The notes beneath the pieces are model-generated. The model ran no database searches and was not told the DNA's origin. It saw only the letters and a program-made list of their open reading frames with translations. Of a stretch of DNA of 52,977 nt, positions 1 to 52,977 are shown piece by piece. The translations under genes were made by a program, and so were the position numbers. This DNA is from a virus (Duplodnaviria > Caudoviricetes). The stretch covers positions 1-52,977 of the IMG/VR virus record IMGVR_UViG_3300021375_002481, one strand, 5' to 3'. Each line of letters opens with the position of its first letter. The stretch's first letter is position 1.

Positions 1-407
1 AACGAATCTGCAATGGCTTGTTTGAATTTTGTTGTACTCCACCCATGTGAACGACTTATCCAATGAATTAAAGTTCCAATTTCTTTACCTGTGTAATCTT
101 TGTCGATATAATCATCTCCTAAGAATCTTATATCAGGATTAATACTTTTTATTAAGAACAAAAGTTCTTCTTCTGTGTTATAACTAAGTATTACAGGATA
201 TATAAACATCATTTCTAACATTTCTCTACGTTCTTCTATTGAAAGAATTGGTTTTTTCTTCTCAGGTCTTTCAATTGTAGGGTCATCGTGTAAAAGTATA
301 TAAACTTCTTCACAATTATCTTTTATCTCCTTAAACATAGCAACATAACCAGGATGTATTACATCAAAGTTACCTGCTATTATTCCTTTTTTTGGTAATT
401 CTTTCAT
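1..407 (-). CDS. Cytidylyltransferase-family nucleotidyltransferase (TagD/RfaE-like), 3' end truncated by window edge
   Basis: Not in the ORF track. Hand translation from ATG at 407 (ATGA overlap with the stop of 404..1843): MKELPKKGIIAGNFDVIHPGY...RPEKKKPILSIEERREML...PDIRFLGDDY...SRSHGWSTTKFK. Has G-x-FD-x-x-HxG, GDDY and C-terminal S-T-T motifs. Confidence 0.85.
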   Translation of the reverse strand, partial: MKELPKKGIIAGNFDVIHPGYVAMFKEIKDNCEEVYILLHDDPTIERPEKKKPILSIEERREMLEMMFIYPVILSYNTEEELLFLIKSINPDIRFLGDDYIDKDYTGKEIGTLIHWISRSHGWSTTKFKQAIADS

Positions 408-1843
408 AACGTTACAGATATTTTATTTACTAATTTTGTTTTTTTATGTTTTACTTCATCATACATTAATGTATTTAACCCATCGATTCTAAAATTAACT
501 TGGTGCTCTCTCACCTCATTATAATACTTTAATTGATTAATTCGTGTTTCTTGATGTACCCATTTATTACCTATTGAAGAATTTGAATCATGTTTTAGTG
601 ATTTAAACCTTGAATTTCTTCTAAATGGCTTTGGTAAGTATGTTTTAAATGATTGTTTTAGTTTATATAAATAAACGTTCTTTAATGTAGCTTCATATGT
701 TCTACCTAAATCAATACAAGTAGTTTCACTTGATAGTTCTGCAAGTAATTGTGTTGTTAAAAACTCAGATGATTTAAATTTTCCTATATTTCTTATTTTT
801 GGCTTGTGTGGTACATTACTTAATTCTTGTATTTCTTCATCTTCCAATGCAACATCATATATTTCTACATTTGCAATGTTACCATAAAAGAATTCAGTAT
901 TTTCTTTTTTTCCATTTGCAGAACCTATGAATATTTCATCTGATGATAGTGGTAGTATAACATCATCCATTTCAATAGTTTCAACCAATTGACCATTTAC
1001 AAAAAATGAAACAAATTTACCATCTCTATATCTCATTGTAAGATATACCCATGCTTCTCCTATTATATCCGAGTTTATGGAATATGGTTTTTTGTTTATA
1101 TCATAAGTCTGACAAAAGAATCTACGAAAGGAATTGTAAAATAATCCAATGTTGTAGCCTGGTATAGATAGTATTGGGAATTCATCATAATCTTTATTTT
1201 CGTTTAATTTTACTTGCTGTGGTTTTACTAATATTGATATTGTGAAATCATCTTTTAGTAGGGTTGTCTTTTCACCTCTCAACTTGATAAACGAATCTCC
1301 ATTAAATTTAAATGCTTGTAGTTCGTCCGAACCACCCGTTTCGATTTGGTTTTTATCCAATTCTAAATTAGAATCCAAGCATCTTATTAGTAAGTCATCA
1401 TCTTCGAATCCCCATCCCCAATATTCATTAGAGAATCCGTTTATCAATTCGAAATCTTCTTTGTTAAACATAGTTACCCCACCGAAGTAATCAAAGAAGG
1501 TGGTTTCGTAATCATGTTCTTGTAAGTGTGTTGCTAAATGTAATGGTTTATCAGTATAAGAGTAATCAACATCTTCAGGTAACATATCAACATCGTGGAA
1601 TACAAAATAATCACATCCATTTTCAATGGCATGTTTGTATCCTATATTTAGAAGTTTACCTCTATTGAAAGGTTTATCATCTAATTGTTCAATAATAAAG
1701 ATTTGATAATCTAAATTAGTTAGATATTCTCCCATATGTTTTAAGAACCTTTTTAATTGTTGAGGTCTTTTTCTATATGGAATAATAATCCCTAATTTAT
1801 GAGTTATCTTCTTCGTTCGTTTCCTCCGTTGTTCTCTCTGCAT
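404..1843 (-). CDS. GT7 (beta-1,4-galactosyltransferase-like) glycosyltransferase with inserted LamG/concanavalin-like domain
   Basis: GT7 motifs IIIPYRKR, FNRGKLLNIG, FHDVD, YFGGV, NGFSNEYWGWGFEDDDL and C-terminal DGLNTLMY. The central part has LamG features (FTISILVKP, WVYLTM, FFVNGQ, IFIGS, FYGNIANVEIYDVAL). Confidence 0.85.
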   Translation of the reverse strand: MQREQRRKRTKKITHKLGIIIPYRKRPQQLKRFLKHMGEYLTNLDYQIFIIEQLDDKPFNRGKLLNIGYKHAIENGCDYFVFHDVDMLPEDVDYSYTDKPLHLATHLQEHDYETTFFDYFGGVTMFNKEDFELINGFSNEYWGWGFEDDDLLIRCLDSNLELDKNQIETGGSDELQAFKFNGDSFIKLRGEKTTLLKDDFTISILVKPQQVKLNENKDYDEFPILSIPGYNIGLFYNSFRRFFCQTYDINKKPYSINSDIIGEAWVYLTMRYRDGKFVSFFVNGQLVETIEMDDVILPLSSDEIFIGSANGKKENTEFFYGNIANVEIYDVALEDEEIQELSNVPHKPKIRNIGKFKSSEFLTTQLLAELSSETTCIDLGRTYEATLKNVYLYKLKQSFKTYLPKPFRRNSRFKSLKHDSNSSIGNKWVHQETRINQLKYYNEVREHQVNFRIDGLNTLMYDEVKHKKTKLVNKISVTL

Positions 1844-2033
1844 CTCTTGATGGTCTGTTTTCTGAACCTTTAAATTTAATTTTTGCTAAGTTATGGATTT
1901 CCCATAGATTCCATTCAACCTTTTTCTGATGGTCTTTGATGTTTGCATCAAACATCATATCTTCAATTGATTGAACAGATTCTAAAATATCTCCCATAAC
2001 TTCCATGTGTTGTTTGAATTGTTCTTCAGTCAT
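1797..2033 (-). CDS. Hypothetical 78-aa acidic protein
   Basis: ATG starts immediately after the stop of 2035..3525 and the ORF fills the gap between the two GT7 genes. No recognised motif. Confidence 0.6.
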   Translation of the reverse strand: MTEEQFKQHMEVMGDILESVQSIEDMMFDANIKDHQKKVEWNLWEIHNLAKIKFKGSENRPSRDAERTTEETNEEDNS

Positions 2034-2034
2034 T

Positions 2035-3525
2035 TTAAGTAATTATTTGAAATAGTGTGTAATTAAGTTCTTCTATTTGTTCTTTCGTTGCTTCATACTT
2101 CAACGAATTTAATCCAATCTCCTTCCAATCTATTTCTTGTGTTAAAATATCGTGGAAAAAGATATCTGCATTTTCTTCAACATCAGGATCATATGAATAA
2201 TATCTTTCAATTATATCCCTATCTCTATTGTGTGTTAAAGAGTTGTATTTACCATCAATTCTGACTGGTAAATATAGTTCATCGGTAACTGCAACTTCTT
2301 CTTTATAAGTTTTTAAACTACCGTTTACTTTTATATGATTCCAATTAGAACCCTTATCTAATATAAGTTTTTTCTTGTAATGTGATGGAAATTCCATGTT
2401 ATCATTTTGATTACCAAAATCAAATATAGATGAAGGTATTAATCCAAAGTGATTTTCTATATATTTTAATGATTCATTTCCATTATAATATAATTCGTTT
2501 ATGTGTTTTGATTCTAATACAGAATTAAATAATATTATGTTAGCTAAATCTATATTAGTTTCTTTATCTGATATTTTAAAGTTTTGATACTCATTAAATA
2601 TTTTAAAATCAGCTGGTATGGTTGTTTCTATTTTTTTACCATTTAGATTTAAAACTAATTTATGTCTTTTTTTATCTAAAATAAAAACAATATGATTCCA
2701 TCTATTTCTAAAATACTCAGTTGCAACTTCATAATTCTTTCTATCAATATCCCATATCTGCGCCATAACTTGTTTTCCGTTGTTTAGAAACAAGCCAGAA
2801 TCTAATCCTTCTATACAAAATAAGTTTTTAATAGTTTCAATATCACCATCATCTTTAAACCATAAAGAAATACTAAAAGATGAATCTATCATATTTTTTG
2901 ATAAATGGTTCATCATACCATGTCCTTGTGATTGCTTATCAAAGTGAACACACTTTAGCTTATGGGTTTTGTTGTTAGTAGATGGTTCTACTTCTTCAAT
3001 TCTGTATGGTAATATATCTAATTCATCGTAATTTGAATAAACTTTATTTAAATCATAAAACTTTTCTAAGTATGCTCCACTTTCTTTTAATCTATAAAGT
3101 AAATCTAAATCCTCAAATCCATAACCCCAATATTCATTAGAATATCCATTAGCTTCTTCAAAATCTTCCCTACTAATTAAAGTTACACCACCAAAGTATT
3201 GTGGATATGGAAGTTTATTTTCATGTACTTGTACTTTAGTTGCAAGATGGGTTGGTTCTAATGGAAACCCATAGTCACATGAATCATCAATTGGTAACAT
3301 ATCAATATCATGAAAGCAAAAATAAGTATATTCCTCTGCTATTTCTTTTACAATAACATTACATAATTTACCATAATTGAATGGTCTATCATCTGTTTGC
3401 TCAGCAATAAAAATATCATATACAATTCCCTTATCCGATAAGAACTCGTGCATATGGGGAACGAAAATATCTAAGTGTTTTTGTCTATCCCTAAATGGGA
3501 CAATGATTGCAAGTTTATCTTCCAT
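2035..3525 (-). CDS. Second GT7 glycosyltransferase with inserted LamG-like domain
   Basis: IIVPFRDR, FNYGKLCN, FHDIDM, YFGGV, NGYSNEYWGYGFEDLDL and C-terminal IGLNSLKY. LamG-like core FSISLWFK...WNHIVF...LNLNGK. Confidence 0.85.
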   Translation of the reverse strand: MEDKLAIIVPFRDRQKHLDIFVPHMHEFLSDKGIVYDIFIAEQTDDRPFNYGKLCNVIVKEIAEEYTYFCFHDIDMLPIDDSCDYGFPLEPTHLATKVQVHENKLPYPQYFGGVTLISREDFEEANGYSNEYWGYGFEDLDLLYRLKESGAYLEKFYDLNKVYSNYDELDILPYRIEEVEPSTNNKTHKLKCVHFDKQSQGHGMMNHLSKNMIDSSFSISLWFKDDGDIETIKNLFCIEGLDSGLFLNNGKQVMAQIWDIDRKNYEVATEYFRNRWNHIVFILDKKRHKLVLNLNGKKIETTIPADFKIFNEYQNFKISDKETNIDLANIILFNSVLESKHINELYYNGNESLKYIENHFGLIPSSIFDFGNQNDNMEFPSHYKKKLILDKGSNWNHIKVNGSLKTYKEEVAVTDELYLPVRIDGKYNSLTHNRDRDIIERYYSYDPDVEENADIFFHDILTQEIDWKEIGLNSLKYEATKEQIEELNYTLFQIIT

Positions 3526-3541
3526 GTAATCGTTGATTATA

Positions 3542-3550
3542 TATAAATAT
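3542..3550 (-). promoter_or_regulatory. ATATTTATA putative late promoter
   Basis: 16 nt upstream of the ATG at 3525; the same 9-mer recurs in most intergenic gaps of the window. Confidence 0.6.
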
Positions 3551-3558
3551 ATAGATTA

Positions 3559-4824
3559 TTAAATTGATGATTTTTGTAGAGCTTCTTTTAATAATGGAAA
3601 CGTATCTCCCCATTTTTCTTTTCTAAATCTATCAACTCGTTCAGTAGTATCTTTAAATACATCAGATTGACCATTATATTCTGCATTATAATATCTACCA
3701 ACAACATCATCATAAAACTCATCAGATAATAATCCTTTAATAGAATCTAACTTTTTTTGTCTTGTTTCTTTTGGTATTATGTTTGCTGATTGATATTCTG
3801 GTGCGTGAACATGATTTGAAATTACTCTCTTAATCATGCCAGTACCATCCAATTTAAACATACCTCTTTTAACCAAGTACTGTGTTAGCTCTTCCATATA
3901 AAGAAAATTATATGAGTTTAAAGTTTGTGTAATTGTATAATAAAAATTATGGTCATTATATTGTGTTAAAAAGTTTTTAATATTATCAATTGTAAGTTGG
4001 AAATTAGCATTTTTTCTAATGTAATCATTTCTATCACCAAAATCATCTACTGATATTGAAATACCTACAAATTGAAAATGTTTAAGTTTCTCTAATGCTG
4101 GTTTTATCTTTTCAAAATCATAATTAGCATTTGTGATATAAAATATTTTCATTTTACTTGCTAATCCATCTTCAATTAATCTATCCAATAACTTAAAGTG
4201 CTTTGGAACTAAAAATGGTTCTCCACCACTAATATGTAATTGGTCTATCATTGGAGAATGATGAATTAATGCATCGTAAAAGGTTTCATCTTCTACCCAA
4301 TCATAATTGGTATAATCCATTGTTTGTAATTCATCATAATTACTTGGAAAGTTTACCTCATCTTTCAACTTCATATAATCAGTAATCCAACTTGTTGATG
4401 ATTCTGCATTACAACTTCTACATTTTAAGTTACAATAGTTACCTAATCGAATCTCTACGTTTCTTAAATCTATTTTTATTTCACCATCTTCTTTTGTTGA
4501 TTTATCAACATCGGTCATGTAAAATGAATCTTTTTGTCTTTTACTTTTACCACCTGCTAATTCTACATCATGACAAGTTTTACAAGCTGGTGGTACTTCA
4601 CCCTCAACCATCTGTTTTCTGATTTGTTTAAATGAATCAGAATTAATAATAGCTGGGATACCTTTACTAATGTTTATTTTTTTATATCCACCATCTGGTG
4701 TTATATCAGATGCAGCAGATTGTCCATGTGCATGATTAGATACACAACATACAGAACAAACTCCATGTGGATGAACACTAATATGCTTCCAAGGTAAATC
4801 ACATAAAAAACGAGTTTCTTTCAT
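3559..4824 (-). CDS. Radical SAM enzyme with N-terminal twitch/SPASM-like Fe-S domain
   Basis: CNLKCRSC (CX3CX2C) and SGGEP. N-terminal CDLPW...GVCSVCC...CKTC. Confidence 0.9.
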   Translation of the reverse strand: MKETRFLCDLPWKHISVHPHGVCSVCCVSNHAHGQSAASDITPDGGYKKINISKGIPAIINSDSFKQIRKQMVEGEVPPACKTCHDVELAGGKSKRQKDSFYMTDVDKSTKEDGEIKIDLRNVEIRLGNYCNLKCRSCNAESSTSWITDYMKLKDEVNFPSNYDELQTMDYTNYDWVEDETFYDALIHHSPMIDQLHISGGEPFLVPKHFKLLDRLIEDGLASKMKIFYITNANYDFEKIKPALEKLKHFQFVGISISVDDFGDRNDYIRKNANFQLTIDNIKNFLTQYNDHNFYYTITQTLNSYNFLYMEELTQYLVKRGMFKLDGTGMIKRVISNHVHAPEYQSANIIPKETRQKKLDSIKGLLSDEFYDDVVGRYYNAEYNGQSDVFKDTTERVDRFRKEKWGDTFPLLKEALQKSSI

Positions 4825-6125
4825 TAGTATGCTGTACTATTATTTATTGATAAATCATGTGGAATAGAATTATACCAATCTGTATATTCTGGTATAATCT
4901 CTAAAAATCTAAATTTTTCTTCTCTCCCATCATCTAACTTTTCTGTATTCCATTTTAGAAGTTTTTCAATTTCTTCTCTATTCTCAGCCAAAGGTTCTTC
5001 CATGAATCGAAATATACTATCATACTTTTTTCTTAGTTCATCTCTTTCTTGTTCATCTAAAGATTTTAAGTGTTTAAAATATCTTTTTTTGACTTCTTGT
5101 TTTAACTCATCTGGTAAAATGTTGATGTTATAATGATGTGGATTTGTTAATATATTATTTAAATGAATATTCCAATGTTCAACACCCAATGATTTCATAT
5201 GTTCGTAAAATTCAGGAATATACATAACATTAAATATATTGGTTGTACATGATACATGAAAGTTTATGTTCGCATCTAAACACTTTTTTACATTTTCTTC
5301 TATAACATTCCATTTTGTACCTTTTCTTGAATATTCAGCATTTTTTCCGAACCCATCAATGGAAGCAAATATGGTTACATTACCATAATCTTGCTCTATG
5401 AATGGTTTCCACATTTCTATGTTATCATATTTCTTAAACTTTAAATATCCTAAGTTGGTATTATATCTCAATCTTAAATTAGTGTTCCCTACTTCAACTA
5501 ATTTTTGTAAAATATAATAATGCTCTTCCATTAAAAGAGGCTCTCCTCCTGCAAAGTATATCTCTTCTACACTTTCTATAAATTCATCCAAATATGTATC
5601 TATATTTTTCTTAGAATAATCGTTTACATTTATTATTGCTTTCGGTAATGGAGAACCACCATATATTTTTACTTCATCCTCCCACCATTTAGATGATAAA
5701 AATGAACCACACATTCTACACTTCATATTACATAAGTTTGAGAATCTGAAATCCCAATACAGTAATTTAAAATCATCATTATGTCCATCTGCAGATGTAT
5801 TATCCGTTACACTTGGAATAAGGTGTTCAAAGTTTCTGTTAGATGATGTTCTTGTTGAATCTAAGGTGTTTTTTTCTTGTTGATAACACTTTCTACAACT
5901 ATGATGTTGTTTACCTTCTAACATATCTTTACGAATAGATTTCATGGTACCCCCATTCCAAAGTTCTTCCATGGTGTTATCTTTAAGGTTACCAATATCT
6001 TCTCTCCAATCAGTAAGACAACAAGGATATACATTTCCGTTCGGCCATGTGTTTAAATGTATCCATGGTAATACGCAAAATGATTCTGAAATTTTATCTC
6101 CAGGATTTTTTAGCTTTTCATTCAT
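4824..6125 (-). CDS. Radical SAM enzyme with N-terminal twitch/SPASM-like Fe-S domain
   Basis: CNMKCRMC and AGGEP. N-terminal CVLPWIHL...GNVYPCC...IGNL...CRKC. Confidence 0.92.
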   Translation of the reverse strand: MNEKLKNPGDKISESFCVLPWIHLNTWPNGNVYPCCLTDWREDIGNLKDNTMEELWNGGTMKSIRKDMLEGKQHHSCRKCYQQEKNTLDSTRTSSNRNFEHLIPSVTDNTSADGHNDDFKLLYWDFRFSNLCNMKCRMCGSFLSSKWWEDEVKIYGGSPLPKAIINVNDYSKKNIDTYLDEFIESVEEIYFAGGEPLLMEEHYYILQKLVEVGNTNLRLRYNTNLGYLKFKKYDNIEMWKPFIEQDYGNVTIFASIDGFGKNAEYSRKGTKWNVIEENVKKCLDANINFHVSCTTNIFNVMYIPEFYEHMKSLGVEHWNIHLNNILTNPHHYNINILPDELKQEVKKRYFKHLKSLDEQERDELRKKYDSIFRFMEEPLAENREEIEKLLKWNTEKLDDGREEKFRFLEIIPEYTDWYNSIPHDLSINNSTAY

Positions 6126-7489
6126 ATTGCATCTTTTTCTTGTAGTGTTTCGATACTTTTAAACCATTCTATAAATTCCCAAGGAAGATACTCTTCAATT
6201 GGTTTTTGTCTACGCTTAGCATATTGAAAAACAAAGTTTTTAAAATCGTTGTGTTTGTTTTCCATTGCATCTGAATCTTCATATGATACATCAACTTTTC
6301 TTAAATAGGTAACTAATCTTTCGTAGTGATTTATTTCCCATTCTTTCATCCAATCTCTATTTTTATTAACTGCCTTTTCAATTTTATCTGCTAATGAATT
6401 TTTTACATCTTGTGATATTATATTTACAGATTGAAATGATGGAAATCTTAGAATGTTTACACTCATATAGAATGCTTCTTTATCATCAAATTCTTTTCTC
6501 CAATTTACAATTTTTTCTAAAAACTCATCTACACTCCAAATAGATAAAGAAGATATAGTCATCATAATGTGTACTGAATTTATATTTTCTGAATGGTACA
6601 TTCTTAAAATGTTTTTTTCCCACACATCCCAATCAAATCCATCTCTTACAAACTCTTGTAATTCACCAATACATTCTGCAGATGTATAAACATCAAATGA
6701 TTTAAAGTTTTTTGCTGCATCTATCAAGGTATCCATTCTTTCATCTTCCATTATTAAATTGGAATTTACTGCAAAGTTGAATGTTTCGTTATCACACATT
6801 TCAAGTAACTTCCAAAATGATGGTGAACGAGCAGGTTCTCCACCAGATACTCTTAATTCTTGTAATCCTCCTCTTATTTCTTCAAACCATTCGTAGAATT
6901 TTTCTATATATGGGTTGTTAATATTTTTATTACCATATGGCATTGCATGATGACCTGTATTTTTAAAAGTAAACCCACCACTTGTTTTCATGTTCTGATA
7001 CGGTCCTCCTCTTGAAATATCTTGATGCCAAGTTGATGAGAATTCTGCGTTACAATAAGAACAAGCTAAATTACATAAGTTATCGAAAGCAAGTTCAACT
7101 GTTTTTGGAATTACGTTTGCATCCCAAGGCATGTTTTTAATTGCTTTTACTTCTTCATCTGTGTATCTATAAGTTTGATAAACTCTATCAGAAAAAATAC
7201 CACTATCCTTTTTAGCAGCATCTTCTACTCTCCAACAATAAGAACATTCTGCTGGTCTTTCTCCCTCCAACATTTTTTTACGTTGTTCTTTTTTAAATTT
7301 AGTGTTATGTAGAGCGGTTTTGTTTTCTAATAACTCACCTTTTGGAATAGAGTGTGCAAGTGGATGATGACAAGAAGCCGTTCTTCCATTTCCTAACCAA
7401 ATTGATACGTTGTACCATTTTGCTGCACAAAAAGAAGTTGATATGGAATCAATTATTTTTGCTGTATTCTGTAAACTTTTTTCTGGCAT
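6122..7489 (-). CDS. Radical SAM enzyme with N-terminal twitch-like domain (CxAKW...SCHHP subtype)
   Basis: CNLACSYC and SGGEP. N-terminal FCAAKW...SCHHP...ECSYCW. Confidence 0.9.
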   Translation of the reverse strand: MPEKSLQNTAKIIDSISTSFCAAKWYNVSIWLGNGRTASCHHPLAHSIPKGELLENKTALHNTKFKKEQRKKMLEGERPAECSYCWRVEDAAKKDSGIFSDRVYQTYRYTDEEVKAIKNMPWDANVIPKTVELAFDNLCNLACSYCNAEFSSTWHQDISRGGPYQNMKTSGGFTFKNTGHHAMPYGNKNINNPYIEKFYEWFEEIRGGLQELRVSGGEPARSPSFWKLLEMCDNETFNFAVNSNLIMEDERMDTLIDAAKNFKSFDVYTSAECIGELQEFVRDGFDWDVWEKNILRMYHSENINSVHIMMTISSLSIWSVDEFLEKIVNWRKEFDDKEAFYMSVNILRFPSFQSVNIISQDVKNSLADKIEKAVNKNRDWMKEWEINHYERLVTYLRKVDVSYEDSDAMENKHNDFKNFVFQYAKRRQKPIEEYLPWEFIEWFKSIETLQEKDAI

Positions 7490-8832
7490 AACCTATAATA
7501 ATTATTTAACTCTTTAAATGTACTTTCAAAATCTGTACCTCTTCGTTTATCATATTCATTCACAAAATTAACGAAATCTTTTCTATGAATATTTGTTTGT
7601 TTTTTATCATATGTGTTTTTGTACATATGTTCAATCAATCCTTGAAGTTGATTTATTTGCTCATTTGTCAAACATCCATCACCATCCTCATACTTACCCC
7701 AAGTTCTTTCTTGAATAAGTTTTTCAACATCTTTTTTAAATTTATCTTTTGTTTCTATATCTAAATTTACAATAGATAAAAATTCAGGATAAATCAAAAA
7801 GTTGTTTACAAATTGTACTTTATTGTAATCAACTTCCTTGTTATAAATAGAACGAAGTTTTAAAAGGTATCTTACAAAATCACAATATGATTCTACTGTT
7901 AAAATGTTTACCGCTGTCATACAAGAAGCAAGTACATTCTTCACATTTGATAAAACCTTTTCTAAATTTTCTTGCCATTTTTCAAACTTCAATCCATATC
8001 TTATATATTCATTTTGCGAACCCATTGATTCACCACTTGTGAATATTTGTATTTCTTTTACTTTACCATCTAACTGATTAAATTTATCTATTAACTTATC
8101 AATCAGATTATCAGGTACCATTAAATTTGTATTTACACAAAAAATTAAATTTTGATTTGGATTTTCAATCAATTCATCCATTACTTTCCAAGTATCTTTT
8201 GATAAAAGTGGCTCACCTCCAGTAATTCTTAGTGTATGTAACTTTGGATAAAGCTCTGGCCACCATTCCCAAAACGCATTAACGTATGGATTTTCTTCTG
8301 TTTGTTTATAGGTTCTTTTATCTTCATCTAATTTATTATAATTTTGTGATGTAGGGTATCCACCATATCTTTCAATCTCTTCTAACCAAGTTGTAGAATT
8401 TGAATGTGTACAATATGCACATTTCATATTACAAGTGTTAGAAAATGAAACCTCTAAATAACTTGGTTCGATATCTCTCGTACCTTTTTCTAAGATTTCA
8501 TCTTTTTTAATTTGAGAAAAAGAATTACCCGATTTGTAAATTCTTTCTGAAAAATAATCATCTCCCAAATCTTCTATTTTCCAACAATACTCACATTCAC
8601 TTGGTCTATCACCACGCAACATCTTTTTCATTTGTTGCTTTTTGTATCGAGTATTATGTAGAGCTTTTGGATTTCTCTTAATTTCCCTTAGTGGTATTTT
8701 ATGTGGTGATGGATAATGACATGAATGGTTATATCCATTCTGTAAGTAAAGTGTTAATTGAGACCACTTTGCTAAACAGAAACTTTTAGATACCTCATCT
8801 AACTCTTCCTTTACCTTTAAATGATGTTTCAT
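7453..8832 (-). CDS. Radical SAM enzyme with N-terminal twitch-like domain (CxAKW subtype)
   Basis: CNMKCAYC and TGGEP. N-terminal FCLAKW...SCHYP...ECEYCW. Confidence 0.9.
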   Translation of the reverse strand: MKHHLKVKEELDEVSKSFCLAKWSQLTLYLQNGYNHSCHYPSPHKIPLREIKRNPKALHNTRYKKQQMKKMLRGDRPSECEYCWKIEDLGDDYFSERIYKSGNSFSQIKKDEILEKGTRDIEPSYLEVSFSNTCNMKCAYCTHSNSTTWLEEIERYGGYPTSQNYNKLDEDKRTYKQTEENPYVNAFWEWWPELYPKLHTLRITGGEPLLSKDTWKVMDELIENPNQNLIFCVNTNLMVPDNLIDKLIDKFNQLDGKVKEIQIFTSGESMGSQNEYIRYGLKFEKWQENLEKVLSNVKNVLASCMTAVNILTVESYCDFVRYLLKLRSIYNKEVDYNKVQFVNNFLIYPEFLSIVNLDIETKDKFKKDVEKLIQERTWGKYEDGDGCLTNEQINQLQGLIEHMYKNTYDKKQTNIHRKDFVNFVNEYDKRRGTDFESTFKELNNYYRLCQKKVYRIQQK

Positions 8833-10247
8833 TACAGTTTACCACACTCATCATAAAATTCTGCTAATTCTGGAAAGGTTTCTTTAAAGTTAGTACCCCT
8901 TCGTGCATCGTGAGCTTTAAACATATTATAAAAGTTTCTACGAAGCTTATTTTTTTCTTCTTCATCCATTGGTTCATCAAACCAATCAACTATTCTTCTT
9001 ACTTTACCAATTTCAATTTGAGTAAATCCTAAGTAGTGTTCCTTCCAATCTTCAATTTCCCAAAGAGGTTTAACTGTATGTAAGGTTTCCATTTGAACTG
9101 CTATTGATTCCAATGTATCTCTCCACTCTTTCGGTAGAATCTTAACAATTTGGTGTGTTGGATATCTTAGATAAGCAGAATCTAATGTTAAAGATGTAAC
9201 CCAATGTCTATCTGGTGAGTTATGTTTTGTTTTTTGTTCAAACACCCAATCAACTAAATCTGCATATTTTGGAACAGATAATGCATTGAATGTACTCATA
9301 ATTGCAATAGATAGTTTTTTAGTACTTGAAAGTAATTCATCTACTCTTTCTTGCCATACTTCAAAATCTAATCCATTTCTAATATACTCGGCTTGGGTTC
9401 CAAACGTATCTACTGATGTGAATATTGTAAGTTCTTTTATTCTTCCACTTTCTTCTAATTCTGCTAATTTTATTTTTAATCTTTCATATAACTTATCAGG
9501 TATACCTAAGTTTGTGTTGATAGAAAGTTTTAAATTCATGTTTGGATTATCAGTTGTAAGGATATGGTCAATTACTTTCCAAAAATCAGGTGACATTGAT
9601 GGTTCACCGCCCGTAATTCTAAATGTATCCATTTCAGGATAAAGTTCTGGCCACCATTCCCAAAATGCATCAACATATGGATTTGCTTCAGAGTGTTTGA
9701 ATGGCATTTTACCAACTTCTTTGAACCACTCTAAGTTATTAAAGTTATCTGTTGTTGGGTATGCTCCATGTTTCTCTAATTCTTGTACCCAAGCAGATGA
9801 ATATTGAGGTCCACAATAAGAACATTTAAAGTTACACGCATTTGAGAATGCAACTTCTACATATTTTGGGTTGAAGTTTTTTCTCCATCCCATTTCTTTA
9901 ATTTTTTCTAAATGAGGTTTAGACCATGGTTCGAATGATTTATAAGTTCTATCCGAAAACTCAGGTCCACTATCTTCAACTCTCCAACAGTAATCACATT
10001 CATCAGGCCTTTCACCATTTAACATGGCTCTTCTTTGCCTTTTCTTGTGTTTTGTATTATGTAGAGCAGATGGATTTCTTCTTAATTCAAGAAGTGGAAT
10101 TTTATGTGGTACAGGGTGGTGACATGAATGAGTCTCTCCATTTTGTAAGTGAATCGTAACTTGAGTCCATTTTGCTAAACAAAATCCACAACCCGTTTCA
10201 TTCAATGTATCTCTAAAATCGTAGAGCTCTCCTCGGTGGTCTATCAT
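8832..10247 (-). CDS. Radical SAM enzyme with N-terminal twitch-like domain (CxAKW subtype)
   Basis: CNFKCSYC and TGGEP. N-terminal FCLAKW...SCHHP...ECDYCW. Confidence 0.9.
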   Translation of the reverse strand: MIDHRGELYDFRDTLNETGCGFCLAKWTQVTIHLQNGETHSCHHPVPHKIPLLELRRNPSALHNTKHKKRQRRAMLNGERPDECDYCWRVEDSGPEFSDRTYKSFEPWSKPHLEKIKEMGWRKNFNPKYVEVAFSNACNFKCSYCGPQYSSAWVQELEKHGAYPTTDNFNNLEWFKEVGKMPFKHSEANPYVDAFWEWWPELYPEMDTFRITGGEPSMSPDFWKVIDHILTTDNPNMNLKLSINTNLGIPDKLYERLKIKLAELEESGRIKELTIFTSVDTFGTQAEYIRNGLDFEVWQERVDELLSSTKKLSIAIMSTFNALSVPKYADLVDWVFEQKTKHNSPDRHWVTSLTLDSAYLRYPTHQIVKILPKEWRDTLESIAVQMETLHTVKPLWEIEDWKEHYLGFTQIEIGKVRRIVDWFDEPMDEEEKNKLRRNFYNMFKAHDARRGTNFKETFPELAEFYDECGKL

Positions 10248-11089
10248 ACTGAAACTATTTTATCTATAAGTATTTCCCATTGAGAATAACTGTGATGATA
10301 ATTATCATCCATATACTCTATATGAAACTCTGGATTGTTGATATCTATTTTATTATCATTTAATTGAATTGCTCTATACATCTTTTTATATTCTTGCCAA
10401 AATGTATATTCTTCTTTTGTATTAGAAACTTCTTTTAATCTTTCCAAAACAGTAGAATCCCATTTAAAGTGATGAACTTGTATAAATCCCTCACCATTAC
10501 CTATTGGGTATTTTTTCTTATGAAATTTACCCCATGAGTTTTTTCCATCTTCACCAACAACAGCATAGTGTTGTCCGTTTGTTACATCAATAGAACCTTT
10601 CATTACACAAACCTTATTTGGACACGCTCCACTCATTGGATATCTAAAAAATCCAGCGTTTGGAAATGCTTTCCATACATCTGTATATTTGTGAACTTTA
10701 GGAAAAGTTCCTTCATTCCCAACTCTATCTATAAATCCACCTGTAATAAATTCCCATCCATTTTGCTCACATTCCTTAATCATTTTACGAATGTTTTTTG
10801 GATATAAATGAAACTCATCATCATCTGCCACTATCCACCATTCATTTGGTTTAGTTTGCTTTACCTTATTATAAAGTTCAGTTACCTTTTCCCAATTAAA
10901 TTTAGGTTCTGTAACAACCATATATGGTTCGATACCACATCGGTTTACTTCTTCAAGTATTCCATCATCATCACTCTGTCTGTAAACTACAACGAAGATT
11001 TCATCTACCATTGATTCGTAATGCTTTAACATATGAGGAAACAAAGTAGTATTGTGGCCTACAACGGTAACTAAATTTAATTTTTGCAT
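10244..11089 (-). CDS. GT-A fold glycosyltransferase (GT2-like)
   Basis: MLKHY near the N-terminus, WWIVADDDEF (DxD-E) motif, and C-terminal VHHFKW. Confidence 0.7.
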   Translation of the reverse strand: MQKLNLVTVVGHNTTLFPHMLKHYESMVDEIFVVVYRQSDDDGILEEVNRCGIEPYMVVTEPKFNWEKVTELYNKVKQTKPNEWWIVADDDEFHLYPKNIRKMIKECEQNGWEFITGGFIDRVGNEGTFPKVHKYTDVWKAFPNAGFFRYPMSGACPNKVCVMKGSIDVTNGQHYAVVGEDGKNSWGKFHKKKYPIGNGEGFIQVHHFKWDSTVLERLKEVSNTKEEYTFWQEYKKMYRAIQLNDNKIDINNPEFHIEYMDDNYHHSYSQWEILIDKIVSV

Positions 11090-11856
11090 CTTTGTATAAA
11101 TGTTAATCCAGTTGAAGCTGGTTTATTTCTTTGTATTCCATTATTAAAGAAATTAAAAATTTCCCAATCATTACCCTCCTTTAACTCTTTGATTAATTTA
11201 GATGGTCCTTCTGCGTATTCTTGGTGATATCCTTCTCGAATATCATCACTTATTATATGTTCTTTTTCAAACGAAGAATCAGTATCATGTATTGATATAA
11301 TTCCATATGGTTTTAATAATTGAGAATATAATTCAAAATCATTCTTTACATCTTCATATGTGTGACCAGCATCTATATGTAGATAATCTATTTTTATATC
11401 CTCTTTTACAAAAAAATTGTAAAATGCCTCTTCGGTAGTTTTTAGTAATAATCTTGGGTCAAAGTTTTTTCTAAAAAATGAATCTTTATCGGTCCAATCC
11501 GTAAACCCTCCTACTCCATTAGATGCATCAACCAAATATGTTGAACCAATATCTCCCCAATTTATATCATTATTTCCATCAAAGATTTCAGCCTCGTATA
11601 AATCAAATCTTGCTTGTGTCATTATTCGTGGAATGAATCCACCACCACTACCTAAACATACACAAACTTTTGCACGAAGATAGTGAATAGCACTATACAC
11701 CAATAACCCATCCCCCATACTTAGTTCAGTAGCACCATGAGTCCAACGGTATTTAATGGGATTATGAACTTCATACTCTTTACCATCATCACCTTCTTTA
11801 GTGTCTAAGTTATTGGTTATGAAGTCTTTTATAAATCTTGTATTGAGAATACTCAT
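11077..11856 (-). CDS. Class I SAM-dependent methyltransferase (Methyltransf_24-like)
   Basis: VCLGSGGG motif I; IDYLHIDAGHTYEDVKNDF...LLKPYGIISIHD. Confidence 0.85.
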   Translation of the reverse strand: MSILNTRFIKDFITNNLDTKEGDDGKEYEVHNPIKYRWTHGATELSMGDGLLVYSAIHYLRAKVCVCLGSGGGFIPRIMTQARFDLYEAEIFDGNNDINWGDIGSTYLVDASNGVGGFTDWTDKDSFFRKNFDPRLLLKTTEEAFYNFFVKEDIKIDYLHIDAGHTYEDVKNDFELYSQLLKPYGIISIHDTDSSFEKEHIISDDIREGYHQEYAEGPSKLIKELKEGNDWEIFNFFNNGIQRNKPASTGLTFIQRCKN

Positions 11857-11902
11857 TTGTTGTTTTATTGCTTTTAGTGCTGTCCCCCAAACCCCCTACA
11901 AG

Positions 11903-11940
11903 TATAAATATAGAAGATTAGTAAAAACGTATATAAATAT
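11903..11940 (-). promoter_or_regulatory. Two tandem ATATTTATA putative late promoters
   Basis: Copies at 11903-11911 and 11932-11940, upstream of the methyltransferase-GT-5x radical SAM operon. Confidence 0.55.
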
Positions 11941-11961
11941 ATAAAAATATATTGAATAATT

Positions 11962-13023
11962 TTAGTAAAAAGAAAGAATTTGAGTACGGACTTGGTCAAT
12001 CCATTTTTCTTTGTTATCAAATTTTTTCATAAACTCTATAAGTTTATTTCTTTCTATTGTACGCTCTTGGTGTGAATCTTTTAAAATTCTTCTAATACAA
12101 TTATCAAATTCATTTTTTGTACTAGCTCTATATTTGTAATCACAATCAATTCCCCAATCTTTATTAAGAATTGGTAATTTTCCATAATCTACTGCTTGAA
12201 AAATAGAATAACCAAATGGTTCTCTAAAATAGGCACCATGAAATATTCCCCAATTCTTACCAAAAAATGAATAATGTATATCAGTATCCCATTGATACAA
12301 ATTAATGGTTGGTAAATTAAATTCCGAAGTTTCTACCATATTTTTAAAATCATACTGACCTGTTAGTGCGTATCCTTTTTTGATTCCATTCATCCAATGT
12401 AAACATTTTCTTGTTTCTGCTCTTGCAGCAAATCCAACCTCTCCATTATTAACATGAGTTGTTAAATCAGCAGGACCTTTAAATTCATAATAATTAGGTA
12501 AAACATATGTAAAGTTTGGATGATTTGATAGTAATTTTGAATTATTTATTCCTATCCAAATTCTTCTTTTACAAGTCATTAAAAATTCATCATACCATTT
12601 TTCATCAACCTTTGTTTGAAACTGTAATCTATCTAATTCCGGTAGTTGATTCCAAACTCCCATCATATCTTTTGGATATGCGTGTACAAAGCAAATACCA
12701 AATTTATCTTCAAACTCCCATAAATGTTTTCTCATATGATAATGAGGATGTAAAAAGTGAACCCAATTAGATTCTTCTCCCCATTTACGAGTTATTTCAG
12801 GATTATCAGCATGAAAGTGATATTTTAAACCAGTAGGTAGTGATGATGGATTAAAATTTGGTGGTTTTTTAGAATCAATAAGTAACCTAAATTTTTTTTT
12901 ATTAGGTAATGTTTTCCATACTTCTTGTAAGAAGTTATTTACCCACATGTCTGCACCACCCTGAACATTATTTCCTGCTCCGGTACAAACTAACAATATC
13001 CAAGGAGAACTTTTTTTAGACAT
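11962..13023 (-). CDS. GT-B fold glycosyltransferase (GT4-like)
   Basis: N-terminal QGGADMW; VGFAARAETRK; REPFGYSIFQAVDYGKLPIL resembles the GT4 E-x-F-G-x4-EA motif. Confidence 0.7.
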   Translation of the reverse strand: MSKKSSPWILLVCTGAGNNVQGGADMWVNNFLQEVWKTLPNKKKFRLLIDSKKPPNFNPSSLPTGLKYHFHADNPEITRKWGEESNWVHFLHPHYHMRKHLWEFEDKFGICFVHAYPKDMMGVWNQLPELDRLQFQTKVDEKWYDEFLMTCKRRIWIGINNSKLLSNHPNFTYVLPNYYEFKGPADLTTHVNNGEVGFAARAETRKCLHWMNGIKKGYALTGQYDFKNMVETSEFNLPTINLYQWDTDIHYSFFGKNWGIFHGAYFREPFGYSIFQAVDYGKLPILNKDWGIDCDYKYRASTKNEFDNCIRRILKDSHQERTIERNKLIEFMKKFDNKEKWIDQVRTQILSFY

Positions 13024-13039
13024 AATTATAACCTTTTTA

Positions 13040-13048
13040 TATAAATAT
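13040..13048 (-). promoter_or_regulatory. ATATTTATA putative late promoter
   Basis: 16 nt upstream of the ATG at 13023. Confidence 0.6.
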
Positions 13049-13064
13049 ATAAATTAAAATTTTA

Positions 13065-15170
13065 TTATTCTTGTGGAACTTCCGGTGGACCTTCACCCCC
13101 TCCTCCGTCATCAGTACCTTCATGAGTATAAGTTCTTACATAAATATCTATTGATGTTGCTGATGTTACTTGTATTTGGAAAGAACGGTCTGATGTACTA
13201 TTGTTTGTAAGTACTCTAAGAGTTTTATAAACTCCAGTTGTTCCTACTGTTGCTGTTTGGTCTGATGTTGATGTAGTACCCCCACCAGTATTCCATACCG
13301 CATTTGATGTACCTGTTGTAATTTCCCAAGTTACAGTTGAACTATAATCTTGTCTAGCGTAAATATTATATTCTCTATATTGTGATGAATTATTTGATAA
13401 TGTTACTACACTTGTATCACCATTTTCTTCATAACTAACCCCACCATAACTTACATCTAAATTAGAATCTGCTCCTGCTTGTGATAATGAAATTGTGTGG
13501 TCAGTTTCACCTGTTGCTGAAATAGTAACTGTACCTGTTCTAACTCCACCACTATTAGATGTAGCAGTTACTCCAATTGTATGAGTTCCAGCAACACCAC
13601 TTGTTGCACTTAAACTAAAACCAGTACCACTTACTGTGGCTGTCCATGCATAAGAGGTTTCAAGTGTAATATTTTCTGTTTCTCCACCTTGTATAAATGA
13701 AAGTGAAGATGGTGATGCAGTCCAGACAGTTTGAAACAATTGAGTTAATGTTGTGGTATCACTAGCACCACCTGCATTAAAAGTTAAAGTTCGTGTTTTA
13801 TTGGAAGTATCTGTATTGTTTGAGACTGGATAAACATATGCTTGGTATGTTCCACTTGAGGGTGAAGTTACTGATGCTTGGTTTGCAACAATACTTCCTC
13901 CCATCTCCACATATTGATAGGTGTATGTACTTGTTTGGTAAGTATCAACAAATCTCCACTCACTTGTATTACCCAATGTAAATGTTATACCACCACTATT
14001 ATAATTTCCTGCAGTACCAGTTACAGTTTTTGCTACACTTGTTCCACTTTGATTATAATTCCACTCAGCCGGGTCTGTTATATTTGCAGTTGCTGCTGGT
14101 GCACCACCTTGAGAAACTTGTACCGTATGAGTTGATGAATCAATTGAATCTAAAGTTACAGTTACATTTACACTTCTTGTGGATGTACTTGAGTTTGAAG
14201 ATGGATATACATAAAACGTACTATTACTTTCTTTGGTGGATGTAAAACTTGTAGAATCATCTGATATTGTGGAAATATTATAATTTGAAGTTACAGTAAA
14301 GGTAATTCTATCAGTATATGAAGAATCGGTATAAACGAAATTAGAAGTTGAATAATGAACACCTCCTATAAGATTTGTACCTGCTACTGAGAAAGTTGGT
14401 TCTCTTTGTACTCGTACAGTATCAGTTACATTTGCATCTGAAATGTTATCAGGATCAACAGTTACAGTTGCTGTTTTATCAGAAGAAGTAGAATTAGAAT
14501 CTGATTTTACTTCTATAAACTCATCACCAGTACCACTTATGTTAGATGTGGAAAATGAATTACCCGAATTATATATTCTATGAGAAAATCCACTTTCACC
14601 CGATATACTCGCAACCCAAGTTACCACACCTTCGGGGTCAGTTTCTATTTTGTAATGTTCACCTTCACCACCACCATGTCCAAAAGTCATTACACCAGTC
14701 TGTCTTACAATTGTAAGAGTAGCATCATTATCTTCTTGTTGTACTGTTAAGGTTATATTTGTTAAATCAGGTGATTCTAAAGTTATATTCCCACTCCTAC
14801 TTGTACCATCTAAAGGTTGAGCTTGTATAACAATATCAAAAGTATTATCTGTTCCTTCTGAACCAGAACCTAAAGCCACAGTAGCAAATGAAATATTTTC
14901 ATCGTTAATTTTAAAGTTACCATCCGAGGTGTAGGTTATTGTAGAAGTTTGACCACCCTTATCAGCACTGGTTATACTCGTTGGGGATATAGATAATGAT
15001 GTAGCAAAATTATCTAAACTTAATCCAAACAACTCATTCATACCATGGGGAGAGGTTAATCCAAATAATTCTGATGCTGATTCTAAATCTAATTCAGCAT
15101 TTGAACTATTACCTAACTCTTCATTGATATCATCAAATCCTATTGCGTTTCCTTCTTCTGGTAATGGCAT
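13065..15170 (-). CDS. Ser/Thr-rich virion protein with tandem BACON/Ig-like domains; probable fibre-tip adhesin
   Basis: Repeated ~90-100 aa beta modules ending in N-x-x-x-x-R-x-x-x-x-T...V-x-Q (e.g. SPSSLSF...WTATVS...RTGTVTISA...ISLSQAG). TAATG-coupled to the tail fibre gene. Confidence 0.7.
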   Translation of the reverse strand: MPLPEEGNAIGFDDINEELGNSSNAELDLESASELFGLTSPHGMNELFGLSLDNFATSLSISPTSITSADKGGQTSTITYTSDGNFKINDENISFATVALGSGSEGTDNTFDIVIQAQPLDGTSRSGNITLESPDLTNITLTVQQEDNDATLTIVRQTGVMTFGHGGGEGEHYKIETDPEGVVTWVASISGESGFSHRIYNSGNSFSTSNISGTGDEFIEVKSDSNSTSSDKTATVTVDPDNISDANVTDTVRVQREPTFSVAGTNLIGGVHYSTSNFVYTDSSYTDRITFTVTSNYNISTISDDSTSFTSTKESNSTFYVYPSSNSSTSTRSVNVTVTLDSIDSSTHTVQVSQGGAPAATANITDPAEWNYNQSGTSVAKTVTGTAGNYNSGGITFTLGNTSEWRFVDTYQTSTYTYQYVEMGGSIVANQASVTSPSSGTYQAYVYPVSNNTDTSNKTRTLTFNAGGASDTTTLTQLFQTVWTASPSSLSFIQGGETENITLETSYAWTATVSGTGFSLSATSGVAGTHTIGVTATSNSGGVRTGTVTISATGETDHTISLSQAGADSNLDVSYGGVSYEENGDTSVVTLSNNSSQYREYNIYARQDYSSTVTWEITTGTSNAVWNTGGGTTSTSDQTATVGTTGVYKTLRVLTNNSTSDRSFQIQVTSATSIDIYVRTYTHEGTDDGGGGEGPPEVPQE

Positions 15171-18100
15171 TACTTTAACCTTTTTATTTCTTCTTGTAAC
15201 TCATCTACTTTTTTATTCAGTTCTTTTATAGCTTCTATAAGTAAAGGAGTTAGTTTTTCATATCGTACTCCATAATAACCATTTACTGAATTTATTTTTG
15301 TTATATGAGGTACAACCTTTTCTACATCTTGTGCAATTACTCCAATATCTTCTCCCTTAAATTGGTGGATATCTTCATGTCCTTCTTTCCAATTAAAGAA
15401 AACTCCTTTTATTTCATTTATTTTATCAAGTGGTTTGTTTATTTCAATAATATTTTCTTTTAATCGTTCATCTGATGTTGCAAAAGCAGTAATATTACCA
15501 GTTGCAGAAATAGAACCTGTAACTGATAATGCATCACCAGTTGTTGAGGTTGGTATTCTTACTAATTTAGTATCAGTTGTTACAACTTGTAATCCTCCTT
15601 TTGTAATTTCTGTAATTGAATTATCCGATGAACCTACCATCGTTAAGGTAGGTGTACTTGTAATTCTTGGTGCACCATAATAAGCTCCAATTCTAGCACC
15701 AGTACCCGATGGTTCGGTATATGCATTAATATCTACATTGGTTATTTTTGTAATTATTCTATAATACTTACTATCTTCTAAAGTTGCACTTAATGAGAAT
15801 GATTGAGAAGTACTTCCTAAATCTGCTGTTGTACCTGAAGAAGTTTGAGATAATGAATATGACCATTCCTTTACATCAGACCAACTGGTAGAACCATTTG
15901 AACTTTTTTGTAAAACTACTTTGATTTTAGCATTAATTAAATGAATGAAAACTGAAGCCGCTACACCTAATATTTCCGATTCTAAATATTTAGTATTACC
16001 ACTATTAAGTACTGGTGCAGATATCGTTCCACTTATTGTAGCAGTTTTTCCATTATAACCACTACCACCAGTTTGGAATCTAATTGGATTTGATGCAAAT
16101 GTACTTGATGTATCTGAGGTAATTCCACTTACATCATCGTATTCTGGCGTTCCTTGAGTAGAATTAGTTCCAGTAAAATATGCATCATTAGTATTTGCTT
16201 CTGGAATCGTACCAGTTATAGATGGAGTACTAACACTATCAATTTCACTTAAGTCATTTTTGTTTTCAATATTAATCGCACCTGCTCCTACTTTTATATG
16301 AGCATTGTTTGAAGAATCACCTGTGTTAATTACAATACCAGAGCTTGGAGATGTTAGTGTTGTACCTGAGAAGTTAAAACCTGCTATCTCACCATCAGTT
16401 GCATCAACAGTACCTTGAATATTTAGAGTATCAGTACCTGCATTCCAATTTAATGAACCATTTGTACCAGCTAATAAGAAATTACCCTCATCATCCATGT
16501 AGGTTTTCCAACCACCATCATAATAACCTAAGTTTGTATTTCCTATATATAAACCTGCTGATGAAGGAGTTTGTGCTGATAGAACAAAATCTGCCGAAGA
16601 TACATCAGGTCCAAAGTTAAATTCCGAAGCACTTACCAATCCATTGGGTAATTGTTCTGAGCCACTTATAATTCCATCCGGTAATTGTCCACTACCACTA
16701 AGTATCCCATTAGGTAATTGTTCCGAACCACTAACGATTCCACCAGGTAGTTGACCAGAACCACTTATTGTTCCACCTGGCAATCCATCAGTTATATCAC
16801 TTCCAGCCTCTAAGGTAATACTACCTACAATTGATAGACTAGAACCATTCCAACTTAATTTATCTCCAAGTGAGAATATATTAGATGAACCAGATGCAAA
16901 GTAGAATGGTGTATCAGTATTATCGTAATTACCATCACCAACATAAATTCTTGAATTAGTTCCATCTAATGTTATACCATTTTCACCAACTCTAAAAGCA
17001 TTAGAGAAATATCCATTTGCTCCACCAATATTTGGTGAGTAAATAATTCCACTATCTATAAAGGTTGTTCCACTTCCATTTTGTATTGCTGTGGAACCAG
17101 ATATTACATCTGCTAAATCATCATTTACTTGATTATTTAAAGTATTTGTATATGAAAATTGTGATGCAGAATATGCCGATGCTGAAGAAAATGTGTTATC
17201 CGCTGATGTTTGTGCTAATGAAGCCGTTGCTTCAGCCAATGAAGCAGAATTGTAAGCTCTTAATGAGAACAACGATGCCGATGATAAGGTATCTGATACT
17301 GCTCCTGGTGTATTAGAAAATTCTATTGAACCTCTAATAGTTAATGAACTACCATCCCAAAGTAACTCATCTCCCAACAATCCATTTTCTATTGAGAAGG
17401 AACCAGTACCAGTATTTCCATCAATACCTAAGAAAATACCATTACCAACATTATATCCTTGTGTACCAGTTGTTGCTCCTTGGTCTATTGAAATATAAGG
17501 GTAGTTAGTTCCACCAGCGATTGTAATATTTGCTGCTGATGCTGAACCACTATTGTTTGTTCCAACATTTATATTGTTTTGTACATAGGATTCTTTGAAT
17601 ATAGCAAGTTCAGCTGCTACAAAGTTAGAACCAGTTCCTAACTCTTCCCAATAATCTGTTGATGATGATGGGTGTTGGAATCCCCCACTATCAGGTCCAC
17701 TTGAAGTAATTGCTAAATAAAATGTATCGTTATAAAGTACAGAATCTTTTCTTGCCAAAGAACCAGTAGTTACTGTATATGTTCTTGTTGTACTATAATC
17801 GCCAGTGAAAACAAGACCAGGCCCATTCGAACCTTCAAGACCAGGTTGACCATCTGCTCCTTCTCTTACAATATTATAATTAGCAGTTCTTGTTAAGGAA
17901 TATGTATCACCAACTTCATCTTTATAGGATACATTTATTTCTAATGATGATGAATCGGTAGTCATCGTACCTGCAACACCACCATATTCATTTGTTGTTG
18001 GGTTAACTTCGTTTGGTGTAATACCAGAACCAGTCACACCAATAATTTTATAAGTATTTTTAGCTAAACTATTATCATATGATACTTCTTCTCCCTCAAC

Positions 18101-21100
18101 ATAAAGTTTTGTAGAACCAGTTGTAAATGTATAAGAAGATGATGGTATCGTTCCATTAGCAAATGCAGGTAATATACCTCTTTCATTAGTTAAATACAAT
18201 AGAACCCCTCCTATGAAAGAAATAGGGGTAATTGTTGTTATATTATCAACTTGTAGTCCAAATTCATCAGAAGCACTAAATTCATATTGAACTGAGCCGG
18301 TTGTTAAATCCAAAGAAGAACCACTTAAAAAGTAAGTTGCAATACCAGTTGTTGAATTATCAGATAAAACAGTTAATGGAGGAGCAATTCCACTATCTGA
18401 TGAAGAATTTGCAGTAATTGTTTCTGTATTAGATGCTAGGTTTTTTCGTTTTACAGTAATTGTAGAACTTTGACCTGATGGATTTAACGTTCCATCACTT
18501 TTCTTATAGGTAAATACATTTCTATTATTATTTACAACTAAATCTGCAATAGGTTGTCCATCTTCTAATCTAAATAATGTTTCATATTCTTCTAAATTAT
18601 CTGCAGATGCAGTGTACATTATAGAACCTACTTCATAATTAACATCACTACCACTAAAGTTTGCAATAGTAACAATCCCACCATTTTCACCAACAGAAGT
18701 CATACCACCAGGATAAGTTCCACTATAAGAAGATGGTTCTATATATTGTCCAGATGAATCAAATGCAGCTGATGCGTATGTTATATTACCAGTTACATTT
18801 TGTTTATTTGCAACTAATCTAATTTGTTGAAATGCTGGGTTTGCTATGGAACCACTATAAAATCTAAAAGCAGTTCTATCTGATTCAAATGTTAAAAGTT
18901 TTAAAGTTCCTAACGTAACTTTGTTACCACCAGTAAATCGTTTGGTTTGTTCAAGTTTAACAGGTATGTAGTTATTATTAACATCATACATTTCAAACTT
19001 GTAATCAAACGTTTCATCTTCTAAGTTTCTATCTTCTTCTTGTAGTGTTTTAAATATTTTTGGAGAGAATCCCGGCTCAGATGCTGGTTTTAAATCTATC
19101 TTAGCTAATTGCCAACCATCTCCTCTTACTTCAAATCCAAGTTTAGCATTGGAAGATTCAAAATCAGATGTAACTAATGATTCTATGGATTGTTTAGAAG
19201 AATAAGCATTTTCAGCAGTTATAGATTTAATATATTGTTTAAAATCTTGAGAACCTGAAGAACCTGTTAAATAAAAATCAATTGTTTTACTAACAATTGT
19301 ATCAGGATCTTTTAAGCTTTGAGATATAAATATAGGGTCACTTGTTTCTGATGTACCAGTTGTTCCATATGCAGAAGATGCAGTATATATTGCATCAATT
19401 CTTTGTACAATTACTTCATTTGGGGTTGCATCTGAAATATTAAGTACATATGGTATATTTAATGGTGAATTTAAAATACTATCAGTTACACCTGGTTCTG
19501 TTTTATCTCCAATATAATTCCCTGCAGATATTGTTGATGGAAAAAATGGATAATCAGTTACAACATCATAAAATATACTCGATGTAGTTGGTGGAATTTG
19601 TTGAGTAAAATAAGAAGCAGATGTAATCGTTGTTGCTTCGGAACCTGAAAGTGCTAATGTATCTTTAGCTGTTCCTATTGGGTTACCATCGATTTCGGAA
19701 ACTAATCCCACTTCTTCCAAATTAGCATTTAATACTTGTCTTGTTCTATTTGTTCTATAATCTAAATAAATGTAATTATATCCACTACCACTTGTTTCAA
19801 AATCAAGTATAACTTGTGAACCACTCTCTAACATATTCAATGGTAAAGATTGAAAGTCATTCGTATCAGTAGCAATTATTGTATAGTTTAAAGAACCACT
19901 TATTGCCTCTACCGCAGATTGTGAAGTTGCTGAATAGTTATAGAACAACATACCATCAGTATTGAAGTTTCTAAATGCCATTGAATTTCTCCAAATCGTA
20001 TTACCCGATTGATAACCAGATTCAGATACAAAAGATTCTATGTGATATTCAACTGAACCAGTACCCGTTGGTAATGATAAAGAACCACTATCTGTAAGTA
20101 AGGATATAATTACAGAACCACTTAAATGGTCATGTTGATTAGTTGTAAGATTAACATATTCGTTTATTAGATTATTAGATTCTACTGTGGATATATCACT
20201 ATGTATAGAACCACTTGGTACAAATCCTTGCTGTACTACTACATTATCATAAACAAAAGAATCTGCATTGATATCACTCGAAGATGATACAGATGATACA
20301 TTGTAAATCTGTCCACTTGAACTATCGAAAGTATAAACATCAGTTACCTCACCATCATCATTTCTAAATAAGTAAGGAATATCTAATGGTGATTGAAAAT
20401 CCAGTGAGCTGGATTCTGAATCAAATACTGGTGTTAGAAAATCCCTACTACTTACTGTTGCTTTTATAAGGGGATATCCTGCTTCTGTATATAAATTATC
20501 ACCTCCTTGGGTTGGTACTCTTGGAACAACAAAACTTGAAGTAGATGTATTTTGAACCGTACTACCAGATAGTTGAAATAAATCATATAGACTGTATCGA
20601 GTAGAAGATGGTTCCATTTCACCAACAGTAATTCTACCAATAAACACCATTACAGAATTATTGAAATCTGCTTCTACAAGATATGCGTACTGAGTATCAC
20701 CATCTATTGTAAGAACGAGTTGCCCATTCTGTATATTTAATGTACCACTAAAATCAGCTTCTGTTCCGTCTGTGAACTCAATTTCACCTGTATTAAAGTT
20801 CATTGAAGTGATATCGTATGATTCTCCATACAATAAATCACCATTCAATCTATCTAATCTTTGTACATTTATTAAATCTGCATTTAGTGGCTCTACACTT
20901 CTATTGGTTCTATAATCAATATGAACATAGTTGTATCCACTTTGTTCGTAAGGTATTATAACTTGAGAACCAGTTCCACTTGAATGCCAAGCTTGTGGCG
21001 TTTGGTAATCACCAGTATCTATTGCTTCTAATTCATATTCAGTTGAACTTCTAAACGATGATAACTCATCTAAGTAAGTTGAACTATTATAATAATAAAA

Positions 21101-22924
21101 TTTAGCATCACCGCCTATGTTTTCAAATGAAAGTAGTGCGAGTTCTTCTGAACCAGATGTGTAAACTTCTGAGTAAATACTAACATCTTTTGGATTACCA
21201 CTCATTGGTATAGTATATGAACCACTATCTAACCAAACGTTAAGAATTAATTCAACACCACCAAATGAACCACTTATAGATACAACGTTTGCATTACTGT
21301 TTGCATCTGTTTGAACTCTTGATGTTGTACCCCAATCACCACTTGTTGTATCAAACGTAAGTGATGTTGATAAATTAGCATCATAAGTATAATCCGAACT
21401 TACAGATGTAAATACCGAACCTGTTGTATTTTGTGGTGTATCAAAGAATGTTGCTCTTGAGTTATCGTAAATATAATTACGAGTTAAATCTTCAGAACCC
21501 GATTGGATTAATATAGAATTAAATCCAGTTACAGTTGTAAATGATACAGGATATATAGACATGACCGAGGGGTCGTATTGATAATACCTAGTTTCTGTAT
21601 ATGATTCGGATACTACCGTAGTTGGTCCTATTATTACATCATTGATAGAACCACTTACAAGAGTATTAAAATTTAATTGATAATCTACTCCTTGAAATAC
21701 TTCAAAAGTATTATTAGTTTCTATATTAACCTTATCAGTTACTATTGAACTACTTGGAATTACTATTCTAATTGATTCAAATAGTAAATCATCATCAAAT
21801 ACTATTTCACTTGATGAACCACTTATTGATACTGATGAAGTTACCCAACTATTTGTAAATGTATTTTCTGTTAATCTACCTGCTCCACCTTCAATTTCAT
21901 TTCCCGGTTGTGATTCATCAACAAGAAGCTCAGCATTAATATCTTCTACTCGAACTTGTTCTAAAAATTTATAATCAGAAACATCAGAACGAGATTTTCT
22001 ATATATCTTAATATTATCTAAGTTACCAGTAAAGGTATCTATATTTTTAAAAACTAATTTTTGATAAGAACCGGTTACTATTGTAGCAGTACTTGTTCTT
22101 CCATCAAAAAATTCAAATGTACTACTATATACAGATGGAGGAAACTCAGATATCTTATTATCTACCACATAAGGTTTATCTACTAAAACTGTATTTTTAT
22201 TTAAAACTTCTTTTACAGTTGCAGAATATCCTAATGATGGTACAGAAATTATATTTTCATCTATTGAACCAGTAAATCCAGGTCCATCTGTAATTTCTAA
22301 TCTATAAAGAGTTCCTGCTCTCCATGTTCTAACATCAGTACCAAGTGGTGGTATATCAGCCCTACCTTGTACCGAACCACTTTGTGTTACCTCTGGTATT
22401 ATTTGCTGTACTAACCCACCCTCTACTTCTTCAATTGTAATCGAAGGTTTTTTATAAAATATAACAGGAGTTTGGTTTGGTTCATTTTTATTTATGTAAA
22501 TTTCTTTTTCCCACTTAACATTATATGCACCATCCCATTCTTTTGGTATTGGTCTTTTGATACCATCTACATCCTCATATTCTTTTAATTCACCCAGAAT
22601 AGTAATCTTTCCAGGTCCAACTGCGATATCGTTATAAACATGAGTTGAAAGAACAACAGAGTTTCCTTCATAATAATCTGGCGTACCCTTACCCGGCTCT
22701 ATATAAAGAGTTTTTCCATCAACATCTACTAATTCCATTTTAATGGCAGTAGATTCTTTTAAGAAAGGAGTCCCTTCCATCGTAAATAAGTTTTTACCCT
22801 CAGTTAGAGTATCTGGAAACTTAGTTACTTTAAAATATTTTGATTTGGGGTCTGTATCGGTTATAAATGTATTATACCCACTTAGATTTTCAAATTCATT
22901 ACCAATTTTTACTATACAAGCCAT
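15170..22924 (-). CDS. Giant tail fibre protein (2584 aa) with C-terminal Peptidase_S74 intramolecular chaperone
   Basis: C-terminal SDERLKENI...GVIAQDVEKV...YEKLTPLLIEAIKEL followed by a coiled coil. S/T/G-rich beta-type composition. Confidence 0.88.
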   Translation of the reverse strand: MACIVKIGNEFENLSGYNTFITDTDPKSKYFKVTKFPDTLTEGKNLFTMEGTPFLKESTAIKMELVDVDGKTLYIEPGKGTPDYYEGNSVVLSTHVYNDIAVGPGKITILGELKEYEDVDGIKRPIPKEWDGAYNVKWEKEIYINKNEPNQTPVIFYKKPSITIEEVEGGLVQQIIPEVTQSGSVQGRADIPPLGTDVRTWRAGTLYRLEITDGPGFTGSIDENIISVPSLGYSATVKEVLNKNTVLVDKPYVVDNKISEFPPSVYSSTFEFFDGRTSTATIVTGSYQKLVFKNIDTFTGNLDNIKIYRKSRSDVSDYKFLEQVRVEDINAELLVDESQPGNEIEGGAGRLTENTFTNSWVTSSVSISGSSSEIVFDDDLLFESIRIVIPSSSIVTDKVNIETNNTFEVFQGVDYQLNFNTLVSGSINDVIIGPTTVVSESYTETRYYQYDPSVMSIYPVSFTTVTGFNSILIQSGSEDLTRNYIYDNSRATFFDTPQNTTGSVFTSVSSDYTYDANLSTSLTFDTTSGDWGTTSRVQTDANSNANVVSISGSFGGVELILNVWLDSGSYTIPMSGNPKDVSIYSEVYTSGSEELALLSFENIGGDAKFYYYNSSTYLDELSSFRSSTEYELEAIDTGDYQTPQAWHSSGTGSQVIIPYEQSGYNYVHIDYRTNRSVEPLNADLINVQRLDRLNGDLLYGESYDITSMNFNTGEIEFTDGTEADFSGTLNIQNGQLVLTIDGDTQYAYLVEADFNNSVMVFIGRITVGEMEPSSTRYSLYDLFQLSGSTVQNTSTSSFVVPRVPTQGGDNLYTEAGYPLIKATVSSRDFLTPVFDSESSSLDFQSPLDIPYLFRNDDGEVTDVYTFDSSSGQIYNVSSVSSSSDINADSFVYDNVVVQQGFVPSGSIHSDISTVESNNLINEYVNLTTNQHDHLSGSVIISLLTDSGSLSLPTGTGSVEYHIESFVSESGYQSGNTIWRNSMAFRNFNTDGMLFYNYSATSQSAVEAISGSLNYTIIATDTNDFQSLPLNMLESGSQVILDFETSGSGYNYIYLDYRTNRTRQVLNANLEEVGLVSEIDGNPIGTAKDTLALSGSEATTITSASYFTQQIPPTTSSIFYDVVTDYPFFPSTISAGNYIGDKTEPGVTDSILNSPLNIPYVLNISDATPNEVIVQRIDAIYTASSAYGTTGTSETSDPIFISQSLKDPDTIVSKTIDFYLTGSSGSQDFKQYIKSITAENAYSSKQSIESLVTSDFESSNAKLGFEVRGDGWQLAKIDLKPASEPGFSPKIFKTLQEEDRNLEDETFDYKFEMYDVNNNYIPVKLEQTKRFTGGNKVTLGTLKLLTFESDRTAFRFYSGSIANPAFQQIRLVANKQNVTGNITYASAAFDSSGQYIEPSSYSGTYPGGMTSVGENGGIVTIANFSGSDVNYEVGSIMYTASADNLEEYETLFRLEDGQPIADLVVNNNRNVFTYKKSDGTLNPSGQSSTITVKRKNLASNTETITANSSSDSGIAPPLTVLSDNSTTGIATYFLSGSSLDLTTGSVQYEFSASDEFGLQVDNITTITPISFIGGVLLYLTNERGILPAFANGTIPSSSYTFTTGSTKLYVEGEEVSYDNSLAKNTYKIIGVTGSGITPNEVNPTTNEYGGVAGTMTTDSSSLEINVSYKDEVGDTYSLTRTANYNIVREGADGQPGLEGSNGPGLVFTGDYSTTRTYTVTTGSLARKDSVLYNDTFYLAITSSGPDSGGFQHPSSSTDYWEELGTGSNFVAAELAIFKESYVQNNINVGTNNSGSASAANITIAGGTNYPYISIDQGATTGTQGYNVGNGIFLGIDGNTGTGSFSIENGLLGDELLWDGSSLTIRGSIEFSNTPGAVSDTLSSASLFSLRAYNSASLAEATASLAQTSADNTFSSASAYSASQFSYTNTLNNQVNDDLADVISGSTAIQNGSGTTFIDSGIIYSPNIGGANGYFSNAFRVGENGITLDGTNSRIYVGDGNYDNTDTPFYFASGSSNIFSLGDKLSWNGSSLSIVGSITLEAGSDITDGLPGGTISGSGQLPGGIVSGSEQLPNGILSGSGQLPDGIISGSEQLPNGLVSASEFNFGPDVSSADFVLSAQTPSSAGLYIGNTNLGYYDGGWKTYMDDEGNFLLAGTNGSLNWNAGTDTLNIQGTVDATDGEIAGFNFSGTTLTSPSSGIVINTGDSSNNAHIKVGAGAINIENKNDLSEIDSVSTPSITGTIPEANTNDAYFTGTNSTQGTPEYDDVSGITSDTSSTFASNPIRFQTGGSGYNGKTATISGTISAPVLNSGNTKYLESEILGVAASVFIHLINAKIKVVLQKSSNGSTSWSDVKEWSYSLSQTSSGTTADLGSTSQSFSLSATLEDSKYYRIITKITNVDINAYTEPSGTGARIGAYYGAPRITSTPTLTMVGSSDNSITEITKGGLQVVTTDTKLVRIPTSTTGDALSVTGSISATGNITAFATSDERLKENIIEINKPLDKINEIKGVFFNWKEGHEDIHQFKGEDIGVIAQDVEKVVPHITKINSVNGYYGVRYEKLTPLLIEAIKELNKKVDELQEEIKRLK
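16619..16783 (-). repeat. Five tandem 33-bp (11-aa) coding repeats in tail fibre
   Basis: LPGGTISGSGQ / LPGGIVSGSEQ / LPNGILSGSGQ / LPDGIISGSEQ / LPNGLVSASEF. Confidence 0.9.
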
Positions 22925-22945
22925 ATGTGATTCCTATTATACCCA

Positions 22946-22954
22946 TATAAATAT
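22946..22954 (-). promoter_or_regulatory. ATATTTATA putative late promoter for tail fibre
   Basis: 21 nt upstream of the ATG at 22924. Confidence 0.6.
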
Positions 22955-22973
22955 CTCCAAAAAAACTTATTCA

Positions 22974-23010
22974 ATATTTATACATAGAAATATATAGAAA
23001 GTTATAGATA
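22974..23010 (+). promoter_or_regulatory. Plus-strand ATATTTATA promoter followed by three 10-bp-phased ATAGA(A/T)A repeats (putative operator)
   Basis: atatttata at 22974-22982; atagaaa at 22984 and 22994; atagata at 23004. Confidence 0.5.
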
Positions 23011-23171
23011 TGAGAAAATATACCACAATACAGATAAAAAAAGAAACCCATGAACTCTTACAAGGGTATTGTAACGAACATGGGTATAAGTTAAGTGGGT
23101 TGGTTGAAACCCTTATTAAGCAAAAGGTAGGTACACCTAAGCCTCAAAATGTTTTAAAGGTTAGAACCTAA
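23010..23171 (+). CDS. Small ribbon-helix-helix (Arc/CopG/MetJ-like) DNA-binding protein, 53 aa
   Basis: Not in the ORF track. MRKYTTIQIKKETHELLQGYCNEHGYKLSGLVETLIKQKVGTPKPQNVLKVRT* shows an alternating beta strand (TTIQI), a helix, a G-x-x-x-S turn and a second helix. It has its own correctly oriented promoter motif. Confidence 0.75.
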   Translation: MRKYTTIQIKKETHELLQGYCNEHGYKLSGLVETLIKQKVGTPKPQNVLKVRT

Positions 23172-26100
23172 CGTTTGAGAATCCATTTATCTTTTTAATT
23201 TCAATAAGACCATCTACAACATCTCTCATTGAATCGATGTGTGAGATTACCATTACAAAATCAAACTGAGTTTTAAGGTATGTAAACAACATAAATAAAG
23301 ATTGTAGGTTCTCACTATCTAAAGTACCAAATCCTTCATCTATAACGAGGAAATTAGGCCTTGGAAGGTTACATACATTGATTAGAGCTACTCTAATGGC
23401 TAAACCACTAATAAACCTCTCCATACCACTACACATCTCTAAACTCCACCTCTGGTCTCCATATACAAGATATGCGTTGATGTTTCTACCATCGATTTCC
23501 AGCTGCATTCCAAATTCTACAATTTGTGCTAAGATGTTATTTACTTCACCCTCAATCATTGGAAGGGATTTCTCAATCAATTCATATGATACACCATCCT
23601 TACCAAGAGCATTTAAATAGAAATCAAATAACTTAGATTGTTGCTCTAAGTTTTTTACTTCATCAATTCTATCCTCAATTGTTTCTTTTTGATTCTGAAG
23701 AGCTGATACTCTACCATTTAATTTAAGAACATCACTATTGATTCTTTTCAGTTCATCTTTAATACCAGTCTGCTTTTGCCTTACACCAGTAATTTGTTCT
23801 CTTATTTCTTTATTCTTTATTATTTGCTTTTCATTCTTATAATACTCATCAATTAGTTGCGTTTGTTGTGTAACTTGAGTATCTAAACGAATTTCTTCGG
23901 TTTCGGTTGTTGATAACTTGTTGATAAGTTGAGATATTTCTCTGTCTAATTTATCTTCTTTATCTTTAGCATCTTTGTATTTATCCCATTCTTCTTCATA
24001 ATTACTTAACGAATCAATTTTAATAGTTAAATCTAACTTTTCTTTTTCAAATTCTTGTAAGTTATCATTAAAATCTTTTATTTGAGAACCAACCGCATCT
24101 TTAGTTTCTAAAATAGATTTTGAGTTTTCCATACAAACATCACATTCTTCATTATATTTGTGTGAATCTAAATGGTCTTTTCTTTCATATAAGGATTCTA
24201 ATTTTATATTTACTTTTTCTATTTCACCTTCAATAGTACCAATATTTGTTTTAAGGCTAGTTAATGTATTTATTCCCTCTTCTAAATCTTCTTCATCAAA
24301 TTTATCTAATATCTCTTCTAATACAATTTGTTGTTCTTCTCTAAAGGTTATCCTATCTTGTAAAGAACCTTTTGTTGTTTCGAGGCCCTCTACCTTCATT
24401 TCGAGGTTTTTCAATCTTTTTTCTAATTCCTCGATTGAAACCCCACTATCAGAATTTAACTTTACTATCTTTTCATTTAACTTAATAATTTGTCTATTAA
24501 GGATATCATCTTCTTCCTTCAAGGCTTTTTGAGACATCTCTAAAAGTTTGTACTCATTCTTGTCGGTTTTTAATTCAGTGTCGATACTCGCTAATTTTGT
24601 CGTAAAATCATCACTCTTAAATTTTCTGATGAGTGTTGCATTATCCCTATTCTCATCAGCTGCCTTTTGATATAGTTTATCAAAGATATCTACCCCAATG
24701 AATTGAGATAAAATCTCTTTACGTTCACTTTGTGATTTATCTATGAATAGGGCGTTGTTTCCTTGTAGTGAAAGAGCAGTTAAAACGAAATCCTCAAATT
24801 TACCTAAAAACTTCTCTATGTTCTTGTTTGTATCTTTTCTTTGTTCACCATTGAGTGATTCAATAACATCACCATTTTCTCTCCAAAAGTTTACATCAAC
24901 CTTAACAGATGTTTTCTTTCTAACATACTTAGCTTTTCTTTCAATAAAGTAATCTACGCCATCTATCTCAAAAGTAAACTTACAATAGAACATATCCTTA
25001 CGATTGTTAAGAATGTTCTTAGAAATGTTTGTACGAGATGTTTTATCGTAGATACAAAAAGATAGTGCATCCCACATAGATGATTTACCACTAGCGTTGG
25101 GAGCAAAGATACCCATGATACCTTGTGCTTTTTCAAATCTGATTAGGTTATCTTCACCATAGGAGAACATATTAGAGAACTCAAATGTTTTAGGTGTCCA
25201 TAGAATGTTACCTGCTGAATCAGAATCATCAATGTGTCCATTGAGTTCTTTATTTATTTCTGCTATCTTATCCAACTCATCATCTTCTAACAGATATTGT
25301 CTTTCTAAGTAATCTCTGATTAGTTGGTTTTGGAAAGTTTCATCTTTAACGTTACCAACAATGTTTTTGTTTACTTTTTGATTTGTTTTTAATTGTCCGA
25401 TTGTATCGGTTCTTGTTACAGTAACTTCAGCAACTTTAAAAAGTTTCTTTAGTTCGGTGATACATCGTTTCATATCAGATGCATCAGTCCTTGTGAATCG
25501 TAATCGTAATCTTGGATACTTTGGAAGTTTAGTACCAATCTCATCATAGACCCATTGTGGTATCTTTCCTTCAACCACATCAACTGTTAAGAATCCATAA
25601 TCATTATGTAGATGGTGTTCTGTAAAAGTTCGTGTTGGTATATCCCAAAGTAAATAACCATGATTTTCTAATAACTCTCCATGATTTTGCTGAATCATAG
25701 AACCAGCATAAGCAACTTGTTCATATCCTTCACCAAATGTTTGTCGTTTGTGAATATCACCCAACATAGCCATATCGAATCCATCGAACATATCCACTTG
25801 GAATGAGTTAGAGGAAACGGTATAGCCAATATCTGTTTGAGCTTTGTTTACTGGTCCATGAAATAGACAGATTGTATTTTCTCCATCAACGGTATCTCCT
25901 TTAGGCCAATTTTCCTTGTTATCCAATATAGAATAGACAACAAAAGTAAGGTTATGGATATTGTAAATACCAGTATCACGAAGATAATGAATTCTATCAT
26001 TTCCAAGATTTTCGATAATAGGTGTGAGTACATCAAGTCTGTGGGAATTATTTAAATTACAATCGTGGTTACCTGTGATTAACACAGTTTCTCTTAACTT

Positions 26101-26319
26101 TGCACACTCGGTGAGAAACCAACTTATTTCGTGAACAAGTTCAGGTGACATCTCAGTTTTAGCATGAGCAATATCACCAGCAATATAAATGAGGGAATCC
26201 TCAATTTTATCTTCTTTAACTTTTTTTAGGAATTTTTTGAATACCAATCTGTATTCTTTGTGTCTTTGTAGATTTCTAATGTGTAAATCTGCAAGGTGGT
26301 AAACTTTGTTTATAACCAT
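23161..26319 (-). CDS. Mre11/SbcD nuclease - Rad50/SbcC ATPase fusion (gp47-gp46-like in one ORF)
   Basis: Phosphoesterase motifs ADLH, GDIAH, GNHD, LFHG and GDIH, then Walker A APNASGKSS, Q-loop SLQG, coiled coil with CDVC hook, signature CSGMERF, Walker B VIDEGFGTLD and ISH. Confidence 0.93.
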   Translation of the reverse strand: MVINKVYHLADLHIRNLQRHKEYRLVFKKFLKKVKEDKIEDSLIYIAGDIAHAKTEMSPELVHEISWFLTECAKLRETVLITGNHDCNLNNSHRLDVLTPIIENLGNDRIHYLRDTGIYNIHNLTFVVYSILDNKENWPKGDTVDGENTICLFHGPVNKAQTDIGYTVSSNSFQVDMFDGFDMAMLGDIHKRQTFGEGYEQVAYAGSMIQQNHGELLENHGYLLWDIPTRTFTEHHLHNDYGFLTVDVVEGKIPQWVYDEIGTKLPKYPRLRLRFTRTDASDMKRCITELKKLFKVAEVTVTRTDTIGQLKTNQKVNKNIVGNVKDETFQNQLIRDYLERQYLLEDDELDKIAEINKELNGHIDDSDSAGNILWTPKTFEFSNMFSYGEDNLIRFEKAQGIMGIFAPNASGKSSMWDALSFCIYDKTSRTNISKNILNNRKDMFYCKFTFEIDGVDYFIERKAKYVRKKTSVKVDVNFWRENGDVIESLNGEQRKDTNKNIEKFLGKFEDFVLTALSLQGNNALFIDKSQSERKEILSQFIGVDIFDKLYQKAADENRDNATLIRKFKSDDFTTKLASIDTELKTDKNEYKLLEMSQKALKEEDDILNRQIIKLNEKIVKLNSDSGVSIEELEKRLKNLEMKVEGLETTKGSLQDRITFREEQQIVLEEILDKFDEEDLEEGINTLTSLKTNIGTIEGEIEKVNIKLESLYERKDHLDSHKYNEECDVCMENSKSILETKDAVGSQIKDFNDNLQEFEKEKLDLTIKIDSLSNYEEEWDKYKDAKDKEDKLDREISQLINKLSTTETEEIRLDTQVTQQTQLIDEYYKNEKQIIKNKEIREQITGVRQKQTGIKDELKRINSDVLKLNGRVSALQNQKETIEDRIDEVKNLEQQSKLFDFYLNALGKDGVSYELIEKSLPMIEGEVNNILAQIVEFGMQLEIDGRNINAYLVYGDQRWSLEMCSGMERFISGLAIRVALINVCNLPRPNFLVIDEGFGTLDSENLQSLFMLFTYLKTQFDFVMVISHIDSMRDVVDGLIEIKKINGFSNVRF

Positions 26320-27011
26320 GTATTAAGTATATAGTTTGCCCACATTTTGTGAGACTCTTTTGTTGGATGTTTTCTTTCGTGAAATGTAGCATTATTTTTA
26401 TTTAAATAATCATACATATTATCCATTTCTTCTTTTAAATATTTTAAACCAAGTTGTTCTTTATCTCTTCCCCATAAATCAATTTTTGATTTAGGTTCTT
26501 TTATATTTTCGTAATGATAGAAAGTATTAAAGAAGTAATAATCAATGCCATTTAATTCACATATTGAAATTAAAGATTGAATATGATTGAATGTTCTAAT
26601 ATAAGATGGTATTAATTCATTTTGATGTAAAATAAATTTATCTTGTTGTTCTGTTGTTTGATTTTCATCAGGACTTCCCCACTTATCATAATCAACCCAC
26701 AATCTATCTTGTACATATTTTTCACCATCCCACCACTCAAATCGTGTAGGTGAAGTCCAGCCAATTAAAACTTTCAATTCATCTGATTTAGACCATCCAT
26801 TGGTTTCATCCCACATTTTATGTGTATTAATCCATTGATAAATATCTCTCATTGCATTTCTAAAAAGATAATCATTTGATGCACCCGATGATGCATTGTT
26901 ACAATCAATTGCTCCTAAGTTATCTGCAACTAATTTAGAAAATCTTTCATTTTCTTTATTTTCTAATTCAGCTCCCCATGTTACTGAATCTCCAATTGAA
27001 TATAATATCAT
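26310..27011 (-). CDS. SGNH/GDSL hydrolase-like protein
   Basis: N-terminal IGDSVTWG, SGASND and C-terminal HPTKESH. Confidence 0.65.
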   Translation of the reverse strand: MILYSIGDSVTWGAELENKENERFSKLVADNLGAIDCNNASSGASNDYLFRNAMRDIYQWINTHKMWDETNGWSKSDELKVLIGWTSPTRFEWWDGEKYVQDRLWVDYDKWGSPDENQTTEQQDKFILHQNELIPSYIRTFNHIQSLISICELNGIDYYFFNTFYHYENIKEPKSKIDLWGRDKEQLGLKYLKEEMDNMYDYLNKNNATFHERKHPTKESHKMWANYILNTWL

Positions 27012-27949
27012 AAACTTTTTAATTTTTGTGAAATAATATCAACAAATTGTGTTTCTTCGGATTCTTTTAGTTTAGTGTTTACTTCAGAAAACCCCATATC
27101 AGATGCATCCTTATCTGTGGGTTTAATATTTTTTGTAGTGATTCCTTGATTCTGATACTGGACTGTATATCGTAATGCTTGCTCTTGTGCATCTTCATCC
27201 AATAAAATATTGATATTTTTAACTTCTTTTTTATATATAGTATCATTTAAAGTTTTTGGTACAAACTTACCAAGTAGTGGGATTGCATTTCTCTTCACAG
27301 CCATTGCATCAAATACCCCTTCTACTAAAGTAATTGGTTCGTTCCAATTAATTTGGTTTTCGAACATTATAACATTTTTAGAAACCGGCGGATTCTTATA
27401 CTTAAACTTTTCTTCATCGAATACAGAACGTGCGATGAAGTAATTGAGTCTATTATTGTTATCATAACTTGGAATAATAATACGATTGGCGTAATGACCG
27501 GAATCACAATAACCAATATTATAACGTTTAATATCCCCTTGGCTAATACCTCGTTTTCTTGCATATTCTTTCACCTTTCCAAACAAAGGGTTAACACCCT
27601 TTGGTTTTTTTAATAGTGATTGAAACTCATTTGGTAACCTTAACTCTACCTTTTCTTCTTCAGTATTATTACTATATACAACATAATCATCACCATAAAT
27701 CTCATATATCTTTTTTAACTTATGAGAATCTACGTGCAATCTTCTAAGTAACCTTTGAATACGCTTACCTTTCGCATCACACACCCAACAGTGCCATTGT
27801 TGTGTTTGAATATTTATTTGTAACTTTTTCTTATGATGATGACAAAAAGGACAATAATGTGCTTGTTCATCATTTTTCATTGATGTACCTGGTCCTAAGA
27901 TATCATCTAATATGTTTACAACTGATTGTTTTTCGTGGTGAGAAAGCAT
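27008..27949 (-). CDS. DNA primase (zinc finger + TOPRIM)
   Basis: CPFC...HCWVC zinc ribbon; RIIIP, KYKNP, LVEGVFDA, LLDEDA and KDASD. Confidence 0.9.
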   Translation of the reverse strand: MLSHHEKQSVVNILDDILGPGTSMKNDEQAHYCPFCHHHKKKLQINIQTQQWHCWVCDAKGKRIQRLLRRLHVDSHKLKKIYEIYGDDYVVYSNNTEEEKVELRLPNEFQSLLKKPKGVNPLFGKVKEYARKRGISQGDIKRYNIGYCDSGHYANRIIIPSYDNNNRLNYFIARSVFDEEKFKYKNPPVSKNVIMFENQINWNEPITLVEGVFDAMAVKRNAIPLLGKFVPKTLNDTIYKKEVKNINILLDEDAQEQALRYTVQYQNQGITTKNIKPTDKDASDMGFSEVNTKLKESEETQFVDIISQKLKSL

Positions 27950-27971
27950 AATTATACTTTTTAACTTGTTA

Positions 27972-28003
27972 CAAAGATACGAAAAATAATTTAAATAACC
28001 AAA
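27972..28003 (-). promoter_or_regulatory. Bacteroidota-type primary-sigma promoter (TTTG-N20-TATCTTTG)
   Basis: Minus-strand TTTG (28003-28000), 20-nt spacer, TATCTTTG (27979-27972), upstream of the primase start. Confidence 0.7.
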
Positions 28004-29073
28004 TTATTTATATGATTTTTTAATGGAGTGTAAACAATGGTATTGAAAAACTCAACATCATTGTAATATGTTCGTATTTTTTTCTTATTATATTCTAATA
28101 TTTCATTCAGTTCATCTGAATTGTATTTTTTTAATAATTCTTCAGCTGCATTTAATGCTAAATCAATCCTTACTGAATCATCTGCTATATCATAACTCTC
28201 ATCTATGATAGAATTAAATGTTTTAAACCCTAATCTTCTTATTTCATTCAAAGAACCCTTAGAAGAGATTAAAACATATGGAATACCCCAACCTATATTT
28301 CTAAATACTTTTTCTGTTAAGTGAATCATATCATCCCATTGCCAATCACAATCTGCCGTAGATTTTTCATGAAACGTACTGTAATATTCTGATTCAGTAC
28401 AAATGTTTACTTTTCCCCAAAAATAATAATCATCGAGTAAATATTGTCTATTTACATCACAAGTTAAATCATCTCCCTTTAGAAAAGATTCATGTGTATA
28501 ATCAGTATCACCCCATAAGTCATGAGTTGTAGCTGAATTTAAATTTCTTTCTACTATCTTCTTAACTGTTTCTAATTTATGTTGTTTACTTCTTCTATTA
28601 AAACAACTGAAATCATATGTATCTGCTGTATCTAAAGGGTTTTCTTTTTTTACAATATCATTTGATGAGAATTCATAAACAAATGATGGGTAATACCAAG
28701 TATAAAATAATTCACATTCCTTTACACCATCAGTTACGTTGAAAGCGTTATTATACATAAGCAACCTTCGTTTCTTTTCAATACCACATTCATCTAAGTA
28801 TTCGAAAAATGGATAGTAAAGATAGGTTGTTGGATATCCTTCTGATGTATCTGATAAGCAAAATATTAAATTACTATTTGGAGAATATTTTTTTATTATA
28901 GAATATACTTCATCTTTTTGTTGTTGCCAATGTTGATTATCAATCAAAACAATACCCAATTGATTGTTATGTTTTGATACGGGTTTTAGATTGATAAATT
29001 GTTTACAATCCCTTATAAACATTCCCCACCATAGGCCTTCATTATTTAATTCATCTAGATAGTAAAAGTTCAT
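27991..29073 (-). CDS. Hypothetical protein, possibly GT10 (fucosyltransferase)-like GT-B enzyme
   Basis: NICTES...HLTEKVFRNIGWGIPYV resembles the GT10 FEN...YITEK...VPV motif. ATG at 29073 preferred over the TTG at 29079. Confidence 0.45.
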   Translation of the reverse strand: MNFYYLDELNNEGLWWGMFIRDCKQFINLKPVSKHNNQLGIVLIDNQHWQQQKDEVYSIIKKYSPNSNLIFCLSDTSEGYPTTYLYYPFFEYLDECGIEKKRRLLMYNNAFNVTDGVKECELFYTWYYPSFVYEFSSNDIVKKENPLDTADTYDFSCFNRRSKQHKLETVKKIVERNLNSATTHDLWGDTDYTHESFLKGDDLTCDVNRQYLLDDYYFWGKVNICTESEYYSTFHEKSTADCDWQWDDMIHLTEKVFRNIGWGIPYVLISSKGSLNEIRRLGFKTFNSIIDESYDIADDSVRIDLALNAAEELLKKYNSDELNEILEYNKKKIRTYYNDVEFFNTIVYTPLKNHINNLVI

Positions 29074-29076
29074 ACA

Positions 29077-29108
29077 CAAATATACAAAAAATTTATGAAA
29101 TATCCAAA
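29077..29108 (-). promoter_or_regulatory. Bacteroidota-type primary-sigma promoter (TTTG-N20-TATATTTG)
   Basis: Minus-strand TTTG (29108-29105), 20-nt spacer, TATATTTG (29084-29077), 3 nt before the ATG at 29073. Confidence 0.65.
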
Positions 29109-29569
29109 TCTTTTCTGAAAAACTTTCCTAATAGATTATCGTTTAGTGATAACTCATTTGCCAATACATCATGTGCAAATTGTTCTTGTAATTCATAATA
29201 GGTAAGGGATTTCTTATTAGAACAAAATTTAAGGATTCTTAATTCCAATCTATCATTGATATCATCCCTATTATCTTCTTTTAATAATTTTTTATTTTCT
29301 TCAAACCAACTTTTTACAATTTTATTAGATGAACGATACTCTTTCCAATCTGATTCTTTTTCAACCATCTCGTATTTTTTACTTCTCTTATCAGTAAGAG
29401 CAGCAGTTTCTTTTTTACCAAACTTTCGTTTTCTAACTGAAACTACTTGTTTTTTACCAATGTAAAACTCATTTGTTTTACCATTTGTAATTTTATATAT
29501 AAAACCAAATACACCTTCTGGCATATCTGATATTTCTGTTATATACTTTCCGTTATATGTCCAACTCAT
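29093..29569 (-). CDS. GIY-YIG-like endonuclease
   Basis: GFIYKITNGKTNEFYIGKK...ESDWKEYRSS...LTYYE...LNDN. Likely start at MSWTYNG (29569); the ORF track extends it to 29590. Confidence 0.7.
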   Translation of the reverse strand: MSWTYNGKYITEISDMPEGVFGFIYKITNGKTNEFYIGKKQVVSVRKRKFGKKETAALTDKRSKKYEMVEKESDWKEYRSSNKIVKSWFEENKKLLKEDNRDDINDRLELRILKFCSNKKSLTYYELQEQFAHDVLANELSLNDNLLGKFFRKDLDIS

Positions 29570-30125
29570 AGTTAAAAATTTTGAAATCATTTTTGTACCT
29601 CTCTCGTACCCAATCTTTCATCCACTCTTCTTGATACATATGTTTGTAAAAATTATGTTGATTTAATTGTGGATGTTTATCGTAGATTGAATTACGATTT
29701 AAGTGCGGTAGTGATTCTTGTACTCCTATATTTTGAAAAATATGATTTATATCGTTTTCATAGTTTTCGTATCTACCAACAAAGCTCACCTTTTTATCAG
29801 ATGAACTTCCGTTATTTGTAAAATAGCTTTGGGGAAAGTATAGATAATCGTGTTCGAAAATAGAATCAATAAATTTTCTAACACTTGAGAATCCATTATC
29901 TCTACAATAGTGATAATAGGCAGAAGCAAATCGTGTAAATGGATTTCTAACCATACAAAATATATAGTAATTTTTTATATTATCAAATTTACCTATGTGA
30001 TTGTGAGATTGTGATACAAATTCAGTACCCTCTTGTTTTCTTAAAACCGAAGTAATTGATGTACCTCCAGTTTTAGGTATATGAATATATCCCCATTCTT
30101 TAGAACGGTTAACCAATAAACTCAA
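29553..30125 (-). CDS. PAPS-dependent sulfotransferase (Sulfotransfer_2-like)
   Basis: 5'-PSB YIHIPKTGGTSI, 3'-PB VRNPFTRFASAY, FVGRYEN and C-terminal YKNDFKIFNY. Confidence 0.85.
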   Translation of the reverse strand: MSLLVNRSKEWGYIHIPKTGGTSITSVLRKQEGTEFVSQSHNHIGKFDNIKNYYIFCMVRNPFTRFASAYYHYCRDNGFSSVRKFIDSIFEHDYLYFPQSYFTNNGSSSDKKVSFVGRYENYENDINHIFQNIGVQESLPHLNRNSIYDKHPQLNQHNFYKHMYQEEWMKDWVRERYKNDFKIFNYELDI

Positions 30126-30136
30126 ATGAGATTAAT

Positions 30137-30325
30137 TTAGTATTTAACATTTGATGAGTAAGGTGTTTGATTTAGTTTACCACCTCTTGCTGCACTAAGT
30201 GCTTTCTCATCTTTAGATAATTTCTTTAAATCAAAATCACCTGCTGAGATAGGAGTTTTATCTTTTCCCGTATCAACTAGTTTTGAAAATTCTGATTTAT
30301 CGTATAAGTCTTTTATTGAAGCCAT
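30137..30325 (-). CDS. Hypothetical 62-aa protein
   Basis: AAGGAG ribosome-binding site and ATATTTATA motif upstream. Confidence 0.7.
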   Translation of the reverse strand: MASIKDLYDKSEFSKLVDTGKDKTPISAGDFDLKKLSKDEKALSAARGGKLNQTPYSSNVKY

Positions 30326-30348
30326 AGTTGTTTCTCCTTTTATATAAG

Positions 30349-30357
30349 TATAAATAT
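30349..30357 (-). promoter_or_regulatory. ATATTTATA putative late promoter
   Basis: 23 nt upstream of the ATG at 30325. Confidence 0.55.
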
Positions 30358-30358
30358 G

Positions 30359-31633
30359 TTATAAATCCATACGAACGATAAAATTTACCGCCATATCTGG
30401 ATATTTCTTTATTGGTTTGGGTAACTTTGCTACAGCTACCAAGTTATTATTATCATCATACAAACCTATTGTTGATACAAATGTTGTTAAATATGAGCCT
30501 GTTGGGTCTGTTAAAGATTTAGAATAATAATCTTCCCAAGAACCTGTTATATAATCGTTTGATTCCGAACTTGTTATAGAACCATAATATTCCGAAACTC
30601 TATCGATTGTAGTTACTTCTCTGATTGGTCTTGTTCTTGAATTCCTAACTAATCTACTACCTTCTCGTATTTCACTTTCTGTAAAATTATATGAACCACT
30701 TAAGGTTGTGGTTACTGCTGATGGGTTTTGTGAGTAATTGAATTCACAATCTCCTGCTTGACAAAGAACCTCTAGTTCATGTATTGTTTTTGTAGAACGA
30801 TATTCTAAATCATAATCAGTAACATCTTGTTCTTGCTCAGCAAGTGTAGTAAATACAATTAACCCATCTGCATAAAACACATTACCTACTTGTACATTTT
30901 CAAGACCAGAACCTAAAAAGTTTAATCCATCTGCTATTGTAATTTGACCTTGACTACCCGTTTGAAATGTATCAGTAAATGCATCCATTCTTTGAATGGT
31001 TCTATCATCTGTATCACCTTCCCAAGTTAGCTTTACCAATGGATTATTAAAATCAATACCATATGGTTGTTGTGCTCTAACGGTAATTGGTTGAGTATCA
31101 TTATCTACAAATACAATATCAACTCCTTTTGAAAAATCATTTTGAAATTGATTCATATCCATTCTGGTCCATTGGTATTCGGTAGTTTTTGCTCTTAAAA
31201 CTCCGTAACCATCATCAGTAACTTCGGAACCAGATGCAACTTGTGGGGATGTTAAACTAATAGAAGTGGGTTTTATTCCTTCACCATATTTTATTTGGTC
31301 TATATCAATTACATAAACAGTTTCTTCTATTCTTCTCTCATTTGAATAATCATATAGATTAGAAATAGGTCCAAACATCTTTACCAAATCATTTTGAACA
31401 AAATACTTATGCCTTATTGATTTGTACATTGGGTGCTTGTGGTAAGAATCTATTATAGAACCACTTATTGTTCTTTCAAACGTTGTAGAATCAAATGCTC
31501 CACTACCACTATGAAGTGCCGATGTTTTATCATAAAGCTTTAAGACAGGATAATCAGCTTCTGATGCATAAAACTTTTTATACACCTTAAAGCTTCTCTG
31601 TTGAACGTTTGATTTAGCTATATTTTTTAACAT
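30359..31633 (-). CDS. Virion structural protein (baseplate/tail-collar-like)
   Basis: C-terminal TIGLYDDNNNLVAVAKLPKPIKK, paralogous to the C-terminus of 31710..32945. Lies in the structural module. Confidence 0.6.
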   Translation of the reverse strand: MLKNIAKSNVQQRSFKVYKKFYASEADYPVLKLYDKTSALHSGSGAFDSTTFERTISGSIIDSYHKHPMYKSIRHKYFVQNDLVKMFGPISNLYDYSNERRIEETVYVIDIDQIKYGEGIKPTSISLTSPQVASGSEVTDDGYGVLRAKTTEYQWTRMDMNQFQNDFSKGVDIVFVDNDTQPITVRAQQPYGIDFNNPLVKLTWEGDTDDRTIQRMDAFTDTFQTGSQGQITIADGLNFLGSGLENVQVGNVFYADGLIVFTTLAEQEQDVTDYDLEYRSTKTIHELEVLCQAGDCEFNYSQNPSAVTTTLSGSYNFTESEIREGSRLVRNSRTRPIREVTTIDRVSEYYGSITSSESNDYITGSWEDYYSKSLTDPTGSYLTTFVSTIGLYDDNNNLVAVAKLPKPIKKYPDMAVNFIVRMDL

Positions 31634-31648
31634 ACTGTAATTCCTCTA

Positions 31649-31657
31649 TATAAATAT
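31649..31657 (-). promoter_or_regulatory. ATATTTATA putative late promoter
   Basis: 15 nt upstream of the ATG at 31633, directly after a terminator. Confidence 0.6.
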
Positions 31658-31661
31658 ATGG

Positions 31662-31690
31662 AAACAAAAAACCCCACTCGTGGTGGGGTT
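31662..31690 (-). terminator. Intrinsic terminator
   Basis: Stem AACCCCAC/GTGGGGTT with a 5-nt loop and a T-tract on the minus strand, downstream of 31710..32945. Confidence 0.8.
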
Positions 31691-31709
31691 GATTATAGGT
31701 TAAGTTCTT

Positions 31710-32945
31710 TTAGAAATCAAGTTTAACTTTTATAAGTACTTCTTTATCGAATGATTTTTCAATAGGTTGTGAAGTTTTAGCTACTGCTAAAATTTCATTA
31801 GCATCATTCATCAATCCAATTGCTGTAATATAAGCTCTTGGGTCAGTTTCAAATGATGATTCTTTAAATGAACCATCTGAACCTGTTATGAAAGTTGGAT
31901 TATTAGAAAAGTTAAATTCTCTGTTCTGTGCTCTTACAAAATAATGTGATGTAGAAACGTTTTCTACTCTTCTTGCTTGGAAGTCAGCACCACCTTTTAA
32001 CATCTCATGTAATAAGAATTGATTTTTACCTTCATGTGTAAATGTTTTACTCATATTATTTCCACCTACTGAACCACTATCGATTGATGTACCAACAGTT
32101 GCTTCAAGTGCAGCTGGATTTAAAACTATCAATCCTTGGTCTGGATAAAATAATCCAAATCCTTGTCCGTTAGCTGCTCCAGTTGAATACTTGTTTGCAA
32201 CAGTTGCAGCATTTTCAGTTCCTAAATTAAGTGAACCACTTACGATGTTAAATACTCTACCAGCTTTTCCAACTGAATCTGAGAATTTCTTTCCACTATC
32301 ATCAATAAATTTTTGTGTACCATTAGAACCACTTAAAATGAATTCCATGTTACCTGGATCCATAGTTTCTTTGTATCTAGCACGTGCTACATTTATAATA
32401 TATATATCTTCTGAATTATGAGAATCTCCAGATGCTGATATGAATGAGAAGAAGTTATCATCTTCCTCTAATAAGATAGAACGATATTGAGCGTATGTTG
32501 CTTTTGTTGCTTGAGTAGATGAATCATCATTTGCTAGAGAGGTAGAACCACTACCATATTTGTTACCATATGCCACCGCATATTGTACTTCAGCTGATGA
32601 ATCACTCGCAGGGTCTGTTGAATATACATTTAAGTAGTATTCAGAACTTGCTGCTACTGCTTGAGCTGATGATGTAAAAAAAGTTGATAAAGAACCAGTA
32701 TCACCAGTCCATAAACCAGTTGTTATGGTTTCAACTTTACCTTGTACTGTATCAAACTCACCAAATCTTTTATATACACCAGTAGAAAGAACTCCCCCTT
32801 GAGAAGCAACTTTATCACCACCAGTTAGGTAGTTGTTGATTATACCTGTTAATTGTTCAGAAGTTAGGTTACCATTGTTCTGAGATAGATATGATGCTAA
32901 ATCAGCTGATAAATTTACTCCTGCTTGTCCTTGTATCTGTGCCAT
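31710..32945 (-). CDS. Virion structural protein (baseplate/tail-collar-like)
   Basis: GLFYPDQGLIV, EFNFSNNP and YITAIGLMNDANEILAVAKTSQPIEK are shared with 30359..31633. Confidence 0.6.
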   Translation of the reverse strand: MAQIQGQAGVNLSADLASYLSQNNGNLTSEQLTGIINNYLTGGDKVASQGGVLSTGVYKRFGEFDTVQGKVETITTGLWTGDTGSLSTFFTSSAQAVAASSEYYLNVYSTDPASDSSAEVQYAVAYGNKYGSGSTSLANDDSSTQATKATYAQYRSILLEEDDNFFSFISASGDSHNSEDIYIINVARARYKETMDPGNMEFILSGSNGTQKFIDDSGKKFSDSVGKAGRVFNIVSGSLNLGTENAATVANKYSTGAANGQGFGLFYPDQGLIVLNPAALEATVGTSIDSGSVGGNNMSKTFTHEGKNQFLLHEMLKGGADFQARRVENVSTSHYFVRAQNREFNFSNNPTFITGSDGSFKESSFETDPRAYITAIGLMNDANEILAVAKTSQPIEKSFDKEVLIKVKLDF

Positions 32946-32962
32946 CGTTTTTCTCCGTTATA

Positions 32963-33592
32963 TTAATTTGGCTGTACATAAGTAATGGTTACAGGAATAG
33001 TTTGTGAACCACCCGTTTCATTACCATATACAGTAATAGTTGTTTTTATTGTTTGTGTTATACTTGGGTTAGGAACAAATGTAAATGTTTGTCCAACTTC
33101 TATGGCCGCTGTTGTTGTGATTTCTTCTCCTAATGCTAAAGGAACAGTTCCACTTCCTGCTGAAATACCTGAACCTACAACGGAACCTGCGTTTTTATTA
33201 GAGAGAATTATAGTATATCCACTTTGTGTATTACCACTTGGTGAAGTTGTTGGTGTTAGAGAAACTTGACCTGAAGTTTGAGTTACTGAAATAGATGGGA
33301 TACCAAATTCCACCTGTGGAATCTTTTTTGTACCTTTTGGTAAAGTTACCAATTTATATTTCAATACTTGAGTTTCATCTGGTGAAGCTTCTGTTATTGG
33401 GATTGCTTTTATTGCTGCATCATAATAAGCACTACCCTTTGGATGTGCTGGTTCATATAATGAGTAATCTATCTCATCATCTCCCAATGCAAACTTTGTT
33501 ATGTTGATACCCTGACCCGTTGCGAGTAGTTCTCTACCCTTTCTCGTAAGGATAGCATCAACTGTAATTTCTGAATTATCTAAATATGCCAT
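32963..33592 (-). CDS. Virion structural protein (tail-collar/baseplate-like)
   Basis: N-terminal AILTRKGRELLA...ITKFALGD resembles myovirus tail-collar/fibre-attachment N-termini. Confidence 0.55.
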   Translation of the reverse strand: MAYLDNSEITVDAILTRKGRELLATGQGINITKFALGDDEIDYSLYEPAHPKGSAYYDAAIKAIPITEASPDETQVLKYKLVTLPKGTKKIPQVEFGIPSISVTQTSGQVSLTPTTSPSGNTQSGYTIILSNKNAGSVVGSGISAGSGTVPLALGEEITTTAAIEVGQTFTFVPNPSITQTIKTTITVYGNETGGSQTIPVTITYVQPN

Positions 33593-33617
33593 AATTTATT
33601 CCTCTGTGTTTTCAATA

Positions 33618-33626
33618 TATAAATAT
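33618..33626 (-). promoter_or_regulatory. ATATTTATA putative late promoter
   Basis: 25 nt upstream of the ATG at 33592. Confidence 0.6.
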
Positions 33627-33649
33627 AACTATTTTATAAAATTAATTAT

Positions 33650-36600
33650 TTATTTAACATCTACTTCTAAAATAGGTTCACCAGCCCCTCTTCCTGTATC
33701 GGAAACTTTAAGAATATTCGGATTCGTACAGAATGTTTCTATTGGTGATTTACCATCTAAAGTTGTTAAACTTGTTTGTCTTGATGGAGATTTAAATCCA
33801 CGATTTCCGTATTTGCTACCTAATGTACCAACACCCGCTCTTTTACCTCCACTTGCATTTACTCTTTCTACTGCGGTTATAGTTCCACCAAGCTTTCCTC
33901 GTTCTCCAATTTTTGGACCAAATAGTTCTCCAGTTCTTGGGCCAGAGGTAAATCTACCAACTTCAGCAAATACTATATACTTTCTTGTTTTTGTTACTTT
34001 TTGTGTTGTTTCACCTAATGATGCATCATTACTATCTACTTGAATGGGTTCTGAAATTTCAAACTCTTCAGTTACAAGATAAACTTGTTTAGTTTCTTTT
34101 ATTAAAGTACCATTCCCATCTAATTTAGTAATCACAGCGTATCCATTAACTGCAGTAATTCCTGCTAACCCATTTGTTAAACTATCTGGACTTATACCAA
34201 TTTGGTCTTGTGCACCAATTGCCTCAAACTGTTTTAACAATTTATCAACAATTTTAGAATCTGTAATTGTTCCATCAATTAAATCATAAGTTGATACAAA
34301 CGTTGGTGTTAAATTATTAAGTCTACCAATAATATTTGCATAATTACCTTTAAATGTTGGGTTTGATGATGCTATTACACTATCGTATTGATTTTGTAAA
34401 CCTGCTAATTTAATTCTTTCTTTTAATTGTATATCAGCCGGCCATTGTGTTATTGGTATCATAGCAAGTTGCATTGCTTCTCTCAAATCAATTTCTGAAT
34501 CTTGAAATTTAGAACCAAATTCTACTGCTGTTGGTTTTGTTCTCTTAACTTTATTTCTTTCAAGAATATGTGGTTCTATTAATAACCCACTTGTAACAAT
34601 TGCTCTAGCAGGTACAAGAGATTCTAATACTTCAAATAAAGATTGGTCTATATATCTTACTAATTGAATATATTCATATAAATTAAGATTATATCTTTCA
34701 AAATAATAATTTCTTAATTCTCTAAGTTCTTTATATTCGTATTTGTATTCATCACTTGGGTCACCAATATATTGGTCTAATTCAAACTGTCCTATGGATT
34801 TTAAAATATCCATATTAACCTCTTTTACAGGTGAAAAGAATAATCCTAATTTGTTTGTATCAATCGGAGATGTATCAAATGATTTTTTAGTTGAACGGTC
34901 TCTATATGAAAGTGTTAATCCATTTTCTATATCTTCACTTAATCCTTGTTGTTCTTCGAATCTAAATTTTTGTGAAACATTAAACCCACTTGAAGGAACA
35001 TTTGCTGTTACAGTTCTTTCATATGTAGTATAATGATATGGATAACTACTATTACTATCAAAGTTAGATGCGGTTACGAATGGAACTAAATATGATTCAT
35101 TAATAGATACATTTTTAATTGCGGTATCTACATTTCTATCTTTGGGATATTCAAAATCTAAACGAAGAAGTAAATCTTCTGTTGAGGATGAGTGGTGATT
35201 TCCATCAATTGCATCTGGCATCAATGTGTGATTATCTACTCGTGATTCTGATAATGGATATGTCCAATATCTAAACTCATCTATCGAACCAGTAAACGTA
35301 GAACCATCTCCAATCTTTAATGTAGTTTCGGTTTGCCAAATATGATTCTCAACTTCTATTGAAGCAGATACTTCACTTCTAATCCTACCTTGAAATGCTT
35401 CTTTACCTTTTACTGTGAAGGTGTTATTACTTTTTTCAACTACTATTTGAGTATATTCATCATTAAAGAATGGAAAAGCTGATGAGGTTACCATGTATGC
35501 CGATGAACTATCAGCAACAGTCAGTGTCAGTACTCCATTTGTTCCATTTGTATGTTGTACACCAACATTCCATAATGAACTCGTTACGAATGTTTGGTCT
35601 TGTCTTTTATCAGAATTAACTCTAATTTCTACTGCATTCGGATAATCAGATGTTCCACTATATTGTTTCCATGGAACTAATACTGATTCAGACCCACTAA
35701 TGTTTAATGCTGCTGTTCTATCTTCAAATGAAAACTTAGATACACCACCATCAGCATTTCTTGGTCCACCAAACTCCATAATAGTTAACATTGATGATGG
35801 AACCCCATAACAAGCAAGAGCTGCTTTAACTGCTCTACTTGAACCTTTGTGTTTTAAAAGGTATGGTATATTATTAAGTAATCTTCTCCAAACCTGATTT
35901 TGTATTTCTTTACCAGTTAGATTAGATACTGAAGTACCATCAGATGTTTCACCAAAAGCATATTCCCAAAGTGATTGTGCTTTTGCAGGAACTTTAGTAT
36001 CCCACCCTAATGATTCTAACATCTGAGAAAGTAAAGAATCATTTATACCAACATCATATTTATGTTCTAAGTTTTTCTTTTCAGCAATAGCTTTAGTGTA
36101 TAAATAAAGTACATCAAAGTGATGTCCCATCATATTAAAGAACATTTTAAATTCTTCAGAATCTTCAGAATTTTGGATGTGTAGTGGTAAATTGTTTACT
36201 AAATAATCTTTATTATATAAATCATAATTTTGTGCATTATAGCTAACACTATTATACCAATCAGTTGCATCGCTGGAATCTGAAGCGGAAATTAAATTAC
36301 CACCTGCTCCCGGATATGTTAATCCATCTGCAGATGAACTTGTAAATAAGAATGTTTCAAATGCATCAAAATTATCTTTTACTTCTTGAACAGATTCAGA
36401 AGTTCTGTTAATTTCATTTTGTAAAGTTACAGAACCAGTATTAAATGAACCTGACTCTAATTTTTGTATTTTATCTTCGTAAAATTCTATTAATTTAATT
36501 TTATAAATAAAATTATTAACTCTTTCATTTGCAGAAGAATATTTTACAAAATTATTCCATGCCCAAGTTGAATCTGTTTCAACTAAAAGAGAACCACTAA

Positions 36601-39037
36601 CTTCTTTTGATGAACTTACAAATGGTATAGTTAATTTTTTTAAATCAAACCCACTACCACTTACATATTCTGTTAGTAATTTTGTTGATGAAGATGAACC
36701 ACTTGCTATTAAATCATCATATAATTGGTATCCAATATTTTCTCCACCACATACACCTGTTCCAAAGTTCGGTGATAATTCGATACAATCTTCAAATTCT
36801 TCATTTATAATGGTAATTTGTTCTACATATGGAATCGATTGAATCTTAGATACCCAAATTTGTTCATTTGGCTGTACCTCTCTTGGAAGTGGTTCATATA
36901 GTTTAAATACAAGAGTTTTTTCTTCACTTACTTTAGTTCGTTCACCAGTATCTTCACTAAATTCATATTTAGAAAAGGTTTCAAAATCAGTATCCCAAGA
37001 AGCAATTACTTTATTGTTAGCTTCTCCAAAGTGCATTAAGTGAGTTAAATATTTTGAAGAATCTCCTTTTAGTATATCTGTATCAAACATACTACATAAT
37101 GTTTCTTTAATATCTCTTAAAACAACATCTCTTCTTAATTTAATATTACCCTTATCAAAGTTAATTTGAATTGTTTCTGTTTTACCTTCCGTTTTAGAAT
37201 CACCCTCTTCGTTATAAGGAATTAATTTTAATACAAATGTTGCAACATCTAAATCTTCATCTAAACTATTTCCTGCTTTTTTTAATACATCCTTAATATT
37301 AAAAGACTGTACTCCATCTGCTGGTCTTTTTGATGCTAATTTATATTTATCAATTACTTCATTAATGTATATATCTACATAATTTGTATTTATTGAAGTC
37401 CATGAAATTTCAAAATCAACATTATACCCTTGATAATCTTTACCTGTTATTACTTGAGGATACTCTATTGATATGATATCAGGACCTGGTAATAAATCTT
37501 TTCTTTCAGCTCTAAATTTTATTGGAACAATATTTCCACTACCATCTGTATCACTTACTGCTTGAAAATATGCAGTATAATTACCATTTCCATTAAACAA
37601 TTCAGATTGATTTATGGTAACTACACCACTTGTGTTTTGTTTAGATATAGTATCACCAAATGTAAAGTTTACATAACTTGCATTAGTAGAACCAAACCTT
37701 ATAGTAATATCATCACCATTGGGTTGTCCTTCTCCAAAATAAATTATATTAGAATCACCTTCAAGTTGAGCCGTTGTACTTACATCCTTTGGACCAGCAG
37801 CGGTAGTTCCTCTTGTTTCGGTTGAAGGTACATAATAAGTTTCTCTTCTGTACTTATATGTTGGAGTATCTTTTGGTGGGTCTGGAACTGCGGTTTTACT
37901 TACTACAACTTTTAATTTATATTTACCAACCGCTAATGGTTGTGAAAACGATTTATCGTTACCACTTGATAGTAATCCCCCTCCTATATTAAATAATTCA
38001 TATTGATAATTGCAAGTACTATCTGTTCCTGATAATGTTACAGATAATGCTGAACCAATAGAGTTATCATCTACTAATTCTCCACCAGTTTCACCCGCTT
38101 TACCTTTTCCTGATATACTTGTGGATTTATCAGCACCAGTCGTTCTATCAATAGGGTTTAATGTTACATTTGCTGTAACATTATCTGGTGCTTCCAAATC
38201 AATATCAACTAAAATTCCTTTTGGAATATCTGGAATTATTTCTTCTTTTTTAAACTTATATATACCTTTAAATGATGCACCCGATTTTCCTTGTCTTATT
38301 GTTTTTACAATTCCACCATTATTTCTTATTACTACCTCATATAAATTACCACCTGCAGTGTTGGTTACATCCGGATTTGTTTGAGTTGATATTTGAAATT
38401 TATCAGTAGATATACCATATCCTCCGGCTTTTGCTGTAAAAGTTTTTGTTTGAGTAAAATCAGACGAAGACCATGTGGTTTTTGTTTTTCCGTTATTACT
38501 TACATCAAAAGTAATGTTTGGGTCAGAAGCCCAAGTTAATGAAAATGTAAAATGAATTGGAATTGTTGGAAATGATAAACCACTAAAATCCAAATCACCA
38601 AAATCTAAATCAATGTAATCGTTGAGCTTTCCGATATTTCCAATACCAAGTTGATTGAATCCATTTAAGGCTGGGTTTACAATTGGTACAATGGGAGCTG
38701 GTTGTGATATTGGTGCTTGCAATGCACTTATCGGACCAACTGGTAGTGGATTATTCTGTGCGATTTTATCTAAAGCTTCTTCCGCGGATATACTAAAATT
38801 TCTACCATCATTAGTGTTTAAATCAGTAATATTTGCATCTGCAATTCCAAATGTATTATTAAAGGCGGGTTGAGGAGTAGTAGGTAATGATTGAGAAAAC
38901 GCACCACCCATACTCATTGAGTTCATACCACCCGAACCAAAGCTACTTACTGGGTTCCAGCCATATCCAGTCCATTCGTATTGTCCATCGAATGAAATTT
39001 CACCTCGTTGTGTACCTTTATAAGTTGGTATAGCCAT
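33650..39037 (-). CDS. Large baseplate wedge-like structural protein with LamG-like domain
   Basis: LLSQMLESLGW...IPYLLKHKGSSRAVKAALACYG resembles P2 gpI / T4 gp7-type wedge segments. LamG-like LKIGDG...FTGSIDEFRYW. Confidence 0.6.
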   Translation of the reverse strand: MAIPTYKGTQRGEISFDGQYEWTGYGWNPVSSFGSGGMNSMSMGGAFSQSLPTTPQPAFNNTFGIADANITDLNTNDGRNFSISAEEALDKIAQNNPLPVGPISALQAPISQPAPIVPIVNPALNGFNQLGIGNIGKLNDYIDLDFGDLDFSGLSFPTIPIHFTFSLTWASDPNITFDVSNNGKTKTTWSSSDFTQTKTFTAKAGGYGISTDKFQISTQTNPDVTNTAGGNLYEVVIRNNGGIVKTIRQGKSGASFKGIYKFKKEEIIPDIPKGILVDIDLEAPDNVTANVTLNPIDRTTGADKSTSISGKGKAGETGGELVDDNSIGSALSVTLSGTDSTCNYQYELFNIGGGLLSSGNDKSFSQPLAVGKYKLKVVVSKTAVPDPPKDTPTYKYRRETYYVPSTETRGTTAAGPKDVSTTAQLEGDSNIIYFGEGQPNGDDITIRFGSTNASYVNFTFGDTISKQNTSGVVTINQSELFNGNGNYTAYFQAVSDTDGSGNIVPIKFRAERKDLLPGPDIISIEYPQVITGKDYQGYNVDFEISWTSINTNYVDIYINEVIDKYKLASKRPADGVQSFNIKDVLKKAGNSLDEDLDVATFVLKLIPYNEEGDSKTEGKTETIQINFDKGNIKLRRDVVLRDIKETLCSMFDTDILKGDSSKYLTHLMHFGEANNKVIASWDTDFETFSKYEFSEDTGERTKVSEEKTLVFKLYEPLPREVQPNEQIWVSKIQSIPYVEQITIINEEFEDCIELSPNFGTGVCGGENIGYQLYDDLIASGSSSSTKLLTEYVSGSGFDLKKLTIPFVSSSKEVSGSLLVETDSTWAWNNFVKYSSANERVNNFIYKIKLIEFYEDKIQKLESGSFNTGSVTLQNEINRTSESVQEVKDNFDAFETFLFTSSSADGLTYPGAGGNLISASDSSDATDWYNSVSYNAQNYDLYNKDYLVNNLPLHIQNSEDSEEFKMFFNMMGHHFDVLYLYTKAIAEKKNLEHKYDVGINDSLLSQMLESLGWDTKVPAKAQSLWEYAFGETSDGTSVSNLTGKEIQNQVWRRLLNNIPYLLKHKGSSRAVKAALACYGVPSSMLTIMEFGGPRNADGGVSKFSFEDRTAALNISGSESVLVPWKQYSGTSDYPNAVEIRVNSDKRQDQTFVTSSLWNVGVQHTNGTNGVLTLTVADSSSAYMVTSSAFPFFNDEYTQIVVEKSNNTFTVKGKEAFQGRIRSEVSASIEVENHIWQTETTLKIGDGSTFTGSIDEFRYWTYPLSESRVDNHTLMPDAIDGNHHSSSTEDLLLRLDFEYPKDRNVDTAIKNVSINESYLVPFVTASNFDSNSSYPYHYTTYERTVTANVPSSGFNVSQKFRFEEQQGLSEDIENGLTLSYRDRSTKKSFDTSPIDTNKLGLFFSPVKEVNMDILKSIGQFELDQYIGDPSDEYKYEYKELRELRNYYFERYNLNLYEYIQLVRYIDQSLFEVLESLVPARAIVTSGLLIEPHILERNKVKRTKPTAVEFGSKFQDSEIDLREAMQLAMIPITQWPADIQLKERIKLAGLQNQYDSVIASSNPTFKGNYANIIGRLNNLTPTFVSTYDLIDGTITDSKIVDKLLKQFEAIGAQDQIGISPDSLTNGLAGITAVNGYAVITKLDGNGTLIKETKQVYLVTEEFEISEPIQVDSNDASLGETTQKVTKTRKYIVFAEVGRFTSGPRTGELFGPKIGERGKLGGTITAVERVNASGGKRAGVGTLGSKYGNRGFKSPSRQTSLTTLDGKSPIETFCTNPNILKVSDTGRGAGEPILEVDVK

Positions 39038-39061
39038 TTCTACTTTTCTCTCCTATTAGTA

Positions 39062-39070
39062 TATAAATAT
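39062..39070 (-). promoter_or_regulatory. ATATTTATA putative late promoter
   Basis: 24 nt upstream of the ATG at 39037. Confidence 0.6.
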
Positions 39071-39098
39071 CTTTATAGTTTATTTATTTACTTTACTT

Positions 39099-41132
39099 TT
39101 ATACTTCAAATTTACCTCCAGTACCACCAGTGTAAACTGTGTCTCCACCCATATTACCAAAACCTAGATTACCTGATGGAACTCCTTCTTGTAATAAATA
39201 ATGCTTTCTAGTTATACCACTACTACTTCTTACTGTAATTGACCCGCCCTTATCTGAAGTTCCTACTTTTCTAAAACAATCTTGTACTTCAATAATTCCA
39301 TTTCCGGTTCCACTATAAGGATGATAATTAATTCCTGCTATACCGGTTGTTGAAACTGTCCAACTATCGGTAGAAGTTACTCTAATTAAGTTTTGACCAG
39401 ATACCGCACCTGTATATGTAAATTTAATAGTTTGTGGTCCATTTGTATTAAATGCTGGTTTCGGTGGAGCTGGTGGATTAGGCGGTGGAGGAGGAGGTGG
39501 TGGACTAACCTTGGTAGTACCAGCTTGTGTTATTTTAACACTTGTAGTTGGGTTACCAGGTAAAGTAGAACTAAAGCTTATAGTACCACTACGTGCAGCA
39601 CCATCGTTTCTCTCAACCTGTACTCTTAATATACAAGCTCCAGTACTATAACCTAAATTTCTTGAACCGAAGGTCAGTTTACACCAACTTGGTAAACCAG
39701 TAATCTTAGCTTGGTGTGCATTTGCACCAAATTTTTTAATATTCGATGGAGATGCTTGTATTTTAATTTGTTGTATTAATCTTCCGTTAGCAGGCGAAGG
39801 ATTGGCTTCATGAAGATTTGCGCTAATACTATATGTTGATGGGCCAGGTGGTGGTGGTGGCGGTGGATTAGGTGGTGGAGGAGGAGGTGGTGGGGGTGCA
39901 GGATATACACACGCTCCATAACTTCCATAATTTGATGCATTTGGGTCTGTACACTTTGGTGGATATACACAAGTACCATCCGAACCATAGTTTGTTGCAT
40001 TTCTATCATCACAGACCTTTACATCTCTATATTTTTTTGTTTGTATATCATAAACACATGATGAAGGTATAGTTGCATTTGGGTTATAATTTTTAGCACT
40101 TGAATCCATACATCCTCGTATTTGTGCTGAGAGTACTGGTGGTTTTGTTGATGCGTACTCATCATTACTTCGTACTGTTCTTAAGATTTTTTTAATCTCA
40201 TCTAATGTAGTTTGTTGAGTTTTTGATTTTAAAGTATTTAATCTTATACTTTGTCTTGGTAATGTAAACTCAGCCGCATCTGATGCCATATTACATATCT
40301 CATCATATACGTTTTCAATATCAAACTCTACACCAAATGAATCACCAGTTGGTTGCCCAAAGTTTGATTCAAATGGATTATAATACTTATTCATACGATA
40401 ATTATCAATAATCTCTTGAAGTAATTTTTTTACTTGTGTTATGTAAATTTCAAAATTTAATAATTTAAATTCCGTTTCTATAAGTTTAATATAATCCTCA
40501 CCCTCAGATATTGTTCCTTTTTTCATCAACATCTTTTTTACAATTTCAGTAACATCAAGTTGATTTACAAAATCATCAAAGAATATTAATATATCTGCAG
40601 TAAATGTTCCACAGTTTACAAAAGTATCATATCTTGCTTGTAAATCTGAATTAGCAATAGCTGTACCATCTTCTACAACAGGCAATACTCGTACTTCAGT
40701 TCTTGAAGGGGATATCTCATGTATCCAAACTTTATCAAACAATCTTGGTTCAGAACCTAATCTTCTATTTAGTAAAGTGATTTGTGTTTTGAATACCCCA
40801 TTAGAATATCCAGCTTCTTTAATAAGTTTTTCGGTATCTATATAATACTCTTTAGCATTATTTGTTTTCTTATTAAACTTATTTTCAGGAACTTTATCAA
40901 AGTAAGCTTTTATATTTTCATCAGTATAAGAAATATATCTTACTTTTTTATCATTTACAATTGCTTGAGGTAATTGATTATCAGAAGCATCATAGATTAC
41001 AAATTCAATGATATCACCAACATCGAATCCGAAATATCCACGCTTGATTTCCTTTTCAAAGATTTGTCTATCTTTGTCATCAAGTCGGTATCCCTTCTTT
41101 TCTACTACTTCTTTAAATCCTTTTATTGCCAT
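39099..41132 (-). CDS. Structural protein with Cys-containing repeats, poly-Pro linkers and two BACON/Ig-like domains
   Basis: IHEISPSRTEVR core; 3x C-x-D-x-x-A-x-NY...CVY; two poly-Pro tracts; LPSWCK...NDGAARSGTISF...ITQAG and VTSTDSWTV...SGTGNG. Confidence 0.6.
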   Translation of the reverse strand: MAIKGFKEVVEKKGYRLDDKDRQIFEKEIKRGYFGFDVGDIIEFVIYDASDNQLPQAIVNDKKVRYISYTDENIKAYFDKVPENKFNKKTNNAKEYYIDTEKLIKEAGYSNGVFKTQITLLNRRLGSEPRLFDKVWIHEISPSRTEVRVLPVVEDGTAIANSDLQARYDTFVNCGTFTADILIFFDDFVNQLDVTEIVKKMLMKKGTISEGEDYIKLIETEFKLLNFEIYITQVKKLLQEIIDNYRMNKYYNPFESNFGQPTGDSFGVEFDIENVYDEICNMASDAAEFTLPRQSIRLNTLKSKTQQTTLDEIKKILRTVRSNDEYASTKPPVLSAQIRGCMDSSAKNYNPNATIPSSCVYDIQTKKYRDVKVCDDRNATNYGSDGTCVYPPKCTDPNASNYGSYGACVYPAPPPPPPPPPNPPPPPPPGPSTYSISANLHEANPSPANGRLIQQIKIQASPSNIKKFGANAHQAKITGLPSWCKLTFGSRNLGYSTGACILRVQVERNDGAARSGTISFSSTLPGNPTTSVKITQAGTTKVSPPPPPPPPNPPAPPKPAFNTNGPQTIKFTYTGAVSGQNLIRVTSTDSWTVSTTGIAGINYHPYSGTGNGIIEVQDCFRKVGTSDKGGSITVRSSSGITRKHYLLQEGVPSGNLGFGNMGGDTVYTGGTGGKFEV
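39461..40116 (-). repeat. Two poly-proline tracts and three CxDxxAxNY...CVY repeats
   Basis: GGT/GGA-rich plus-strand runs at ~39461-39504 and ~39841-39900. Repeats GCMDSSAKNY..CVY, VCDDRNATNY..CVY and KCTDPNASNY..CVY. Confidence 0.85.
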
Positions 41133-41145
41133 CTTTATTTTTTAA

Positions 41146-42474
41146 TTAAATATTTTGAACTACTTCATTTTCATTACTTGTAGTACTACTAGAATTTGAA
41201 TATCCCCAATGGTCATGAACTTTTTGGCTACTATACCCTTGCCAATAGTGAGCTCTTAATACTAATTTTTCATTCTTTGGACTAGTGTATGTGATTTTAC
41301 CATCATCAGTTCCTTTCCCAAGGCCCTTTCTCCGGTTTGTTATAATTGCTTTTGATCCTGGTTGAAGTTGACCCGTTGTATCTGGAGTAGCTCCTGGTAT
41401 GGTAATACTCATAGGTAATGTTGAAGGGTCTCCACTTCCATTTAAATTTTGTTTTGTTGCAGTTAACGTTACTGATTCCTCTGATATATTATAGAATGTA
41501 ATTTTCCTACCAGCTAAATGCCCTCTCCAATGTTTTCTCTTATCATCAAAGAAAAACTGCCAATTATTACCACCATCCGTATTAGCTGTATGGGCGGCTT
41601 TATGTCTAGAATGATTTACTAAGTATCCAATTGTACCATCAACTTGCCATGTATTTGGTAAGGCAAAAGATAATAAATCTCTTAAGTTGGTTTGATTTGC
41701 TAAATCTATTTCTGTTTGTGCTGCATCAGCAGCATCAGCAGCTGCTTTTTCTGCAGCTGCTTGAGCATCTGCAGCTGCTTGAGTTTGAATATCTAATATA
41801 TCTAACTGAGCTGCCACTTGTCCTTGTAATGATGCTACAATCTGTCTTAATTGAAGTATCTGTTCTCTTAGAGTATCTTTCTGTGCAGTTAATCCCTCAA
41901 CCTGTGCTTGTAGTGAAACTCTTGCCGCAGTTTCTCGTGTTCCCTTAATAATTGCTTGTGAGAATTTAGAACTTAAATCACCAAAGGAAGTTGCCTGTTG
42001 TTGAAGTTGGTTTTCAGCAATTGCTCTTGCTACTTGAGCTGCATCTAACTGAGAACGTAATGATTGAATCTCACCTTGCAATTGAGATATCTGGGCTTGT
42101 AAATCTCTAATTGTATTATTAGCTTCTGCTAAATCGCTTACTGCTTTATTGTATTTTTCTAATAAATCATCGTATAGTGCTTTAGGAACAACATCTGGTG
42201 TTGGTCTTGGTGGTGGGACTATTAACTCATCAATTACAGTATCAACTGCTTTTTTTAGTTGCTCTTCTTCATACTTAGGTTTTTCAATGAAGTTAGTTAA
42301 TTGACCATCTCTATCACCTTCAATGTGTTCATATGGTTGAGAAGCAGATTGAGAAACTATGGTAGTAGAACCATCAATAAATGTATGAGTTTTAGAAATA
42401 GGGTCCTCAGAGATGATTGCTCGTGAACCACTCTGTGCTAATTCTGAAACTCTAAGTTTATTTTCTAATGCCAT
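41146..42474 (-). CDS. Coiled-coil structural protein
   Basis: Long Q/A/L heptad region (aa ~100-260) followed by a beta-rich C-terminal domain. Lies in the baseplate module. Confidence 0.55.
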   Translation of the reverse strand: MALENKLRVSELAQSGSRAIISEDPISKTHTFIDGSTTIVSQSASQPYEHIEGDRDGQLTNFIEKPKYEEEQLKKAVDTVIDELIVPPPRPTPDVVPKALYDDLLEKYNKAVSDLAEANNTIRDLQAQISQLQGEIQSLRSQLDAAQVARAIAENQLQQQATSFGDLSSKFSQAIIKGTRETAARVSLQAQVEGLTAQKDTLREQILQLRQIVASLQGQVAAQLDILDIQTQAAADAQAAAEKAAADAADAAQTEIDLANQTNLRDLLSFALPNTWQVDGTIGYLVNHSRHKAAHTANTDGGNNWQFFFDDKRKHWRGHLAGRKITFYNISEESVTLTATKQNLNGSGDPSTLPMSITIPGATPDTTGQLQPGSKAIITNRRKGLGKGTDDGKITYTSPKNEKLVLRAHYWQGYSSQKVHDHWGYSNSSSTTSNENEVVQNI

Positions 42475-42475
42475 T

Positions 42476-43540
42476 TTATTTCTCTATTGTAAAAGTTAAA
42501 TCCTTATCATCAAAATATTCTATAACACCATCTCTATTAGTTTTAATCTGAATATAGTAATCTCTATTATATTCCCAATTTGTTAAATCTAATTTGAAGA
42601 AGTTACCATTTGAATCACACGAAACTTTTGTGTAATCATCATCAAATGGAATAACTATCTCATCAGTTAATACATCTTTTATCTGATAATAAGTAGTTGA
42701 TGGTAAAAAGTATAAATCTGTATATGAGTATTCATTAGTATATGTTTTAAGAGGATATTTTTCTCTTCCGAAAACTTTGATTGTAGGTTTACTTCCACGC
42801 TTGTATCTAGTCTTTAATCTTTTGAATGTTACATGAATATCATCAGAGGTAAGTTCTGTTAGAGAGCCAGTAGAGAATGAAGAATCATCCCAACCTATTC
42901 TTAGTTTCGGTTGGTATATTGTATTTGTTTCTTTTGAGAAGAATTTTAATTGCCCATAATCATTAGTATCATTTTCTAATGATGTATCGTGTTTTAAAAT
43001 AAATCCCTCATTTGGTAGAGTTCCATCAATCCAAGCATCCATAGTTGTTTTAACATCCATTTCTATATCAGATGATTCGTATGAAAACGATTGTGTTGAG
43101 AATGAACCAGTGAACCAAGTTCCACCTTTACCATTAAATGAACCAGTTGTATCAGATGAATGTTCCTCTAGTGATAACCAATCTTGTCCTGTTCTTACAG
43201 AGTTCCAAGATACGCCATCAGTTGTAATATCATCAAAACGAGTACCAATACCCATTTCCCATGATTGTGTTACTGCATATGCATAAATTGTATAATCGAT
43301 TGGAATTTCAGAAGATTCACATTCTTTAAGAATCATATCTGCTGCACTCATTGTTACTTCACCACTTGCAATAGATTGTGAAAGTGGAGTTGTTTCAAAC
43401 TTAATTACAGAATGTGCAATATCTTTTAAACTTCCATAGTAAGTTTTAGAAACTTCTAAGATTTCATCAAATCCAGTATTCTGAGATGGTTGTTGTAAGT
43501 AAATAGTTGCATCTTTAGATGCTGTTACGAATTGATACAT
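42476..43540 (-). CDS. Structural protein with DNRLRE-like domain
   Basis: ASKDATIY...NTGFDEILEV, VTQSWEMG, NEGFILK and FFSKETNTIYQPKLRIGW. Confidence 0.55.
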   Translation of the reverse strand: MYQFVTASKDATIYLQQPSQNTGFDEILEVSKTYYGSLKDIAHSVIKFETTPLSQSIASGEVTMSAADMILKECESSEIPIDYTIYAYAVTQSWEMGIGTRFDDITTDGVSWNSVRTGQDWLSLEEHSSDTTGSFNGKGGTWFTGSFSTQSFSYESSDIEMDVKTTMDAWIDGTLPNEGFILKHDTSLENDTNDYGQLKFFSKETNTIYQPKLRIGWDDSSFSTGSLTELTSDDIHVTFKRLKTRYKRGSKPTIKVFGREKYPLKTYTNEYSYTDLYFLPSTTYYQIKDVLTDEIVIPFDDDYTKVSCDSNGNFFKLDLTNWEYNRDYYIQIKTNRDGVIEYFDDKDLTFTIEK

Positions 43541-45573
43541 TATACGACCCTCCCTTTTATATCCTTACCAGGATATTTTAATTCAAATACTGATGGGTCT
43601 AAAGATGGATAAACCATTTTACCTTTAGTTGCTGATTCAATATTGTATTTTATTTTAGAGTATGAACCTCCACATTTATTTACAATTTCACATTTTGGAA
43701 CAGATTGAACTCCCTCTACACCAGCAATTAGTAATTCAATTTCAGAAATATTAATAGCTTGATTAAATGTTGAATTATCAATATTAAAATGCTTTTCAAT
43801 CTCTGTAATACATTGTAGTAGAACTTCTCTTTTGTTATATGAATTATAAACCATTATTTCAAAATCAATTCCTATGTTAATTATAAACCCATTTAATAAA
43901 TTTATACCATCTGTTAACATTCTATATTCTGATAAATATGTTTTTAGATTTTCTTTAACTGCTTGGTTTAAGTTTGTTAAATGTTTATTAGAATTATATC
44001 CTAACACATATAAATTAATAGCAAATGGATTATTTTTTTCTTGATTTGTAGTTTTTCCAACTAAGAACCTTTGAACTTCTGTTTTTATTTCGGTCTCTGT
44101 TTTATTTTCACCTCTTAATTGTTGAACCAATCCTGCAAATTCATCAAGAACATCTGGTGTGTTTAATATTGAAGATGGTGAATTATTATCCAACTCTCCA
44201 TCTGGAGCAACATATGCTTTTGCAATTCCCCCATACTTTGCTGGTAAGGCTAGTGCCCTAACTTGATAATCTTTTCGTGTTACTGCTCTATTTTGTGAAC
44301 CAAAATATGCTAATCCATTCTGTCTAATTTCTTCTAAAGTTTCGGGGCCTCTACCACCACTAGCAGGAATTTCATTTTCAGCCGCAATTGAATTCTTTAC
44401 AGTTCCATACATTTGAAGTTCATCATCATCAAATAAAGATAAATCTTCATCAAATTCAATGTTTGTAATACGCTTAATCTCTCCTTTTGCAACATTTGAT
44501 TCCACACCACCACCAACTAAATATCTTACAGTAAGTGTAGTATTACTTGGTGCTTGTCCGTATGATTTAGTTTTCAAGAAGTTAGCAGGGTCAAATGATG
44601 CACCCAATCTATCAATTGAGTTATTTAATCCCAAACCTACATTTTTAAAATTTGGTAGTAAAGTTTCATCTGAAGATGCTGAATTACCTCCTCCAAAAAT
44701 AATACTTGTTGTATTATCTTCATTTATCTTAGTAGTAAATCTTCTAGAGGTTTTTGTTACTTTTAAAACCTGAGGTACTGATTCTTTAAATTGTGCTAAA
44801 TCTTTATCAAATTGAGAGGTGTTTACATAATCAGTATAAACTAACTCTTGTGCTAAATAAGGAACTTCATACCACTTATTCCCATTAGAATCTCTTACAT
44901 CATATATTTCAATAATATTTTTATCTGAAAAATTTATTGAATCAAACTGTTTAGGGCTATTAAAAGATTTATTTATAATTTTAAGTTCTGCAGAAATTGC
45001 TGAAACATATTTTCTTACTAAATAAAAGGTAGGTTCTTGTAGTTCGTTTCTTTGATATACACTCACTTCTCTATCGGTGATATCATTAAAATCTACAAGC
45101 TCTGTTGTTCTAAAAGAAACACCCGTACTTGATGCTAATTCCATACCTTCTTTAATTCTAAGAAGATATCCTGCATCTAATTCAAATCGATTATCACCAT
45201 CATATAAATCACCACTTGCTTTTCTTTTACTTGGAACAAGTTGATAAACCGACATAGTGGTAAGTGCAGCAGATGTAGTTTTTGGTTTATATCCAAGGAA
45301 GTTAGATAAGTTAATAACATTAGCTCTATCTTCTGCAGAGTGAAGCATTGACTCTTTTAAAGTATCATCTATATAGTAACCAAGAACATCTCCTAAATAA
45401 GATGCCATTTCAATAAACATCATTCCTGGTGATGCTTCATTAAAATCTGAATATGATGTTGGGAAATATGTTTTGGCATACTCAATAAGATTTTCTCTAA
45501 ATTGACCGAAATCTTTATTTAGATATTTTATATCTCTACCCTTATTTTTTTTATTTGTTGTATTTAAAGCCAT
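43540..45573 (-). CDS. Baseplate wedge protein, T4 gp6 / baseplate J-like
   Basis: DFGQFRENLIEY...YSDFNEASPGMMFIEMASY...LGYKP; ASGGRGPETLEEIRQNG...QNRAVTRKDY. Directly follows the gp25-like gene. Confidence 0.85.
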   Translation of the reverse strand: MALNTTNKKNKGRDIKYLNKDFGQFRENLIEYAKTYFPTSYSDFNEASPGMMFIEMASYLGDVLGYYIDDTLKESMLHSAEDRANVINLSNFLGYKPKTTSAALTTMSVYQLVPSKRKASGDLYDGDNRFELDAGYLLRIKEGMELASSTGVSFRTTELVDFNDITDREVSVYQRNELQEPTFYLVRKYVSAISAELKIINKSFNSPKQFDSINFSDKNIIEIYDVRDSNGNKWYEVPYLAQELVYTDYVNTSQFDKDLAQFKESVPQVLKVTKTSRRFTTKINEDNTTSIIFGGGNSASSDETLLPNFKNVGLGLNNSIDRLGASFDPANFLKTKSYGQAPSNTTLTVRYLVGGGVESNVAKGEIKRITNIEFDEDLSLFDDDELQMYGTVKNSIAAENEIPASGGRGPETLEEIRQNGLAYFGSQNRAVTRKDYQVRALALPAKYGGIAKAYVAPDGELDNNSPSSILNTPDVLDEFAGLVQQLRGENKTETEIKTEVQRFLVGKTTNQEKNNPFAINLYVLGYNSNKHLTNLNQAVKENLKTYLSEYRMLTDGINLLNGFIINIGIDFEIMVYNSYNKREVLLQCITEIEKHFNIDNSTFNQAINISEIELLIAGVEGVQSVPKCEIVNKCGGSYSKIKYNIESATKGKMVYPSLDPSVFELKYPGKDIKGRVV

Positions 45574-45579
45574 AATTTA

Positions 45580-46011
45580 TTATCCCTGAACTACAAACGT
45601 TACGTTATCGGTTTCTATATTATCTCCCATAGAAAACTTAATATCCATACCAACTTGGTTTTTATCTTTCATTTCATCGGTCAATTCAATATTAATTTCA
45701 TCTATTTTTATATACGGTAACCAAAAGCTAACACTTTCAGTTATTACTCTCTGTATATTAGTTTCAAACTCTACATCATCCATTTGTTCAAATAAGAATG
45801 AATGTAATCCCGTTCCAAACTCAGGCTGCATTATTCGTTCTCCCTTTGCAGTTAAAAGAAGATTTCTTAAATTTGTTTTAGCCGCATCAAATGATGAATA
45901 CGTTGGTTTGAACAAAGTGCCACTATTGGTAGGATATTCAAAACCATATGCATAGTTATCGAATTCACTATCCGTATCTTTTACTATTCTTTTTGGTAAA
46001 ACGTATGACAC
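45580..46011 (-). CDS. Baseplate wedge protein, T4 gp25 / GPW-like
   Basis: NLRNLLLTAKGERIMQPEFGTGLHSFLFE...WLPYI. GTG start with AAGGAG site. Confidence 0.9.
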   Translation of the reverse strand: MSYVLPKRIVKDTDSEFDNYAYGFEYPTNSGTLFKPTYSSFDAAKTNLRNLLLTAKGERIMQPEFGTGLHSFLFEQMDDVEFETNIQRVITESVSFWLPYIKIDEINIELTDEMKDKNQVGMDIKFSMGDNIETDNVTFVVQG

Positions 46012-46021
46012 TAATTACTCC

Positions 46022-46591
46022 TTATTTTTTAAATTTTTTAACTAATGCAGAATTATCTCTGTTTAGTATTCTATCCAAACCAGGTAATCCGGTCTGTACA
46101 CCTAATCCACTCTTTTTACTTCCACCAGCAGATGGTATATCTCCATATCCCATTTGTGCTGCCATTGAAGCTTTCATTCCATCTAAACCAGCCCCAGCTC
46201 CTTGTTGAGTAAACTGAATTGTTTTATCCATACTTTCATTTATTGGTTGTTGAAAATTATCTAATACAGATTTTGGAGAAACTCCACCTGATTTTTGTTC
46301 CTTAGTAAATGGTTTGGTATTTCTCAATGCTTCGTTCAATGCTTCATTTTTAGATAAAACCCTTTTAGGTTGCTCGGTTCTTTCATTTTGTAATACTTGT
46401 TCAGCCATTTTGAATGGGTCTACATCTTCACTAACTACATTTTTTGTAGGTTTATTAGAAGTTTTTATTGTACCACTAACCGCTTCAGCAAGTATTGCTG
46501 GAAATTGGTTTTTAAGAAAGTTTTCATGTTTCTTAGCAACTTCAACTTCCACTAATGCCTTTACTACTTTAATTAATTGTTTTTGTTTCAT
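46022..46591 (-). CDS. Hypothetical phage protein
   Basis: Full ORF with upstream ATATTTATA; no recognised motif. Confidence 0.7.
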   Translation of the reverse strand: MKQKQLIKVVKALVEVEVAKKHENFLKNQFPAILAEAVSGTIKTSNKPTKNVVSEDVDPFKMAEQVLQNERTEQPKRVLSKNEALNEALRNTKPFTKEQKSGGVSPKSVLDNFQQPINESMDKTIQFTQQGAGAGLDGMKASMAAQMGYGDIPSAGGSKKSGLGVQTGLPGLDRILNRDNSALVKKFKK

Positions 46592-46618
46592 TATTTCTAA
46601 AATTTTCTTTTATCTTAA

Positions 46619-46627
46619 TATAAATAT
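46619..46627 (-). promoter_or_regulatory. ATATTTATA putative late promoter
   Basis: 27 nt upstream of the ATG at 46591. Confidence 0.55.
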
Positions 46628-46648
46628 ATCTTTGTTAGTTTTATGGTT

Positions 46649-47608
46649 CTAATCACAATCATCACAACACTTTCTTCTTTCTTCAGCAAGGTCTTGTCTG
46701 AGTTGTGATAATGATTTTTGTAATTCTAAAGCGTTTCTATCCGTTTTTGCATCATCTAATAATTTACCTACTGCTAAGTCAGCTTCAGTAAAAAACCTTC
46801 TTCTTCCCAATACATCTTTTTGAGTTTCTGCTCTAAGTATATCATCCAGATTTGATTCTAAGTTACCTCCACCTGATAATCTTGCCCTAAGTTCATTATC
46901 TATTTGCTCAGAACCACCCCCTTGTTGTCCTGGATTAAATGGTACATTGTTTCCTCCAAAAGTGCTACCATCTAAGGAACCGAAATTACCATCTTCTCCA
47001 AAATTCGAATCACCTCCAAGTTTAAGTGCAGGAAATGGTGTATTTGGTATTGAATATCCAACCCAATTTAAAACACCAGGACCAGGAATTGGTGCTGGTG
47101 CTGAAGGATATAAGGATGTTGTCATATACATTCCCTTTAAACTAAATAAATGTATTTGCATAAACAGAGTCATCATATCTAAAAATATTAAACAAGAATC
47201 CGTTGGAATTTCAAATGGTACATTCGGCCATGTACCGGGTGATGTTACCATAGCTGAATTTGCTATTATATTTTGTACTGAACCAGGTGCTGGTATTAGT
47301 GGGGTAGGGAATGGTAATAAATTTGCACCAGTCCAATATCCTTTTACTGCATTACCAACATCTTTTAAAAAAGCATGTTTAGAAGGAGTTCCCTTAGTAA
47401 GTGCCGTTGTATGAGCTACATTCATTAAAGTAATAAATAAAGGAATGTTTGAAATACCTACTGGATTTTTATGTATTAACTGACCTCCCCTTCGTACACA
47501 CATATCATATTCCATTGCTAACTTTGCGGCATATTGTGGAAATGCAACAACTCCGAGCGGATTGTTCATATATAGTAGCATATTTACTTTGAACAATTTG
47601 AAAGACAT
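46649..47608 (-). CDS. Hypothetical baseplate-associated protein
   Basis: Directly downstream of the spike-like gene. Pro/Gly-rich core and CCDDCD C-terminus. Confidence 0.6.
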   Translation of the reverse strand: MSFKLFKVNMLLYMNNPLGVVAFPQYAAKLAMEYDMCVRRGGQLIHKNPVGISNIPLFITLMNVAHTTALTKGTPSKHAFLKDVGNAVKGYWTGANLLPFPTPLIPAPGSVQNIIANSAMVTSPGTWPNVPFEIPTDSCLIFLDMMTLFMQIHLFSLKGMYMTTSLYPSAPAPIPGPGVLNWVGYSIPNTPFPALKLGGDSNFGEDGNFGSLDGSTFGGNNVPFNPGQQGGGSEQIDNELRARLSGGGNLESNLDDILRAETQKDVLGRRRFFTEADLAVGKLLDDAKTDRNALELQKSLSQLRQDLAEERRKCCDDCD

Positions 47609-47612
47609 AATT

Positions 47613-48890
47613 TTACTCCGTAAAGTTTTTTATTGATTTTATTTGGTCTAATCGTGCTCTAATCTGTTCAAACTCAGGTAAGTTTAAAGGGCCCTTAGCG
47701 GTAGGTCCAGCTGGAGTTGCATAAATTTGATTTGAAATTGCAGTAATCATTGCATCTAATATATCTACCAAAGTTTGTCCTCTTGCAAATGGTTCTTTTT
47801 GACCAGTACCACCATTTCCACTATCATCAGTATTTAATTTTATTTGACCATTGCCGGTTTTAATAGTAAAATCAGCATCATTTCTGTCAGTAGTAATATT
47901 TACGGTATCACCAAAATCTAAATCTGCTCCAGCATTTCCATTATCAATTGTGAATTTACCATCAGATATGAATCCATAATTTCCTTTTGAGAAAAATATC
48001 ATTTCAGCTGCTTTGGATGAAAGGATAATTCTTTCTGAGTTGATTAGTATCTGGTCTTGTCCTACATATTCCTCTGGTATCTCAAAGTTAATAGGAGTGG
48101 TTTCAAAATTAGATGAACCCCCATCATCAATTAAACCTGGTTGAAATGGTATCTTATAATCTTGCGATGTAAGTGCAATAATAGAACCATCTTTATTTAA
48201 ATCTTCTTCTGTTAGTTCGTTTAGTTTTAAATTATTTCTTCCTTCATCATTTTGTCTATTACGGATAAGAAGTGTTGGTGAAAATGATTGTTCTTCATTA
48301 TTATAAGCAGAAAACCTAATTGATTGTCCAAACCTTGATTGTATTATTTTATCACCTTCATATAAACGTAGTTTATGTACTACCTCTGGTTTAAAATACT
48401 CACCAAGTTTAGAATCTCTTTCAGCAGTATCTGATTGTGCCGTTGATGTTTGAGATACCTCAGAATAAGAATCACTATTTGGTTGTGACTCTTCACTATT
48501 CTCAGATAATTTTTCTTCTACATTTATTTTTGCATTACCAATATTAATATTAGTGCTTGGTATTCTTTTATAATATTCAGTACCACCAACAGATATAAGT
48601 TGAACTGTTTCACCTACTAAGGGTATCCCCTCATCGAGTAACATTGGTGCATAAAAATTTAAATTCTTTTTATTTGGAGTTAAATCATTAAGTTTTCTTA
48701 TTTTAGAATGCCCTATATAAGCATCGGATAATTTAGAACTTTCTTCACTACTACTTATTGTAGGTATATTTTCATCATCTTCATTTAAGATGACGTGCTC
48801 CACAATACCAACATTTATTGATTTTCCACCAATATTAAAATTATTAGATGCTGATTGGTATTGATGTGATATTGATTTTCTAACGGCCAT
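47613..48890 (-). CDS. Baseplate central spike/hub protein (gp5/gpV-like)
   Basis: N-terminal OB-like region (PLVGETVQL), EGDKIIQSRFGQSIRF, short beta repeats (QILINSERIILSS) and apex-like ATPAGPT. Confidence 0.6.
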   Translation of the reverse strand: MAVRKSISHQYQSASNNFNIGGKSINVGIVEHVILNEDDENIPTISSSEESSKLSDAYIGHSKIRKLNDLTPNKKNLNFYAPMLLDEGIPLVGETVQLISVGGTEYYKRIPSTNINIGNAKINVEEKLSENSEESQPNSDSYSEVSQTSTAQSDTAERDSKLGEYFKPEVVHKLRLYEGDKIIQSRFGQSIRFSAYNNEEQSFSPTLLIRNRQNDEGRNNLKLNELTEEDLNKDGSIIALTSQDYKIPFQPGLIDDGGSSNFETTPINFEIPEEYVGQDQILINSERIILSSKAAEMIFFSKGNYGFISDGKFTIDNGNAGADLDFGDTVNITTDRNDADFTIKTGNGQIKLNTDDSGNGGTGQKEPFARGQTLVDILDAMITAISNQIYATPAGPTAKGPLNLPEFEQIRARLDQIKSIKNFTE

Positions 48891-49300
48891 TACTTACCTA
48901 CCTTCTGCTTAAGTTCTTCTATTTCATTAGTAAGTTCATCAACCTTTAACTCTTGCTCATCTGCAACTTCGTGTATAGTTTCATCCAATTGTTTTAGTAA
49001 TTGTTCTTTTTCATCATCAGATAAAAATCCACTATCTCCTTCGGATTTATTTTGTGCTCCAATAATTCTTTGTGCAATTGCAGCCATCTTGATTAGTGAA
49101 TCATCGTTCTTAACTGATGTATCTACTAAATCTTTTATGATTGGCCCAATTACTGCCATGTCTCCAGCATGCCTAATTACCTTTTTCATTTCAGCGATTA
49201 GTTCAGAGATTCTTTGTTTCTTGTTTACTTGATTATCATAGATATCTTTAAACAATCCACTTAGGTCTTTGCCGGGAAATAATTCGAAATCTGTACTCAT
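48890..49300 (-). CDS. Hypothetical helical phage protein
   Basis: TAATG-coupled to the spike-like gene; upstream ATATTTATA. Confidence 0.7.
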   Translation of the reverse strand: MSTDFELFPGKDLSGLFKDIYDNQVNKKQRISELIAEMKKVIRHAGDMAVIGPIIKDLVDTSVKNDDSLIKMAAIAQRIIGAQNKSEGDSGFLSDDEKEQLLKQLDETIHEVADEQELKVDELTNEIEELKQKVGK

Positions 49301-49321
49301 TATTTTACCATATTAGTTGTA

Positions 49322-49330
49322 TATAAATAT
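49322..49330 (-). promoter_or_regulatory. ATATTTATA putative late promoter
   Basis: 21 nt upstream of the ATG at 49300, directly after a terminator. Confidence 0.6.
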
Positions 49331-49338
49331 AGTAAATG

Positions 49339-49365
49339 AAAAAACCTCACTTTTTAGGGTGAGGT
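49339..49365 (-). terminator. Intrinsic terminator
   Basis: Stem ACCTCAC/GTGAGGT followed by a T-run on the minus strand, downstream of 49393..49626. Confidence 0.7.
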
Positions 49366-49392
49366 CTTTAATCAATTGATTTCAATTAATCC

Positions 49393-49626
49393 TTATTTCT
49401 TTTTAAGGATGTGGTATAGAATAAAGGCACCTACTAATCCAAGTAAACCTTCACTACTCAATCCGCCCAAAATACCCATAATGTTTTCCACTACTGAGTT
49501 TTCTGGCCAAAAAGGTATCTGCATTCCTTTGAATAATACTTCAAGTACTACTCCAAGAGCTATGATACTTATACCGATTTCTGTTAATGATTTGGCCCAA
49601 TCGCCAATCTTATTTAGAAATTCCAT
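49393..49626 (-). CDS. Small two-TM membrane protein (holin-like topology)
   Basis: Two hydrophobic segments, a basic KKK C-terminus and an AAGGAG site. Confidence 0.6.
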   Translation of the reverse strand: MEFLNKIGDWAKSLTEIGISIIALGVVLEVLFKGMQIPFWPENSVVENIMGILGGLSSEGLLGLVGAFILYHILKKK

Positions 49627-49775
49627 ATAGTTCTCCTTTGCTTTAATTAAGAAAATAACTTTTCCATATTACAAAACGTAGGACTGTCCGAAGAATAACT
49701 ATAAGAATGTGATAATAAAAGTATCCAATATATATGGAATCCTCAATTAGAAGTGTTGATTAAGAAAATATATAT

Positions 49776-49803
49776 AAAAAAACCCACCGAGTGGTGGGTT
49801 TTT
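49776..49803. terminator. Intrinsic terminator (potentially bidirectional)
   Basis: AAAAACCCACC-GAGT-GGTGGGTTTTT hairpin flanked by A and T runs. Confidence 0.85.
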
Positions 49804-49805
49804 GT

Positions 49806-50144
49806 TTAGTTTATTACTAAGTTTTTCTTTTGATTGGAATTCAATTGAGCTACAATTCTTCTAGCTCTTATCTCTTCATGGTAATATTTTCTATCACCCT
49901 TTGGTTGAATCCAAATCAATTGATTGTTTTCATACTCTGCTATTGCAAAGTCATTTTTCCACAAACCATGTCTTAACCAATCTCCATCATTCATAATGAA
50001 GTAACCAGTTTGTCCATCTTGTTTGTACTTTTTAATTTCTCCCTCAGTTTGGGAGTACATTGAAGTGGTAAATAGTGCTAAGAAAAAAATACACACTAAT
50101 TGTACCATCCTCAAATAGAATAGTTTTTGTGTTTTCATAATCAT
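49806..50144 (-). CDS. Hypothetical secreted/membrane-anchored protein
   Basis: N-terminal hydrophobic signal-like segment ending in SMYSQ. Variant motif TACTTATA at 50157-50164. Confidence 0.6.
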   Translation of the reverse strand: MIMKTQKLFYLRMVQLVCIFFLALFTTSMYSQTEGEIKKYKQDGQTGYFIMNDGDWLRHGLWKNDFAIAEYENNQLIWIQPKGDRKYYHEEIRARRIVAQLNSNQKKNLVIN

Positions 50145-50199
50145 CTTCCTCTTTATTATAAGTATTCCAATGTTAAGAAAATGTTATGTAAGTGTTAAA

Positions 50200-51906
50200 T
50201 TAGAGTATCTTTTTCTTGATAATATAGTTATGAATTACTAAAATATCCATCTCACAGTTAAGAAATGTTTCTATTGCAGATTTAGGGTCCAATACCATTG
50301 TTTGGTCTTTTAGATTAAATGAAGTATTTATAACAATTGGGTATTCATTACATTTACTTAATTCAGTTAATAAATCATACATTCTATTATGTTGTCTGCG
50401 TGTAAGTGATTGTATTCTAGCAGAACCATCTACATGAGTAATAGCAGGAAGTTTATCTCTATATTCTTCTTTTACCTTCACCACTTGATTCATGTAAGGA
50501 ACTTCTTTACTATAATCAAAGTATTTTGATTGTTCTTCTACTTTTACAATTGGAGCAAAGGGTCTGAATCCTTCTCGTTTTTTTATAACTCTATTTAATC
50601 TTGATTTCATTTGAGGGTCACATGGGTTTGCTAAAATAGAGCGATTACCCAATGCTCTCGAACCAAACTCCATTTTTCCTTCAAACCAGCCAACTACATT
50701 TCCATTTGATATGTGTTGAGCTATTAATGGAATAAGTTTTGAATGAGGTAGTTTAGCATACCAAACATCTTCATCCATTTCTTTTAATACACTTTCCACA
50801 TCTCCATTTGTGTAATGAGGTCCTAAATATGGAGATTTATTATCAGGTTTGTTTTTACCACCAGTATTATAATATACATGAAGTGCTGCACCAATAGCAG
50901 AACCAGCATCAGATGGAGCGGGTGGAATCCAAACATTTTTAAAGTTTGTTTTTTCTAATATCTTTCCATTAGCAGTTCCATTGTAAGCACATCCACCACT
51001 TAAACATAAGTTGTTAGATGAACGAACTGCGAATAATCTATCTACCAATCTGAAGAATAGAAATTCATATTCGTGTTGGAGTGTTGCTGCTAAATCTTTA
51101 TGTGGTTGATTTAAATTATCTTCAGGTAACCTATTTGGAATACCCAAGAGTTTTCCTAACTTCTCGTTAAACATATGAGTATCTGACCAATCAAATGTAA
51201 AATACTCCATGTTTAATTCAAAACCACCATTATCTGTTAGAGTGTATAATTTCCTAAACTTATTGAGAAACTTTTTTGGGTCACCATATGGAGCCAACCC
51301 CATAACTTTGTACTCACCTTCATTTGGTTTGAATCCTAAGAAAGCAGTAAATGTTGAGTATAACATTCCCAATGAATGTGGAAATTTAATTTGTTGTATT
51401 TTTGCTAATTGATTTCCTTCTCCATAATATAAAGTAGTGGTTTCCCATTCACCAACACCATCTACTGAAAGTATTGATGCTTTATCATATGGTGAAGTAT
51501 AAAAAGAATATGCTGCGTGAGATAAGTGATGGTCACAATAATATATTTCTATATTGGGATTAGTAATACCACTTATTTGCTTTTCAAACTTTTCGAATTT
51601 TAATTTATTTCTTTTTAAAATTCTTTTTCTATTAAAGAACTCTGTTACGGGTCCTCGTTTTAAGGATTGTTCAATTCTATCTAATTTGTATTTTGGATTA
51701 TCATAAAAAGAAACTTTTTCAATATCTAATCCTGATATTTTAAATTCTTTATATAACCACTTTATAGTATTGATAGGAAATGATGAGTCGTGTTTTATAC
51801 CTGTGAATCTTTCTTCTTCACAGGCTCCTAAAACCTTTCCATCTTTAATAAGTGCTGCAGCACTATCGTGGTATCCACATGATATTCCTAAAATATAACC
51901 TTCCAT
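50200..51906 (-). CDS. O-carbamoyltransferase (NodU/CmcH/TobZ family)
   Basis: HDSAAAL...EEERFTGIKH, HHLSHAA, DGVGE, EYKVMGLAPYG, LSGGCAYN, EFGSRALGNRSIL, RPFAP, THVDGSARIQ and NTSFN. Confidence 0.95.
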   Translation of the reverse strand: MEGYILGISCGYHDSAAALIKDGKVLGACEEERFTGIKHDSSFPINTIKWLYKEFKISGLDIEKVSFYDNPKYKLDRIEQSLKRGPVTEFFNRKRILKRNKLKFEKFEKQISGITNPNIEIYYCDHHLSHAAYSFYTSPYDKASILSVDGVGEWETTTLYYGEGNQLAKIQQIKFPHSLGMLYSTFTAFLGFKPNEGEYKVMGLAPYGDPKKFLNKFRKLYTLTDNGGFELNMEYFTFDWSDTHMFNEKLGKLLGIPNRLPEDNLNQPHKDLAATLQHEYEFLFFRLVDRLFAVRSSNNLCLSGGCAYNGTANGKILEKTNFKNVWIPPAPSDAGSAIGAALHVYYNTGGKNKPDNKSPYLGPHYTNGDVESVLKEMDEDVWYAKLPHSKLIPLIAQHISNGNVVGWFEGKMEFGSRALGNRSILANPCDPQMKSRLNRVIKKREGFRPFAPIVKVEEQSKYFDYSKEVPYMNQVVKVKEEYRDKLPAITHVDGSARIQSLTRRQHNRMYDLLTELSKCNEYPIVINTSFNLKDQTMVLDPKSAIETFLNCEMDILVIHNYIIKKKIL

Positions 51907-51912
51907 TTATTC

Positions 51913-52686
51913 TTATAAGTAATCATTATCTATAAAAGGATTTTCTTCTACATCCTCTTGAGTAGGTTGTTGCCAAAATACTTTTTTATTTGGTTCTCTG
52001 AACTCGCCATACTCTAAATACTCATTTAACATTTTTTTCTGATGCTTTTTCATTACATTTACAACTTTAGTAATGTAGTGAGTTTTACAATCAGTCATTT
52101 CTCTTATAAGTAGATACAAATGCTTTTTGTTAAAGTTTTCTATATGCTCACTTCTACGAAATAATTCAAGTACTGCATCTGCTATTTGTAAATCTCTTTT
52201 TTTAGTAAAAATTGAATTTAAATTATTATCCCAATAAGTTAACATAATGTGCTTAAATTCTTTAAACTCACTATTCTCTTCATTTTCATAGAAATCATTT
52301 TCCGGATTCCAAGTTGGTGGCATTGTAGATAATAAAGAGTTTTGTTTCCACCTTTTATAGTTACCATTGTTTTTTAAAATCAAATGGTTCTTTGCTATAA
52401 TAGTAAAGTAAGAGAATGCTCTACCTTTGCCTTCCTTAAACATATGAATTTTTTCCACCATAGTAGAAACTACTTCCGTTTGTATATCTTTTTTAGGAAC
52501 ATCAAAGTAAGTAAACTTAAATGTATTAATTACATTCTCTGCTAATTTTTCAAAAGGAAACTTAATTCTTGTTTCATATATTTTAGACCTTTCTGCAGGG
52601 TCTTTACTATTGTTGTATTCTACAATTGCTTCTTGTGCAGGACTTCCAAAATATATCTTGGATTTTTTTCTTCTCTTTTTGGGCAT
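51913..52686 (-). CDS. Phage late-transcription sigma factor (T4 gp55-like)
   Basis: Sigma region-2-like KLAENVIN...DIQTEVVSTMVEKIHMF...AFSYFTIIAKNHLI, and an acidic C-terminal tail. Confidence 0.65.
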   Translation of the reverse strand: MPKKRRKKSKIYFGSPAQEAIVEYNNSKDPAERSKIYETRIKFPFEKLAENVINTFKFTYFDVPKKDIQTEVVSTMVEKIHMFKEGKGRAFSYFTIIAKNHLILKNNGNYKRWKQNSLLSTMPPTWNPENDFYENEENSEFKEFKHIMLTYWDNNLNSIFTKKRDLQIADAVLELFRRSEHIENFNKKHLYLLIREMTDCKTHYITKVVNVMKKHQKKMLNEYLEYGEFREPNKKVFWQQPTQEDVEENPFIDNDYL

Positions 52687-52689
52687 ATT

Positions 52690-52965
52690 TTATATTTCTT
52701 CGTTTAAACCTTCTACTACTTTTCGAAGGGCATCAAAAGTTACTCCTACCTCATCATCTTTTTCAAAGGCTTCTTTATTATCAAGCTCTCTCATTCTGGT
52801 AAGTGCATCTTCGACTGAATTCCTTGTTTGATTAACAGTATTTACCAACTTATCTTCAAGTTGTTCGTTTTGTTTTAATAGGTTTCGAACTCCTATTAGT
52901 AGTATAATATTTATTACTACTGAAATACCCACAATAATATTGTAGGTAGTTAATAATTCTATCAT
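52690..52965 (-). CDS. Hypothetical protein with N-terminal TM helix and coiled coil
   Basis: Hydrophobic aa 10-26 followed by heptads. Confidence 0.65.
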   Translation of the reverse strand: MIELLTTYNIIVGISVVINIILLIGVRNLLKQNEQLEDKLVNTVNQTRNSVEDALTRMRELDNKEAFEKDDEVGVTFDALRKVVEGLNEEI

Positions 52966-52977
52966 GTTATTGTATAT

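Follow-up and report, generated by a model that had tools for sequence, protein, structure and literature searches.

Why does one tripeptide, [S/T]-G-S, recur so often in a few tail proteins of a large phage, and is it read by an enzyme? The window considered here is the whole stretch of 52,977 nucleotides that was analysed (IMG/VR record IMGVR_UViG_3300021375_002481, Caudoviricetes). An earlier note on this DNA had proposed that [S/T]-[G/A/S]-S is the acceptor site of the glycosyltransferases (GT), radical SAM proteins and sulfotransferase encoded in the neighbourhood.

Motif excess in the tail proteins of the window

Thirty-five ORFs of the window were scored, each against 1000 composition-preserving shuffles. 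The excess is carried by five proteins:

15170..22924, minus strand: tail fibre, 2584 aa, with a C-terminal Peptidase_S74 chaperone domain; 39 motifs against 6.8 expected
30359..31633, minus strand: tail protein of no known family, 424 aa, paralogue of the 411-aa ORF; 7 against 0.45
31710..32945, minus strand: tail protein of no known family, 411 aa; 6 against 0.89
33650..39037, minus strand: giant baseplate-region protein, 1795 aa; 7 against 2.4 (p 0.012)
42476..43540, minus strand: 354-aa protein adjoining the gp6-like wedge gene; 3 motifs, all TGS, against 0.46 (p 0.006)

The fibre is recognised by PHROG tail-fibre matches at aa 2167–2584 and by Pfam PF13884 at aa 2484–2540. Together the five proteins hold 62 [S/T]GS against about 11 expected, and the remaining 30 ORFs hold 2 SGS or TGS against 8.1. 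The hand counts of the earlier note were exact for the fibre (about 39; 26 SGS and 13 TGS) and for the 424-aa and 411-aa proteins, and the recurrence it had claimed for the giant and the 354-aa proteins is confirmed; the shuffle check it had proposed leaves the enrichment real and composition not the explanation. SGS (39 versus 6.2) and TGS (23 versus 5.1) are the only tripeptides strongly over-represented with a non-trivial expectation in the pooled proteins. In the fibre the excess reaches z 12.8, with none of the 1000 shuffles as high, and z 13.0 under 40-residue block shuffles; the looser motif [ST][GAS]S occurs 66 times against 19.7 expected. Shuffles preserving dipeptides are more demanding, and here the fibre count of 39 compares with 18.9 (0/500 as high). 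The same shuffles equalled the observed count in 0/500 cases for the 424-aa, 5/500 for the 411-aa, 9/500 for the giant and 46/500 for the 354-aa protein, the last two being weak when taken alone, with an excess that recurs in their orthologues.

Other proteins of the same region are poor in the motif or free of it:

13065..15170, minus strand: Ser/Thr/Gly-rich protein, 701 aa, with a weak BACON match, the internal control; 1 SGS against 3.0
32963..33592, minus strand: highly conserved tail-module protein, 209 aa, used as search anchor; 0 motifs against 0.40
43540..46011, minus strand: gp6-like wedge protein (677 aa) and gp25-like protein (143 aa) of the inner baseplate, with PHROG baseplate wedge matches; 0 motifs each

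For the internal control, the earlier counts (1 SGS and 7 [ST]GT, the latter against 3.5 expected) hold, while the BACON assignment is sub-threshold (22 bits versus the Pfam cut-off of 25); no homologue of this protein was found in 80 related loci. The lack of motif enrichment in this Ser/Thr/Gly-rich neighbour of the fibre speaks against a modification reading. The 209-aa anchor is 71–99% identical across the 80 loci and has at least 598 relatives in IMG/VR.

The unrelated sequence contexts noted earlier are borne out. BLAST detected no internal repeats at E<1e-3 in the five proteins, and the sole cross-similarity among them spans 65 residues of the 411-aa and 424-aa paralogues; an 11-residue tandem repeat at aa 2054–2097 of the fibre holds 4 of its 39 motifs. 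No shared domain able to move the motif between proteins was detected. By hhalign the 424-aa and 411-aa families are related (98.6% probability), and no relationship was found among the 354-aa, 411-aa and giant families (probability at most 1.4%).

A nucleotide-level signal or a codon artefact might also lie behind a peptide pattern. Frame 0 of the five ORFs contains the word A[GC]TGGTTC 36 times, with two further occurrences elsewhere, and AGT accounts for 77% of position-1 Ser codons versus 18% of the Ser codons that belong to neither a Ser-Gly nor a Gly-Ser pair. However, non-motif Ser preceding any Gly is encoded by AGT in 64–74% of cases (Fisher p 0.53) and non-motif Gly preceding Ser by GGT in 77–82%, so that the codon stereotypy of the motif is the general Ser-Gly codon-pair bias of the lineage. 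The word is absent from the remaining frames of these ORFs and is found a single time on the opposite strand, and two relatives, Flavobacterium phage immuto and Microcystis phage Mel-JY01, use other codons for the motif. Codon-pair bias, frame distribution and the relatives' codons refute this explanation, whose probability we regard as practically nil. Neither repeats nor shared domains nor a DNA-level signal account for the excess; the motif is a genuine feature of certain virion proteins, selected at the level of the peptide, and is not an effect of composition.

Residue preference, conservation and distribution

The motif prefers Ser (5.1-fold) or Thr (3.9-fold) at position 1, Gly (4.5-fold) at position 2 and Ser (4.5-fold) at position 3, where Thr is disfavoured (0.7-fold). 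Substitutions in fibre homologues keep small residues (SAS, SSS, TAS), and the specificity [S/T]-[G/A/S]-S proposed earlier holds as Ser or Thr, then Gly with Ala or Ser tolerated, then Ser and not Thr. Positions -2, -1 and +1 are about 50% hydrophobic versus 31% in the background, giving the consensus hydrophobic-hydrophobic-[S/T]-G-S-hydrophobic. In the lineage set, acidic residues are not among the top enriched at -2 or +1, and Asp is enriched only 1.3-fold at -1. In structure models of limited confidence (pLDDT 74 for the 424-aa protein and 49 for the other model), the seven sites of the 424-aa protein fall two directly before a strand, one within a strand, one at a strand end and three in loops; where the fibre is better modelled, 6 of 11 sites form a hairpin turn or precede a strand. 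An ordinary structural turn would be consistent with the hydrophobic flanks and with sites at beta-strand boundaries, which in this respect speak against a modification reading.

These features are what would be expected if [S/T]GS were an unmodified structural unit, i.e., a compact polar turn or strand start reused in beta-rich tail domains with no reader and kept by ordinary folding and packing constraints. The flanks, the strand-boundary or loop sites, the turns of the fibre model and the small-residue substitutions all favour this serious rival, which we judge possible if somewhat unlikely. Positional conservation, strong in three of four families, points the same way. Serine is more conserved in the motif than elsewhere in the 411-aa family (60 orthologues; 0.81 versus 0.53), the giant family (0.74 versus 0.35) and the 354-aa family (37 orthologues; 0.95 versus 0.54), and over four pooled families (0.67 versus 0.39). 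The motifs of the giant protein all lie within aa 779–1249, and its orthologues carry 7–13. In the 424-aa family three sites are conserved (55, 36 and 31 of 58 orthologues) and the others turn over; motif starts are spread over 34 columns, yet all 58 sequences contain 1–9 motifs. Five fibre homologues keep 31/37, 16/23, 16/20, 19/39 and 7/12 aligned sites, a retention of 49–84% at 53–74% identity.

The distribution among phages is harder to reconcile with a plain turn. The motif occurs 1820 times against 403 expected in 80 related viral contigs, and immuto and Mel-JY01 share the enrichment to the same degree in orthologous tail proteins. Of the 109 motifs in the complete genome G003, 89 (14.6 expected) fall in 10 of its 209 ORFs and 20 (27.7 expected) in the other 199; nine of these ten encode proteins assigned to tail or neck by annotation or synteny (fibres, baseplate periphery, sheath, neck), and the tenth has no annotation. 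The sheaths of five clade members contain 30 motifs against 5.7 expected, 29 of them in the variable part (29 versus 5.7), while six outgroup sheaths contain 3 against 3.3. Enrichment is weak in a 484-kb megaphage, was found in none of 29 tested proteins of T4, and is absent from the baseplate and fibre regions of BCD7 (2 versus 4.4), PA5oct (8 versus 10.0) and CM1 (14 versus 8.1). The lack of excess in T4, BCD7, PA5oct, CM1 and the six outgroup sheaths shows that this is not a generic feature of myovirus fibres and sheaths. The major head protein (2 versus 0.57) is not counted as enriched, an observation that also speaks against a modification reading.

The motif is confined to one clade of aquatic large myoviruses comprising the window's lineage, immuto and Mel-JY01. 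It is borne by parts of the tail and neck, namely fibres, proteins of the baseplate region outside the gp6-like wedge, sheath variable domains and a neck adaptor; these parts probably face outwards. At least four protein families with no relationship to one another built it up independently, and the sheath and neck adaptor are enriched as well. The structural unit leaves unexplained why one sheath fold should be rich in the motif in this clade only, why the fibres of T4, PA5oct, BCD7 and CM1 lack the motif, why unrelated families converged on it with no detected shared domain to carry it, or why Thr is accepted at position 1 yet disfavoured at position 3. Unrelated folds have converged on the motif and other phages lack it in the same fold, which points to an agent, present throughout the clade, that reads it.

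Such a reader need not perform any chemistry. The motif might be a docking or contact site for a clade-specific chaperone or decoration protein, or might make weak contacts with environmental or host-surface glycans. Convergence, clade specificity and tail restriction equally favour a trans-acting reader of this kind, and the tail module holds very conserved proteins with no assigned role, such as the 209-aa anchor. However, no candidate partner emerged, nothing links the anchor to the motif, and three residues are small for specific protein docking; we consider this explanation improbable.

Fibre-side cassette and clade-wide glycosyltransferase island

The enzymes to which the motif had been assigned are encoded, along with a methyltransferase, mostly downstream of the fibre gene:

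404..3525, minus strand: two GT7 (N and C domains) and LamG fusion proteins, neighbours of the fibre; Pfam PF13733, PF02709, PF13385
3559..10247, minus strand: five tandem N-terminal-twitch radical SAM paralogues; NCBIfam NF033640, 288–395 bits, cut-off 170
10244..11856, minus strand: GT2-like protein (281 aa) and methyltransferase (259 aa); PF13704, PF13578
29553..30125, minus strand: Sulfotransfer_2 protein, 190 aa, just downstream of the gene for the 424-aa protein; PF03567, E 4e-16

The Glyco_transf_7N and 7C domains score above gathering (83.2 and 71 bits at 404..1843; 79.7 and 66 bits at 2035..3525), the methyltransferase scores 43.5 bits, and the GT2-like assignment is below its cut-off (25.8 versus 27.5 bits). 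The 190 aa of the Sulfotransfer_2 protein cover profile positions 4–252 at 60.3 bits (cut-off 22). The position of the cassette downstream of the fibre, its frequency in long contigs of the close lineage (GT7 in 13/17 and radical SAM in 14/17, including 3/3 complete genomes) and the sulfotransferase gene adjoining that of the 424-aa protein in 39 related loci favour [S/T]-[G/A/S]-S as an acceptor for these enzymes and enriched for this reason.

The relatives argue otherwise. No GT7 was detected in the complete genomes of immuto and Mel-JY01 by a search that recovered the window's own as positive control; neither phage has a homologue of the window's radical SAM proteins (immuto has a single radical SAM gene, QueE), a Sulfotransfer_2 gene or a homologue of the GT2-like protein. 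Since both are equally enriched without all three enzyme classes, the assignment to the cassette fails; enriched relatives lacking the enzymes, the outcome that the earlier note had named as refuting, are what was found. GT7 enzymes such as B4GALT7 elongate glycans and are not known to initiate them on Ser, and the fibre has a single Cys, which makes thioether chemistry unlikely. The five radical SAM proteins belong to NF033640 and fall far below every curated cut-off for radical SAM/SPASM peptide maturases of the RiPP type (best 16–29 bits, cut-offs 400–725). The text of PMC7029224 on GT and radical SAM cassettes beside the fibres of marine myophages attributes them to host-surface modification. 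The cassette as primary cause of the motif is already contradicted, and we hold it highly improbable; its GT7, radical SAM and sulfotransferase enzymes would at most elaborate a product in the window's own lineage. The persistence of the motif in their absence favours the structural unit as well.

The proteoglycan linker, to which the motif had been likened, proved a poor analogue. The xylosylation site of proteoglycans is a Ser-Gly defined by acidic flanks, on which a linker is extended by B4GALT7. The Ser-Gly dipeptide and the GT7-family enzymes of the window are similar, but the flanks are hydrophobic, not acidic, and the motif persists in relatives without GT7. A Pfam scan of 20 of the window's 35 ORFs found no initiating xylosyltransferase family, the window being about 26% of a genome.

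A second cluster, separate from the fibre-side cassette, is common to the clade. A GT4-GT4-GT2 island is present in 5/5 complete clade genomes, its conserved content being a PD-(D/E)XK nuclease, a GT4, a diverged GT4 and a GT2, and the tandem GT4 pair (44–54% identity) occurs in all five and in 0/4 outgroups. The weakly enriched megaphage has the first GT4 only and no GT2 at the syntenic position. This correlation between GT4 and the motif is confounded by descent, as it consists of one clade and one contrasting case, the megaphage. Among solved structures, the best relative of the first GT4 is the glycosyltransferase B736L (3oy2); this GT4 also reaches the Pfam model 'GT4 in conflict systems' and adjoins the nuclease. 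The tandem arrangement recalls the GtfA/GtfB O-glycosylation of serine-rich repeats, but the conserved pair gave no match to GtfA/GtfB or other protein-glycosylation equivalogs, and the immuto pair gave only faint NCBIfam matches to unrelated models at E<=0.001; the lack of such a match speaks against a modification reading. The island may act on DNA, or it may act on host polysaccharide, the reading given for such clusters in the relevant parts of PMC7824862 and PMC7029224.

We tentatively prefer, on sequence evidence, the prediction that the motif marks a site of surface modification on which enzymes common to the whole clade act. The motif serine would be O-modified, most likely glycosylated, on assembled or folding tail proteins, and the conserved island (nuclease, both GT4 and GT2) would be the likely source of the enzymes. 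The convergent, clade-specific tail pattern and the clade-wide GT cluster lend circumstantial support to the wider idea of a modification sequon. A more specific and doubtful version is a putative O-glycan coat at [S/T]-G-S on the tail exterior, covering sheath, neck, baseplate rim and fibres. Its glycans would be started by the conserved GT4 pair and diversified by swappable lineage-specific enzymes: GT7, N-twitch radical SAM and sulfotransferase in the window's lineage; GT29, GT10 and GT25 in the related megaphage.

Known systems and significance

In mycobacteriophages, phage GTs reportedly decorate the phage's own structural proteins; Freeman et al. 2023 are said to have shown the modification experimentally, on C-terminal extensions of capsid and tail-tube subunits of small siphoviruses of actinobacteria. 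Phage-encoded GTs are likewise present here (two GT7 and a GT2-like protein in the window, GT4-GT4-GT2 in the clade), whereas the motif is a dispersed tripeptide and not a C-terminal acceptor. The tip of the T4 fibre protein gp37 bears HxH iron-binding motifs along its length within one trimeric fold. It resembles the present case as a short i/i+2 motif repeated many times along a phage fibre; unlike HxH, [S/T]GS is also found in sheath variable domains and a neck protein, and the T4 proteins are without it.

Outside phages, one of the closest parallels, and a precedent for the modification reading, is the cytoplasmic O-glycosylation of many serines of the beta-rich surface proteins TibA and AIDA-I by TibC/AAH, as described in a section of PMC4358343, in which serines 'but not threonine residues' of TibA are heptosylated in ...NSGG... 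and ...VSGT... contexts. The phage motif is similarly Gly-containing, with Ser and not Thr at position 3, and sits at strand boundaries; unlike TibA, a single repeat-built beta-helix, the putative phage substrates are tail proteins of several unrelated families. 'Extensive glycosylation' of virion proteins is mentioned in a passage of PMC12582341. Variable multi-GT clusters of jumbo phages are described in part of PMC7824862, and cassettes of GT and radical SAM genes beside tail-fibre genes resemble the host-recognition clusters of marine myophages in PMC7029224. The relevant parts of both propose host-surface modification and report no tail-protein motif; here the motif is in the tail proteins and there are two separate clusters, one lineage-specific by the fibre and one clade-wide elsewhere.

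Independent origin in unrelated tail proteins, combined with separation of the clade from other phages that share these folds, strongly indicates a common function of the virion surface that has so far gone unrecognised. The question is directly testable, because immuto and Mel-JY01 are cultured, and the motif density of the sheath is a simple clade marker whatever the function. If glycosylation is the answer, phage self-glycosylation, so far a matter of mycobacteriophage capsids, would come to include the entire tail in a widespread group of aquatic phages, with a sequon that can be read from sequence and a role for GT clusters usually assigned to host-surface remodelling. If the coat started by GT4 exists, a phage tail would for the first time be seen to bear a glycan coat defined by a sequon.

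The tail region of the window

The window is a 53-kb piece of a phage record in IMG/VR (CheckV completeness about 26%), with a GC content of about 31% and all large ORFs on the minus strand. The baseplate is of the myovirus type, with gp25-like and gp6-like proteins, and is followed by tail proteins of unknown family, a DNA-metabolism block (primase, SbcC-like) and the fibre, downstream of which lie genes for a methyltransferase, a GT2-like protein, five tandem radical SAM proteins and two GT7+LamG fusions. After a 424-aa tail protein come two further genes, one for a Sulfotransfer_2 protein and one of the SegE GIY-YIG type. The features needed here are the following:

404..3525, minus strand: two GT7 + LamG/ConA-like lectin fusions, with a eukaryote-like GT7 catalytic domain
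3559..10247, minus strand: five tandem radical SAM paralogues (NCBIfam NF033640, N-terminal twitch-domain type)
15170..22924, minus strand: fibre, 2584 aa, ending C-terminally in a Peptidase_S74 chaperone domain
29093..29590, minus strand: SegE-type GIY-YIG endonuclease domain (Pfam E 3.7e-19)
32963..33592, minus strand: anchor, 209 aa, more conserved than any other tail-module gene

The anchor shows 71–99% identity over 80 loci and has at least 598 IMG/VR relatives; its first 264 bases are about 70% identical at the DNA level to Flavobacterium phage immuto and Microcystis phage Mel-JY01, which form a clade with the lineage of the window and are both cultured, immuto on Flavobacterium sp. LMO8 and Mel-JY01 on Microcystis. 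It has no relative in Pfam, PHROG or PDB and contains no [S/T]GS motif. The PHROG label 'NAD synthetase' on 29093..29590 looks wrong given the Pfam SegE-type GIY-YIG match, and Mel-JY01 carries a GIY-YIG gene at the equivalent position.

Enrichment of the motif and its controls

The [S/T]GS counts made by hand in the earlier note proved exact: 39 in the fibre, 7 in the 424-aa protein (30359..31633), 6 in the 411-aa protein (31710..32945), 7 in the giant 1795-aa protein (33650..39037) and 3 in the 354-aa protein (42476..43540), where shuffles predict 6.8, 0.45, 0.89, 2.4 and 0.46, respectively. The BACON-like control beside the fibre (13065..15170) holds a single motif, again as counted, and the remaining 30 ORFs of the window hold 2 against 8.1 expected. 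The excess persists under 40-residue block shuffles and, in the three strongest proteins, under dipeptide-preserving shuffles, which rules out local composition as the cause and bears out the earlier view on this point. Among tripeptides with a meaningful expectation, only SGS and TGS are strongly over-represented. The position-wise preferences were derived from 635 distinct ORFs of 80 loci.

Table. Residue preferences in and around the motif
Position 1: S 5.1-fold, T 3.9-fold enriched
Position 2: G 4.5-fold, A 2.2-fold enriched
Position 3: S 4.5-fold enriched, T 0.7-fold
Flanks -2, -1 and +1: about 50% hydrophobic, background 31%

The motif is usually encoded as A[GC]T-GGT-TCN, and the five ORFs contain the word A[GC]TGGTTC 36 times in frame 0, with two further occurrences elsewhere. 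AGT makes up 77% of the Ser codons before Gly in the motif and 64–74% in non-motif contexts (Fisher p 0.53); for Ser before Gly in the window and the related loci L006–L085 its share is 63–74%, compared with 18–19% elsewhere. GGT accounts for 77–82% of non-motif Gly before Ser versus 45–49% elsewhere, equally over the 80 related loci, and the motif codons of relatives differ from those of the window. A nucleotide signal was thus rejected by the frame, strand and codon-context tests, AGT-GGT-TCN being a general Ser-Gly/Gly-Ser codon-pair bias. Thr before Gly is encoded by ACT in 49–78% of cases, versus 36–38% elsewhere, in the same set of sequences.

Descent from internal repeats or shared domains was likewise rejected. 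Self-BLAST of the fibre gave no internal repeat at E<1e-3, BLAST among the five proteins found one 65-residue stretch, shared by the 411-aa and 424-aa paralogues only, and profile–profile comparison (hhalign), which recovered this paralogy at 98.6%, detected no mutual relation of the 354-aa, 411-aa and giant families (probability at most 1.4%). The fibre also contains, at aa 2054–2097, four copies of an 11-residue tandem repeat, SGS[GE]QLPxGI[VLI].

Distribution and conservation

Over the 80 related loci (768 ORFs) [S/T]GS occurs 1820 times versus 403 expected and [S/T]GT 258 times versus 357, and the excess sits in the same orthologous slots as in the window. In immuto and Mel-JY01 the syntenic tail proteins show an equal enrichment. 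Nothing was found in 29 T4 proteins, and nothing comparable in the baseplate and fibre regions of BCD7, PA5oct and CM1; the uncultured 484-kb megaphage LR756508.1 shows weak enrichment, though its wedge protein is as close as that of immuto. A generic property of fibres is therefore rejected, T4 and the four other outgroup regions being negative or weak. In the complete 214-kb clade genome G003, 89 of the 109 motifs fall in ten of the 209 ORFs, where 14.6 are expected, and the other 199 ORFs hold 20 versus 27.7. Half of these ten are orthologous to the five proteins of the window; the others comprise the tail sheath, another fibre, a head–tail adaptor and two proteins without assigned function, while the major head protein shows no enrichment.

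The sheath offers a comparison within one fold. Its motifs number 30 versus 5.7 expected in five clade members, and 3 versus 3.3 in six outgroups. In the clade, the variable part holds 29 of these 30; in published sheath structures variable inserted domains face outwards. An interim idea, that the conserved core avoids the motif, was abandoned (1 seen, 0.74 expected); the C-terminal core is too poor in Ser, Thr and Gly residues to be informative. Packing around a trimer axis was dropped when the sheath was found to be motif-rich. The sheath of the lineage is long (770–812 aa), its conserved ends being separated by an extensive variable region; two sheath paralogues, both of 824 aa, are present in the megaphage. 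The G003 gene lies as follows:

3535..5913 of locus L120 (G003 186000–205999), minus strand: tail sheath

Pooled over four orthologue families, conservation is 0.67 at the motif Ser and 0.39 at other Ser; within the 424-aa family alone the two do not differ. In five fibre homologues (53–74% identity) the whole tripeptide is retained at 31/37, 16/23, 16/20, 19/39 and 7/12 aligned sites, and lost tripeptides are mostly replaced by SAS, SSS, SQS or TAS. All 58 sequences of the 424-aa family carry one to nine motifs, with three fixed sites and motif starts spread over 34 alignment columns.

The 424-aa model (pLDDT 74) is all-beta, with motifs in loops, at strand starts and, once, inside a strand; Foldseek against PDB gave nothing under E 0.04 for this fold. 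Modelling of the fibre gave a poor result (pLDDT 49), since no more than 10 relatives of the shaft (aa 400–1100) exist in a set of 1.84 billion representative proteins; in the better parts of the model, six of the 11 sites are hairpin turns or strand lead-ins. Also in the search for the fold of the 424-aa protein, the A1 profile had no match among PDB sequences; the giant protein had none either, and the 411-aa and 354-aa proteins fell only into viral hypothetical clusters of the protein atlas. We consider an unmodified structural turn somewhat less likely than O-linked modification, next after which it ranks; a docking site seems improbable.

Candidate enzymes and readings of the motif

The earlier note had assigned modification of the motif to the neighbouring GT, radical SAM and sulfotransferase genes. 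Among 17 long contigs of the close lineage, GT7 is present in 13, in two or three copies, and radical SAM in 14. Immuto and Mel-JY01, however, are without GT7, the radical SAM type of the window and Sulfotransfer_2, yet they are equally enriched. Enrichment in relatives lacking the enzymes, an outcome which the earlier note had itself set against its proposal, is therefore what was found for the named enzymes, and it is very improbable that they explain the motif. The radical SAM proteins of the window are not peptide maturases, and their cellular relatives (11 loci, best 27% identity) are uninformative. Related contigs carry anything from 0 to 9 radical SAM copies, and genome G001 has an extra one directly upstream of the glyco-island described below.

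Both immuto and Mel-JY01 have another sugar cluster, a clade-wide glyco-island of a PD-(D/E)XK nuclease, two GT4 and a GT2. Its tandem GT4 pair (44–54% identity) is kept in all five complete clade genomes and was not found in T4, PA5oct, BCD7 or CM1. The pair are generic GT-B enzymes that matched no protein-glycosylation equivalog; the best solved relative of the first is the glycosyltransferase B736L, and the second is a weak paralogue of the first. Among the matches listed for the second GT4, all 80 loci belong to the same lineage (57–100% identity), so the search did not extend to carriers beyond the clade. In the megaphage the nuclease and the first GT4 are retained, followed instead by cytidylyltransferase, GT29, GT25 and GT10 genes. 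Its cluster (L212, LR756508.1 299000–317000), in which the GT29 is sialyltransferase-like and the GT10 fucosyltransferase-like, is by predicted gene function a eukaryote-like glycan toolkit. The immuto island (L101, 46000–62000) encodes two WecE-type aminotransferases, an NDP-sugar epimerase and a NeuD/PglB/VioB-like acetyltransferase (155 bits, just below the 160.8 cut-off), gene content that suggests synthesis of an acetamido-deoxy sugar.

A search by title or abstract found no paper on a Ser-Gly-Ser/SGS motif in phage tails. Two papers attribute such sugar clusters to host-surface modification (PMC7824862, PMC7029224), and a third gives a bacterial precedent for serine-specific glycosylation in Ser-Gly contexts (PMC4358343). 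Because the motif is convergent, clade-specific within a constant fold and restricted to tail and neck, we argue that something reads it. O-linked modification by clade-wide enzymes is the reading we tentatively favour, as possible rather than probable.
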